NCBI RefSeq assembly: GCF_028641065.1
Contig: NC_073387.1
Location: forward strand, 21,948,001 to 22,012,000
Source of the DNA: Leucoraja erinacea
Taxonomy: Eukaryota
Reading direction: 5' to 3'
DNA: 64,000 nucleotides
A model generated the notes under the pieces. The model was not told where the DNA came from and did not search any database. It saw only the letters and a program-made list of their open reading frames with translations. Shown in pieces: positions 1 to 64,000 of the stretch; the first letter of the stretch is position 1, and every line of letters starts with the position of its first letter. Both the position numbers and the translations under genes were made by a program.

Positions 1-1841
1 CCGGGTGCGGTAGATTTCATCATCTGATAAAAGAGCCGTGCGTTCTGACCAGAATCGGCATCAGTTGCCATTATCTTGGTGACCAAGTACCCTTGACCCG
101 CTGTCTGGGGCACGACCTCCACTGTTGCTGAGCCAATTTGTTCTGAAGGTGAAACAATTACCGGCGCGTTGTCATTTTGATCCAGGATGATCACATTCAC
201 CGTGGCGCTGCTGCTCAACGGAGGCACCCCGGCGTCACGGGCTTGAACATGGATTTGGAAGTTCTTGAGTTCCTCATAGTCAAAGGAACGCAGCGCGTAA
301 ATAGTACCGTTCATTGTGTTAATAGTGAGGTAAGTGGACACTGGCAAGTTTTGGATATGATTATCGAGAAAGGAGTAGGAAACATGGGAATTTAGATCCA
401 GATCAGGATCCATTGCAGTTACTGTGGAAACGGACGCACCCGCCGCGTTATTTTCCATTACATATACGTTGTAGGATGTCTCACTGAACTGTGGTGCGTT
501 ATCATTAATGTCCGAAATTGAAATCTCGATGGTTTTATTTGTTGATAGTGACGGTGAACCCAAGTCCCAGGCTGAAACAAGAATGTCATACTCAGAGATG
601 GCTTCACGATCCAACGTTTCACTGGTAGTTAGTTTATAGTGGTTCGATGTCCTTTGCAGTCGAAATGGGACGTTCTTTTGTATCTCGCAACGCACTTGAC
701 CGTTCGCTCCTGAATCACGATCCATCACATTAATCAGGGATATGAAACTTCCTGGTGGCGCATTTTCCTGGATTTTGTTGGAAGCTGAAGTTACCTTTAT
801 CTCAGGTGCATTGTCGTTCACATCAGTGACTTCGATCAGTACATTGGAGTGTCCTGTCATTGCAGGGGAACCGTGGTCCTGGGCTTGAATATCGAGAGAA
901 TAGCTGTTAACGTCTTCAAAATCTAGTGGCTGTTGGACTCGAATCTCCCCGGTGCCTGGTTCCAAACTGAATACATTTTGCGCTCTTCGCAAAGCAACAT
1001 CACTAAAACGATATGTCAGGACCGCATTCAGTCCTTCGTCCAAATCAATTGCTTTGACTTTCAGCACCAACGTACCCCGCGGCGCGTTCTCACTTACGCT
1101 ACCTCTGTAAATATCATGGTCGAACACAGGTGGATTATCATTGTTATCGAATACAGTAATGAGAATCTGAGCTGTGCCCGATCTCTGAGGGGTCCCGCCG
1201 TCAGTCGCTGTAAGCAAGAGTTGAAATGATGATTGTAGTTCTCGGTCCAAAGATTTCTCCAAGAGCAATTCGACAATTATAATGCCGCTCTCGGTTTTCT
1301 GTGTTCTTAGGCTAAAGTGATCACTCGAACCGATTGTGTAGGCGGCCACGGTATTTGTACCAATGTCGGGATCATCCGCGCTCTCGACTCGGAAACGTGC
1401 ACCAGCAGATGCACTCGCTTCTGACATCTGCAAAGCAATGCTCCTCTGCGGGAAAGTGGGGGAATTGTCATTTACGTCAAGAATCTCCAATTCCCCTTCA
1501 TACACCTCCAAAGGGTTTTCCAGTATTATTTCGAAACGTATAGTACATTGATCATTCTGTCCACAAATACGTTCCCGGTCGATTCTTTCACGAATACTCA
1601 TGATTCCATTGTCCAAACTAACCTTCATGTATCGCCCTCCGCCATCGGAACTCAGTCGGAATTTGCGAGCTGATAATTGATGTACACTCAGGCTCAAATC
1701 CACAGCGATATTCCCAACAAATGCCTCTTCCTCCATTTCCTCGGGAATAGAATAGCGAATTTGCCCGGAGATCAGACCCGGTCGACATATCGCAAATATG
1801 CAAGCAAACACAGTGAAGGCAAACCTCGGTAGATACGCCAT
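1..1841 (-). CDS. Clustered protocadherin (gamma-C5-like) exon, unit 1, partial (runs off left edge within EC6)
   Basis: ATG at 1841 in GGAACAATGGCG context (MAYLPRFAFTVF...). Colinear with the ORFs at 44368-46752 and 34172-36553, with one in-frame 3-nt insertion near 1405. Absent from the ORF track, presumably because its stop lies outside the window. Confidence 0.85.
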   Translation of the reverse strand, partial: MAYLPRFAFTVFACIFAICRPGLISGQIRYSIPEEMEEEAFVGNIAVDLSLSVHQLSARKFRLSSDGGGRYMKVSLDNGIMSIRERIDRERICGQNDQCTIRFEIILENPLEVYEGELEILDVNDNSPTFPQRSIALQMSEASASAGARFRVESADDPDIGTNTVAAYTIGSSDHFSLRTQKTESGIIIVELLLEKSLDRELQSSFQLLLTATDGGTPQRSGTAQILITVFDNNDNPPVFDHDIYRGSVSENAPRGTLVLKVKAIDLDEGLNAVLTYRFSDVALRRAQNVFSLEPGTGEIRVQQPLDFEDVNSYSLDIQAQDHGSPAMTGHSNVLIEVTDVNDNAPEIKVTSASNKIQENAPPGSFISLINVMDRDSGANGQVRCEIQKNVPFRLQRTSNHYKLTTSETLDREAISEYDILVSAWDLGSPSLSTNKTIEISISDINDNAPQFSETSYNVYVMENNAAGASVSTVTAMDPDLDLNSHVSYSFLDNHIQNLPVSTYLTINTMNGTIYALRSFDYEELKNFQIHVQARDAGVPPLSSSATVNVIILDQNDNAPVIVSPSEQIGSATVEVVPQTAGQGYLVTKIMATDADSGQNARLFYQMMKSTAP

Positions 1842-2084
1842 TGTTCCGCGCCCCGTCAAAGTCCAAGACCAGGCCTCTCCTCGGTTAATCCGTGCAAATG
1901 TTCCACGCACCAGATACAAAATCTTATATATTTCCAATCTCCAATCTAAACAGACGGGAAATGTATCCTCCTCAGCTTGTTTCGGCAATCGAAACGCAGG
2001 CACAGCTCCTCTCTGTCGCCGGGTCTGGCGTTTTTATTCTGGAGATGTGGGAGGGGCAATGGATCCATCTGTGTACTTGAGCTT

Positions 2085-2108
2085 CTCATTGGTAGACAGC
2101 GACACGAC
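2085..2108 (-). promoter_or_regulatory. Protocadherin promoter conserved sequence element (CGCT box, putative CTCF site) with CCAAT
   Basis: Minus strand GTCGTGTCGCTGTCTACCAATGAG, about 257 bp upstream of ATG 1841. The same motif precedes all eight exons that retain a 5' end. Confidence 0.85.
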
Positions 2109-2570
2109 CAGTTCTTTTCAACAACTGCAGCTACAATTCTTAAAGCTGTACCGCTCTCCTGCACATTTAATTGTGTGCAACCATAAAATGCCCTAAATAA
2201 ATAAACGTTTGAAGAAGGAGCTTTGTTTTACGTTTAACTTCGAATATCACATCAGGCACATCCGGGTAGGGTTATCACTAAAACATTCTGTCCGTCTGTT
2301 AGAATGCACAGCGATATTCCCAACAAATGTTCCTTGCTTCATAAATAGATTATCGGATATATCGTCTTTGTTTACAGTTGTTAGAACTCTTATAATCGCT
2401 CATCCGGGTAGTAAGAAAATAGCGGAGAAGGTGTTCGTGAACACAATGCTTTCGATTGGCCAATTGTTGAACCAAATACCTCTTTAAAGGGAACGATTGT
2501 TGGTGAAATGCATCGTCACGTCCAATGAAGCCGGATTTATTGACACATGCATGCATAAACATTGTGAGGT

Positions 2571-2724
2571 GTAAGGATGAACAGCAGATGCCGGTTTAAT
2601 CCGAAGACAGACACAAACAGCTGGAGAAACTCAGCGGGACAGCCAACATCTCTAGAGAGAAGGGATGTATGACGTTTCTGGTCGAGACTCTTCTCCAGTC
2701 TCGACCCAACACGTCACCCATGGT
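2571..2724. mobile_element. Short Penelope-like/SINE-like repeat insertion
   Basis: Flanked by ATTGTGAGGT (2561-2570) and ATTGTAAGGT (2725-2734). Homologous to the terminal part of the 20583-21192 element and has an internal GTCGAGAC...GTCTCGAC hairpin. Confidence 0.6.
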
Positions 2725-3737
2725 ATTGTAAGGTAATGGTAAAATGTAAATCTTCCCTGCATCAGTTTCACAAGCACATAACCTAGCAAACCCGACAGAT
2801 ATTGTGGGAAGCATGGAAAATGGTTATCGTTATGTGTATCACCGCAGGATATTTGGTATTTTTTACATTCTTATTTCATTTCTGCTGCTGGAGTTTGCAG
2901 TGGACGATCAACATCGTGCATGATCCGAGCAACGTTTGAGAGGGACAAGTTCTTAATGTCGTGGAAAGAATCTTAATCAAAAGGGATGCTTTGGTCATGT
3001 TCACCACTCATTGAACATTTTCTGAAGATTTCTGATAACACAACAGACTAATTGGGTGTCGGTTGTACGTCTTTCTTCAGTTAGCTCTGGGTTTCACATT
3101 ATATATTCCATAACCACACAAAATCTTTTCATTGACTGAACCATGCGAAACTAGCAAAAATCAAATTGTAATAAAATCAATATCAACCGAGTAATTGTAA
3201 TAAAACTTGCAAACATTCCGAATCAACACGAAAAACTTGAGGTGACAACAAGAATGGAAATAATCATTTTTTCTGTAGGAGTGACGATGCGGAACTAAAG
3301 GAGAGAAAATAGGAATCCCTCTCAAAGGCCCCCACCAAATACATATATAAACTCGTCGGAGCAGATGTTAGGACATAAAATGTTTCACTGCTTTTGTGGT
3401 GCATGATTAATAACAAGGGGAATTGATATGCTCATGGTAATAAAAGGACAGGGAATTGGGGTAAACTAGATTTGGTCTTTAAACATGGGAGCATTAATAG
3501 ACATGGCTTCAAAGAAGGCAATGGACATGGTCGGCTTCATTGGCAGCTGTACTTGATGAAAGAGCTGAGAAGTGTTACAGATGCACAAAGCATAGATTTG
3601 GCTGGATTTGAATTATCGTTTGCAGAGCAAGTCATCATCTTACAGAAATAGTTTGGTTACGCCTGAGAGGGAGCAGGCCAGACACACAAGAACATTGCCA
3701 GGTTATGCGGGTTTACGTTATCGAGGGAAAAACTAGA

Positions 3738-4220
3738 AGATCAGAGTATTGCGCGTTGTTTAAATTTTACCGGAATTTTGCCCAACGTTTAAAAAAAACT
3801 GAGATCGATAGATTTCACCTTCTGATAAAAAAAAGATCCGAAATTTCTGACCAGAATCGGCATCTATGCGATTATTTTGGTGATCAGGTACCCCTGAACC
3901 CGCTGACTGGGTTACGGCCTCCAGTGCTGCTGATCCACCCTGGTCCGAGGGTGAAACTATTCCAGGCGCGTTGTCATTTTGTCCAGAATGTTTCATTCAC
4001 CGTGGCGCTGTTGGTCGGAGGAGGCACTACAGCGTCACGGGCTTGCACATGGATCCGGGAGTTCTTGAGGTGCTCATAGTCAGATGAGCGCTGCGCGTAT
4101 ATGGTGCTGTTATTTGCGTTAATGTTGAGGAAAGCGGGAACTGGCAAGTTTTTGGATGTCCACAAGGAAGTAGAAAGATAGGGATTTTCCGGGTTTTTTC
4201 TAGACGGCTGGGGTCAAGTG
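3738..4220 (-). pseudogene. Degenerate protocadherin EC5-EC6 fragment
   Basis: Broken-frame remnants IHVQARDAVVPP..SATVN, QNDNAP..VSPS and DADSGQ with several frameshifts. Confidence 0.8.
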
Positions 4221-4237
4221 ATGGGAACAAGTAACTG

Positions 4238-4972
4238 CATAGAAACATAGAAACATAGAAAATAGGTGCAGGACGAGGCCATTCGGCCCTTGGAGTCAGC
4301 ATCGCCATTCATTGTGATCATCGCTGATCGTCCCCTATCAAAAGCCCGTGCCTGCCTTCTCCCCATATCCCTTGACTCCACTAGCCCCTGGAGCTCTATC
4401 TAACTCTCTCTTAAATCCATCCAGTGATTTGGCCTCCACTGCCCTCTGTGGTAGGGAATTCCATAAATTCACAACTCTCTGGGTGAAAATGTTTTTTCTC
4501 ACCTCAGTCTTAAATGACCTCCACTTTATTTTAAGACTATGGCCCCTAGTTCTGGACTCGCCCAACATTGGGAACATTTTTCCTGCATCTAGCTTTCCCA
4601 GTCCTTTTATAATTGTATATGTTTCTATAAGGTTCCCCCTCATCCTTCTAAACTCCAGTGAATACAAGCCTAGTCTTTTCAATCTTTCCTCATATGAAAG
4701 TCCCGCCATTCCAGGGATCAATCTCGTGAACCCACGTTGCACTGCCTCAATCACAAGGATGTCCTTCCTCAAATTAGGAGACCAAAACTGTACACACTAC
4801 TCCAGATGTGGTCTCACCAGAGCCCTATACAACTGCAGAAGAACCTATTTACTTCTATACTGAAATACTCTTGTTATGGAGGCCAACATCCCATTAGGTT
4901 TCTTCATTGCCTGCTGTACCTGTAAGCCAACTTTCAGTGACCTGTGTACAAGGACGCCCAGGTTTCGCTGCA
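4238..4972 (-). mobile_element. CR1-clade LINE 3' fragment
   Basis: ORF 4338-4772 encodes the RT C-terminus (VQRGFTRLIPGM..LSYEERL..LGLYSLE..TRGHSLK..FTQRVVNLWNSLP). A GAAACATA tandem tail lies at about 4240-4260. Confidence 0.9.
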
Positions 4973-6769
4973 CCCCCCCCCCCCCCCCCCCCCCCTACCT
5001 AACCTAACTGCAGTAGTTGGAATCTAGAACTAAACACAAAGTGCTAGAGGATGCTAGCTGACCGCCTGAATTCCATTATCACTTTGTGCTCTGCTGCAGT
5101 CTAATATTGTTCCCATACCAACAAATTAAGCAAGGGAGACCTTGTTTAAGTAGATATTCTTTATCATTTTTGTGTTAATTTTAGGAGATTAAAGCGAGTT
5201 AGTGATTTTTTTAACGCTTTCAATGTCACCAGCTGATTAAGCGATTTTGCCTTTCAAATAAAGAGTTCGCGGATAAGAGAATCGAGAACTCGAAATCAAG
5301 AAGTTATTATCAGGTGCGTTTCCTACCGGCACTGAAAATTTAGAAAACTTGTATATTTGGATTGCTTCTGTCAGATGTGTCTGCATTACTGCGCGCATTA
5401 TAATCCAGGAAATCAGACCGATATTATGGGAAGCAACGAATTTCGGTATCGGTGCGTGCTGGAACGCGGAAGAGTTGGTGAATTTCTGAAGTCCTCTTTA
5501 ATTTGTGAATCGCTGTTTCATTGTGCTTTCCTTCCACACATTCACTTCGTGCAATCACCACATAAGGGACTCAATGACGCATTGATCCATGGAGCTTTCT
5601 TTATTAATCATTCTTTATCCTTCGAGAAAAAATATTTCTAGTTACCAAACCTGTCGCCTAAATTTAAGCTTTACAATAAACGCCATTCGTAATTTCGTAG
5701 CTGGGATTGTACATGTCATTATCGACAGAAACATTAGAATTGATATCCCAGGAAGGGAGCGATTAATGTCAAAATAAATCAGTTGCAAATCGAAACGCAG
5801 CAAGATTTTATCCTTTGGCATAAAATTGAAGGCCTTCAATGCGTTAGGCCAGACGCGAGCTGCTTCCGTTATTCTACTATTTTAATTCCCGCAATAATAC
5901 TGATGCGCCTAGCTCATTTTACGCACTTCTCCCTTGATGCTGTTTCACAGCTCTTTCCTGCTATATCTTATTTGTGCTTTACTCCATCGTCTCTTGTACT
6001 ATATCGTCGACAAGACTGCCTGGTCTACGTCTGATCTGTTAAAATATCCGCACATTCATTCTACGGAAGATTATAGTGGTGAAGTGGGCAAGATTTTTAC
6101 ATCCTGGCAGATAGCAGGTTAATCGTAAAGCACCCATTCGTCAGGAACTCCACTGAATGAAAATTTACGGTGGATTTCCGAAGCCACAGTGGTCAAATAC
6201 TGATTGGATGCCAATTTTCTTGCTACTTTGAATTTGGGATTTTTTATTTCCTATCTGCAGATATGGTTATTAATGATTGCGTCACGCGAACCTAGCAAAT
6301 ATCAAATTCTAAGACAAGGAATATTGATTGTAACAATACGTGCCAAATCAGTACAAGTAAACATGAACAATTAGGAAATAATATAAGGAATAAAATCAAA
6401 GCAAAGTGTGATTCGGAAATCTTTGTATTAACATAATTCTGGAGATGAGCCAGTTAGCTTTTAAATGCCGAATTATTATGTTTTAATGGTATGTTATATT
6501 ACCAAATGTGGCTTCTTTTTGTTCTTAATAATTTCGGCTGCAGAGCGATATACAATTACGTCAACACATTTGACCCAACTATGAAATCTCATCTCTATAA
6601 AACCACTAACAGACAAGGCCGCAAAACCTCATCTGGCCATTAATTAACTGAGGAAAGGTAAACGATTAACGTAACAGCTTTGGGACGCTTCATCAGAGCT
6701 GGGAAAGTTGAAGGTAAGTTCGTTTAAATCGGTGAGCGGAGGAGAGAAAATATGAATATCTCTCTCAGA

Positions 6770-8351
6770 AAATAGCAGGGGACCGCGGGTCAAAGGAGTT
6801 GGAGGAATTGAGTGAAATCCAGGTTAGCCGGGAAGTGGTGTGAAATCCAGGTTAGCCGGGAAGTGGTGTTGGGTAAATTGAATGGATTAAAGGCCGATAA
6901 ATCCCCAGCGATTAAGATGGGAGGGAGGGAGAGAAAACGGGGAATTACAGACCAGTTAGTCTAACATCGGTAGTGGGGAAACTGCTAGAGTCAGTTATTA
7001 AAGATGGGATAGCAGTACATTTGGAAAGTGGTGAAATCATTGGACAAAGTCAGCATGGATTTACAAAAGGTAAATCATGTCTGACGAATCTTATAGAATT
7101 TTTCGAGGATGTAACTAGTAGCGTGGATAGGGGAGAACCAGTGGATGTGGTGTATCTGGACTTCCAGAAGGCTTTCGACAAGGTCGCACATAAGGGATTA
7201 GTATACAAACTTAAAGCACACGGCATTGGGGGTTCAATATTGATGTGGATAGAGAACTGGCTGGCAAACAGGAAGCAAAGAGTAGGAGTAAACGGGTCCT
7301 TTTTCACAATGGCAGGCAGTGACTAGTGGGGTACCGCAAGGCTCACTGCTGCGACCCCAGCTATTTACAATATATATTAATGATCTGGATGAGGGAGTTG
7401 AAGGCAATATCTCCAAGTTTGCGGATGACACTAAGCTGGGGGGCAGTGTTAGCTGTGAGGAGGATGCTAGGAGACTGCAAGGTGACTTGGATAGGCTGGG
7501 TGAGTGGGCAAATGTTTGGCAGATGCAGTATAATGTGGATAAATGTGAGGTTACCCATTTTGGTGGCAAAAACAGAAAAGCAGACTATTATCTAAATGGT
7601 GGCCGACTAGGAAAAGGGGAGATGCAGCGAGACCTGGGTGTCATGGTACACCAGTTATTGAAAGTAGGCATGCAGGTGCAGCAGGCAGTGAAGAAAGCGA
7701 ATGGTATGTTAGCTTTCATAGCAAAAGGATTTGAGTACAGGAGTATGGAGGTTCTACTGCAGTTGTCCAGGGTCTTGGTGAGACCACACCTGGAGTATTG
7801 CGTACAGTTTTGGTCTCCAAATCTGAGGAAGGACATTATTGCCATAGAGGGAGTGCAGAGACGGTTCACCAGACTGATTCCTGGGATGTCAGGACTGTCT
7901 TATGAAGAAAGACTGGATAGACTTGGTTTATACTCTCTAGAATTTAGGAGATTGAGAGGGGATCTAATAGAAACTTACAACATTCTTAAGGGGTTGGACA
8001 GGCTAGATGCAGGAAGATTGCTCCCGATGTTGGGGAAGTCCAGGACAAAGGGTCACAGCTTAAGGATAAGGGGGAAATCCTTTAAAACTGAGACGAGAAG
8101 AACTTTTTTCACACAGAGAGTGGTGAATCTCTGGAACTCTCTACCACAGAGGGTAGTCGAGGCCAGTTCATTGGCTATATTTAAGAGGGAGTTAGATGTG
8201 GCCCTTGTGGCTAAGGGGATCAGAGGGTATGGAGAGAAGGCAGGTACGGGATACTGAGTTGGATGATCAGCCATGATCATATTGAATGGCGGTGCAGGCT
8301 TGAAGGGCCGAATGGCCTACTCCTGCACCTAACTTTTATGTTTCTATGTTT
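6770..8351 (+). mobile_element. CR1-clade LINE, 5'-truncated RT region, present only in duplication copy A
   Basis: ORFs 6973-7326 and 7319-8257 (QHGF..KSCLTNL, YLDFQKAFDKV, GVPQGS, FADD) with one frameshift. Ends in a TTTCTATG-type tail. The empty site is at about 51285. Confidence 0.92.
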
Positions 8352-8989
8352 GTAAGACCAAATACCTATGTGCAGCGGCGGAGGTAGCAGTGAGGATAGG
8401 TTTATGTTTCATTGGTTCTTAGGTGCATCGCAAAATGTTTCTCATGTCTGAGCCCTGCAGGATAGACCACATCCAGTGCACGGAAATGACTTTGAGTTTG
8501 AAGGTCAGAGAGATATTTTGGCTACAGGAAAGCAGTTCTTTGAAAACGGGATCACAGGGAAACAACGTGGTAAAGAAGTCATATGACATGATTGCATTCA
8601 TTAACTTATGGACTGAGTAAAAGTAATGAGATTTATTACCGTTGAACAAAAGATTACTTCGGCCACATTTGAAGTATTGTGCACAGTTCTGGTCAACACG
8701 ACATAGGAAGCATGTGATGAAGCCAGGGAGGGAGCAGGAACAATTCCATGGAATATGGTCACAAATGGAGGACGGAAAGCAAACGAGCGCAACGTTATCC
8801 TAACATTTAAACCGACTGCAACGTTCACTCGTTTTGGCCTCATAGCATCAGAGGTTCAGTTCTTTCAGAGCTAACTCGTTTTCTCGTCTACCGGTACTTA
8901 TGAATGGACCCGCATCGGAAACGAAACTATTGTGTTTCCACATGTGCTGCCCGAGATGCCGAGTGTCTCCAGGAATTCAGCAATCGGTG

Positions 8990-9670
8990 GTCAAAGGGAC
9001 TTGGGAGCACCAACACTAAAATATTCCCTAAAGGTTAATTTGCAAGTTGAATTGGTAGTAAGGAAGGTGAATGCGATGCTTGCATTTATTGAGAGGTCTA
9101 GAATACAAAGATAGGGATGTAATGCTGTGGCTTTATAATGCACTGGTCAGACCGTATTTGGAATAATGTGTGCAATTGCTGGCCCCATATCCGAGGAAGG
9201 ACGTGATGGCGTTCGCGATGATAGGGACGAGGTTTACGAGAATGATCCAAAAATGATTGGGTTAACATACGATGAGCGTTTGGCGGCACTGGGCTGGTAC
9301 TCACTAGAGTTTAGAAAGGCGAGAGGGAAATTTGCCGAATAGTGAAAGGCCTGGATAGAGTGGTTACTTCCACTAGTGAGAGAGGCAAGTACCAGAGGCC
9401 ATAGCCTCAGAATAAATGGAGATACGGAGGAATTCCTTTAGTCAGAGCGTTCATTGTGGAATTCTTCCTCTTTCGTGTGGCGTGCACAGCCTAAAGTTGT
9501 TGGACAACTTGTTCTATTTGATCTTCGGTTTGTGCACGCCGAGTTGATTGCATTAGTCGAAACAGGGCGGACCACGTGAAGGTTGCAATCTACCACCCCA
9601 TTGTGGAAATTATTGCCGCAGACGGCAGTGGAGGCCAAATCAATGGATATTCTTATGGTGGAGATTGATA
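8990..9670 (+). mobile_element. Old degenerate CR1 LINE fragment
   Basis: Recognisable remnants (LKVNLQVELVVRKVNAMLAFI; gcactggtcagaccgtatttgga; ggccatagcctcagaataaa) with many lesions. Also present at about 53810-54600. Confidence 0.7.
9462..9598 (-). mobile_element. Short retroelement 3' end inserted into the old CR1, with target-site duplication
   Basis: Flanked by direct repeat CATTGTGGAA (9452-9461, 9599-9608). Has a purine-rich (GAA)-like tail on the minus strand. Confidence 0.7.
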
Positions 9671-10555
9671 AGATTCAAACTGAAATACCAGCATCCCATA
9701 TTCCGATTTCATAGCTGCAAGCCAACGGAATAGACATCCCATTTTCCATTTATATGTTAACCCAAATCCACCCTCACTACTGTTGATCTGCATGGCCTCC
9801 AACGCACATCACCTTTTCCACTCTCCACCTATCAGTCACAGTTCCTTTCTGATCCCCCGTCTCATCCTTCTGCTCCTCATCCTCCCCTACACCCTTTGGG
9901 ATCCTTCACTCCCATCCTCTCAATTGTTCCTTCCCACCCACTATCCCTTCCTCTCGTTCTGCATTTCATTCCTAAATGTCCTTTCTTATTAGATTCCACC
10001 ACCTGATTCCTTTTTCCACCTCATTCTAGTCTAAGTCGCTATACCCACCCATCGTTCTGCACCTTCCCCATCTGACAATCAACCCTTCCTTACCTGGCAT
10101 CAACTTGCCAACTCTTAGCACGCCACTTCAATGCACCTATTTATTTATACTAGCTACATCTTCTGTACTTCAAGCTTGAGAAATTGCCCCAACCCAATGC
10201 GTGAACCGTCCATATCCTTCCGCAGATGTCTACTGACCCCAGATGCTTTGTCATTTGTTTGCACAAGATTTTAGCATCCACACTCTCGTCTGTTTCACGT
10301 GCATCATATATTGAAATTGTTGTCATCTCCATTAATTATTTAGTTATTTTCTACATTGGATATCAGAACATGATATGGAATATGCACACGACAAATGTTT
10401 TGGTCGTAATTTTTAAATGTTATTACTTTAACCATATGAACGGATTCAAGATCCTGAACGTAATTTATCTAGTCGCAATGAATGTCTATACGTGGTTCAA
10501 TGAAAGGTAAGAGGAATCCCGTCGTAGTTAACAATTCCCACTCAGCCGAGTGTAT

Positions 10556-10561
10556 TTTATT
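10556..10561 (-). terminator. Candidate polyadenylation signal AATAAA for unit 2
   Basis: About 165 nt downstream of the stop, at a conserved position across paralogs. Confidence 0.45.
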
Positions 10562-10723
10562 TGCTAAAAGTTATATTTTACCATTACAACAAATGCACAA
10601 TTTAAATGAAAGCGAAATTGCACAAAATAATATAATCTTAAATATTTAATTCACGAATGAATTCACATTCCTTGAGATTAAATGGCCCCAAATAAGGTGC
10701 GTCTTACTTGAGGTTACACATCG

Positions 10724-13102
10724 TTAGGCCTGAGACGTGGGAGCGCCGCATGGCTTCAAGAAGAGGAAATCACTTTTCGCTGACTCTGGAGACAGGCAGA
10801 CCGAATATTGATGCGGTTCCGGCACGCGGACCACCCGGCCCGTCCCGGGATAGCGTAAAGTTTCCTCCATGATAGGTCTTCCATTAAGCGTGCCGTGCAA
10901 GTCTCCACGATTGTAACAATAATTGGGGGTGTTGTACCCTTGGATAATGCTTCTGTCCTGTTTACACTTGATGCCAATCAACAGAACGATGATCAGAAGA
11001 AAGACAACGGAAGTGCAACTGAATATGATGATTAAGTAAACATTTGGATCAGCGAAATATTCTGGATTTTTCATCAAGGTGCTGCTTTCGGTGATTCCTT
11101 CAGTACTGTTCTCCAAAACTCTTATGTTCATTGTAACTGTACTGGACAGGCTTGGCTGCCCATTGTCCTTCACCAAGATGACCAGAGTTTGTAAAGGATT
11201 ATCGGACTGCAAAATATTCCGTGCTGTTCTGATTTCGCCGGAATTTTGCCCAACGTTGAACAAAGTGGCATCGGTAGATTTCGTCATCTGGTAAAAGAGC
11301 CGCGAATTCTGACCAGAATCTGCATCGGTTGCCATTATTGTGGTGACCAAGTAACCTTGACGCGCTGACCGGGGCACGACCTCCGCTGCTGCTGATCCAC
11401 TCTCTTCTGAAGGTGAAACAATTACCGGCGCGTTGTCATTTTGATCCAGGATGATCACATTCACTGTGGCGCTGCTGCTTAATGGAGGCACCCCGGCGTC
11501 ACGGGCTTGTACTTTGATCTGGAAGTTTTTGAAATTCTCATAATCAAAGGAACGCAGCGCGTAAATCGTTCCATTTACGGGGTTGATGGTCAGGTAAGAG
11601 GATACCGGCAGGTTTTGGATGTGATTGTTCACAAAAGAGTAAGAAATATAGCCGTTCTGCTCCTGATCATCATCTAGTGCAGTTAATGCGAAAATTGATG
11701 CACCCGGAGCGTTATTCTCCATCACATAGACATTGTAGGAGGATGCAGCAAACCGCGGGGCGTTGTCGTTTACATCGGTGATAGCAATTCGGATAGTTTT
11801 ATTAGATGTCAGTGAAGGCGACCCCAAGTCCCATGCCGTAATTACTAATATATATTCAGAAATCACCTCACGGTCCAACGTTTCACTGGTAACCAATTTC
11901 GATGCTGCTTGTATTCTAAATGGGACGTTCTTCGGTATCTCGCAGTGGAATTGGCCGTTCTCTCCAGAATCACGGTCAATAATATCAATGAACGTTATGA
12001 GTGTTCCTAGTGGAGCATTTTCCGGAATTTTGTTGGAAGCTGATGTCACCTTAATCTCGGGTGCGTTATCGTTCACGTCAATGACTTTGATCAGCACATT
12101 TGCGTGTCCAGTAATTGCAGGTGAACCGTGGTCTACAGCTTGAATATCTAGAGAATAGCTAGTTGCTTCTTCAAAATCCAGCGGTCCTTCTACACGGATC
12201 TCCCCACTATCTGGGTCTAAACTGAACAAATTACGCGCTCTTCGCAAAGCAACATCACTAAAAGTGTACGTTAGCTCCGCATTCATTCCTTCGTCCGCGT
12301 CATTTGCATTGACTTTCATCACAATGGCACCTTGCCGAGCGTTCTCACTTAAGCTGCTCCTGTAAATATCATGATCGAACACTGGTGGATTATCATTAAT
12401 GTCCACTACAGTAATGAGAACCCGAGCTGTGGCTGATCTCTGAGGGATCCCACCGTCAACCGCTGCAAGCAAGAGTTGATATGATGATTGGACTTCTCGG
12501 TCTAAATATTTCTCTAACAGTAACTCGGCTACCATAATACCATCTTCTGTTGTATGCGTTTTTAGACTAAAGTGCTCATTGGAACTGATTGTGTAGGCGG
12601 TGACGGTATTTATTCCAATATCGGGATCTTCCGCGCTCTCAAGACGGAAACGTACTCCGGGTGCAATCGCTTCAGATATCTGCAAGGCGATGCTTCCGTC
12701 TCCGAAATTCGGAGGATTATCATTGATATCGAGAATCTCTACTTCCCCGCGGTACACCTCCAAAGGATTTTCCAGTATTGTTTTAAAATACATGGTACAC
12801 ATATCTGCATGCCTACAAATACGTTCCCTGTCGATTCTTTCATGAATAGATAATACCCCATTGTCTGAACCAACCTTCATGTACCGTCCTCCGTCATCAG
12901 AGCTTAGTCGTAACTTGCGAGCCGACAATTGCCGTACGTTCAGACCCAGATCTAGAGCGATATTTCCAACATAAGCGCCTTCTGCCATTTCTTCGCGAAT
13001 AGAATAACGAAGTTGCCCGGTAATTAGATCCGGTGCACATACCAGTAACATACACGCAAACACATTGCAGGCAAACCTCGTTTTTTGGTTTTTGTACGCC
13101 AT
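10724..13102 (-). CDS. Clustered protocadherin (gamma-C5-like), unit 2, 792 aa
   Basis: Signal peptide, six EC repeats (DRE, DxNDNxP, AxDxG motifs), TM (VYLIIIFSCTSVVFLLIIVLLIGI) and tail ending CLSPESAKSDFLFLKPCGAPTSQA. ATG at 13102 in ACAATGG context. Confidence 0.95.
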   Translation of the reverse strand: MAYKNQKTRFACNVFACMLLVCAPDLITGQLRYSIREEMAEGAYVGNIALDLGLNVRQLSARKLRLSSDDGGRYMKVGSDNGVLSIHERIDRERICRHADMCTMYFKTILENPLEVYRGEVEILDINDNPPNFGDGSIALQISEAIAPGVRFRLESAEDPDIGINTVTAYTISSNEHFSLKTHTTEDGIMVAELLLEKYLDREVQSSYQLLLAAVDGGIPQRSATARVLITVVDINDNPPVFDHDIYRSSLSENARQGAIVMKVNANDADEGMNAELTYTFSDVALRRARNLFSLDPDSGEIRVEGPLDFEEATSYSLDIQAVDHGSPAITGHANVLIKVIDVNDNAPEIKVTSASNKIPENAPLGTLITFIDIIDRDSGENGQFHCEIPKNVPFRIQAASKLVTSETLDREVISEYILVITAWDLGSPSLTSNKTIRIAITDVNDNAPRFAASSYNVYVMENNAPGASIFALTALDDDQEQNGYISYSFVNNHIQNLPVSSYLTINPVNGTIYALRSFDYENFKNFQIKVQARDAGVPPLSSSATVNVIILDQNDNAPVIVSPSEESGSAAAEVVPRSARQGYLVTTIMATDADSGQNSRLFYQMTKSTDATLFNVGQNSGEIRTARNILQSDNPLQTLVILVKDNGQPSLSSTVTMNIRVLENSTEGITESSTLMKNPEYFADPNVYLIIIFSCTSVVFLLIIVLLIGIKCKQDRSIIQGYNTPNYCYNRGDLHGTLNGRPIMEETLRYPGTGRVVRVPEPHQYSVCLSPESAKSDFLFLKPCGAPTSQA

Positions 13103-13344
13103 TGTTCCGCAGTCAGCTAATGTCCAAAACCACGCCTCTCGTCGGGTGATCCGTAAAAATGTTCTTACCACAAGATAAAGAAAATCACATATCTTGAAAG
13201 CCGTAAGGAAACACACGGTAAATCTATCCTTCTCTGCTTTATTCTGCCACCAAAACGCGGCCACTGCTCGCCTTTCTCGTCGCGTCTGACGTTTTTGTTC
13301 TGGGCAGTGGGAGGGGCAAAGGATCAATCTGTGCACTGGAGCTT

Positions 13345-13368
13345 CTCATTGGTAGACAGCGACACGAC
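13345..13368 (-). promoter_or_regulatory. Protocadherin promoter CSE (CGCT box)
   Basis: Same 24-mer as 2085-2108, about 256 bp upstream of ATG 13102. Confidence 0.85.
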
Positions 13369-15896
13369 AAGTTCTTTTCAATAACTACAGTTGTAATTCT
13401 TAAAGCTGGACTGCTCCCCTAAATATTTAACGGTCTACAATCATAACCCCCAATTCCTGCAAATAACGGTTCGATTTGTTTTCAGCATTTAACTTTGATA
13501 GTCAAAGCAGACACGTACTGAGGGCATTGTGCCCTGAAAATCCTTGTTACTATCTGAAAAGATCCATTCACTCAAAAGGATCATTCACTCTGCAACATAG
13601 GTTGGGGTCTTGCAATTAAGCTTTGACACGAAATATATTTATTTGGAAACCTCGTACGATTTTGTTCTTCACTGCTGGGGTCTATTAATGGAAGTTGCTG
13701 CGATCTAAAGCTAAATACACGGTGCTGGAGGAAGGCAGCGGGGGACGCAGCAGTTGCAATCAATCGAAGATGGGGCCTGACCCGGATCATTGACCGTCCA
13801 TTTCCCCGACCCACTGCGTTCCTCCAATACTTTGTGTTTTGAGAGAGGTTATTATTGTTCCCTTCATACTAAATAATCAACGGTAAATATTTCAGGAAAT
13901 ATTCTTTGTACTGTCACATGTCTTAAAGAATTGTAGTGTCACCTTTCTTAAAGTTTGATTTAGTGAATATATCGCTTTCAATGGTACCAACTGGTGAAGG
14001 AATGTTGCCTTTCAAGTACGTTGTTCATGGGAAAAGAATAGCCTGCTCCAAATCAAATAGAGTTGATTGTCAGGTGCATTTTTTACCAGCACAAAACAGA
14101 AAGTAAATTTGGATTGATTCTGTCAGGAGTTTCTGCATTTGTGTGCGCGTTTTAATTCAGAGAATCAGGCTGATAGAATGGGAAGCATCTGACAAATGTC
14201 AGTGGGAGGTTGGGCACAGGAATATTTGACGATTTGTGAATTCCTATTTACTTCGCGACCCTTTGTTTCATTGTGCACTTCTTCCAACTACGTTGTTCAT
14301 GGGAAAAGAATATCCCTTCGTGCAATTTACATATCAGCGGCTCATTGCCGCATTGATCCTCAGAGGTTGTGTATTGTATTATTTATACCACTAGATGTGG
14401 GCGTTCTTTCGAAATCACTTCGGCTGCAGAACGACACAGAATATGATTCAAGCCTCTATTGACCCAAGTTTGAAATCTCATCTATGAAGGAAAACAACAC
14501 AAATGGCTTCAAACATTCATCATGTCATAGATTATATGAGCAAAGAGAACAATTAAATGATTAGTTCTGGGTCCTTCTTCAGAATTGCAAAGCAATTAAT
14601 ATGTTTTAGTTTTCAATAGCAGTGTGAATGGGAAATGGAGGGTAGAACATATCAATATCTTTCAGAAGTTTAAACTAAATGGCATTCGCAGCGGCAAGAG
14701 TAGCAGTTGGGACAAGATTATATTAAGTTGCTCCTGCTGTAGGTTGCATGACGTTTCTGATTTCTGGGCTCTACAGACACACGATAATCAGTGAGAGGCA
14801 AGGTATTGCAGAGAGTTGAAGGACATAAGGATATTTTGGGGCTATAAGAAAATAGTGCTTTATAAATGGGAGCTTGGGGTGATATTTGCATATGGCACGC
14901 TTGCGCTCATCAACGTAGGTTAGGAATAAAATAGCTGAGATGTCCTGTTATGGCTGAACAAATCATTGCTTTGGCCGCATTTGAAGTATTGTGCACAGTT
15001 CTGGTCTGAACGCCATTGGTAGGCGAGCTGGAACTCCTGATTGCAACATTTTCAATTCCCATTCAAATACAATCTCTCTCTCCTCAGTTTACTCCATACT
15101 CAGAGGGAGGGCATATACAAACTGAAATGCCAGCACCCCATATTCCGCATGTGTGGCCTGCAATCCAAAGGCATGAACCTGCATTGTTCCAATTGTAGAT
15201 TACCGCCCACCCATCCCCTTCTCTTGCTGATCCACACGGGTCCCCACACTCACATCCTCTTCTACCCGTCGTACTGTTTCGCATGAGCCCTGCCTGCCCT
15301 AACTTCTATAGTTTCTTTCGTACATTCCCTTTTTATCGGATTCCACCATCTCGTTCTTCTTTTTCACATGTTAACTCCCGCCTATGTGACCATCTCCATC
15401 CGTTGTTTTCCATCTGCAAGCCAATTTTTCCTTGCCTGGATTCCACTTGCCGGCACTTGCCTCACCATTTTCATTTACCTCTTTCTACCAGCTAATACTC
15501 CCCTAGTCCGGATTGGAGGTGCGGGGCATCCTGAAACGTTATCTATCCATACCCCCAGCTCACTTCGCGGCCCACCTGTTTCCCGGTGAGTTTTCCGCCA
15601 ACTCAATTTATCTTACACAATATTTCAGCTTTCGCATCTTGTGTTTCTCATTCACTTATTATTTTCATTTCCGTCTTCTAAGTTTGTTATTTAGTTATTT
15701 GCCCTGTACCTATCAGCACTTCATATGGAATATGCTGACGTCGAATTTTTTAATCGTATTTTTTACTTTAGGCAAGTAAATAGATTTAGCATCCTTAATG
15801 TGACTGATCCAGCAGCAATGTATATCATCTGTACGTCGTTCAATAATAGGCAATATGCTTTCTTCTGAGTTGACAGATACCTCTCAGACGATGGGC

Positions 15897-15902
15897 TTTA
15901 TT
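15897..15902 (-). terminator. Candidate AATAAA for unit 3 (pseudogene)
   Basis: Same position relative to the exon end as in units 2, 8 and 9. Confidence 0.4.
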
Positions 15903-16062
15903 TGTTAAAAGTTATATATTCGTTACCATTACAACAAATGCACAATATAAAGGAAATCGAAAACATGCACAACATTTTCTTAAATATTTCACTCACGAAT
16001 TATTCATATGCCTCGAGAGTAAAATGACCACAAATAAGATGCGCCTTCCTTGAGCATACGCA

Positions 16063-18400
16063 TCAATAGGCCTGAGACGTGGGAGCGCCGCATGGCTTCA
16101 AGAAGAGAAAATCACTTTTCGCTGACTCTGGAGACAGGCAGACCGAGTAGTGATGCGGTTCCGGCACGCGGACAACCCGACCTGTCCTGGGATAGCGTAA
16201 AGTTTCCTCTATGGCAGGTCTACCATTAAACTATCGTGCAACTCTCCACCATTGTAACAATAACTGGGGGTGTTATACCCTTGGATAATACTTCTGTCCT
16301 GTTTACACTTGATGCCAATCAACAGAACGATGATCAGAAGAAACATAACGGAAGTACAGCTGAAAATTATGATAATGTACACATTTGGATCAGAGAAATA
16401 TACTGGATTCTTCACCAAGGTGCTGCTTTCGGTGATTCCTTCAGTGCTGTTTTCCAAAACTCGAATGTTCATTGTAACTGTGCTGGACAGGCTTGGCTGC
16501 CCATTGTCCCTGACCAAGATGACTATAGTTTGTACAGCAGTGTCGGACTGGAAAATATTGCGCGCATCTCCGGAACGTTGTCCGACGTTGTACAAACCGG
16601 GGTCGGTAGATTTCACTATCTGAAAAAAGAGCTGTGCGTTCTGACCAGAATCTGCATCCGTTGCCATTATCTTGCTGACCAAGTACCCTTGACCCGCTGA
16701 CCGGGGTACGGTATCCACTGCTGATGAGCCACTTTGTTCTGAAGGTGAAACTATTACCGGCGCGTTGTCATTTTGATCCAGGATGATCACATTCACCATG
16801 GCGCTGCTACTCAACGGAGGCACCCCGGCGTCACGGGCTTGAACATGGATCTGGAAGTTTTTTAGTTCCTCATAATCAAAGGAACGCAGCGCGTAAACAG
16901 AACCGTTTTGGATATGGTTATCGAGAAAGGAGTAGGAAATATAGGAATTTTGATCCAGATCAGGATCTGTTGCGGTTACTGTGGAAACGGACGCACCCGG
17001 AGCGTTATTCTCCATTATATATATATGTTGTAGGATGACTCTGCGAATTGTGGTTCGTCATCGTTAACGTCCGAAATTGCAATATGGATGGTTGTATTGG
17101 ATGAGAGTGACGGCGACCCCAAGTCCCAGGCTGAAATAAGAATGTTATACTCAGGGATGGCTTCACGGTCCAACGTTTCACTCGTGGTTAATTTATAGTT
17201 GTTCGATACCTTTTGCAGTCGAAATGGGACGTTCTTTTGTCTTAACTCGCAACGTACTTGACCGTTCGCTCCAGAATCACGATCCATCACATTAATCAGA
17301 CATATGAAACTACCTGGTGGCGCATTTTCCGGGATTTTGTTGCAAGGTGATGGTACCTTTATCTCCGGTGCGTTGTCGTTCATATCAGTGACTTTGATCA
17401 GTACTTTGGAGTGTCTTGTCATTGCAGGGGGACCATGGTCCTGGGCTCGAATATCCAGAGAATAGCTGTTTACTTGTTCAAAATCTAGAAGTCCTTTGAC
17501 TCGAAGCTCCCCAGTAACTGGGTCTAAACTGAATAATTTTCGCGCTCTTATCAAAGAAATATCACTAAAACAATACGTCAGCTCCGAATTCAGTCCTTCG
17601 TCCAAATCATTTGCTTTGACTTTCAGCACCAACGTACCCCGCGGCGCGTTCTCACTTACGATGCCTCTGTAAATATCATGATCGAACACAGGTGGATTAT
17701 CGTTGATTTACAATACAGTAATGATAATCTGAGCTGTGGCTGATCTCTGAGGGGTGCCACCATCAGTCGCCGTAAACAAGAGTTGAAATGATGATTGCTG
17801 CTCTCGGTCCAAAGATCTCCCTAACAGCAACTCGGCAATCAAAGTACCGTCTTCGGCTCTCTGTGTTTTTAGAATAAAGTGCTCACTGGAGCTGATTGTG
17901 TAAGCGGTCACGGAGTTTGTAACAATGTCGGGATCATCCGCCCCCTCGAGTCGGAAACGTACACCGGGTGCACTTGCTTCCGATATCTGCAAGACAATGC
18001 TGCTCTGCGGGAAAGTGGGGGAATTGTCATTTACATCAAGAATCTCCAATTCCCCGTGATACACCTCCAAGGGGGTTTCCAGTATTGTTTCGAAATATAC
18101 AGTGCATTTATCATTCTGTCCACAAATACGTTCCCGGTCAATTTTTTCACGAATAGACATGATTCCATTGTCCAAACTGACCTTCAGGTACCGCCCTCCG
18201 TCATCAGAGTTCAGTCGGAATTTGCGAGCTGACAGTTGCCGTACATTCAGGCCCAAATCCACAGCGATATTCCCAACAAATGCCCCTTGCACCATTTCCT
18301 CGGGAATAGAATAACGAATTTGCCCGGAGATTGGACCCGGTGCACATATCACAAACATGTAAGCAAATGCTGTGAGGGCAAACCTCCGTGTGTGCGCCAT
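16063..18400 (-). pseudogene. Full-length protocadherin pseudogene, unit 3
   Basis: Split into ORFs 17708-18400, 17015-17689 and 16209-17015. Lesions: in-frame TAA at 17708-17710 (VL*INDN), +2 (AT)n slippage near 17017-17026, 39-nt deletion near 16905, 9-nt deletion near 16566, -1 frameshift near 16232. Confidence 0.92.
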
Positions 18401-18617
18401 TATTCCGCCTCTCCTCGAGTAATCCGTGCAAATCGTCAAACCACGAAATAAATATTCACATATATTCCCAATACCGAATCGAAACAGACGGGAAATCTAT
18501 CCTCTTCTGCCTGTTTCGTCAATCAAAACGCACGCACTGCTCGCCTCTCTAAACGCGTCCGACGTTTTTATTCTGGGATATTGGAGGGACAATGGATCCA
18601 TCTCTGTACTGGAGCTT

Positions 18618-18641
18618 CTCATTGGTAGACAGCGACACGAC
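18618..18641 (-). promoter_or_regulatory. Protocadherin promoter CSE (CGCT box), intact upstream of the pseudogene
   Basis: Exact copy of the 24-mer, about 230 bp upstream of ATG 18400. Confidence 0.8.
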
Positions 18642-20582
18642 CAGTTCGTTTCAGCAACTGCAGCTGCAATTCTTAAAGCTGTACTGCTCTCCTATATATT
18701 TAATGATGTGCAACCATAAAACGTCCTCTTTAAAAATAAGTTTAAAGAAGGAATTTTCTTCCATTTAACTTCGAAAGTCGAGAGGGGGGTGTTCGTGAAT
18801 ATAATACTTTCAATTGGCCGATTGTTGAACCAACTTCCTGTTTAAAGTGATTGTTGTAGAAATATATCGTCACGCCCAGGTCAAGCCAAGTTTATTGACA
18901 CGTGCATGCATAGGCACGCAGAGGCACTGCTGCAATGTAAATCTTGCTTGCAGCAGCTTCACAAGCACATAACACAGCAGACCCCGACAGATATTGTAGG
19001 AAACATTGAAAATAGGTGTCGGTGTGAGGTTTTGCGCAGGAATTTAGGTGGATTTTTGTTTCTTATTTAACTTGAGATTTTCTGTTTCGATTTTCTGTAG
19101 TTTTTTCATTGGTTTTGTTAATGCAATTTGCAACTAAATGACCGAATTACGAACTAATCCGCAGATTTATTCTCATTTAAAATGAGCCCCAGTTAACACT
19201 AATCTCTTGGCACTACACTTACCGTGCAAAACGGCCTTTTCAGTGAACGTTAACAAGGTGGCCCAAAGCACTTGTAATGTTTTTAAGCAATTGGAGTTTC
19301 ATTTCTGCTGCTGGAGTTTGCAGTGAATGTTGAACGTCATACATGACCCAGGCAAAGTTTGAATGGGACACGTTTTCATGACGTAGAGGATATAATCTAC
19401 GTCTTCTTTAATTAAACGGAATGCATTGGTCATGTTCGCCATTGGTTGAAAATGTTCTGAATATATCTGAAGCCACACTTGGATGTCAATTGCACGTCAT
19501 TCTCAAGTTAGCGCTGGGTTTCACCTTTTATATTCCATTGCCAAACAAAGGTTTGCCGTGACTTAACCTCACGAAACTAGCAACAAAATTCTAATAGCAA
19601 TAAAATTAATAACAACCGAATAATTGTAATAAATTCTGAAAAAAATCCAAATCATCGCGAAACACTACAGGTGAGATTAGGGATAATTCCTTCCACCAAA
19701 CAAGAAGCATGCTGCTATCGCTATATGGCAATTGAATGACAAGCAGTCAGCTGTGGAACAACAACTGAAAATGCTGAAAACACTCATCGATTCAGATATC
19801 ATCCGAGGAAAGAAATACAATCAACGCTTCTGACCGTGGATCGTCTATCTGTGAAACTATGAAATATAAGTTCCTTTTCAGTAACAGCGAGTATGGGAAT
19901 TAAAGGAGAAAACAATAGAAATCTTTCTCAGAGGCAAGACCAAATAAATGTATATCCTGTAATCACCTCAATATAAGTGATCGGGGACAAATTGTTTCTG
20001 TGGTGTATGGCGAATAGGAAGGGAATGGGACATGTTCAGCTCATTGAACAGCTGTGGATTTTGGGTGAAAGCAATTTGTTCTTTAAAAATGAGAAGAGTG
20101 GCAGACAGGGTCGTGTAGAATGCATATGGCATGGCTGCCTCCCTAGGCAGCGGTACTGATTGTAAGAGTTGAGGTCTATTGTAGTTGAATAAAACATTGC
20201 TTGGGCTGGATTTGAATTATTGTGTGCACGTTATTGTGGTAAGCACAATATGTAAGTGATTGGGTTAAGCCAGAGTGGGAGCAGGCCACACTCCAAACAA
20301 CGTTGCTAGGATGGGAGGATTATATCATGAGGGGAGATTGTATAGGCCAGAACTGTATTCCCTGGATAGAACACAGCTGAGCGATGCTATGACCCAAACA
20401 CGGATACGGTAGATGGTCAACTATCCAAATGCAAGGCGCCCCAAAACTAGACGATGGGTTTTAGGATCAGAATGAGTACTTTTGAAGTCGAGCGGATGGC
20501 TAATCATTTCAGAACAAGGGAATATCGCATGTGGATTGAGATGACAGTCAGGTGGTGGAAACGGGAACAGGTAAGTATGTAA

Positions 20583-21192
20583 GAAGGAACTGCAGATGCT
20601 GGTTTAAACCGAAGATAGAGACAAAAACATGGAGTAACGCAGAGAGACAGGCAACATCTCCGGAGATAAGGAATGGGTGACGTTTCGTGTCGAGATCCCT
20701 TTTCAGACGTGTTAGAGACAAGGGAAACGAGAGCGGTAGACGATAATGTAGAGAGATGAAGAACAATAAATGAAAGATTTTGAAAAGAGTAACGACCATA
20801 AAGGCAACAGGCCATTGTTCGCTGTTTGATGGGTGAAAACGAGAAGCTTGTGCGACTTGGGTGGGGAGGAATAGAGAGAGATGGAATGCCGGCGTTACTT
20901 GAAGTTAGAGAAATCAATATTCATACCACTGTAAAGCTGTCCAAGCAAGATATGAGATGGTACTCTGCCAATTTACGTTTAGCCTCCCTCTGACAACGGA
21001 GGCGACTTGGGACAGTAAGGTCTGCGTCCGAAAGGGAAGGAGAATTAAAGTGTTTCCCAAGCGGGCGATCATGTAGGTTCAGGCGGACTGAGCGAAGGTG
21101 TTCAGCGAAACGATCGCCCAGAACCCATTCCTTCTCTCCAGAGATGATGCCTGCCCCGCTGAGTTACTCCAGTTTTTTGTGTCTATTTCAGC
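20583..21192. mobile_element. Penelope-like element remnant with inverted terminal segment and 11-bp TSD
   Basis: TAAGTATGTAA at 20572-20582 and 21193-21203. Segment 20615-20678 is the imperfect reverse complement of 21123-21186. Empty site visible in paralogous spacers near 29790 and 42860. The family assignment is inference. Confidence 0.7.
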
Positions 21193-22971
21193 TAAGTATG
21201 TAAACGGTACTTAATGGGAATGTGAATATGTGGGGAATTGATGGATACGGAATTAATGCGAGGGTGGAATTAATACAGATAAACATGATGGTCGGCGTAG
21301 ATGCGATGTATCGAATGGTTTGTTTCTATGACCAACACCTCGGCACTCAACAGCTCGGCACACAAGAGTGCAAGGTTAAACCGAAATGATAATATACAAC
21401 AGTGGCTTGTACATATGGAAGATTAGACCCTATTTTTCAAACTTGCGCCTTTGCTTTACCCTTGTTCCAACCGTGCTGGAAATCAAGGGGGGAAAAAGAT
21501 TAGCTAGCGTGAAATTGTGAATGAAAATGTTAAACAAACGGGGCGGAAACTGCTTAATTCCTGCAGATTATACCCACGTGTGCTACAATGCAATGGTACA
21601 ACCATCTTTCAGCGTCTCCAAAACAGTGTTACCACAGTGGGAAGACCAAAGACTTACATTATATTGGCGGAAGAGCAAGCAGATCATTGCTTCACCGGGA
21701 AGAATTTGCCGTCCTGTACGCTGGAAGTAAAAATGTAATTGGTAAAAGAACGAAAGTTACACGTTTTATGGTTTCATTGGAAACTAGCAAAGGATGGTGA
21801 GTGGCCGGTAAGGTCGGATGACTAGGATAGGGACTGATAGATGAGTGGTAATTTTGAACTGCTAAACAGGCAGGGTAGGGGAATCTATTCACAGTGACGG
21901 AATGTTGTTTAAATTGAGGTAATTTGTATTGAATGTGACGGTTTGTGAGTGGAAGATAACACATGGGGAAACCATGTACTTGTTCCATCCAGAGGGGCCG
22001 GGTAGTGAGATGTTGGGAACCGATCCCTTCCTGATTACTGGGCGTGTTTGTAGTAGATTACATAAAGCAAAAACACAATATGAACCGCACGGTTACACCT
22101 GCTACTACTTTCGCTCGTTTTTCTCCTCCCTTTCAGACACAATTCATTTATCCCATTAATAATCACCTGATCAATTAAATCCAAACTAAAGTGGTTTTAC
22201 TTGTTCCTCAGCACGCCAAACTGTCCGTTCCTCAACATAGAATGCTGCTGGTCCCCGCATGTGCAGCCCAACGTGCGCTGTGTTTCCAGTCCCTCTTTCC
22301 GTGCTCTCCACCATTTTAATAACTTACTCTTTTTTTGCCAATCCTCTTTTTTTACAATGGATGACGTCGCTTTGCATTTTTATTCCGCATCACGAAGACA
22401 TCGAGGCTTTCTGATTCATCTACAAATGGAGACTCAGCCTGTGCTATCCTCCGCAATAAGCAACTGCCAAAAAAACCCTCCTCACCTGGCCCCAACTACC
22501 ACTTGATATAATTTGGTCTAAGTCTTCCTCGTCCATTTCTAACAACAATGCAACTTTCCTGTGGTCATGGTGGGCTCGATACCAAACGTCATCTGCCTGT
22601 TTCAATCCACGGATGCTGCCTGACGCACTGAGTTCCTCCAGTCAATCGTGCTCATAATTACAACTTCTTTCATGAATTTCATATAAATGAGCTTAATTAT
22701 TTCCTTCATATGTTGATTATTATTAAAGTTCCATGCATATTTGTTGTACCAAGAACTATCAACAATCCGTCCAGAATGCATGGATACGGAGTCAATAAAC
22801 TCTTCAACGCAACATTCGCATGTTAACACTTCAGCTAAGTAAGTGGTTCCATGTACCCAGATCATTTATGATTGACTAAATGCAAACACGATTGTGCACA
22901 TTATCCAGTGACAAGCAGAAGGACTGCCTTCAGAAATGAAATTTGCAATTTCAAGATGATTTCATTCCACT

Positions 22972-22977
22972 TTTATT
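22972..22977 (-). terminator. Candidate AATAAA for unit 4
   Basis: About 160 nt downstream of the stop at 23137. Confidence 0.4.
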
Positions 22978-23136
22978 TTTTTCAATTACAACCGTACTCC
23001 CATTTAAGCGACAGAGAAAAACAATGCAACAAGGGTAAGTTTTCTAAACAATGCACTCGCACTGATTCACATCCTCCAGCAGCAATAAAATGGCCGCATA
23101 TAAATTGCCATTCTTCAATTTACGTACCAGTGTTAT

Positions 23137-25521
23137 TCAGCTTTGGGCTTGAGAGGTGGGAGCGTCGCGTGGCTTCAGGAAGAGAAAATCGCTTTTCGCT
23201 GACTCTGGAGACAGACAGACTGAGTATTGATTCAGTTCTGCCCCCCGGACTACCCGTCCCGTCCCAGGATAACACAATGTTTCCTCCATAGCTGGTCTTC
23301 CATTAAACGTGCCGTGCGAAACCCCATGATTGTAACAATAACTAGGGGTGTTATACTCTTGGATAATATTTCTGTCCTGTTTACACTTGATGACAATCAA
23401 CAGAATGATGATCAGAAGAAAGACCACGGAAGTGCAACTGAAAATGACGATTAAATAAACGTTTGGATCAGATAAATATTCTGGCGTCTTCACCAAGGTA
23501 CTGCTTTCGCTGATTCCTTCACTGCTGTTTCCCAAAACTCTAATGTTCATTGTAACTGTGCTGGACAGGCTTGGCTGCCCATTGTCCTTAACCAAGATGA
23601 CTAGAGTTTGTAAAGCAGTATCTGACTGGAAAATATTGCGCGCTGTTCTGACTTCTCCGGAACGTTGTCCAACGTTGTACAAACCGGGGTCGGTAGATTT
23701 CACTATCTGATAAAAGAGCCGTGCGTTCTGACCAGAATCTGCATCAGTTGCCATTATCTTGCTGACCAAGTACCCTTGACCCGCTGACCGGGGTACGGTA
23801 TCCACTGCCGCCGATTCACTCAGTTCTGAAGGTGAAATGATTACCGGCGCGTTGTCATTTTGATCCAGGATGATCACATTCACCGTGACGCTGCTGCTCA
23901 ACGGAGGCAGCCCGGCGTCACGGGCCTGTACATGGATCTGGAAGTTCTTGAGTTCCTCATAGTCAAAGAAACGCAGTGCGTAAATAGTACCGTTCATTGG
24001 ATTAATGGAGAGGTAAGTGGATACTGGCATGTTTTGGATATGATTATCGAGAAAGGAGTAGGAAAGGTAGGAATTTTGATCCAGATCGTGATCTGTTGCA
24101 GTTACTGTGAAAATGGATACACCCGGCGCGTTATTCTCCATTACATATACGTTGTAGAATGACTCCGCGAATTGCGGTGCGTTGTCATTTACGTCCGAAA
24201 TAGCAATCTGGATGGTCTTATTTGATGTTAGAGAAGGCGATCCCAAGTCCCAGGCTGAAATTACAATGTTATACTTAGAGATCGCCTCACGGTCCAACGT
24301 TTCACTGGTGACTAATTTATAGTGGTTCGATGTCTTTTGCAGTCGAAATGGGACGTTCTTTTGTATCTCGCAACGCACTTGGCCGTTAGCTGCGGAATCG
24401 CGATCGATCACATAAATCTGGGATATGAAACTTCCTGATGGAGTATTTTCCTGGATTGTGTTGGAAGCTGATGTTACCTTTACCTCGGGTGCGTTGTCGT
24501 TCACGTCAATGACTTTGATCAATATTTTGGAGTGTCCTGTCATTGCCGGGGAACCGTGGTCCTGGGCTCGAATATCGAGAGAATAGGTGTTTACTTCCTC
24601 AAAATCTAAAGGCCCTTGAACTCGAATCTCCCCAGTGCGTGGATCCAAACTGAATACATGTTGCACTGCTCGCAAAACAACATAATTGAAACGATATGTC
24701 AGCTCCGCATTCAGTCCTTCGTCCAAATCATTTGCTTGCACTTTCAGCACCAACGTACCCCGCGACGCATTCTCACTTACGCTGCTTCTGTAAATATCAT
24801 GGTCGAACACAGGTGGATTATCGTTCTGGTCGAATACCGTAATCAGAACCTGTGTCGTAGCTGATCTCTGAGGGGCCCCGCCGTCAAACGCAGTAAGCAT
24901 GAGTTGAAATGATGATTGCATCTCTCGGTCCAAAGATTTCTCTAACATCAATTCGGCAATTATAATACCGTCTTCGGATTTCTGTGTTTTTAGACTAAAG
25001 TGCTCATTGGAACTGATTGTATAGGCGGCCACGGTATTTGTACCAATGTCGGGATCATCCGCGCCCTCGAGTCGGAAACGTATCCCGGATACACTGGCTT
25101 CCGATATCTGCAAGGCAATGCTGCTTTGCGGAAAAGTGGGGGAATTGTCATTTACATCAATAATCTCCAATTCGCCGTCAGACACCTCAAACGGATTTTC
25201 CAGTATTGTTTCGAAACGTATAGTACATTGATCATTCTGCCCACAAATACGTTCCCGGTCGATTCTTTCACGAATGGACATGATTCCATTGTCCAAACTA
25301 ACCTTCATGTACCGCCCTCCGTCATCAGAGCTCAGCCGGAATTTGCGAGCTGACAATTGCCGTACATTCAGGCCCAAATCCACAGCGATATTCCCAACAA
25401 ATGCCCCTTGTTCCATTTCCTCGGGAATAGAATAACGAATTTGCCCGGAGATTAGTCCCGGTGCACAAATCGCAAATATGCAAGCAAACGCAGGGAAGGC
25501 AAACCTCGGTAGGTACGCCAT
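23137..25521 (-). CDS. Clustered protocadherin (gamma-C5-like), unit 4, 794 aa
   Basis: Intact ORF with signal peptide, EC1-6, TM and tail ending SDFLFLKPRDAPTSQAQS. Confidence 0.95.
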   Translation of the reverse strand: MAYLPRFAFPAFACIFAICAPGLISGQIRYSIPEEMEQGAFVGNIAVDLGLNVRQLSARKFRLSSDDGGRYMKVSLDNGIMSIRERIDRERICGQNDQCTIRFETILENPFEVSDGELEIIDVNDNSPTFPQSSIALQISEASVSGIRFRLEGADDPDIGTNTVAAYTISSNEHFSLKTQKSEDGIIIAELMLEKSLDREMQSSFQLMLTAFDGGAPQRSATTQVLITVFDQNDNPPVFDHDIYRSSVSENASRGTLVLKVQANDLDEGLNAELTYRFNYVVLRAVQHVFSLDPRTGEIRVQGPLDFEEVNTYSLDIRAQDHGSPAMTGHSKILIKVIDVNDNAPEVKVTSASNTIQENTPSGSFISQIYVIDRDSAANGQVRCEIQKNVPFRLQKTSNHYKLVTSETLDREAISKYNIVISAWDLGSPSLTSNKTIQIAISDVNDNAPQFAESFYNVYVMENNAPGVSIFTVTATDHDLDQNSYLSYSFLDNHIQNMPVSTYLSINPMNGTIYALRFFDYEELKNFQIHVQARDAGLPPLSSSVTVNVIILDQNDNAPVIISPSELSESAAVDTVPRSAGQGYLVSKIMATDADSGQNARLFYQIVKSTDPGLYNVGQRSGEVRTARNIFQSDTALQTLVILVKDNGQPSLSSTVTMNIRVLGNSSEGISESSTLVKTPEYLSDPNVYLIVIFSCTSVVFLLIIILLIVIKCKQDRNIIQEYNTPSYCYNHGVSHGTFNGRPAMEETLCYPGTGRVVRGAELNQYSVCLSPESAKSDFLFLKPRDAPTSQAQS

Positions 25522-25750
25522 GTTCCGTGATCAGTCAAAGTCCAACTCTAGGTCTTTCTCCGTGTAAATAGTCCAAGCACAATAAAATAACTCATATATA
25601 TTCCCACTACCGAATCGAAACAGATGGTATATCTATCCTCCTCAGCCTTTTTCGGCAATCGAAACGCAGGCACTCGCATTTCTCGTCGCGTCTGACGTCT
25701 TTATTCGGGGATGTGGGCGGGACAATGGATCCATCTGTGTACTTGAGCTT

Positions 25751-25774
25751 TTCATTGGTAGACAGCGACACGAC
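25751..25774 (-). promoter_or_regulatory. Protocadherin promoter CSE (CGCT box)
   Basis: TTCATTGGTAGACAGCGACACGAC on the plus strand, about 240 bp upstream of ATG 25521. Confidence 0.85.
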
Positions 25775-27383
25775 CAGTTCTTTTGCACAACTACAGCTAC
25801 AATTCTTAAAGCTGTACTGCTCTCCTACACATTTGATGGGATACAACCATAAAACGCCCTCTTTGAAAATAAATTTGAAGAATGTTTTTTTTTTTCATTT
25901 AACGTCGAAAATCACATCAGGCACGTCGGAAGAGGGTTATCCCCAGAACGTAAACATGTTTTTTCAGTACAGTCAAAATTCCACAACGAATAAATAAATG
26001 GCATCGTTATTTTTATGATGCAACATACCATATCGGATATGCAGTATTTGCTTACACATGTTTGACCCCTTACAATCACACCTTAGGGTAGTAAGAAAAT
26101 ATAAGAAGATAGCACAAAAAGCTAGAGTTTAACTCACCGGGACGGGCAGCATCTCTGTTCATATAACGACTACATAATTTCCCTTCTTTGATAAGATTAT
26201 TTCATTAGCACTTTCCAAATTTTGGAGAAGGTGTTCGTGAAAATAATACTTTCAATTGACCAATTGTTGAACCAACTTCCTCTTTAAAGTTATTGCTCGA
26301 GGAATGCATCGTCACGTCCAATACAAGCCGAGTTTATTGACCTGTGCATGCATAGGACGCAGAGGTACGGCTGCAATGTAAATCTTGCATGCAGCAGCTT
26401 AACAAGCACATAACTTGCTTGTTGTTGGAAACATCCATGGAAATTTTGTGATTTTTTGAATTCTTATTTAACATGAGATTTTATTTTTCTTTTTTTCGTG
26501 ATTGGTTGTGTTACTGCAATTTGCAACTAAATTACTGAATTGCCCATTAATCTGCAGATTTGTTCTCATTTTTTTGCCAATCCTCATTTTTACAATAGAC
26601 GACGTCGCTTTGCATTTTCATTCCGCATCAGGATGACATCAGGGCATTCTCGTTCATCTACAAATGGAGACTCAGCCAGTTCTCCTCAACCTGTGGTATC
26701 ATCCACAAGAAACAACTGCGAAAAATCCCCTCCTCACCTGGATCCAACTACCACTTGATACTGTTTGCTCTAAGCCTTCTCTATGCAGAACGGACCTCTC
26801 CACCAATCATGACGGGCTCGACACCAAACGTAATCTGTCTGTTTCTCTCCACAGGTGCTGCCAGACTCTCTGAGTTCCTCCAGCCAGTCGTCCTCACAAT
26901 GTCAGCATCAGGCATGAGTTGTGTTGCAAAAAAATGGGCTTAATTATTTCCTTCGCCTGTTGATTATTATATGTATATTTTGTGGCACGATCTATCAACA
27001 ATTCTTCTAGAATACATGGGTACCCAATCATTAAACTCTTCAACGCAACTTCCGTACATTAGTACTTTCGTCCACGTAAATGGATCCAGGTACCCAAACT
27101 GTTACGCAATAGGTTAAATGGCAACGCGTTTGTGCGCATTATCCAGTGACAAACAGAAGGACTGTCTTCAGAAATAAAACGTGCAATTTCAAGATGTTTT
27201 CATTCCAGTTGCGGGACATTTTACTTTTTCAATTACAACCGTACTCCCATTTAAGCGATAGTGAAAAACGTGCAACAAGGGTAAGTTTTCTAAATATTTC
27301 ACTCGCACTGATTCGCATGCCCCGGCAGAAATAAAATGGCCGCATACAAAATTGGCATTCATCAATCTACGTATCAGCGTAAT

Positions 27384-27996
27384 TTAACACTGACCTTGAG
27401 AGGTGGCAGCACCACATGGCTTCAGTAAGAGAAAAATCGTTTTTCGCTGACTGGAGACAGACTTACCGAGTATTGATTCAGATCTGGCCCGCGGACTGCC
27501 CGCTCTGTCCAAGGATAGGGTAACATTTCCTTCATCGCAGATCTTCCATTAAACGTGCCGTGCGAAACCCCACGATTGTAACAGTAACTGGGGGCGTAAT
27601 ACTCTTGGATAATATTTCTGTCCTGTTTACACTTGAAGCCAATCAATAGAATGATGATCAGAAGGCAGACCACGAAAGTGCAACGGATAATGACAATTAA
27701 ATAACCGTTTAGATCTGAGAAATATTCTTAATTCATCACCAAGGTACTTCTTTCGCTGATCCCTTCAGTGCTGTTTTCCAAAACTAATGTACATTGTAAA
27801 TGTGCTGGACAGGCTTGGCTGTCCATTGTCCTTAAGCAAGATGACTAGAGTTTGTAAAGCTGTACCTGACTGCAAAATATTGCGCGCTGTTCTGACTTCT
27901 CCAGAATGTTGTCCAACGTTGTACAAACCGGGGTCGGCTGATTTCATAATCTGATAAAGGAGACGTGCGTTCTGACCAGAATCTGCATCAATTGCC
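27384..27996 (-). pseudogene. 5'-deleted protocadherin pseudogene (EC6 part, TM, tail), unit 5
   Basis: Frameshifted remnants DADSGQNAR, LYNVGQHSGEVRTARNILQ, LLKDNGQPSLSS and LLIIILLIGFKCKQDRN. At 27997 it joins directly to upstream-spacer sequence homologous to 26158 onward. No CSE. Confidence 0.9.
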
Positions 27997-30900
27997 CTTC
28001 ATATCACGACTACATAATTTTCCCTTCTTTGATAAGAGTATTTCATTATCGCTTTCCAAATTTTGGAGAAGGTGTTCGTGAACATAATGCTTTCAATTGG
28101 CCAATTGTTCAACCGACTCCCTGTTTAATGGAAGTGATGTTTGGAGAGAGGCATCCTCACGTCCAAGTCAAGCCAAGTTTATCGACACGTACCTGCATAT
28201 GAAGCAGAGGCAATGCTGCAATGTAAATCTTGCTTGCAGCAGCTTTGCAAGCGCATGACACAGCAGACTCCGACAGATGTTTTGGGAACATAGAAAATAG
28301 ATGTCGGTGTGAAGTTTGGCGCGAAAAATTTGTGAATTTTTGAATTCTTATTTAACTTAGGATTCTCAGTTTCGTTTTTTCTTTTTTCTTAATTTGTTTT
28401 ATTACCGCAATTTGCAATGAAATGACTGGATTACCCATTAATCCGCAGATATTTTGTTCATTGAAAATACTCCCTAGTTAACATTAATCTCGTGGTACCA
28501 CACTTAGCGTGTAAACAAGTATTTTTAGTGAACGTTAACAAGGTGGCCCAAAGTACGTGTAATGTGGTTAGAGAATTGAAGTTTAATTTCTGCTCCTCGA
28601 GTTTGCAGTGGATGTTCAACGTCATGCACGATCCCGGCAAAATTTGAATGGGACAAGTTTTTCATGACGTAGAGGATAGAATCTCTTATCAAACTAAATG
28701 GTAATGTTCTCCATTGGTTGAAAATGTTCTGGAGATTTCTGATGCCACACTTGGTTTATTGGATATCAATTCCATATCATTCTCAAGTTAGCGCTGGGTT
28801 TCACCTTTTATATTCCATAACCACACACAAGTTTTACAATGACTGAACCACGCGCTCCCCGATCAAATCAAACTGCAATAAAATTCAATCATCCGAATAA
28901 TTGTAATAAAATCTGCAAATTAAAACGCAAACATCACGAAAAACTACAGGTGAGATGATGGATAATTCCTTCCACCAACGAGGAAGCATGCTGTTTTCGC
29001 AATTCAGCAATTAACTGATAAGCAGTCAAAAGCGCATCGATTCAGATATCATCCGTGGAAAGCAATGCAATCAACATTTCGGGGCTTGGCTGCTTTATCT
29101 GAACGATGAATTATTTAAAAGAGTTCATTTTTCAGTAAGTTTAATGATGGGAAGTAAAGGAGACAAAAAAGGAAAGAGGCTGATAGGACAAATTATGCTT
29201 CGTTGTTTCTGTGGTGTATGGCTAATAGCAAGGGAATGGGACGTGTTCAGGTTATTGAACAGACGGGGATTCCGTCTGAAATAAATTTGTTCTTTAAAAC
29301 TGTGAACAGTGGTGGACAGGGTCTCACCGAAGGCATATAGCACGGTTGTGTCCCTCAGCAGCGGTACTGAATGTAAGAGTCGAGGTGTAATATCTTTGAA
29401 TAAAACATTGGTTAGGCTAGATTTGAATTATTGTGTGCACATCTGGCATGCACAATATATAAGTTGTTGGGTTAAGTCGGATAGGTAGCAGGCCACACTG
29501 CAAAGAACGTTGCCAGGATGGGCAGGTTTACGTCATGAGGGGAGATTGTATAGGCTAGAACTGCATTCCCTGGAGTGAACATTGCTGAGCGGTGCCATGA
29601 CACAATCACGAGCGAGAGAGACAGAGTAGATTCCCACAGCCATTTCCAATGGTAGGGCGCTCCAAGACTAGAACATAAGTTTTAGGATCAGAGGGAGTAC
29701 TTTTAAAGTCGACCGGATAGCTATTAATTTCAGAAATACGGAATACGGCAGGTGGATTGAGATGTCAGTTTATGTGACGGAGACGGGAACAGTTAAATAT
29801 GTAAAAGGTACATAATGGGAATGTGACTATGTAGGGAATTGATGGACATGGAGTTAATGCTCGGGTGGAATTAGTACAGATAAACGTGATGGTCATCGTA
29901 GATGCGATGTAACGAATGGTTTGTTTGTATGATCTACACCTCGGCAAACATGATGCAAAACTAAACTGGAATGATAACAGACATGAGTGGCGAGCTCAAG
30001 AAGGTTGCAACTTGTCCATTTGGAAGATGAATGCTGTTTCTTAAGCGTGCACGTTTGCTTTGCACTTGTTCCAACAATGTTGGAATTCAGAGGCAAAAAT
30101 AATAGATAGTGTGAAATTGTGAACGGAAGTGTTAAACAAACCTTCCTGATTGCTGGGCGTGTTGGCAGTACCTTACCCAGAACAAAAAAAAACACAATTT
30201 GAACCTCACGGTCCGATATTAGGGGACATGATCAATTTTAAACAAATCAGTTTAATCCCTGCAGACTGTACGCACGTGCTCTACAATGCAATGGCACAAT
30301 CTTCTTGCAGTGTTACCACATTGGGAAGACCAAATACTTACATTATATTGACAGAAAGGCAAGCAGATCACTATTTCACCGAGAAGAATTTCGGGTCCTG
30401 TATGGTGGAACTGGTAAAATAAACGAACGTTACACGTTTTCTGGTCAGATGACTACCATATAGCTCGATGAAAAAGTGTTACATTTGAACTGCTGAACAG
30501 ACAGGGAAGGGGGTATCTACTCAGTGACGGGATTATGTTTAAATTGAGGTAAATTGAATTAAATGTGAAAGTTGGTGAATGGAGGATTCAATAAGGAAAT
30601 GCTGTTCTTGTTCCATCCAGGAGAGCCAAGATGCTGAGAACCGATCCCTTCCCGATTGCTGGGCGTGTTAGCAGTACCTTACCCTGAACAAAAAAACACA
30701 ATTTGAACCACACGGTCCGATATTAGGGGACATGATCAATTTTGAAACACATAAATGAATAGTTAACATTATCTTTAAATATTACAATGTACGATATTTA
30801 ATTTAAAACACCGTGTTACACTAACGGGATACACATCTATGTAATAAGCGTGTTCGGTATTCCGTCTACGCATGCCCAGGTCATAGGTCACTAGTTATAA

Positions 30901-31112
30901 ACAGTCTCGGCAACGGTGGTGCTGCGTTGTGTGCAGGCTTGCGTTTCGTCCGTGGTCGGGGTCGGGGTGGGGGTCGAGGTGTGGGTGTTCTTTTTGCTGC
31001 TGGGGCGTCCTCGTCACATCCCCAGTGTCCCGTCCCTGTCCGTAGGTGGCCGGGGTGGCTTTGGGCTGGCTATGCGGGGATTCCGGCAGCCCTCCACCTC
31101 CACCCCCTCCCC

Positions 31113-31275
31113 TCAGTCTGACACCGAGATCCTGCTGAAGGTGGGCAGCCGCCGGCTGGATGAAGTGGCAGCGAGTACCGTAGGGGCAGAGCGCAGCTCG
31201 GCCAAGCCGTGGGCGAACTGGCACCATCCAGCCGCCGCTGGGCCCGTCCCCGTCCCCTCCCGAGTGTACCGTCCG
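31113..31275 (-). pseudogene. Internally deleted ZFP36/TIS11 (tristetraprolin family) gene fragment
   Basis: CQFAHGLAELRS (end of CCCH finger 1), CPYGTRCHFI (end of finger 2, shifted frame) and RRLPTFSRISVSD-stop (family C-terminal NOT1-binding motif), in the correct order within about 110 nt. Confidence 0.85.
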
Positions 31276-31482
31276 GGGGCCACCAGGTACGTCCGGGGCG
31301 GCGGGACAGGCAGAATCGAGCTGGGGCCGGCGCCTCCCCTCAGCTGGCTGCGGGCCTGGGTCAACACTCCCGCCCGCGGACCTGTGGATATAAGACCCTC
31401 CTTTAGACTTTCTACGCATTAGATTTTTGCGCCGTGGTTGGGATGGATGGGAGCGGGGATGTCCATGTGCGCAAGCAACAAA

Positions 31483-31877
31483 TGACTTAAAGTTTGCGTT
31501 GAGTGAACTGAGTGTTCTTAACGTTCTCCCGCTACACCGACGTTTTGTGAGTGGTTCGATCCCAGCTTCAGCTCAACAAACGTAGGTCACATTACCCGGA
31601 CAGGCGGCGGGGTAACTGGAGCAGACATGAGGCATCGGCGATGCTCTGGAATCCTAGTCGGCCGCCGCCAAGCATATGGGTCGAGGAGGCAGCGCCCGAC
31701 CCGGGGAGTAGAGGTGTCAGTTCTACCAGCGGCGAGCGGAGAGGCACCAGCTACCGCGGGCCGCTCACCTGTCGGGCGCTGACTCATCGATTCCGGGATC
31801 CAACCACTCTCACAAAACGGCGGTGTACGACAAGGACGGTAAGAACACTCAGTTCACTCAACGCAAACTTTAGGTCA
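31483..31877. mobile_element. MITE-like element with about 80-bp imperfect inverted ends
   Basis: 31483-31520 and 31840-31877 are reverse complements with 1 mismatch. Looser complementarity extends inward to 31563 and 31795. Confidence 0.7.
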
Positions 31878-32352
31878 GGTGTTCCTTGCGACCGCGGAAA
31901 TCTCCAGCGCGGTCGAGACGAGGTGGTTCTGAAGGTGCATTCTCTCGATTGAGGATCATTTTATCGACTCTCCTAGAAGCAGTGAGCCATTTCTTTACCA
32001 ATGGTTGTCTGTCTCGCTGAAATCTCTCTCCCCACCTCTCACAGTCTCCCCCTGTCTTCCACTCGCATTTACCTCTTCTCTCTCGCTGTTGCACCCCGCA
32101 CTCCCCACTGCCGCGCGTTTTTGTTTTAAACTCTCGGATGACCTTTGACAAATCCCACGATTCCTTGTGTTTTCGAAATACCGAACTGGCTTATTGCAGT
32201 CATTTTCTTAACCGTGTTATTCCCTCTATTGTAGATGATCTCCTTCACATTCGGAGCCGGAATGTGATGTATAAATTTAACACATCTGCAATTATTGGTG
32301 ATTGCTCGTGATTGAGAAAATGTCCTTTGGGGTCATGGAATGCCATTAACCC

Positions 32353-32984
32353 GGTTTCCTCATGCACCCGGGGGTGTCCTTTAGGGCCATGCAAAACAAT
32401 GCCTTGGTTTTTGTTGGTTTGCAGCATAAACGAAACTTAGTCTAGTACACTATGTGTTAACACAGCATAGATAGAGTTGATATGGAAAGGATGTTTCCAC
32501 TGGAGGTAGAGTTTTGTACCAGTGGTCATAGCCTCCGAGTTAAAGGGCGCTCTTTTAGAAAGGAGGCGAGGAGGAACTTCCTGAGTCAGACGGTAGTTAA
32601 TCTGGGCAACTCATTGCCACAGAGGGTTGTCAGTGGATATGTTTAAAACAGAGATAGATAAATTGTTGATTAGAACTATCTATCTCTGTTTTAAACATAT
32701 CCACTGACAACCCTCTGTGGCAATGAGTTGCCCAGATTAACTACCGTCTGACTCAGGAAGTTCCTCCTCGCCTCCTTTCTAAAAGAGCGCCCTTTAACTC
32801 GGAGGCTATGACCACTGGTACAAAACTCTACCTCCAGTGGAAACATCCTTTCCTTATCAACTCTATCTATGCTGTGTTAACACATAGTGTACTAGACTAA
32901 GTTTCGTTTATGCTGCAAACCAACAAAAACCAAGGCATTGTTTTGCATGGCCCTAAAGGACACCCCCGGGTGCATGAGGAAACC
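32353..32984. repeat. Near-perfect long inverted repeat (308-bp arms, 16-nt spacer)
   Basis: Arms 32353-32660 and 32677-32984, one mismatch seen (GATATGG vs CCTTATC). Spacer AATTGTTGATTAGAAC. Confidence 0.95.
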
Positions 32985-33097
32985 AGGTGGGGAGAAGTCA
33001 GGAAAATAGGATTAGGATGCAGAGATCAGCCATGATTGCATGTCGGGGGAGGCTCGATGGGCCGACTGGCCAAATTCTACCCCTATAACTTGTGAAC
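32468..33097 (+). mobile_element. CR1 LINE 3' fragment interrupted by the fold-back duplication
   Basis: CR1 3' sequence at 32468-32676 (atgtttccactgg..ggtcatagcctc..) resumes at about 32988 (ggggagaag..gatcagccatgatt..ctcgatgggccga). Confidence 0.75.
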
Positions 33098-33300
33098 CAA
33101 GCTGCTAATTGCCTTTACTTTCGCTCGTTTTCTCCTCCCTTTCACACGTAATACATTATTCCATTCATACGTGGTCCTCACCTGTTCCTTTACTTCCAAA
33201 CTAAAGTGGTATCAATTAGTCATCAGTGCCAAACTGCCCGTTTCTCACTTTTCCCCACGTGCAGCCCAACATGCTCAGTGTTTCCAGTCTCACAACACAT

Positions 33301-33341
<41 letters not shown>

Positions 33342-34014
33342 ACCACCACTTTAACAACTTGTACATTAATTGCAAATGCTGATTTTAACCATGGATAACG
33401 TCGCGTTGCCTTTCCTCTCCACATCAAGATGACGCAGGGGCTTTCCGATACATCCAAGAATGGTGATTCCGGCATTTTCTTCAACCCAGGCTATCCTCAC
33501 CAAAAATGAACTGCATAAAAAATCCCCTCCTCAACTGAATTCAAGCACCACTTGATACTGTTTGCTATAAGCATCCCCTCGTCTATTTCTACCAACAATG
33601 TTCTTCTCCTGAAGGCACGAAGGGCTCGACACCAACCGCCATGTGCCTCTCCGCCCCCCCCCCCCACTCAGATCATTGAGTTCTTCTAGTCAGTAGTGCT
33701 CACAATCTCAGCATCTGCCATCAATTCCCTTTCAGTTATAGGAGCTTAATTATTTCCTTCAACTGTTGATTATTGTTATATGTATTTTTTGTACCACGAA
33801 CTAACAACAATTCTTATAGAACGCGTGGGTACGCAATCAGAATATTCTTCGCCGCAACTTCCCCTTATTAATACGTAGTGGATCCAGATATCCAGACACT
33901 TTGCGTAATAAACTAAATGGCAACAAGTTTATGTACATTATCCAGTGACAGAATGACTGCCTTCAGAAATAAAATATGCAATTTCAAAATGGTTTCATTC
34001 CCATCTCAGGAATT

Positions 34015-34020
34015 TTTATT
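34015..34020 (-). terminator. Candidate AATAAA for unit 6
   Basis: About 152 nt downstream of the stop at 34172. Confidence 0.4.
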
Positions 34021-34171
34021 TTTGACAATTGTACTCCAATTTAAGCAAAAGAGAAAAAACGCAAGAAGGGAATGTTTTCTTCAAATTTCATTCGCATTGA
34101 TTCACATTACGGGGCAGAAAGGAAATGGCCGCATAAGAATAGGCATTCCTTAATATACGTATCAGCGTAAT

Positions 34172-36553
34172 TTAGCATTCTTGAGAGGTGGGTGCGCCGC
34201 ATGGCTTCAAGAAGAGAAAATCGGTTTTAGCTGACTCTGGAGAAAGACAAACCGAGTATTGATTCGGTTCTTCCACGCGGAGTACCCTTCCCGTCCCAGG
34301 ATAGCGTAAAGTTTCCTCCAGGGCAGGTCTTCCACTAAACGTACCGTGAGAACCCCCATAATTGTGAGCATAACTAGGCGAGTTATACTCTTGGATACTA
34401 TGTCTGTCCTGTTTACACTTGATGCCAATCAATAGAATGATGATCAAAAGAAAGACCACGGAAGTGCAACTGAATATGACGATTAAATAAACGTTTGGAT
34501 CAGAGAAATATTCTGGATTCTTCACCAAGGTACTGCTTTCGCTGATTCCTTCAGTGCTGTTCCACAACAATCTAATGTTGATTCTAACTGTGCTGGACAG
34601 GCTTGGCTGCCCATTGTCCTTAACCAAGATGACTAGAGTTTGTAAAGCATTATCTGACTGCAAAATATTGCGCGCTGTTCTGACTTCTCCGGAATGTTGT
34701 CCAATGTTATACAACCCAGGTGCGGTAGATTTCATCATCTGATAAAAGAGCCGTGCGTTCTGACCAGAATCGGCATCAGTTGCCATTATCTTGGTGACCA
34801 AGTACCCTTGACCGGCTGTCTGGGGCATGACCTCCACTGTTGCTGAGCCAATTTGTTCTGAAGGTGAAACAATTACCGGCGCGTTGTCATTTTGATCCAG
34901 GATGATCACATTCACCGTGGCGCTGCTGCTCAACGGAGGCACCCCGGCGTCACGGGCTTGAACATGGATTTGCAAGTTCTTGAGTTCCTCATAGTCAAAG
35001 GAACGCAGCGCGTAAATAGTACCGTTCATTGGGTTAATAGTGAGGTAAGCGGACACTGGCAAGTTTTGTATATGATTATCGAGAAAGGAGTAGGAAACAT
35101 GGGAATTTAGATCCAGATCAGGATCCATTGCAGTTACTGTGGAAACGGACGCACCCGCCGCGTTATTTTCCATTACATATACGTTGTAGGATGTCTCACT
35201 GAACTGTGGTGCGTTATCATTAATGTCCGAAATTGAAATCTGGATGGTTTTATTTGTTGATAGTGACGGTGAACCCAAGTCCCAGGCTGAAATAAGAATG
35301 TTATACTCAGAGATCGCTTCACGGTCCAACGTTTCACTGGTGACTAATTTATAGTGGTTCGATGTCTTTTGCAGTCGAAATGGGACGTTCTTTTGTATCT
35401 CGCAACGCACTTGACCGTTCGTTTCGGAATCGCGATCGATCACATAAATCAGGGATATGAAACTTCCTGGTGGAGTATCCTCCTGGATTTTGTTGGAAGC
35501 TGATGTTACCCTTATCTCAGGTGCATTGTCATTCGCGTCAATCACTTTGATCACAACTTTACAGTGCCCCGTCATTGCAGGTGAACCGTGGTCCTGGGCT
35601 TGAATATCGAGAGAATAGCTGTTTACTTCTTCAAAATCTAGAGGCCCATTAACTAGAATCTCCCCAGTGCGTGGATCCAAACTGAATACATTTTGCACTC
35701 TTCGCAAAGTAGCATCATGTAAACGATATGTTAACTCCGCATTCAGTCCTTCGTCCAAATCATTTGCTTTGACTTTCAGCACCAACGTACCCCGAGGCGC
35801 GTTCTCTCTGACGCTACCTCTGTAAATATCATGATCGAACACAGGTGGATTATCATTGTTATCGAATACAGTAATGAGAATCTGAGCTGTGGCTGATCTC
35901 TGAGGGGTTCCGCCGTCAATCGCAGTAAGCAAGAGTTGAAGGGATGATTGCTGCTCTCGGTCCAACAACTTCTCTAACAGCAACTCGGCTATTATAATAC
36001 CGTCTTCGGCTCTCTGTGTTTTTAGACTAAAGTGCTCACTGGAACTGATTGTGTAAGCAGCCACGGTATTTGTACCAAAGTCGGGATCATCCGCGCCCTC
36101 GAGTCGGAAACGTACACCGGGTGCACTGGCTTCCGATATCTGCAAGACAATGCTGCTCTGCGGGAAAGTGGGAGAATTGTCATTTACATCAAGAATCTCT
36201 AATTCCCCGTGATACATCTCCAAAGGGTTTGCCAGTATGGTTTCGAAAGGTATAGTACATTTATCAGTCTGTCCACAAATGCGTTCCCGGTCGATTCTTT
36301 CACGAATAGACATGATTCCATTGTCCAAACTGACCTTCATGTACCGCCCTCCGTCATCAGAGCCCAATCGGAATTTGCGAGCTGACAATTGCCGTACGTT
36401 CAGGCCCAAATCCACAGCGATATTCCCAACAAATGCCCCTTGCTTCATTTCCTCGGGAATAGAATAACGAATTTGCCCGGAGATTAGACCCGGTCGACAT
36501 ATCACAAATATGCAAGCAAACGCAGTGAAGGCAAACCTCGGTAGGCACGCCAT
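34172..36553 (-). CDS. Clustered protocadherin (gamma-C5-like), unit 6, 793 aa
   Basis: Intact ORF from ATG 36553 (MACLPRFAF...) with EC1-6, TM and tail ending TDFLFLKPCGAPTSQEC. Confidence 0.95.
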   Translation of the reverse strand: MACLPRFAFTAFACIFVICRPGLISGQIRYSIPEEMKQGAFVGNIAVDLGLNVRQLSARKFRLGSDDGGRYMKVSLDNGIMSIRERIDRERICGQTDKCTIPFETILANPLEMYHGELEILDVNDNSPTFPQSSIVLQISEASAPGVRFRLEGADDPDFGTNTVAAYTISSSEHFSLKTQRAEDGIIIAELLLEKLLDREQQSSLQLLLTAIDGGTPQRSATAQILITVFDNNDNPPVFDHDIYRGSVRENAPRGTLVLKVKANDLDEGLNAELTYRLHDATLRRVQNVFSLDPRTGEILVNGPLDFEEVNSYSLDIQAQDHGSPAMTGHCKVVIKVIDANDNAPEIRVTSASNKIQEDTPPGSFISLIYVIDRDSETNGQVRCEIQKNVPFRLQKTSNHYKLVTSETLDREAISEYNILISAWDLGSPSLSTNKTIQISISDINDNAPQFSETSYNVYVMENNAAGASVSTVTAMDPDLDLNSHVSYSFLDNHIQNLPVSAYLTINPMNGTIYALRSFDYEELKNLQIHVQARDAGVPPLSSSATVNVIILDQNDNAPVIVSPSEQIGSATVEVMPQTAGQGYLVTKIMATDADSGQNARLFYQMMKSTAPGLYNIGQHSGEVRTARNILQSDNALQTLVILVKDNGQPSLSSTVRINIRLLWNSTEGISESSTLVKNPEYFSDPNVYLIVIFSCTSVVFLLIIILLIGIKCKQDRHSIQEYNSPSYAHNYGGSHGTFSGRPALEETLRYPGTGRVLRVEEPNQYSVCLSPESAKTDFLFLKPCGAPTSQEC

Positions 36554-36794
36554 TGTTCCGCGCCCTGTCAAAGTCCCAGACCAGGCCTCTCCTCGGGTAA
36601 TCCGTGCAATGGTCCACGCACCAGATAAAAAATCGTATAGATTTCCAATCCCGAATTCAAACAGACGGGAAATCTATCGTCCTCAGCCTGTTTCGGCAAT
36701 GGAAACGCAGGCACTGCTCGCCTCTCTCGTCGCGTATGACGTTTTTATTCTGGGATGTGGGAGGGGCAATGGATCCATCTGTGTGCTTGAGCTT

Positions 36795-36818
36795 CTCATT
36801 GGTAGACAGCGACACGAC
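36795..36818 (-). promoter_or_regulatory. Protocadherin promoter CSE (CGCT box)
   Basis: Exact 24-mer, about 255 bp upstream of ATG 36553. Confidence 0.85.
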
Positions 36819-37204
36819 CAGTTCTTTTCAACAACTGCAGCTGCAATTCTTAAAGCTGTGCTGCTCTCCTGCACATTTAATGGTGTATTAAACGCCCAGT
36901 ATAAAAATACATTTGCAGGAGTTTATTTTGCATTTATCTTTAAAGTCACAGCAATCGCGTCTGGAGTGGGTTATTCCCAGAGCGGAAACTCGTTCTGTTG
37001 GTCAGATAAAATGCAATAGGGAATAAGTAGATGGCATCAATATATCTATGATGAAGCATAGCATATCGGATATATAGTCGTTGTTAACTGATTTTGGAGC
37101 ACTTACTGTTGTACATTATATTTATATAACGATGACATAATTTCCCTTCTTTGACATGATTACGCCCTTCCCAACACAAATAATTTTCAAGAATATTGGA
37201 CCAG

Positions 37205-38410
37205 TGAAGGAATGAGGGGGCATCGCGTTGAAATATACAGAATAGTGAAAGGCTTGGAAAAGTTCAGTTCAAGTGTGTTGATTGTCATGTGTCCCTATAT
37301 AGGACAATGGAATTCTTGCTTTGCTCCACACAGAACATAGTAGGCATTTACTACAAAACAGATAAGTGTGTCCATATACCATAATGTACATATATACACA
37401 CATGAAAAATCAACTGATAAAGTGCAAATAACAGATAATGGGTTAATAATAATCAGAGTTTTGTCCGAGCAAGGTTTAATAGCCTGATGGCTGTGGGGAA
37501 GTAGCTATTCCTGAACCTGGTTGTTGCAGTCTTCAGGCTCCTGTACCTGAAAATAGCAGGCAGATGAGTGTGTGGCCAGGATGGTGTGGGTCTTTGATGA
37601 TACTACCAGCCTTTTTGAGGAAGCGGCTGCGATAGATCCCCACGATGCAAGGAATGTCAGAGCCGATGATGGACTGGGCAGCGTTTACTACTTGTAGTAT
37701 TTTCCTCTCTAGGGCGCTCAAGTTGCCGAACCAGGCCACGATGCAACCGGTCAGCGTGCTCTCTACTGTGCACCTGTAGAATTTAGAGAGTCCTCCTTGA
37801 CAAACCGGCTCTCCGTAATCTTCTCAGGATGTAGAGGCGCTGATGAGCTTTCATGATAATTGTATTAGTGTTCTCAGACCAGGAACGATCTTCTGAGATG
37901 TACACGCCCAGGAATTTGAAGCTCTTGGCCCTTTCAACCATCGATCCGTTGATATAAATCTTACTCCTACTCCTTCCAAAGTCCACAAATCAGTTCCTTG
38001 GTTTCGCTGGTGTTGAGGGCCAGGTTATTGCGCTGGCACCATATGGACAGTTGCTCGATAAAGTGGATGTGGAGAGGATGTTTCCATTAGTGGGAGAGTC
38101 TAGAACTAGAGGTCATCGCCTCAGAATTAAAGGACATATTTTAGAATGGAGATGAGGAGAAATTTCTTGCTTCAGAGGGTGGTGAGTCTATCGTATTCTT
38201 TATTACGGAAGGCTGTATAGGCCAGGTCAGTGGATATTTTTAAGGCATGGTTATATAGATTCTTGATTAGTTATGTGCAGATGTTAGGGGGAGAAGGCAG
38301 GAGAATGTTATTAGAAGAGAGTGATGGATTACCCATGATCGAATGGCGAAGTAGACTTGATGGGCCGAATTGCCTAATTCTATTCGTAATCCTTATGACC
38401 TTATGACCTC
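37205..38410 (+). mobile_element. CR1 3' fragment split by a nested LINE
   Basis: ...aatagtgaaaggcttgga (37240-37258) continues as aagtggatgtggagaggatgtttcc at about 38060. Ends in a CCTTATGA tandem tail at about 38390-38408. Confidence 0.7.
37262..38056 (-). mobile_element. Rex1/Babar-like LINE 3' fragment nested in CR1
   Basis: ORFs 37783-37986 (INGSMVERAKSFKFLGV.ISED.SW..KAHQRLY.LRRL) and 37533-37739 (WFGN..ER..LQ..V..A..IIG..KKA.SII.DP.HP). Confidence 0.8.
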
Positions 38411-38494
38411 TTTAGCGATCAAAGGACGTCATGTTGAGTATTTATTTGTCACTTTCTATATATTGCATAATGGATTCGGGAATATAATAGAGTC

Positions 38495-38995
38495 ATGATA
38501 GAGACATAGACTAATACAACGTGGAGACAGTCTCTTCGGCACAACTTGCTCACACCGGCCAACATATCCCAGCTGCTCAAATCCCATCCGCCCCCGTTTG
38601 GTCCATATCCCTCCAATCCTGTTTTATCCATGTACTTGTCTAGCTGTTTCTTAAATGTTAGGCTAGTCCCTGCCTCAATTACCTCCGCTGGCAGCTTATT
38701 CCACACACCCACCATCCTTTGTGTGAAAACGTTAGTCCTCATATTCCTCTTACCTTTTCCCCTTCACTTTAAACCTGTGTCCTCTGGTCCTCGATTCTCC
38801 TACTCTGGGAATGGGACTATGTGCATCTACCTTCGTTTTTCCAGCATCTGTAGTTCTTTCATAAACATGTGCATCCACACGATCCATTCATGCCTATTCA
38901 TCGTCCCTCATCTCCGTGCGCTCCAAGGAATAGAGTCCCAGCCTACCCTATCACTCCCTATAGTTCCGACCGTCCAGATCTGACAACATCCTCGT
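38495..38995 (-). mobile_element. CR1 LINE 3' fragment
   Basis: ORF 38449-38742 (FTQRMVGVWNKLPAEVIEAG..FKKQLDKYM). Confidence 0.8.
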
Positions 38996-41900
38996 AAAGC
39001 TTTCGATTGGCCAATTGTGGAACCAAATTCCTGTTGAAAGGAAGTAATTGTTGGAGAAATGTACCATCACGTCCAAGTCCAGCCGGGTTTATTGACACAT
39101 GCATGCATAGGTAAGGAGGCGAGGTTCTGCTACAATGTAAATCTTGCCTGCAGCAGCTTCGCAAGTACATAGTCCAGCACACCCCGACGGATGTTGTTGG
39201 AAGCATAGAAAATAGGTATCGGTGTGAGGTGTAGCACAGGAAATTTTGTGAATTTTCCAATTCATATTTAATTTGAGATTCTCTCTTTCATTGTTCCTTT
39301 TCCGACTGGCTTCGTGCCTGCAATTTGCAACTAAGTGACTCAATTGCGCATTATTCCGCAGATTTGTTCTCATTTAAACTGCGTCCAAATTAATACTAAT
39401 CTCTTGTTGCCACGTTTACCGTGTAAAATACCCTTTTCAGTGAACGTTAACAAGGTGGTTTAAAATACTTGTAATGTGTTCAGACATTCGAAGTTTATTT
39501 CCACTACTGGAGTTGGCATTGGGTGTTCAACGTCGTATATGATCACGGCAAAGTTTGAATAGTACGTTCTTCATGTCGTAGAGGATAGAACGTTATTCAA
39601 ACTCAATGCATTGGTCATGTTCACCATTGGGTGAAATATTTCTGAAGGTTTTTGATGCCACAACGGGTTCATTGGGTGTCAGTTAGACGCCATTCTCATG
39701 CATTTTACTATTTATATTTTTATATTACATCACATCACAAACGTTTTACAATGACCGAACCAGGGTGGCATCTGGGACATCCCTTCCATCCAAGATTGGT
39801 GATTCAACAATTCCTCCTCAACTGCCCGTATTCCCCACACAAATCAACAGCCAAAATGTCCCATCCTCAACTGTCTCCAACCTTTCTCTCGCCAACACCC
39901 CCCCCCCCCTCCCCCCACACACACAACCTCACCTCCCTCTCTGTAGTCAATGGCTCGAGACCAAACATCGTCTACTCTCCGCAGCTGCTGTCTGACAGGG
40001 CTGAGTTTTTACAGTAAGTTAATTTCTTGCACAGGATTTCACCAGCTGCCATCCCGCCTTTTACCGAAGTGGTATTAATCGAGACTTGCAGCATCCGCTG
40101 TATATTATTATATATACACATATTATTACTACTATTATCAACAATTCAGGTGGAACGCATTGCTTAGCAACCAGAAAACATTTCAACGCAATTTTGCATT
40201 GTCATTCAATCCAGGTACCCAGATCATTTGCATAATTGACCAAGTAGCATCACATTTGTGCATATTATCAAATGACAAGCAGAAGGCCTTCCCTCACAAT
40301 TACCAAAGCCATTTCAAACGGTTGATCTAGAATCCCTTCAACTCAATAGCTTCCTTTCTTGTTCTGCTGTTCACACACTACTTACACAGTCCCGGTTCTA
40401 GTTCAGTTCATTAATCTGCAAATGTGAGATATTAAAAAAGTTAAAGAATTTATTATTTTCATTGATCCTTAATGTGTTTGCCACTGGAATAACAACATAT
40501 TACTTGTGTTTTAAATATTTTCTTATCCTTATTCATAATTTATGTGTGAAAAGATATTTAATCTGCGGCAGGCAGCGACTGTATCAGCGTGATGTGGGCT
40601 GATGCTTTACCTACAGGTGGTGTGAATGTACCGTTAAGGCACAGATTAATCGCCGAGGAAAACTGAGTACAGGGTTGGCCCTGCGAAGGAACCGCCAATC
40701 CGATATAAGACATTTAACTGCGAAATGCCTGCCCTTCAGTATTGGATAGATTAAGTGGAGGGTCTGTGCTGTACCAAGTTTGCGGTGGATGCGGTGCGTT
40801 TCCCCCAGCCATCTCGCCCAGTGCAAGTTAACCAGCACAGTTTGTCAGCCCTTGTTAACAGAGGCTCTTTGTGCAGGTGTTACCCGAAGCTCACTTCCAC
40901 CGGGTGGCGCCACCGTAGCGCAACCTTACCAACAGTCTGTTTGTCCTTTCTACTGTTTTTTATTGTTTTAAGTATGAACTAATAGTTTGTTTCAATGTTT
41001 CTTGGTTAGATTATGTGGGGGGGGGGGGGGGGGGGGGGGGGGGGATAGGAGGATACTTTTTTTCAGTATCTTTTCTCGATGAAGAACTCATATTACGGGT
41101 TGGCTCCGCATTTGCCCACTCGCTGGGGAGGTTGGTGCCTCCTTCGAAGAGAGCAAGAACAGGTCCCATTAGCTGGTGAGCTGCGACCCACTACTGAGTG
41201 AAGCCTCTAATTTGGCAGTGGTTCAAATGGCTGCAAATTCTTATAATTATCACCGCCCGGTCACCCAGCTTCGGCTCCCAACTGTGTACCCCGGCAGACT
41301 GGAACCAACCCCAGAGGTTAAAGCGACAACATCTTTATTTAAGCCAACCCACCTCGAAAGTTTAACCAGCCCGTTCGAATCCAATCTGAACTTTTCACCC
41401 AGCACATTCTCCTCGTTTCCTTCAGTGCAGGAAGGATGTTTAATAGGAATGCAATTGGTTGACCACACAACTTGTAATTTGTGTAAATCAATACCGAATT
41501 TGAATGGCTGTGACTCAGGCTAATGCCAGGGATTTTATAATTGACAGGTTCGTTCCAGGTATTCTTTTATTGGGTATTGGGTTAATAATTCAAATAGATA
41601 CAATTGTGGATTTGTGCAACCTGCAGTACGCGATGGCCTACTGCTGACATATTTGGCGGATACATTTATTTAGAAATCCCATTGAAATGAATACGCTGGT
41701 CCGTACACACACAGTCGCTCGGCTGGCGAAAATGTTTATCCCGAATGATCCATGACCTGGGCATGCGCAGATGTAATACCGAACTCGCTTATTGTTTCGT
41801 TACAGCAATTTCCAACTGAAGGACACAATTACCTATTAATCCATATTTATTTTTCTCGTATGTAATGTGCCATAGATAACACTAAATTATTGGTACCACA

Positions 41901-44367
41901 TTTATTGTGTAAAATGCCTTTTCATTGAAAGCTGACAAGATGGCCCAAAGTACTTGTCTTGTATTCAAAACAATTCGAGTTTCATTTCTGGTATTAAATA
42001 AACTGCGGATGCTCAACATCGTACATGATCCCGGCAAAGTGTGAATGGGACACATCTTTCAGTTGTAGAAGACAGAATGTTCATCACAAATATGGCATTG
42101 GTTATGTTCACCATCGGTTGATAATATTCTGAATATGTCCGATGCCACATATGGTTAATCTGATGTCAATTGGACATCATTATCAAGTTAGCCCTGGGTT
42201 TCATCTTTTATATTTCATCAAAATATAAACGTTTTACAATGACCGAACCACGCGAAACTAGCGAAAATCAAATTACAATAAGAATAATATCAACCGAATC
42301 ATTATGATTAAACCTGCACAAAACTTCCAAACCAACAAGAAACTCCACAGGTGAGATTACGAATCGTTCTTTCCACCAAACAAGAAGCAAGCTTCTATCG
42401 CTATTTAGATAAGCAACAAACTGTAAAGCAGCCAACGGCGTTTCATGTACAACAATGCTGGAAATGCTGAAAACACTCACCGATTCAAATATCACCCGAG
42501 GAAAGAAATACAATTAACGTTTCTGGCCTTGGCTCCTTTACCGGAACTATAAAATAATGCAACGACGTTATTTTTCAGTAAGAGCGAGGATGGGAAAGAA
42601 AAATGTAGGAATCTCTCTGATGGTAAGACCAAAAATGGGAAGGTTTCCTTCATTAGGGGAGATTGTATAGGCCGGTGCCAATGTTAGAGATATACAGAAT
42701 CATGAGCGGCTCAGATGGTAGGGCTGTCCAAAACTAGAAGATAAGTTTTAAGATCAGATGGAGTGCGGTGAGAGTGGACCAGTTGGCTAATCATTTCAGA
42801 AAAAGGGAATATGGCATGTGGATTGAGATTGCCGTGTAGGTGGTGGAGGTGGAAGAGATAAGTATTTAAACGGCACAGAATGGAAACGTGCATATGTAGG
42901 GAATTGATGCATATGGAATTTACGCGATGGTGGAATTTGTACAGGTAAATATGATGGTCGGCTTAGATGCGATGTGCTGAGTGTTCTGTTGCTATGATCT
43001 ACACCTCCCCAAACAAGAATGAAATACTAAACCGAAATGATAACAGACAAGTGTGGCGAGTTCTCGAAGATTGCAACTTGACCATTTGGAAGACGAGGTG
43101 CTGCTTTTTTTTCAAGTGTGCGCCTTTGCTTTGTAATGTGTTCCAACGTTGCTGGAAATCGGAGACAAAGGGGTTAGCTAGTGTGGAAATGTGAATGAAA
43201 CAGTTAAGCAAACTAAAACTGCGAACGTATGGTGCGTTGCCAGTAGGGTCAGTTAACTAGCACAGACATTGATGAATGAATGATACGTTTGAACTGCTAA
43301 ACCGGCAGGGATGAGGAATCTGTACTCAGTGACGGAATTTTGTTTGAATGTATGCAAGCTGCATTGAATGTGAAAGTCTGTGAGTGGAAGATAACACATT
43401 GAGAAACCCTGTTCTTGTTCCATCCAAGAGGGTGGGTAGTGAGAAGATACTAAGAAAGTATCCATTCATGATTGCTGGGCGTTAGAAGTTCCTAACACAG
43501 AGCAAAAAGCACAATTTGAACCTCAGTTACGCCTGCTACTACTTTCGTTCATTTTTCTCCTCCCTTTCAGACACAATACATGTATTTCAGTCATATTCAC
43601 CTGTTCCGCTACTTCCAAAATAAAGTGGTTTCACTTTTTCATCAGTGTGCCAAACTGACCGTTTCTAAAAGTAGGATGCTACTTTTCCCCACATATGCAG
43701 CCCAACATGCTTAGTGCTTCAATCTCACCAAACATGCACTCCATCACTTTAATAACTTGCATATTGTTTGGCAATGTTCATTTTTTACCAGGGATGACGT
43801 CGCTTTGCATGCCCATTCCGCATCAGGATGACATCAGGACATCCCGATTCATCTAAGAATGGAGATTCGGCCAGTTTTCCTCAACCAATGCTATCCTCTA
43901 CATGAACCACTGCCAAAAAATCCCTCCTCAACTAGATCCAACTACCACTTGATATAGTTTGTTCTGAGCCTTCCCCTCTTCTGTTTCTACCAACAAGGTT
44001 CTTCTCCTGTCGTCACTAAGGACTCGACACCAAACGTCATCTGGCTCCAGTTGCTGCCAGACTCATCGATTTCCTCCAGGTAATTGTGCTCACAATTTCA
44101 GCATCTGCCATCAGCACGTTTATGCACATTATCCCGAGACAGCAGGACTGCCTTTAGAAATAAAAGATACAATTTCAAAATGTTTTCATTCCAGTTGTAG
44201 GAAAATTATATGTTTAACAATTGTACTCCCATTTAAGCGATAGAGAAAAAAAATGCAATAAAGGAATGTTTTTAAAAATATTTAACTCGCACGGATTCAT
44301 ATTTCCGGCCAGAAATAAAATGGCCGCACACAAAATTGGCATTCCTTAATCTACGCATCAGTGTTAT

Positions 44368-46752
44368 TTAGCATTGGGCTTGAGAGGTGGGTGCGCCGCA
44401 TGGCTTCAAGAAGAGAAAATCGCTTTTCGCTGACTCTGGAGAAAGACAGACCGAGTATTGATTCGGCTCTTGCAAACGGAGTAGCCGGCCCGTCCCAGGA
44501 TAGCGTAAAGTTTCCTCCATGGCAGATCTCGCATTAAGCGTGCCGTGAGAACCCGCATGATTGTAAGAATAATTAGGGGTGTTATAATCTTGGATATTAA
44601 TTCTGTCCTGTTTACACTTGATGCCAATCAACAGAACGATGATCAGAAGAAAGATCACTGAAGTGCAACTGAAAATGATGATTAAATAAACGTTTGGATC
44701 AGATAAATATTCTGGAGTCTTCATCAAGGTACTGCTTTCGCCGGTTCCTTCAGTGCTGTTCCACAAAACTCTAATATGGATTGTAACTGTGCTGGTCAGG
44801 CTTGGCTGCCCATTGTCCTTAACCAAGATGACTAGGGTTTGTACAACAGTATCTGACTGCATAATATTGCGCGCTGTTCTGATTTCACCTGAATGTTGTC
44901 CAACGTTGTACAAACCAGGGTCGGTAGATTTCACCATCTGATAAAAGAGCCGAGCGTTCTGACCAGAATCGGCATCAGTTGCCATTATCTTGGTGACCAA
45001 GTACCCTTGACCCGCTATCTGGGGCACGAACTCCACTGTTGCTGGGCCACTTTGTTCTGAAGGTGAAACAATTACCGGCGCGTTGTCATTTTGATCCAGG
45101 ATGATCACATTCACCGTGGCGCTGCTGCTCAACGGAGGCACCCCTGCGTCACGGGCTTGTACACGGATCTGGAAGTTCTTGAGTTCCTCATGGTCAAAGG
45201 AACGCAGCGCGTAAATAGTACCGTTCATTGTGTTAATAGTGACATAACTGGATACTGGCATGTTTTGGATATGATTATCGAGAACGTAGTAGGAAACATA
45301 GGAATTCTGATCCAGATCGGGATCCGTTGCAGTCACTATAAAAATGAATGCACCCGGAGGGTTATTCTCCATTACATATACGTTGTAGGATGCATCACCG
45401 AACTGCGGTGCGTTATCATTAACGTCTGAAATTGCAATCTGGATGGTTTTATTTGATGAAAGTGACGGCGACCCCAAGTCCCAGGCTGAAATAAGTATGT
45501 CATACTCAGAGATGACTTCACGGTCCAACGTTTCACTCGTAGTTAATTTATAGTGGTTCGATGTCTTTTGCAGTCGAAATGGGACGTTCTTTTGTATCTC
45601 GCAACGTACTTGACCGTTCGCTCCTGAATCACGATCCATCACATTAATCAGGGATATGAAACTTCCTGGTGGCGCATTTTCCTGGATTTTGTTGGAAGCC
45701 GATGTTACCTTTATCTCAGGTGCACAGTCGTTCACATCAGTGACTTCGATCAGTACATTGGAGTGTCCTGTCATTTCAGGGGAACCGTGGTCCTGGGCTT
45801 GAATATCCAGAGAATAGCTGTTTACTTCTTCAAAATCTAGTGGCTCTTGGACTCGAATCTCCCCGGTGCGTGGTTCCAAACTGAATACATTTTGCGCTCT
45901 TCGCAAAGCAACATCACTAAAACGATATGTCAGTTCCGCATTCAGTCCTTCGTCCAAATCATTTGCTTTGACTTTCAGCACCAACGTACCCCGAGGCGCG
46001 TTCTCTCTGACGCTACCTCTGTAAATATCATGATCGAACACAGGTGGATTATCATTGAAGTCCAGTACAGTAATGAGAATCTGAGTTGTGGCTGATCTCC
46101 GAGGGGTTCCGGCGTCAGTCGCAGTAAGCAAGAGTTGAAATGATGATTGTAGTTCTCGGTCCAAATATTTCTCCAAGAGCAATTCGACAATTATAATGCC
46201 GCTCTCGGTTTTCTGTGTTCTTAGGCTAAAGTGGTCACTCGAACCGATTGTGTAAGCGGCCACGGTATTTGTACCAATGTCCGGATCATCCGCGCCCTCG
46301 AGTCGGAAACGTGCACCGGGTGCACTCGCTTCTGACATCTGCAAAGCAATGCCCCTCTGCGGGAAAGTGGGGGAATTGTCATTTACGTCAAGAATCTCCA
46401 ATTCACCTTCATACACCTCCAAAGGGTTTTCCAGTATTGTTTCGAAACGTATAGTACATTGATCATTCTGTCCACAAATACGTTCCCGGTCGATTCTTTC
46501 ACGAATACTCATGATTCCATTGTCCAAACTAACCTTCATGTATCGCCCTCCGTCATCGGAGCTCAGTCGGAATTTGCGAGCTGATAATTGATGTACACTC
46601 AGGCTCAAATCCACAGCGATATTCCCAACAAATGCACCTTGCTCCATTTCCTCGGGAATAGAATAGCGAATTTGCCCGCAGATAAGACCAGGTCGACATA
46701 TCGCAAATATGCAAGCAAACACAGTGAAAGCAAACCTCGGTAGATACGCCAT
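44368..46752 (-). CDS. Clustered protocadherin (gamma-C5-like), unit 7, 794 aa
   Basis: Intact ORF from ATG 46752 (MAYLPRFAF...) with EC1-6, TM and tail ending SDFLFLKPCGAPTSQAQC. Confidence 0.95.
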   Translation of the reverse strand: MAYLPRFAFTVFACIFAICRPGLICGQIRYSIPEEMEQGAFVGNIAVDLSLSVHQLSARKFRLSSDDGGRYMKVSLDNGIMSIRERIDRERICGQNDQCTIRFETILENPLEVYEGELEILDVNDNSPTFPQRGIALQMSEASAPGARFRLEGADDPDIGTNTVAAYTIGSSDHFSLRTQKTESGIIIVELLLEKYLDRELQSSFQLLLTATDAGTPRRSATTQILITVLDFNDNPPVFDHDIYRGSVRENAPRGTLVLKVKANDLDEGLNAELTYRFSDVALRRAQNVFSLEPRTGEIRVQEPLDFEEVNSYSLDIQAQDHGSPEMTGHSNVLIEVTDVNDCAPEIKVTSASNKIQENAPPGSFISLINVMDRDSGANGQVRCEIQKNVPFRLQKTSNHYKLTTSETLDREVISEYDILISAWDLGSPSLSSNKTIQIAISDVNDNAPQFGDASYNVYVMENNPPGAFIFIVTATDPDLDQNSYVSYYVLDNHIQNMPVSSYVTINTMNGTIYALRSFDHEELKNFQIRVQARDAGVPPLSSSATVNVIILDQNDNAPVIVSPSEQSGPATVEFVPQIAGQGYLVTKIMATDADSGQNARLFYQMVKSTDPGLYNVGQHSGEIRTARNIMQSDTVVQTLVILVKDNGQPSLTSTVTIHIRVLWNSTEGTGESSTLMKTPEYLSDPNVYLIIIFSCTSVIFLLIIVLLIGIKCKQDRINIQDYNTPNYSYNHAGSHGTLNARSAMEETLRYPGTGRLLRLQEPNQYSVCLSPESAKSDFLFLKPCGAPTSQAQC

Positions 46753-46996
46753 TGTTCCGCGCCCCGTCAAAGTCCAAGACTAGGCCTCTCCTCGGTTAAT
46801 CCGTGCAAATGGTCCACGCACCACATAAAAAAATCTTATATATTTCCAATCCCCAATCTAAACAGACGGGAAATGTATCGTCCTCAGCTTGTTTCGGCAA
46901 TGGAAACGCAGGCACAGCTCGTCTCTGTCGTCGGGTCTGGCGTTTTTATTCTGGAGATGTGGGAGGGGCAATGGATCCATCTGCGTACTCGAGCTT

Positions 46997-47020
46997 CTCA
47001 TTGGTAGACAGCGACACGAC
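46997..47020 (-). promoter_or_regulatory. Protocadherin promoter CSE (CGCT box)
   Basis: Exact 24-mer, about 258 bp upstream of ATG 46752. Confidence 0.85.
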
Positions 47021-47613
47021 CAGTTCTTTTCAACAACTGCAGCTACAATTCTTAAAGCTGTACCGCTCTCTTGCACATTTAATTGTGTGCAACCATAAAA
47101 TGCCCTAAATAAATAAACGTTTGAAGAAGGAGCTTTGTTTTACATTTAACTTCGAATATCACATCAGGCACATCCGGATAGGGTTATTACTAAAACATTC
47201 TGTCCGTCTGTTAGAATGCACCGCGATATTCCCAACAAATGTTCCTTGCTTCATAAATAGATTATCGGATATATCGTCTTTGTTTACAGTTGTTGGAACA
47301 CTTATAATCGCTCATCCGGGTAGTAAGAAAATATATTCATATAACGGCTGCATAATTTCCTTTGATATGATTATGCCCATTCCAACGAAAATAATTTTAA
47401 AGCAAAGTTGACCACTTTAGCGATCAAAGGACATAATCATAATTTGATTATCACTTTCCAGATAGCGGAGAAGGTGTTCGTGAACACAATGCTTTCGATT
47501 GGCTAATTGCTGAACCAAATACCTCTATAAAGGGAATGATTGTTGGTGAAATGCATCGTCACGTCCAACCAAGCCGGGTTTATTGACACGTGCATGCATA
47601 AACATTGTGAGGT

Positions 47614-47767
47614 GTAAGGATGAACAGCAGATGCCGGTTTAATCCGAAGATAGACACAAAAAGCTGGAGAAACTCAGCGGGACAGGCAACATCTCTGGAG
47701 AGAAGGGATGTATGACGTTTCGGGTCGAGACTCTTCTCCAGTCTCGACCCAACACGTCACGCAGGGT
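47614..47767. mobile_element. Short Penelope-like/SINE-like insertion (paralog of 2571-2724)
   Basis: Perfect 10-bp TSD ATTGTGAGGT at 47604-47613 and 47768-47777. Confidence 0.65.
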
Positions 47768-48767
47768 ATTGTGAGGTAATGGTAAAATGTAAATCTTCCC
47801 TGCATCAGTTTCACAAGCACAAAACCCGACAGATATCGTGGGAAGCATGGAAAATAGTTATCGTTATGTGTATCACCGCAGGATATATATATTTTTTTAA
47901 TTCTTATTTCAATTCTGCTGCTGGAGTTTGCAGTGGACGATCAACATCGTGCATGATCCGAGCAACGTTTGAGAGGGACAAGTTCTTAATGTCGTGGAAA
48001 GAATCTTAATGAAAATGAATGCTTTTGTCATGTTCATCACTCATTGAACATTTTCTGAAGATTTCTGATGACACAATAGACTAATTGGGTGTCAGTTATA
48101 CGTCTTTCTTCAGTTAGCTGGGTTTCACGTTTTATATTCCATAACCACACAATCTATTTCCATTGACTGAACCATGCGAAACTAGCAAAAAACAAATTGT
48201 AATCAAATCAATATCAACCGAGTAATTGTAATAAAACTTACAAACATTCCGAATGAACACGAAAAACTAGAGGCGACAACAAGAATGGGAATAGACTGTT
48301 TTTCAGTAGGTGTGAGGATGGGGAAGTAAAGGAGAGAAAATAGGAATCTCTCAAAGGCCACCACCAGATAAATATATAAACTCGTCGGAGCGGATCTTAG
48401 GACACAAAATGCTTCATTGCTTCTGTGGTACATGATTAATAACAAGGGAAATTGATATGTTCATGGTAATAAACGGACAGCGAATTGGGGTAAACTAGAT
48501 TTGGTCTTTAAACATGGGAGCATAAATAGACAGGGTTGCAAAGAAGGTAATGGACATGGTCGGCTTCATCGGCAGCGGTACTTGATGAAAGAGCTGAGAA
48601 GTGTTACTGATGCACAAAGCATAGATTTGGCTGGATTTGAATTATTGTTTACAGAGCTAGTCATCATCTTACAGAAATAGTTTGGTCACGCCTGAGAAGG
48701 AGCAGGCCAGACACCCAAGAACGTTGCCAGGTTATGCGGGTTTACGTTATCGAGGGGAAAACTAGAA

Positions 48768-49023
48768 GATCAGAGTATTGCGCGTTGTTTGACTTTTACC
48801 GGAATTTTGCCCAACGTTGAAAAAAACTGGGATCGATAGATTTCACCTTCTGATAAAAAAAAGATCCGAAATGTCTGACCAGAATCGGCATCTATGCGAT
48901 TATTTTGGTGATCAGGTACCCCTGAACCCGCTGACTGGGTTACGGCCTCCAGTGCTGCTGATCCACCCTGGTCCGAGGGTGAAACTATTACAGGCGCGTT
49001 GTCATTTTGTCCAGAATGTTTCA
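48768..49023 (-). pseudogene. Degenerate protocadherin EC6 fragment (paralog of 3738-4000)
   Basis: QNDNAPVIVSPS and DADSGQ remnants. The EC5 part present in copy A is deleted here. Confidence 0.75.
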
Positions 49024-49029
49024 CCCAAC

Positions 49030-49515
49030 TGCATAGAAACATACAACATAGGTGCAGGACGAGGCCATTCGGCCCTTCGAGCCAGCATCGCCATTTATTG
49101 TGATCATGGCTGATCGTCCCCTATCAATAACCCGTGCTGCATTCTCCCCATATCCCTTGACTCCACTAGCCCCTAGAGCTCTATCTATCTCTCTCTTAAA
49201 TCCATCCAGTGATTTGGCCTCCACTGCCCTCTGTGGTAGGGAATTCCATAAATTCACAACTCTCTGGGTAAAATGTTTTTTTCTCACCTCAGTCTTAAAT
49301 GACCTCCCCTTTATTATAAGACTGTGGCCCCTAGTTCTGGACTCGCCCAACATTGGGAACATTTTTCCTCCATCTAGCTTTCCCAGTCCTTTTATAATTT
49401 TATATGTTTCTATAAGGTTTCCCCCTCATCCTTCTAAACTCCAGTGAATACAAGCCTAGTCTTTTCAATCTTTCCTCATATTCCATTAGATTTCTTCATT
49501 GCCTGTTGTACCTGC
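49030..49515 (-). mobile_element. CR1 LINE 3' fragment (paralog of 4238-4972, internally deleted)
   Basis: ORF 49021-49362 (TRGHSL..FTQRVVNLWNSLP). Confidence 0.85.
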
Positions 49516-51387
49516 CTAACCTAATTGCAGTAGTTGGAATCTAGAACTAAACACAAAGTGCTAGAGGATGCGAGCTGACCGGCTGAATTCCATTAACACT
49601 TTGTGGTCTGTTGCAGTCTAATATTGTTCCCATACCAACAAATTAAGCAAGGGAGACCTTGTTGAAGTAGATATTCTTTATCATTTTTTTGTTAATTTTA
49701 GGAGATTAAAGCGAGTTAGTGATTTTTTTAACGCTTTCAATGTCACCAGCTGATTAAGCGAGTTTGCCTTTCAAGTAAAGAGTTCGCGCATAAGAGAATC
49801 GTCAACTCCAAATCAAGAAGTTATTACCAGGAGCTTTTCCTACCGTCACTTAAAATTTAGAAAAATTGTATATTTGGATTGCTTCTGTCAGATGTGTCTG
49901 CATTACTGCGCGCATTATAATCCAGGAAATCAGACCGATATTATGGGAAACAACGAATTTCGGTATCGGTGCGTGCTGGAACGCGGAAGAGTTGGTGAAT
50001 TTCTGAAGTCCTCTTTAATTTGTGAATCGCTGTGTCATTGTGCTTTCCTTCCACACATTCACTTCGTGCAATCCCCACATAAGGGACTCAATGACGCATT
50101 GATCCATGGAGCTTTCTTTATTAAACATTCTTTATCCTTCGAGAAAAAATATTTCTAGTTACCAAACCTGTCGCCTAAATTTAAGCTTTACAATAAACGC
50201 CATTCGCAATTTCGTAGCTGGGATTTTACATGTCATTATCGACAGAAACATTAGAATTGATATCCCAGGAAGGGAGCAATTAATGTCAAAATAAATTAGT
50301 TACAAATCGAAACACAGCAAGATTTTATCCTTTGGCATAAAATTGAAGGCCTTCAATGCGTTAGGCCAGACGTGAGCTGCTTCCGTTATTCTACTATTTT
50401 AATTCCCGCAATAATACTGATGCGCCAAGCTCATTTTACGCACTTCTCCATTGATGCTGTTTCACAGCTCTTTCCTGCTATATCTTATTTGTGCTTTACT
50501 CCATCGTCTCTTGTACTATATCGTCGACAAGACTGCCTGGTCTACATCTGATCTGTTCAAATATCCGCACATTCATTCTACGGAAGATTATAGTGGTGAA
50601 GTGGCCAAGATTTTTACATCCAGGCAGATAGCAGGTTAATCGTAAAGCACCCATTCGTCAGGAACTCCACTGAATGAAACTTTACTGAGGATTTCCGAAG
50701 CCACAGTGGTCAAATACTGTTTGGATGCCAATTTTCTTGCTACTTTGAATTTGGGATTTTTTATTTCCTATCTGCAGATATGGTTATTAATGATTACGTC
50801 ACGCGAACCTAGCAAATATCAAATTCTAAGACAAGGAATATTAATTGTAACAATACGTGCGAAATCAGTACAAGTAAACATGAACAATTAGGAAATAATA
50901 TAAGGAATAAAATCAAAGCAAAGTGTGATTCGGAAATCTTTGTATTAACATAATTCTGGAGATGAGCCAGTTAGCTTTGAAATGCCGAATTATTATTTTT
51001 TAATGGTATGTTATATTGCCAAATGAGGCTTCTTTTTTTTCTTAATAATTTCGGCTGCAGAGCAATATACAATTACGTCAACTCATTTGACCCAACTATG
51101 AAATCTCATCTCTATAAAACCACTAACAGAAAAGGCATCAAAGCCTCATCTGGCCGTTAATTAATTGAGGAAAGGTAAACGAATAACGGAACAGCTTTGG
51201 GACGCTTCATCAGAGCTGGGAAAGTTGAAGGTAAGTTCGTTTACGTCGGGGAGCGGAGGATAGAAAATATGAATATCTCTCAGAGGTTAAGACCAAATAC
51301 CTATGTGCAGCGGCAGAGGTAGCAATGAGGATTGGTTTATGTTTCATTGGTTCTTTGGTACATCGCAAAATGTTTCTCATTTATGAG

Positions 51388-53253
51388 AATGGAAACTAGT
51401 AGATTAGCTATGGATACTATGAGTTTCAAAGTAAAAGAAGTACTGACACTTTTGAAAAATATAAAAGGGGATAAATCTCCAGGTCCTGACAGGATATTCC
51501 CTAGGACATTGAGGGAGGTTAGTGTAGAAATAGCCGGGGCTATGACAGAAATATTTCAAATGTCATTAGAAACGGGAATAGTCAACTGTTGGGCACAAAT
51601 GCAGGAGTAGCAAGATGGGTAGCAACAGTGGCTGAATGGGAAAAGCCAGAGGGTAATGGTGGATGGTTGTTTGTCGGGTTGGAGGCAGGTGACTAGTGGG
51701 GTGCCTCAGGGATCGGTGTTGGGTCCTTTGTTGTTTGTCATGTACATCAATGATCTGGATGAAGGTGTGGTAAATTGGATTAGTAAGGTGGATAGGGGTT
51801 GTTGAGGATTGGCGTACTGCGCATGTTGTTCCATTCTTTAAAAAGGGTTCTAAGAGTAAACCTAGCAGTTATAGGCCTGTTAGTTTGACTTCAGTGGTGG
51901 GCAAATTAATGGAAAAGATACTTAGAGATAATATATATAAGCATCTGGATAAACAGGGTCTGATTAGGAACAGTCAGCATGGATTTGTGCCTGGAAGGTC
52001 ATGTTTGACTAATCTTCTTGAATTTTTTGAAATGGTTACTAGGGAAATTGACGAGGGTAAATCAGTGGATGTTGTCTATATGGACTTTAGTAAGGCCTTT
52101 TGACAAGGTTCCTCATGGAATGTTGGTTAAGAAGGTTCAACTGTATAAATGCAGGAGTAGCAAGATGGGTAGCAACAGTGGCTGAATGGGAAAAGCCAGA
52201 GGGTAATGGTGGATGGTTGTTTGTCGGGTTGGAGGCAGGTGACTAATGGGGTGCCTCAGGGATGGGTGTTGGGTCCTTTGTTGTTTGTCATGTACATCAA
52301 TGATCTGGATGAAGGTGTGGTAAATTGGATTAGTAAGTATGCAGATGATACCAAGATAGGGGGTGTTGTGGATAATGAGGAGGATTTCCAAAGTCTCCAG
52401 AATGATTTGGAAGAATGGGCTGAAAGATGGCAGATGGAGTTTAATGCTGATAAATGTGAGGTGCTACACCTTGGCAGGACAAATCAAAATAGGACGTACA
52501 TGGTAAATGGTAGGGAATTGAAGAATACAGTAGAACAGAGGGATCTGGGAATAACCGTCCCTAGTCCCTTGAAGGTGGAATCTCAAATAGATAGGGTGGT
52601 AAAGAAAGCTTTTGGTATGCTAGCCTTTATAAATCAGAGCATTGAGTACAGAAGCTGGAATGTAATGTTAATATTGTACAAGGCATTGGTGAGACCAAAT
52701 CTGGAGTATGGTGTACAATTTTGGTCGCCCAATTATAGTAAGGATGTCAACAAAATAGAGAGAGTACAGAGGAGATTTACTAGAATGTTGCCTGGGTTTC
52801 AACAACTAAGTTACAGAGAAAGGTTGAATGTTAGGTCTCTTTATTCTCTGAAGCGCAGAAGGTTAAGGGGGGGACTTGATAGAGGTCTTTAAAATGATGA
52901 GAGGGATAGACAGAGTTGATGTGGATAAGCTTTTCCCTTTGAGAATATGGAAGATTCAAACAAGAGGACATGACTTCAGAATTAAGGGACATAAGTTTAG
53001 GGGTAACATGAGGGGGGTCTTCTTTACTCAGAGAGTGGTAGGGTGTGGAATGAGCTTCCAGTGGAAGTGGTGGAGGTAGGTTCGTTGGTGTCATTTAAAA
53101 ATAAATTGGATAGGCATATGGATGAGAAGGGAATGGAGGGTTATGGTATGAGTGCAGGCAGGTGGGACTAAGGGAAAAAAGTTGTTCGGCACGGACTTGT
53201 AGGGCCGAGATGGCCTGTTTCCGTGCTGTAATTGTTATATGGTTTTATGGTTA
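51388..53253 (+). mobile_element. CR1-clade LINE, 5'-truncated, present only in duplication copy B
   Basis: KSPGPD, QHGF..RSCLTNL, YMDFSKAF, GVPQG and YADD motifs. Ends in a GGTTATAT-type tail with TATGAG on both sides (51382-51387, 53254-53259). The empty site is at about 8447. Confidence 0.92.
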
Positions 53254-54270
53254 TATGAGCCTTGCAGGACAGGCCACATCCAGTGAACGTAAATGACTTT
53301 GAGTTTGATGGTCAGAGAGATATTATGGCTACTGGAAAGCAGTTCTTTGAAAATGAGATCACAGTGAAACAGGGTGGTAAAGAAGACATATGACATGATG
53401 GCATTCATTAACTTATGGACTGAGTAAAAGTAAAGAGATGTATTACCATTGAACAAAAGATTACTTCGGCCACATTTGAAGTATTGTGCACAGTTCTGGT
53501 CAACACGACATAGGAAGGGTGTGATGAAGCCAGGGAGGGAGCAGGAACAATTCCATGGAATATGGTCACAAATGGAGGACTGAAAGCAAACGAGCGCAAC
53601 TTGATCCTAACAGTTAAACCGACTGCAACGTTCACTCGTTTTGGCCTCATAGCACCAGAGTTTCAGTTCTTTCAGAGCTAACTCGTTTTCTCGTCCACCG
53701 GTACTTATGAATGGACCCGCATTGGAAACAAGACCTTTTATGTTTCCACATGTGCTGCCCGAGATGCCGAGTGGCTCCAGGAATTCAGCAATCGGTGCTC
53801 AAAGGGACTTGGGAGCACCAACACTAAAAGCTTCCATAAAAGTTAATTTGCAAGTCGAATTGGTAGTAAGGAAGGTGAATGCGATGTTTGCATTTATTGA
53901 TAGGTCTAGAATACAAAGATAGGGATGTAATGCTGTGGCTTTATAAGGCACTGGTCAGACCGTATTTGGAATAATGTGTGCAATTGTTGGCCCCATATCC
54001 GAGGAATGACGTGATGGCGTTCTCGATGATAGGGACGAGGTTTACGAGAATGATCCACAAATGATTGGGTTAACATACGATGAGCGTTTGGCGGCACTGG
54101 GCTTGTACACACTAGAGTTTAGAAAGGCGAGGGGGAAATTTACCGAATAGTGAATCGTCTGGATAGAGTGGTTACTTCCACTAGTGAGAGAGGCAAGTGC
54201 CAGAGGCGATAGCCTCAGAATAAAAGGAGAAACGGAGGAATTCCTTTAGTCAGAGCGTTCATTGTGGAAT

Positions 54271-54406
54271 ACTTCTTCGGTGGTGTGGCGTGCACAGCCT
54301 AAAGTTGTTGGACAACGTGTTCTATTTGATCTTCGGTTTGTGCACGCCGAGTTGATTGCATTCGTCGAAACAGGGCGGACGACGTGAAGGTTGCAATCTA
54401 CCACCC
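54271..54406 (-). mobile_element. Short retroelement 3' end with TSD (paralog of 9462-9598)
   Basis: CATTGTGGAAT at 54260-54270 and 54407-54417. Confidence 0.7.
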
Positions 54407-55792
54407 CATTGTGGAATCCATTGCCACTGACGGCAGTGGAGGCCAAATCACTGGATATTCTTAAGGTGGAGATTGATATGTTCTTGATTAGTAAGGGTGT
54501 CATAGGGAGAAGGGTTGAGAATGGGTTTGAGAGGGAAATATAGATCAGTCATGTTTGAATGACGCCGTAGACTTGATAGGCCGAATGGCCTAATTATGCT
54601 CCAACATCGTATAAACATAAACGTGTTTTCCTACTCAAGATATACAAACAGGAGACCCCGGCTAGGCCCATTCTGTTTTTATATTCGTGTGTTAGTGAGC
54701 TCATATTTATCTACTTCGACTCCATCTTGCCCATGATTCTTGTCCCTCATCATCAACATTATAAGACATCTGAGATGCATTTCAGCATTTTTGGCCTCAA
54801 ATCATATCATGGACGTCCAGTCTGTTGTCACTTCCATTGCCCATTAAGAATGCCTCAGAGCTCCCATTTTCTTCCTGGAACAGAGGCTCTAAAGAGGTCA
54901 CCTCAACTGTGCCCCTCCTCTGCCTGGACGGCCAACAGCTTTTCATTTGAGTTCTCTCAAGTAATTTTCAATCCAATTATTATTCACAAATATTTTTGCC
55001 AACTCCAAATCGATCAAGCCACCAGCCACATCTTCCTATCTCCACCCGATTTTGCTTTCTGCAGAAGGCCAGTACCTCCGCGACTCGCTGCAGAAGGTCA
55101 GTCCCTCCTCGACACATCTCTGAAAACCTACACCACCCTTCACCAGGCAGTTTTCCGTGCAAATTCGAGATGTGCACCACCTGCTCCTGTACTTCTCCTT
55201 CAAATCCAGAGGGGTCTAAACAGCCATTCAAAGTCAGGCAGAGGGTTGCATACACCTCTTACAGCTTCGTGAATACATTTAGTGCTCCTCACGTGGCCTA
55301 ATCTACACCGGGGGACGAATCTATCAACCCTTCCTTACCTGGCATCAACTTGCCAACTCTTAGCACGCCACTTCAATGCACCTATTTATTTCTACCAGCT
55401 ACACCTTCTGTACTTCACGCTTGAGACATTGCCCCAACCCAATGCGTTATCCGTCCATATCCTTCCGCAGATGTCTACTGACCCCAGAAGCTTGTTCATT
55501 TTTTTGCACAAGATATTAGCATCCACACTCTCATCTGTTTCACGTGCATCAAATATTGAAATTATTGTCATCTCCATTATTTATTTAGTTATTTTCTACA
55601 TTGGACATGATATGGAATATGCACACGACAAATATTTTGGTCGTAATTTTAAAATGTTATTACTTTAACCATATGAATGGATTCAAGATCCTGAACGTAA
55701 TTGATCTAGTAGCAATGAATTTCTATACGTGGTTCAATGAAAGGTAAGAGGAATCCCGTCGTACTTAACAGTTCCCACTCAGACGAGCGTAT

Positions 55793-55798
55793 TTTATT
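55793..55798 (-). terminator. Candidate AATAAA for unit 8
   Basis: About 163 nt downstream of the stop at 55961. Confidence 0.45.
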
Positions 55799-55960
55799 TG
55801 CTAAACATTATGTTTTGCCATTACAACAAATGCACAATATAAACGAAAGCGAAATTGCACCAAATAATATAATCTTAAATATTTAATTCACGAATGAAAT
55901 CACATTCCTTGAGATTAAATGGCCCCAAATAAGATGCGTCTTACTTGAGGTTACGCATCT

Positions 55961-58339
55961 TTAGGCCTGAGACGTGGGAGCGCCGCATGGCTTCAAGAAG
56001 AGGAAATCACTTTTCGCTGACTCTGGAGACAGGCAGACCGAATATTGATGCGGTTCCGGCACGCGGACCACCCGGCCCGTCCCGGGATAGCGTAAAGTTT
56101 CCTCCATGATAGGTCTTCCATTAAGCGTGCCGTGCAAGTCTCCACGATTGTAACAATAATTGGGGGTGTTGTACCCTTGGATAATACTTCTGTCCTGTTT
56201 ACACTTGATGCCAATCAACAGAACTATGATCAGAAGAAAGACAAGGGAAGTGCAACTGAAAATGATGATTAAATAAACATTTGGATCAGCGAAATATTCT
56301 GGATTTTTCATCAAGGTGCTGCTTTCGGTGATTCCTTCAGTACTGTTCTCCAAAACTCGAATGTTCATTGTAACAGTACTGGACAGGCTTGGCTGCCCAT
56401 TGTCCTTCACCAAGATGACCAGAGTTTGTAAAGGATTATCGGACTGCAAAATATTCCGCTCTGTTCTGATTTCTCCGGAATTTTGCCCAACGTTGAACAA
56501 AGTGGCATCGGTAGATTTCGTCATCTGGTAAAAGAGCCGCGAGTTCTGACCAGAATCTGCATCGGTTGCCATTATTGTGGTAACCAAGTATCCTTGACGC
56601 GCTGACTGGGGCACGACCTCCGCTGCTGCTGATCCACTCTCTTCTGAAGGTGAAACAATAACCGGCGCATTGTCATTTTGATCCAGGATTATCACATTCA
56701 CCGTGGCGCGGCTGCTTAATGGAGGCACCCCGGCGTCACGGGCTTGTACTTTGATTTGGAAGTTTTTGAAATTCTCATAATCAAAGGAACGCAGCGCGTA
56801 AATCGTTCCGTTTATTGGGTTAATGGTCAGGTAAGTGGATACCGGCAGGTTTTGGATGTGATTGTTCACAAAAGAGTAAGAAATATAGGCATTCTGCTCC
56901 TGATCATCATCTAGTGCAGTTAATGCGAAAATGGATGCACCTGGAGCGTTATTCTCCATCACATAGACATTGTAGGAGGATGCAGCAAACCGCGGGGCGT
57001 TGTCGTTTACATCGGTGATAGCAATTCGGATGGTTTTATTAGATGTCAGTGAGGGCGACCCCAAGTCCCATGCCGTAATTACTAATATATATTCAGAAAT
57101 CTCCTCACGGTCCAACGTTTCACTGGTAACCAATTTCGATGGTGTTTCTATTCTAAAGGGGACGTTCTTCGGTATCTCGCAGCGGAATTGGCCGTTCTCG
57201 CCAGAATCGCGGTCAATAATATCAATGAACGTTATGAATGTTCCTGGTGGAGCATTTTCCGGAATTTTGTTGGAAGCTGATGTCACCTTAATCTCGGGTG
57301 CGTTGTCGTTCACGTCAATTACTTTGATCAGCACATTTGCGTGTCCAGTAATTGCAGGTGAACCGTGGTCTACAGCTTGAATATCTAGAGAATAGCTAGT
57401 TGCTTCTTCAAAATCCAGCGGTCCTTCTACACGGATCTCCCCACTATCTGGGTCTAAACTGAACAAATTACGCGCTCTTCGCAAAGCAACATCACTAAAA
57501 GTGTACGTTAGCTCCGCATTCATTCCTTCGTCCGCGTCATTTGCATTGACTTTCATCACAATGGCACCTTGCCGAGCGTTCTCACTTAAGCTGCTCCTGT
57601 AAATATCATGATCGAACACTGGTGGATTATCATTAATGTCCAATACAGTAATGAGAACCTGAGCTGTGCCTGATCTCTGAGGTATCCCACCGTCAACCGC
57701 TGTAAGTAAGAGTTGATATGATGATTGGACTTCTCGGTCTAAATATTTCTCTAACAGTAACTCGGCTACCATAATACCATCTTCTGTTGTATGCGTTTTT
57801 AGACTAAAGTGCTCATTGGAACTGATTGTGTAGGCGGTGACGGTATTTATTCCAATATCGGGATCTTCCGCGCTCTCAAGACGGAAACGTACTCCGGGTG
57901 CAATCGCTTCAGATATCTGTAAGGCGATGCTTCCGTCTCCGAAATTCGGAGGATTATCATTGACATCGAGAATCTCTACTTCCCCGCGGTACACCTCCAA
58001 AGGATTTTCTAGTGTTGTTTTAAAATATATGGTACACACGTCTGCATGCCTACAAATACGTTCCCGGTCGATTCTTTCACGAATAGATAATACCCCATTG
58101 TCTGAACCAACCTTCATGTACCGTCCTCCATCATCAGAGCTGAGTCGCAATTTGCGAGCCGACAATTGCCGTACGTTCAGACCCAGATCTAGAGCGATAT
58201 TTCCAACAATAGCGCCTTCTTCCATTTCTTCGTGAATAGAATAGCGAAGTTGCCCAGTAATTAGATCCGGTGCACATACCAGTAACATACACGCAAACAC
58301 ATTGCAGGCAAACCTCGTTTTTTGGTTTTTGTACGCCAT
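55961..58339 (-). CDS. Clustered protocadherin (gamma-C5-like), unit 8, 792 aa
   Basis: Intact ORF and recent paralog of unit 2 (26 amino-acid differences by manual count). Confidence 0.95.
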   Translation of the reverse strand: MAYKNQKTRFACNVFACMLLVCAPDLITGQLRYSIHEEMEEGAIVGNIALDLGLNVRQLSARKLRLSSDDGGRYMKVGSDNGVLSIRERIDRERICRHADVCTIYFKTTLENPLEVYRGEVEILDVNDNPPNFGDGSIALQISEAIAPGVRFRLESAEDPDIGINTVTAYTISSNEHFSLKTHTTEDGIMVAELLLEKYLDREVQSSYQLLLTAVDGGIPQRSGTAQVLITVLDINDNPPVFDHDIYRSSLSENARQGAIVMKVNANDADEGMNAELTYTFSDVALRRARNLFSLDPDSGEIRVEGPLDFEEATSYSLDIQAVDHGSPAITGHANVLIKVIDVNDNAPEIKVTSASNKIPENAPPGTFITFIDIIDRDSGENGQFRCEIPKNVPFRIETPSKLVTSETLDREEISEYILVITAWDLGSPSLTSNKTIRIAITDVNDNAPRFAASSYNVYVMENNAPGASIFALTALDDDQEQNAYISYSFVNNHIQNLPVSTYLTINPINGTIYALRSFDYENFKNFQIKVQARDAGVPPLSSRATVNVIILDQNDNAPVIVSPSEESGSAAAEVVPQSARQGYLVTTIMATDADSGQNSRLFYQMTKSTDATLFNVGQNSGEIRTERNILQSDNPLQTLVILVKDNGQPSLSSTVTMNIRVLENSTEGITESSTLMKNPEYFADPNVYLIIIFSCTSLVFLLIIVLLIGIKCKQDRSIIQGYNTPNYCYNRGDLHGTLNGRPIMEETLRYPGTGRVVRVPEPHQYSVCLSPESAKSDFLFLKPCGAPTSQA

Positions 58340-58582
58340 TGTTCCGCAGTCAGCTAATGTCCAAAACCACGCCTCTCCTCGGGTGATCCGTAAAAAATGT
58401 TCTTACCACAAGATAAAGAAAATCACATATCCTGAAAGCCGTAAGGAAACACACGGTAAATCTATCCTTCTCTGCTTTATTCTGCCACCAAAACGCGGCC
58501 ACTGCTCGCCTTTCTCGTCGCGTCTGACGTTTTTATTCTGGGCAGTGGGAGGGGCAATGGATCCATCTGTGCACTGGAGCTT

Positions 58583-58606
58583 CTTATTGGTAGACAGCGA
58601 CACGAC
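58583..58606 (-). promoter_or_regulatory. Protocadherin promoter CSE (CGCT box)
   Basis: CTTATTGGTAGACAGCGACACGAC on the plus strand, about 257 bp upstream of ATG 58339. Confidence 0.85.
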
Positions 58607-61140
58607 CAGTTCGTTTCAATAACTACAGTTGTAATTCTTAAAGCTGGACTGTTCCCCTAAATATTTAACGGTCTACAACCATAACCTCCAATTCCTGCAA
58701 ATAACGGTTCGATTTGTTTTCAACATTTAACTTTGATAGTCAAAGCAGACACGTACTGAGTGCATTGTGACCTGAAAATCCTTGTTACTATCTGAAAGGA
58801 TCCATTCGCTCAAAACATGAACAACATTTTTCTGTGCTTCTGAGAATGAATACATAATATTTGATTAAAATATTATGTGGAAACACTCTCTACATCATAT
58901 GTTGGGCTCTGGCAATTGCAATTCAGATTTGAAACGAAATATATTTATTTTGAAACTTCGTACGATTTTGTTCTTCACTGCTGGGGTCCATTAATGGAAG
59001 TTGCTGCAATCTAAAACTAAATACACGGTGCTGCAGGAAGGCAGTGGGGGACGCAGCACCTGCAATCGATCGAATAAGGGGCCTGTACCGGATCGTTGAC
59101 TGTCCATTTCCCCGACCCATTGCGTTCCTCCAATACTTTGTTTTGAGAGAGTTTCTTATTGCTTTATTGTAAGTATATGAGGAGATTCTTTGTAGTGTCA
59201 CGTTTCTTAAAGAATTGTAGTGCCACTTTCCTTAAAGCTGGATTTAGTGAACATGTCGCTTTCAACGGTACCAACAGGTGAAGGAATTTTGTCTTTCAAG
59301 TAAGGTGTTCATGGGGAAAGATTATTCAGCTCCAAATCAAATAGAGTTGATTGTCAGGTGCATCTTTTACCATCACAAATCAGAAAGTAAATTTGGATTG
59401 ATTCTGTCAGGAGTGTCTGCATTTGTGTACGCGTTTTAATTCAGAGAATCAGGCTGATAGAATGGGAAGACTCGTACAAAGGTGTCAGTGGGAGGTTGAG
59501 CACAGGAAAATTGGACGATTTGTGAATTCCTATTTACTTTGTGCCCCTTTGTTTCATTGTGCACTTCTTCCAAACATTCCCTTCGTGCAATTTACATATA
59601 CGCGACTCAATGTCGCATTGATCCTCAGAGGTGTATTGTATTATTTATACCACTAGATGTGGGCGTTCTATCGAAATCACTTCGGTTGCAGAACGACACA
59701 GAATATGATTCAAGACTATATTGACCCATGCATGAAATCTCATCTACGAAGAAAAAAACACAAATGGCTTCAAACATTCATCAGGTCACAGATTATATGA
59801 GGAAAGAGAACAATTAAATGGTCAGTTCTGGGCCCTTCATCAGAATTGCAAACCAATGAATATGTTTTAGTTTTCAATAGCAGTGTGAATGGGGAATTAA
59901 GGATAGAACATACTAATATATTTCAGAAATTTAAACTAAATGGCATTCGCAGCGGCAAGGATAGCAGTTGGGACAAGATTATACTAAATTGCTTCTACTG
60001 TAGGTTGCATGACGTTTCTGATTTGTGAGTTCTACAGACACACGATAATGAGTGAGAGGCAAGGTATTGCTGAGAGTTGAAGGAAATAAGGATATTTTGG
60101 GGCTATAAGAAAATAGTTCTTTAAAAATGGAAGCTAGTGGTGACATTTGCATATGGCACGTTTGCGCTCATCAGCGTAGGTTGGGAATACAATAGTTGAG
60201 ATATCCTGTTATGGCTGAACAAATCACTGCTTTGGCCGCATTTGAAGTATTGTGCACAGTTCTGGTCTGAACGTCATTGGTAGGCGAGCTGGAACTCCTG
60301 ATTGCAATATTTTCAGTTATATTCCCATTCCAATGCAGTCTCTATGTCCTCAGTTTACTCCATACGCAGAGGGAGGTCATATACAAACTGAAATACCGGC
60401 ACCCTATATTCCGCTTGTGTGGCCTACAATCCAAAGGCATGAACATGCATTGTTCCAACTGTAGATTACCGTCTGCCCACCTCCTTCTCCTGCTGATCCA
60501 TAAGGGTGCTCACATTCACATCCTCTTCTACCCGTCGTACTGTTTCGCATGAGCCTTGCCTGCCCATACTTCTATAGTTTCTTTCGTACATTCCCTTCTT
60601 ATCGGATTCCACCATCTCGTTCTCCTTTTTCATATCTTAACTCCCGCCTATGTGACCATCTCCATCCGTTGTTTTCCATCTGCCAGCCAAGTTTTCCTTT
60701 CCTGTATTCAACTTGCCGGCACTTGCCTCGCCATTTTCATTTACCGCTTTCTGCCAGCTAATACTTCCCTAGTCCAGATTGGAGGCATGGGGCAACCTGA
60801 AACGTTAGCTATCCATATCCCAGCTCACTTCGGGGCCCACCTGATGAGTTTCCCGCCAGATCATTTTATCTATCAGCTTTCGCATCTTGTGTTTCTCATT
60901 CACTTTATATTTTCATTTCCGTCTTCTAAGTTTGTTATTTAGTTATTTGCTCTGTACCTATCAGCATTTCATATGGAATATGCTGACGTCGAATTCTTTA
61001 TCGTATATTTTACTTTAGGCAAGTAAATGTATTTAGCATCCTTAATGTGATTGATCCAGCAGCAATGTATATATGTATGTCGTTCAATAATAAGCAATAT
61101 CATTTGATCAGAGTTGACAGATACCTCTCAGACGATGGGC

Positions 61141-61146
61141 TTTATT
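61141..61146 (-). terminator. Candidate AATAAA for unit 9
   Basis: About 164 nt downstream of the stop at 61310. Confidence 0.45.
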
Positions 61147-61309
61147 TGCTAAAAGTTATATATTCGTTACCATGACAACAAATGCTCACTTTAAATGAAA
61201 TAGAAAACATGCACAATATTTTCTTAAATATTTCACTCACGAATTATTCATATGCCTCGAGAGTAAAATGACCACAAATAAGATGCGCCTTCCTTGAGCA
61301 TACGCATCA

Positions 61310-63688
61310 TTAGGCCTGAGACGTGGGAGCGCCGCATGGCTTCAAGAAGAGGAAATCACTTTTCGCTGACTCTGGAGACAGGCAGACCGAGTATTGGTGC
61401 GGCTCCGGTACGCGGACAACCCGGCCTGTCCCGGGATAGCGTAAAGTTTCCTCTATAGCAGGTCTTCCATTAAACGTGCCGTGCAACTCTCCACGATTGT
61501 AACAATAACTGGGGGTGTTATACCCTTGGATAATACTTCTGTCCTGTTTGCACTTGATGCCAATCAACAGAACGATAATCAGAAGAAACACAACGGAAGT
61601 GCAACTGAAAATTATGATAAAGTAAACATTTGGATCAGAGAAATATTCTGGATTCTTCACAAAGGTGCTGCTTTCGGTGATTCCTTCAGTGATGTTCTCC
61701 AAAACTCGAATGTTCATTGTAACTGTACTGGACAGGCTTGGCTGCCCATTGTCCTTGACCAAGATGACCAGAGTCTGTAAACCAATATCGGACTGCAAAA
61801 TGTTGCGACTAGTTCTGATTTCACCGGAAATCTTCCCAACGTTGAACAAAGTGGGATCGGTAGATTTCACCATCTGATGAAAGAGTCGTGAGTTCTGACC
61901 AGAATCTGCATCTGTAGCTATTATTTTGGTGACCAAATAACCTTGACCCGCTGATTGGGGCACGATCTCCGTTGCCACTGATCCACTCTGTTCTAAAGGC
62001 GAAACAATTACCGGCGCGTTGTCATTTTGATCCAGGATGATGACATTCACCGTGGCGCTGCTGCTTAACGGAGGCACCCCACCATCACGGGCTTGTACAT
62101 TGATCTGGAAGTTCTTGAGTTCCTCATAGTCGAAAGAACGCAGCGCGTAAATAGTACCGTTCATTGGGTTAATAGACAGGTAAGTGGATACTGGCAGGGT
62201 TTGGATCCGATTGTCCCCAAAAGAGTAAGAGATATAGGAATTCTGCTCCTGATCAGCATCTAGTGCAATTAGTGCAAAAATGGATGCACCCGGAGCACTA
62301 TTCTCCGTCACATATACGTTGTAGGATGATTCAGAAAACCGCGGGGCGTTATCGTTTATATCGGTTATTGCAATATGTATAGTTTTATTTGACGACAGTG
62401 AAGGCGATCCCAAGTCCCATGCTGAAATTGGTAATGTGTACTCAGAAATTACTTCACGGTCCAACGTTTCACTGGTAACCAATTTATAATGGCTCGATGC
62501 TGTTTGTAGTCTAAAAGGAACATTCTGAGGCAACTCGCAGCGGACTTGACCATTCACTCCAGAATCACGATCAATAACATCAATGAACATAATGAATGTT
62601 CCTGGTGGAGCATTTTCCGGGATTTTGGTGGAGGCTGATGTCAGCTTTATCTCGGGTGCGTTATCATTCACGTCAGTTATTTTGATCAGCACATTTGCGT
62701 GCCCAGTAATTGGAGGTGAACCATTATCCATAGCTTGAATATCGAGAGAATAGCTAGTTGCTTCTTCAAAATCCAGCGGTCCTTCTACACGGATCTCTCC
62801 ATTATGTGGGTCTAATCTGAATAAATTACCCACTCTTCGCAAAGTAACATCACTAAAAGTGTACGTCAGCTCCGCGTTCAGACCTTCGTCCGCGTCATTT
62901 GCATTGACTTTCATCACAATGGCACCTTGCCGAGCGTTCTCACTTAAGCTGCCCCTGTAATTATCTCGATCGAACACTGGTGGATTATCATTATTGTCCA
63001 ATACAGTAATGAGAACTTGAGCTGTGCCTGATCTCTGAGGTATCCCACCGTCAGTCGCCGTAAGCAAGAGTTGATATGATGATTGGACTTCTCGGTCTAA
63101 ATATTTCTCTAACAGTAACTCAGCTACCATAATACCATCTTCTTTTGTATGCGTTTTTATACTAAAGTGCTCATTGGAACTGATTGTGTAGGCGGTGACA
63201 GTATTTATTCCAATATCGGGATCGTCCGCGCTCTCAAGGCGGAAACGTACTCCGGGTGCAATCGCTTCAGATATCTGCAAGGCGATGCTTCCGTCATCGA
63301 AATTGGGAGGATTGTCATTTACATCGAGAATCTCTACTTCCCCGCGGTACACCTCCGAGGGATTTTCTAGTGTTGTTTTAAAATATATAGTACACATTTC
63401 GGTGTGCCTACAAATACCTTCCCTGTCGATTCTTTCACGAATAGATAATACCCCATTGTCTAAACCAACCTTCATGTACCGTCCACCGTCATCAGAGCCG
63501 AGTCGCAATTTGCGAGCTGATAATTGCCGCACGTTCAGACCCAGATCTTGTGCGAGATTTCCAACAAAAGCGCCTTCTTCCATTTCCTCCGGAATAGAAT
63601 AACGAAGTTGCCCGGTGATTAGATGCGGTGCACATACCAGTAACATACACGTAAACACATTGCAGGCAAACCTCAGTAGGTACGCCAT
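61310..63688 (-). CDS. Clustered protocadherin (gamma-C5-like), unit 9, 792 aa
   Basis: Intact ORF from ATG 63688 (MAYLLRFACNVF...) with EC1-6, TM and tail ending SDFLFLKPCGAPTSQA. Confidence 0.95.
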   Translation of the reverse strand: MAYLLRFACNVFTCMLLVCAPHLITGQLRYSIPEEMEEGAFVGNLAQDLGLNVRQLSARKLRLGSDDGGRYMKVGLDNGVLSIRERIDREGICRHTEMCTIYFKTTLENPSEVYRGEVEILDVNDNPPNFDDGSIALQISEAIAPGVRFRLESADDPDIGINTVTAYTISSNEHFSIKTHTKEDGIMVAELLLEKYLDREVQSSYQLLLTATDGGIPQRSGTAQVLITVLDNNDNPPVFDRDNYRGSLSENARQGAIVMKVNANDADEGLNAELTYTFSDVTLRRVGNLFRLDPHNGEIRVEGPLDFEEATSYSLDIQAMDNGSPPITGHANVLIKITDVNDNAPEIKLTSASTKIPENAPPGTFIMFIDVIDRDSGVNGQVRCELPQNVPFRLQTASSHYKLVTSETLDREVISEYTLPISAWDLGSPSLSSNKTIHIAITDINDNAPRFSESSYNVYVTENSAPGASIFALIALDADQEQNSYISYSFGDNRIQTLPVSTYLSINPMNGTIYALRSFDYEELKNFQINVQARDGGVPPLSSSATVNVIILDQNDNAPVIVSPLEQSGSVATEIVPQSAGQGYLVTKIIATDADSGQNSRLFHQMVKSTDPTLFNVGKISGEIRTSRNILQSDIGLQTLVILVKDNGQPSLSSTVTMNIRVLENITEGITESSTFVKNPEYFSDPNVYFIIIFSCTSVVFLLIIVLLIGIKCKQDRSIIQGYNTPSYCYNRGELHGTFNGRPAIEETLRYPGTGRVVRVPEPHQYSVCLSPESAKSDFLFLKPCGAPTSQA

Positions 63689-63932
63689 TGTTCCGTAGTC
63701 AGCGAATGTCCAAAACCAAGCCTCTCTTCGGGTAATCCGTAAAAAAATTCTTATTACAAGATAATGTAAGTCATATATATTCTGAAAGCCGTAAGGAAAC
63801 ACACTGTAAATCTATCTTCCCCAGCTTGATCCCACCATCAAAACGCAGGCACTGCTCGCCTTTCTCGTCGCGTCTGACGTTTTTGTTCTGGGCAGTGGGA
63901 GGGGCAATGGATCCATCTATGCACTTGAGCTT

Positions 63933-63956
63933 CTCATTGGTAGACAGCGACACGAC
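63933..63956 (-). promoter_or_regulatory. Protocadherin promoter CSE (CGCT box)
   Basis: Exact 24-mer, about 258 bp upstream of ATG 63688. Confidence 0.85.
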
Positions 63957-64000
63957 CAGTTCTTTTTAATAACTACAGTTGCAATTCTTAAAGCTGGACT

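Follow-up and report, generated by a model that had tools for sequence, protein, structure and literature searches.

The window analysed here, a 64,000-nucleotide stretch of the skate Leucoraja erinacea genome (G000:C11:21948001-22012000), very probably lies within the skate protocadherin epsilon subcluster, a tandem block of 40 units whose genes carry no in-frame splice donor, are likely single exons with their own CSE promoters, and are predicted to encode beta-like neuronal identity isoforms without a constant domain. Judged by sequence, the block genes are skate members of the chondrichthyan protocadherin epsilon subcluster that has already been named in the elephant shark (Callorhinchus milii). 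The architecture itself is already known, and the feature is real but mostly known.

Yu et al. 2008 (PMID 18319338) is reportedly the source paper for the elephant shark epsilon subcluster, which, going by secondary papers, appears to have been described previously as having no constant exons. PMC2764143 and PMC4978886 list delta, epsilon, mu and nu subclusters in the elephant shark; PMC2764143 reports no bony-vertebrate orthologues of epsilon, mu and nu, and the constant-exon sequences that it gives are confined to alpha, gamma, delta, mu and nu. The name 'epsilon' in PMC7766791 refers to unrelated solitary protocadherins. A literature search, which missed most subscription papers, found none on the elasmobranch protocadherin cluster.

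Organisation of the Protocadherin Cluster

The layout was obtained from EC1 and constant-tail searches of the genome and from 140 sequence stretches, which covered all but about 59 kb of the 346-kb block. In transcription order, the cluster starts with a delta-like gene at 22.434 Mb of C11, whose last constant exon lies at 22.412 Mb, and continues with the gene L002 at 22.265 Mb. The block follows at 21.72-22.07 Mb (from 22.066 to 21.724 Mb in transcription order); its 40 units correspond to 39 EC1 matches and one unit found by its tail, and 31 of them contain an open reading frame of at least 760 aa. After the block come 10 mu-side units and constant exons at 21.5837, 21.5816 and 21.4466 Mb, while farthest downstream 25 nu-side units are followed by five constant exons at 21.140-21.093 Mb. 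The labels mu and nu rest on the position of these groups and on the names used in secondary papers, and not on named elephant shark proteins. With 40 of the 77 units, the block is the largest part of the skate cluster.

Exactly three constant regions were found, delta-, mu- and nu-like. The sequence-only reading had proposed a search for constant exons beyond the left edge of the window, and this search led to the mu and nu exons downstream, with none inside the block or directly after it. No fourth constant set was found with profiles of the first and last constant exons (one of the 13 profile rows being a mis-cut variable tail), and the genome-wide search for PF15974 gave three matches among five candidates. 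The block takes the position of the epsilon subcluster, downstream of delta and ahead of mu and nu in a single cluster that has three constant regions, the elephant shark order being that implied by the names in secondary papers.

Constant exons 2 and 3 of mu (L092/L079) are 135 kb apart, separated by an intron from 21.582 to 21.447 Mb of C11. The nu constant region (L071-L075, C11 21.093-21.140 Mb) is represented by five exons in a sawfish isoform. Two frames are readable in the last exon of the region, of which one gives the canonical tail and the other the annotated isoform X11.

Genes of the Window

The window contains six intact protocadherin open reading frames of 792-794 aa (about 793 aa), all of epsilon type and on the minus strand, together with one pseudogene and one unit cut by the window edge. 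The intact frames are located at 61310..63688 (792 aa, with a signal peptide, EC1-6, a transmembrane segment, a tail of about 80 aa and its own stop), 55961..58339 (792 aa), 44368..46752 (794 aa, without AATAAA within 1.5 kb of the stop), 34172..36553 (793 aa), 23137..25521 (794 aa) and 10724..13102 (792 aa, its DNA being 96% identical to the unit at 55961, flanks included). The mean identity per EC domain among the six proteins is 77-81%. A Pfam scan of three window proteins found the variable cytoplasmic domain PF16492, EC1 and five more cadherin repeats in all three, and no constant tail in any of them.

The epsilon-type pseudogene (16063..18400, minus strand) has a premature stop near 17708 and frameshifts near 17020 and 16230, and is about 48 nt short; assembly error as its cause was ruled out by these several separate lesions. 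The eighth unit, whose 5' part occupies 1..1841 on the minus strand, proved to be intact, with 795 aa, once it was read past the left edge in locus L011. A frameshifted remnant of a further unit, extending from EC6 to the tail, lies at 27396..28022 (minus strand). Other degenerate protocadherin remnants are present between the intact units at 48860-49009 and 3995-4189, and tail remnants of a similar kind occur at 21941k, 21917k and 21857k of C11.

Open frames at 4338-4796 (minus), 7292-8257 (plus) and 52173-52892 (plus) appear, by eye, similar to reverse-transcriptase pieces of CR1/L2-type LINEs. A GC-rich island (61% vs 43%) at 30900-32000 contains two overlapping open frames of no obvious family.

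Gene Ends and Splice Donors

The six intact frames of the window had been read as stopping 8-10 codons past the FLFLKP motif with no donor ahead of the stop, and the recount gave 8, 8, 10, 9, 10 and 8 codons. A donor was defined as a phase-0 GT that matches at least five of seven consensus positions between the membrane helix and the stop, the score being a plain home-made match count with no trained model behind it. None of the 31 block genes has such a donor, whereas it is present in all 9 mu-side and all 21 nu-side genes (30/30), as well as in delta and L002. The mu donor is in use: over 330 aa the Logan-derived protein P0294 matches L045 at 100% identity, and at this donor it passes into the mu constant exons. 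Judged from DNA alone, the block genes show the single-exon structure without a constant domain that characterises protocadherin beta, and they are likely single-exon genes.

It could be argued that the block genes are mu variable exons that are joined, at least partly, to the constant exons of mu by way of weak or non-canonical donors, their short forms being read-through products. The block is indeed situated ahead of the mu constant exons and oriented like them, with a CSE in common with the mu genes, and 27 of the 31 block genes contain weak out-of-phase GT or GC sites scoring at least 5 of 7; however, mu constant exon 1 requires phase 0, and the phase-0 donor is missing in all 31. For one genuine mu exon a read-through form without splicing has been recorded (P0393), but the stop position of the block genes is conserved in sharks and rays, and no constant domain was found in any of the 146 stored proteins with a block-type C-terminus, the criterion being an identity of at least 55% to a block gene across 250 aa or more of the last 330 aa. 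We therefore consider partial splicing to mu very improbable. GTRAG sites past the stop are present in four window units. In L017 there is a late frameshift in the tail, and L018 and L024 stop 3-4 codons before their neighbours.

Candidate polyadenylation signals (AATAAA, minus strand) are located at 61141..61146, 55793..55798, 34015..34020, 22972..22977, 15897..15902 (that of the pseudogene) and 10556..10561, 152-164 nt past the stop; these coordinates, and the lack of a signal at the 44368 unit, agree exactly with those reported before. A chance match in a 41-nt stretch is expected in about 4.6% of cases at the non-coding rate of the window, although the units are paralogous copies and hence not independent draws. 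Among the block genes, 17 of 31 have AATAAA 140-180 nt past the stop, compared with 0 of 30 mu- and nu-side genes; it is absent from this interval in the other 14, five of which have none within 1 kb. The signals of the two paralogue groups in the window fall in different alignment columns, which may reflect turnover of a working signal.

CSE Promoters

All eight units of the window have a CSE on the minus strand: at 63936..63952 (where the CGCT box precedes a CCAAT and the distance to the ATG is 264 nt), 58586..58602, 47000..47016, 36798..36814, 25754..25770, 18621..18637 (pseudogene), 13348..13364 and 2088..2104 (the left-edge unit in L011, genome position 21950104). In the six intact genes the element lies 249-264 nt above the ATG, and a CSE with a CGCT box a few hundred bases above the ATG is the mark of alternate-type clustered protocadherins. 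Together with the donor results, the eight elements support the stand-alone, beta-like architecture with one CSE per gene that had been proposed for the window.

A scan of 1.14 Mb for the 17-base CSE with up to two mismatches gave 47 matches, all on the coding strand and upstream of variable exons, in 34 of the 40 block units, all 10 mu-side units and 3 of the 25 nu-side units; none was found at delta or L002. Most nu-side promoters (L050-L070) are without the epsilon/mu-type CSE, and several have a different, CGCC-containing element. The CGCT element was previously found in the elephant shark cluster, according to PMC2926608, and the CSE is described in PMC7811963, which also states that mammalian gamma-C5 has none.

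Relatives and Transcripts

The closest named proteins come first from skates and then from rays and sharks, and nearly all are about 795 aa long and end a few residues past the same motif. Every shark and ray retrieved has this short-tailed type, which makes the architecture old and confines what is lineage-specific to the copy number. In skates and a sawfish, the annotation gives relatives of mu and nu as spliced isoforms.

Evidence from RNA is thin and consists of assembled contigs, among which no transcript end at an AATAAA site was seen. In run X2, from a related organism, a 1498-nt contig covers mu exon 2 exactly and departs from the genome at both exon ends, which identifies it as spliced RNA; the same run placed 36 contigs on the two window genes tested. 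A contig of run X9 (153 nt, depth 2), a run whose library type is unproven, is colinear through the stop of a block paralogue, with 1 mismatch in 30 to L021. The mu constant exons are not covered in X9 and X10, nor is the space between genes in X2; these are absences and not evidence. Runs X1 and X4 are probably DNA. Three complete block-type open reading frames were present on Logan contigs of 3.6-4.0 kb, whose library type is unstated.

Duplication History

The window at 55.3-62.2 kb matches 10.1-16.9 kb at 96% and 89%, and 44.9-51.3 kb matches 0-6.8 kb at 93-96%. A multi-gene block has thus been duplicated with a period near 45 kb, most simply, it would seem, by unequal crossing-over. Compared with the elephant shark, the epsilon subcluster of the skate appears from these sequences to have about doubled through multi-gene block duplications. 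The recent expansion in this lineage, which had been suggested from the window, is supported both by these duplications and by the tree described below.

Recent duplication also allows the block to be seen largely as birth-and-death debris, silent or decaying copies that add little to neuronal identity, and 9 of 40 units are indeed interrupted, further remnants are present and some copies are 96% identical in DNA. Nevertheless, 31 long open reading frames persist, the CSE is almost unchanged, the tree shows sub-lineages that the block has in common with sharks and rays, and the RNA of a relative covers the genes, which makes a block of mere debris very improbable.

Phylogenetic Position

Twelve elephant shark epsilon proteins of 796-827 aa were recovered (epsilon5-14, 17 and 18; among ABV59323-ABV59336). 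A constant domain is absent from all 12 and from all 31 block open reading frames, and both end in a short tail. In a quick EC1-6 tree, which took 80 of 104 rows after 24 close paralogues were dropped, 25 block, 18 elasmobranch and 8 epsilon rows formed one clade with an SH-aLRT of 100. The careful EC1-6 tree of 52 rows, to which turtle gamma-C5, bowfin gamma-C, turtle gamma-B, otter alpha-C2, two fish alphas, deltas and PCDH10 were added, recovered the same clade at 100/100, apart from turtle gamma-C5. Both trees were built under LG+G4 with no mixture model and held one true gamma-C5, one other gamma-C and zero beta sequences, with mu and nu represented by the genes of this genome and one sawfish protein; the deep branching among subclusters was unresolved in both. 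Constraining the block and elasmobranch sequences to group with gamma-C without epsilon cost 161 log-likelihood units (AU p 2.5e-14).

The 19-residue tail motif, in which the sequence-only reading saw a likeness to gamma-C5, matches turtle gamma-C5 at 10 positions, compared with 15-16 for elephant shark epsilon, 16-17 for delta and 14 for PCDH10. Querying the genome with the gamma constant region gave only weak matches, to delta and nu exons. Among solved EC1-3 fragments the C-types rank at the top (4zpo, presumably gamma-C5, with 322 bits; alpha-C2 with 316; beta1 with 263), and many relatives are automatically annotated as 'gamma-C5-like', but the best solved match overall is PCDH10.

A gamma-C5 origin of the block was ruled out by the 100/100 epsilon clade and the AU result, and a lineage-specific new subcluster derived from a multiplied gamma-C5-like C-type isoform that lost its constant domain is hardly credible, all the more because the tail motif is nearer to delta and PCDH10 and the block genes have the CSE that mammalian gamma-C5 lacks (PMC7811963). 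The genes are not an undescribed, newly built subcluster either, since the EC1-6 tree places them in the epsilon subcluster, which had already been described.

Protein Surface and Proposed Mechanism

In mammalian clustered protocadherins, a CSE promoter is chosen stochastically and identical isoforms recognise each other in trans. By analogy, CTCF would bind the CSE, and an enhancer loop would pick promoters stochastically in each neuron. Each block gene would then be transcribed as a single exon from its own CSE promoter, and most transcripts may end near the candidate AATAAA about 160 nt past the stop. The proteins would be expected to bind their own isoform in trans through EC1-4 and to pair in cis through EC5-6.

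The roles of the cis-interface residues were taken from PMC8901172, and residues are numbered as in gamma-B7, transferred via motif spacing. The block proteins keep L555 in 30 of 31 cases, K558 in 29 and R595 in all 31; position 560 is hydrophobic in 30 of them, and the alpha-type R560 was found in none of the 31. This carrier-type face of EC6, which follows the beta/gamma pattern and not that of alpha, predicts unaided delivery to the surface. The cis face of the nu-side proteins differs, with W595 in 20 of 21 and S560 in 15. Block proteins are also predicted to enter common lattices with isoforms of mu, nu and delta, and the constant-domain signalling would then come from these isoforms. The approximately 40 tandem copies probably make the surface identity code of neurons more varied, by analogy with the mammalian system.

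Position of L002 Relative to the Block

The gene at L002:2528-5077 (C11 22.265 Mb) is a lone delta-like gene with a strong phase-0 donor at 22.2627 Mb, for which the protein atlas gave no useful name. No constant exon of its own was found in the fully examined 195 kb ahead of the block, an absence that rests mainly on the last-exon profile, the first constant exons of delta having gone unrecognised. Delta-like genes head all three units (L001, L002 and L046). With a donor but without its own constant exons, L002 may splice to the mu constant exons. It is conceivable, though rather doubtful, that it does so about 680 kb downstream and that the whole epsilon block lies within one intron, in which case epsilon would consist of donor-less variable exons of the mu unit, with CSE and enhancer in common, that were doubled in skates. 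If true, this would be a second independent beta-like subcluster, and its nested position would discriminate between the two scenarios for the origin of mammalian beta that PMC7811963 leaves open.

Comparison with Known Systems

The block resembles elephant shark epsilon in its EC1-6 clade, tail motif, lack of a constant domain and multi-gene organisation (numbering at least 18 there), and, according to the second-hand descriptions in PMC2764143 and PMC4978886, in its delta, mu and nu companions. However, the skate has about 40 units as against at least 18, and the tail of the window sub-lineage is shorter, with 8-10 residues past FLFLKP compared with about 20-35. None of the 12 elephant shark proteins retrieved belongs to this sub-lineage, whose branch consists of skate-block rows only and stands beside ray sequences.

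Protocadherin beta of lobe-finned fishes and tetrapods is likewise a tandem array of single-exon genes without constant exons, with a CSE at each promoter and a carrier-type EC6 (PMC7811963 and PMC8901172). It is reported in PMC2764143 to have no cartilaginous-fish orthologue, and beta fragments were among the weaker solved matches, the trees holding no beta sequence. Gamma-C5 has six EC repeats and a related cytoplasmic motif (PF16492), and is the source of the automatic names, but it is a one-copy gene with splicing onto the gamma constant domain (P0313, 939 aa), is without a CSE in its mammalian form and falls outside the clade. Clustered protocadherin delta of non-mammalian vertebrates and PCDH10 have the closest tail motifs (16-17 and 14 of 19), but they fall on branches of their own and are single genes that are spliced and encode long cytoplasmic domains.

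With these results the epsilon subcluster, named in the elephant shark, also takes in skates, rays and sharks. A subcluster without a constant domain as the largest part of the cluster fits a convergent use of tail-less isoforms in widening the neuronal code. The automatic names 'gamma-C5-like' and 'protocadherin-10-like' are misleading and are corrected here. In records P0060-P0072 and P0093, several automatic models fuse two adjacent epsilon genes or add spurious exons to epsilon18.

Follow-up and report, generated by a model that had tools for sequence, protein, structure and literature searches.

In animals, host gene sequence carried between the terminal inverted repeats (TIRs) of a non-autonomous DNA transposon has been described under the name Pack-TIR. 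The sections of the survey of Tan et al. (2021) used here report four multicopy Pack-TIRs (1.4 %) from frog and alligator, the example having three copies, and zero Pack-TIRs from the elephant shark (PMC8277862). An element in a skate genome shares with these multicopy Pack-TIRs, as portrayed in those sections, the host gene sequence between the TIRs of a non-autonomous element, the GC-rich cargo, short breakpoint microhomology and likely repeated transposition. It differs from them in a cargo of likely hundreds of copies, in a cargo that is coding sequence of a regulator and in nested deletions, and neither a target-site duplication (TSD) nor a cognate transposase was found for it. Young cases are defined in the same sections by a captured piece of 80-120 % of the parental length without further deletions, whereas the skate piece shows two apparent deletions, of 61 and 329 nt. 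Since the detection filter described there excludes deleted cargo, the skate element would have been missed; the 12 supplementary files of PMC8277862 that were consulted mention neither ZFP36 nor skate.

A second kind of precedent is offered by the Helitrons of vespertilionid bats, in which pieces of host genes, once captured by a vertebrate DNA transposon, likewise multiplied to hundreds or thousands of copies. Thomas et al. (2014) count 12,382 in all, and 28-1,381 where the captured region is not a 5' end, according to the passages drawn on here (PMC4224331). These bat elements are, however, of the rolling-circle type, whereas the skate element has symmetric inverted ends. Canonical Helitrons are not known to carry terminal inverted repeats. 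Plant Pack-MULEs and Pack-TYPE elements, as characterised in part of PMC8277862, likewise combine a non-autonomous TIR structure with rearranged, GC-rich gene fragments and are often multicopy. In contrast to these plant elements, the skate element has an animal host and a short TIR of 22-25 nt, and a TSD of 8-10 nt was not found. By its cargo the element is allied to the ZFP36/TIS11 proteins (TTP, ZFP36L1, ZFP36L2), whose CCCH finger ends and CNOT1-interacting tail it repeats nearly letter for letter; unlike these, the skate piece has no intact finger and no start codon, and an Ile-to-Thr exchange lies in the motif. The role of the tail motif in recruiting CCR4-NOT through CNOT1, stated as known in the original prediction for this DNA, is documented in the literature; in the passages seen, TTP Ile318 is among the residues inserting into a CNOT1 groove, and Arg315 and Phe319 were tested by mutation (PMC11939966). 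No report of a ZFP36-bearing skate transposon was present among the top literature listings searched, with Repbase and Dfam outside that search, so that the family may already have a repeat-library name. The passages of the little skate genome paper that were consulted do not mention ZFP36 (PMC10115646).

The window, the whole stretch of DNA that was analysed, comprises 64,000 nt of Leucoraja erinacea (NC_073387.1, positions 21,948,001 to 22,012,000). Three pieces of a ZFP36-family gene lie here inside a 1.35-kb TIR repeat, likely a non-autonomous transposon with a captured part of exon 2 that spread to hundreds of sites, the copy in the window being probably non-functional; the probability of this reading is put at roughly 0.8. 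The protocadherin cluster named as the setting in the original prediction was recovered, with clustered protocadherin exons on both sides of the element: one upstream at 34172..36673 on the minus strand (best relative among the neighbouring ORFs a Leucoraja erinacea protein at 95 %) and one downstream at 23137..25530, also minus, recognised by ORF and domain reading. Another protocadherin exon, 16209-18496, is split into three ORFs and represents a pseudo-exon or an assembly error, and 26570-28459 is a partial duplicate of the 3' part of a protocadherin exon plus nearby spacer, without a long ORF. Reverse-transcriptase fragments (Pfam RVT_1) occur at 7292-8257 and 52173-52892, and 4338-4979 is matched at 76 % by 7616-8257 in inverted orientation. 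Immediately to the left of the element lies a direct repeat of about 107 nt (30141-30247 and 30647-30752), 93 % identical. A palindrome at 32349-32988, 150 nt from the right end of the element, has 312-nt arms of 99 % complementarity and a 16-nt loop; it is either a young fold-back duplication or an assembly artefact and would form long double-stranded RNA if transcribed. Part of its arm is 76 % like 38057-38189. Rfam yielded seven matches, all below the gathering score, of which six were hairpins on this palindrome and one a snoRNA (E 0.079).

The three signature pieces were all located at the coordinates given in the original prediction, on the minus strand. The finger-1 end (31188..31223) corresponds to residues 124-135 of XP_078287002.1, a ZFP36-family protein of the skate Rhinoraja longicauda with 289 amino acids and two zf-CCCH domains. 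The finger-2 end (CPYGTRCHFI, 31157..31188) covers residues 156-165 and two bases of His166, and the CNOT1-interacting C-terminal motif with its stop (31113..31156) covers residues 277-289 at 31154-31116. The pieces are collinear with this protein at 12/12, 10/10 (31188-31159) and 12/13 residues. One frame leads from the finger-1 end through 11 unrelated residues to the C-terminal motif and the stop at 31115-31113; the finger-2 end is read in a second frame. When the locus was masked, no other place in the six frames of the window gave more than 5/12, 5/10 and 7/13, and judged by these comparisons the likeness is not due to chance. PDB searches ranked TTP and TIS11d first for both finger pieces: the best match of piece 1 was TTP 1m9o, which is weak (E 0.19), and piece 2 was clearer, with 1rgo at E 8.6e-5. 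A 40-aa query gave two of 67 candidate proteins at weak E-values (0.48 and 0.56), which proved right on inspection and included XP_078287002.1; the homologue search with the 84-aa ORF had no match at E ≤10 among 509 candidates. A 101-aa frame query retrieved 14 multi-finger proteins; the seven examined were not of the vertebrate ZFP36 type, and the two that were aligned matched through a finger end only.

The claim that two deletions had fused the pieces held: losses of 61 and 329 nt are deduced from the spacing in XP_078287002.1, the protein of another species. The 390 nt lost together restore the frame between the finger-1 end and the C-terminal motif, for which the chance prior is one in three. 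About 36 of the 289 parent codons remain. Zinc is bound in the parent by residues 109, 118, 124 and 128 in finger 1 and by 147, 156, 162 and 166 in finger 2. Cys124 and His128, two of the four ligands of finger 1, are kept, as are Cys156 and Cys162 in a different frame; the first Cys of finger 2 is gone and its last His is cut. Two intact in-frame CCCH fingers were not present at the locus, nor was a zf-CCCH match. That the most conserved motifs survive was thus half true: the pieces remain, but neither finger is whole and the parts retained vary from copy to copy. At the junction of the 61-nt deletion two bases are shared between the Ser and Phe codons; at the 329-nt junction no clean microhomology was found. 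The tail is closer to that of TTP and of Xenopus zfp36 than to that of TIS11b in a direct sequence comparison, so the parent is likely a TTP orthologue despite its database name, and XP_078287002.1, named ZFP36L2-A-like, may on this likeness be the skate ZFP36 orthologue. All pieces derive from exon 2 of the vertebrate ZFP36 gene layout, and therefore a loss of the intron is not visible. The terminal motif was absent from the metagenome and viral contigs searched, and XP_078287002.1 had 48 pattern matches and 0 confirmed relatives among viral contigs; a viral origin is thus without support.

The container was delimited by inverted arms, GC content and a depth jump to 30842..32196, an element of 1,355 bp and 59 % GC that is likely a non-autonomous TIR DNA transposon. 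Its left TIR lies at 30843..30864 on the plus strand and its right TIR at 32174..32196 on the minus strand; the arms of 25 nt are 84 % complementary. One DNA run (X1) and two RNA runs (X22 and X24) of organism A, together with one DNA run (X3) of organism B, were aligned to 30700-32300 at 80 % likeness. X1 contains 0.45 of the sampled window words, and the runs may stem from another individual or species than the window. Organisms C-H share few of these words and do not enter the counts; the run search named no RNA run as a carrier of the words, which says nothing about expression. In the DNA alignment the depth rose at 30808 from about 60 to more than 10,000 and dropped back past 32211. At 30843, 104 contigs of X1 and 107 of X3 leave the element, and their flanks beyond this base agree at 0.34-0.35; such mutually unrelated flanks are expected from many independent insertions. 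On the right, 54 and 55 contigs have loose ends at 32173, beyond which they follow the repeat in its family form. The window holds three matches to the end sequences, compared with 0.02 expected, and contains a second copy of the left end (41724..41794, minus strand; 81 % over 70 nt with an exact 19-nt terminal match) that has neither a partner end nor ZFP36 cargo.

For the TSD, 8-nt stretches compared at the likely ends agreed at 4/8 at best, which is about as compatible with chance (P 0.11) as with a decayed TSD (P 0.06-0.19), and eight symmetric boundaries tried had no exact repeat of 2-11 nt. The terminal base of the element may be the C preceding 30843, which would presumably suit ends of the hAT or P type. 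Neither a transposase nor an autonomous partner was found, and the six-frame reading of the element had no transposase-sized ORF. An empty site among the paralogous spacers was not identified, the flanks having no clear match elsewhere in the window. The ZFP36 pieces are bracketed by a degenerate GC-rich direct repeat of about 105 nt, with copies upstream of the pieces (31234..31342) and downstream of the stop (30996..31101). Its local alignment score of 55 was reached by 0 of 1000 shuffles (maximum 45), and it may come from the capture or promote the loss of the piece. Further inside, an inverted repeat at 31455..31905 with 97-nt arms (31455-31551 and 31809-31905) of 81 % complementarity occurs in the family at a depth of 1,300-6,000 in X1. 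This repeat may be a nested small element, a flanking duplication of which was not seen; it includes at 31553 what we take to be a B-box-like motif.

The depth at the two ends of the element was 88,562 and 120,535 in X1 and 46,041 and 66,357 in X3, the outer flank bins having 11-68. At 31141, within the CNOT1 motif, the majority letter was present in at least 67 (X1) and at least 73 (X3) distinct contigs, with total depths of 15,264 and 10,150. The finger-2 end reached 4,571 and 4,730, the finger-1 end 1,391 and 1,249 in X1 and X3, respectively, and finger 1 was covered by 28-45 contigs in the two organisms. Scaled on single-copy-like depth this gives 2,600-7,700 copies for the ends, 450-1,200 for the motif, 135-550 for the finger-2 end and 40-150 for the finger-1 end, figures to be taken as orders of magnitude because contig depth is not copy number, the contig counts being the firmer floor. 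Copies with cargo are probably dispersed in the genome; no listed contig spans the whole element. The terminal 60-120 nt (30808-30969 and 32104-32211) have 5-8 times the depth of the ZFP36 motif and lead into other interiors, which indicates that several non-autonomous subfamilies use the same ends. At least 75 joints occur in the family, and 11 of the 15 listed are skips of varied size. Inside the element, the window copy departs from the majority of the family at no fewer than 39 positions. C>T and G>A changes account for about half of the variable places, 177 of 356 in X1 and 168 of 343 in X3, a share that would be expected from the decay of methylated DNA. The possible RYxxE lead-in near 31270 in the original prediction did not withstand this comparison: base 31268 differs in 2974 of 2994 (X1) and 2110 of 2110 (X3) of the depth, changing Tyr to Asp (codon read by eye), and from this site to the finger-1 end the DNA bears no match to the parent.

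Within the interior of the family, depth peaked in both organisms in the two bins that span the motif and the stretch behind its stop. A family that had captured tristetraprolin and amplified its CNOT1-binding tail most, in hundreds of copies in at least two species, might steer CCR4-NOT decay with its ZFP36 cargo, or might regulate through small RNAs or peptides the brake of the host on inflammatory mRNAs. We consider such a role unlikely; the depth of these bins could be explained by neutral history. Somewhat less probable again is an origin from a bigger, autonomous transposon with a complete and functional ZFP36 as cargo, which tuned the mRNA decay of the host and decayed to deletion derivatives, an explanation that says the same of the window copy and differs on the master element. 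Less-deleted copies do exist. In X3, 29 contigs depart from the window sequence at 31190, and what follows reads by eye as residues 147-155 of the parent (7/9); hence the 61-nt deletion is absent there and they run into finger 2, and interiors vary widely in the family. Furthermore, 28 reads of X24 (agreement 0.96) extend from the motif into parent-like codons, matching 9 of 10 of the residues 267-276 by eye, and may come from the host gene or from a long element copy. As far as the reads go this RNA of a single source is nucleotide-level evidence of an expressed ZFP36; its source is most simply the ordinary host gene, however, which takes weight from a whole-gene cargo. Against that cargo also stand the six frames of the element, in which no further ZFP36 sequence was found, in addition to the missing transposase-sized ORF, and the viral contigs without a relative of XP_078287002.1. 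If the 329-nt deletion is common to most copies, as the depth across 31157-31174 suggests, the amplified form was already without His166 and the motif frame.

Expression of the copy in the window was assessed at single bases. At 31141 the window has a Thr codon in the motif, while Ile is found in about 99 % of the aligned DNA depth and in all 40 RNA reads (37 of X24 and 3 of X22, mates possibly counted twice). With the Thr codon in 0 of 40 reads, none of them came from the window copy. At 31174 all 15 RNA reads differ from the window, at 31205 eight of nine, and reads at least 99 % alike to the window numbered 2 of 371 and 0 of 413 aligned reads. The RNA result covers about 5 % and 1 % of the two runs, and X1 shares 0.45 of the window words, thus the silence of this copy is weakly shown. 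In the single-cell RNA run X22, 50 reads within 32104-32173 carry a poly(T) run before 32139, where transcripts of other copies likely end or prime just inside this end of the element. A non-coding action on the host, in which small or antisense RNAs from hundreds of methylated copies cross-react with ZFP36 mRNA, would have a parallel in maize, for which captured genes are described with small-RNA cross-reaction to the donor genes in the parts of the preprint used here (bioRxiv 10.1101/777037). Likely hundreds of copies are more than 80 % identical to the expressed ZFP36 RNA, and the element ends are present in RNA on both strands. Over the finger pieces, however, RNA depth did not exceed about 4 reads per bin in X22 or X24, and the read strand in X24 was mixed. 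At the locus itself the antisense RNA suggested in the original prediction is not supported by orientation: ZFP36 piece and protocadherin exons are both on the minus strand, so read-through would be sense. We regard this action as improbable.

Very improbable is a one-off event, in which a ZFP36 retrocopy or repair filler entered a pre-existing small TIR element by gap filling and was never mobilised, as in a single-copy Pack-TIR. Most animal Pack-TIRs in the sections of PMC8277862 used here are of the single-copy kind, a degenerate direct repeat brackets the piece, and some contigs join about 30965 to 31244 with the ZFP36 piece missing. The occurrence of the motif in 67 and 73 contigs at a depth above 10,000 and of finger 1 in 28-45 contigs from two organisms speaks against it, and so does the poly(A) tail, which was looked for after the piece and not found.

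The 84-codon ORF of the original prediction was confirmed at 31367-31113 on the minus strand, with a GTG start; besides sequence foreign to ZFP36 it contains the finger-1 end, then 11 residues read off frame and then the C-terminal motif, and thus unites finger-1 end and motif in one frame. The nearest in-frame ATG, at 31466, leads to a stop after 15 codons. The ORF matched no Pfam family up to E 0.1, and the ESM Atlas returned weak leads only (scores ≤0.80). The NOT1-binding peptide once proposed for it, i.e. an expressed mini-gene of 84 residues that competes for CNOT1 without RNA binding, is the least credible of all explanations: the open frame does end in the motif and retains the equivalents of Arg315 and Phe319, but it starts with GTG and has no usable ATG, its Ile318 equivalent is Thr, the allele is absent from the RNA, the copy has diverged from the family majority, Pfam gives no match and the ESM Atlas scores are weak.

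The copy in the window is most likely a decayed copy of a Pack-TIR-like transposon, a dead passenger and not a mini-gene. Inverted repeats of one element at both ends, an interior host gene with an identifiable parent (the match to the skate ZFP36 protein and the RNA running into parent-like codons) and several cargo copies, their dispersal being probable, were found together, as in a multicopy Pack-TIR. The captured, internally deleted gene copy proposed originally is confirmed as to capture and deletions; the vehicle, a high-copy TIR element, had been missed. Part of ZFP36 exon 2 likely entered a non-autonomous TIR element, perhaps through the template switching or gap repair put forward for Pack-TIRs, and a transposase acting in trans likely mobilised this element many times. 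The lineages would have shed interior DNA stepwise, with the 329-nt deletion older than the 61-nt one and the latter possibly made by end-joining at the 2-nt microhomology. The window copy would then have landed in a protocadherin spacer and undergone neutral decay, probably with loss of methyl-CpG. It looks dead because both fingers are broken, the ATG is missing and a rare Ile-to-Thr exchange affects a residue in contact with CNOT1; a function of this copy is unlikely.

The locus itself is probably junk. The family would stand out by its size among gene captures by cut-and-paste transposons in vertebrates, the unusual parts being its scale and the excess of the CNOT1 tail. Its copies can confound read mapping, probes and the annotation of zfp36 in the little skate. 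Hundreds of differently deleted copies of one exon constitute a natural series for the timing of capture and deletion, and the family allows a direct test of whether TIR elements of animals set up a plant-like small-RNA conflict with the donor gene.
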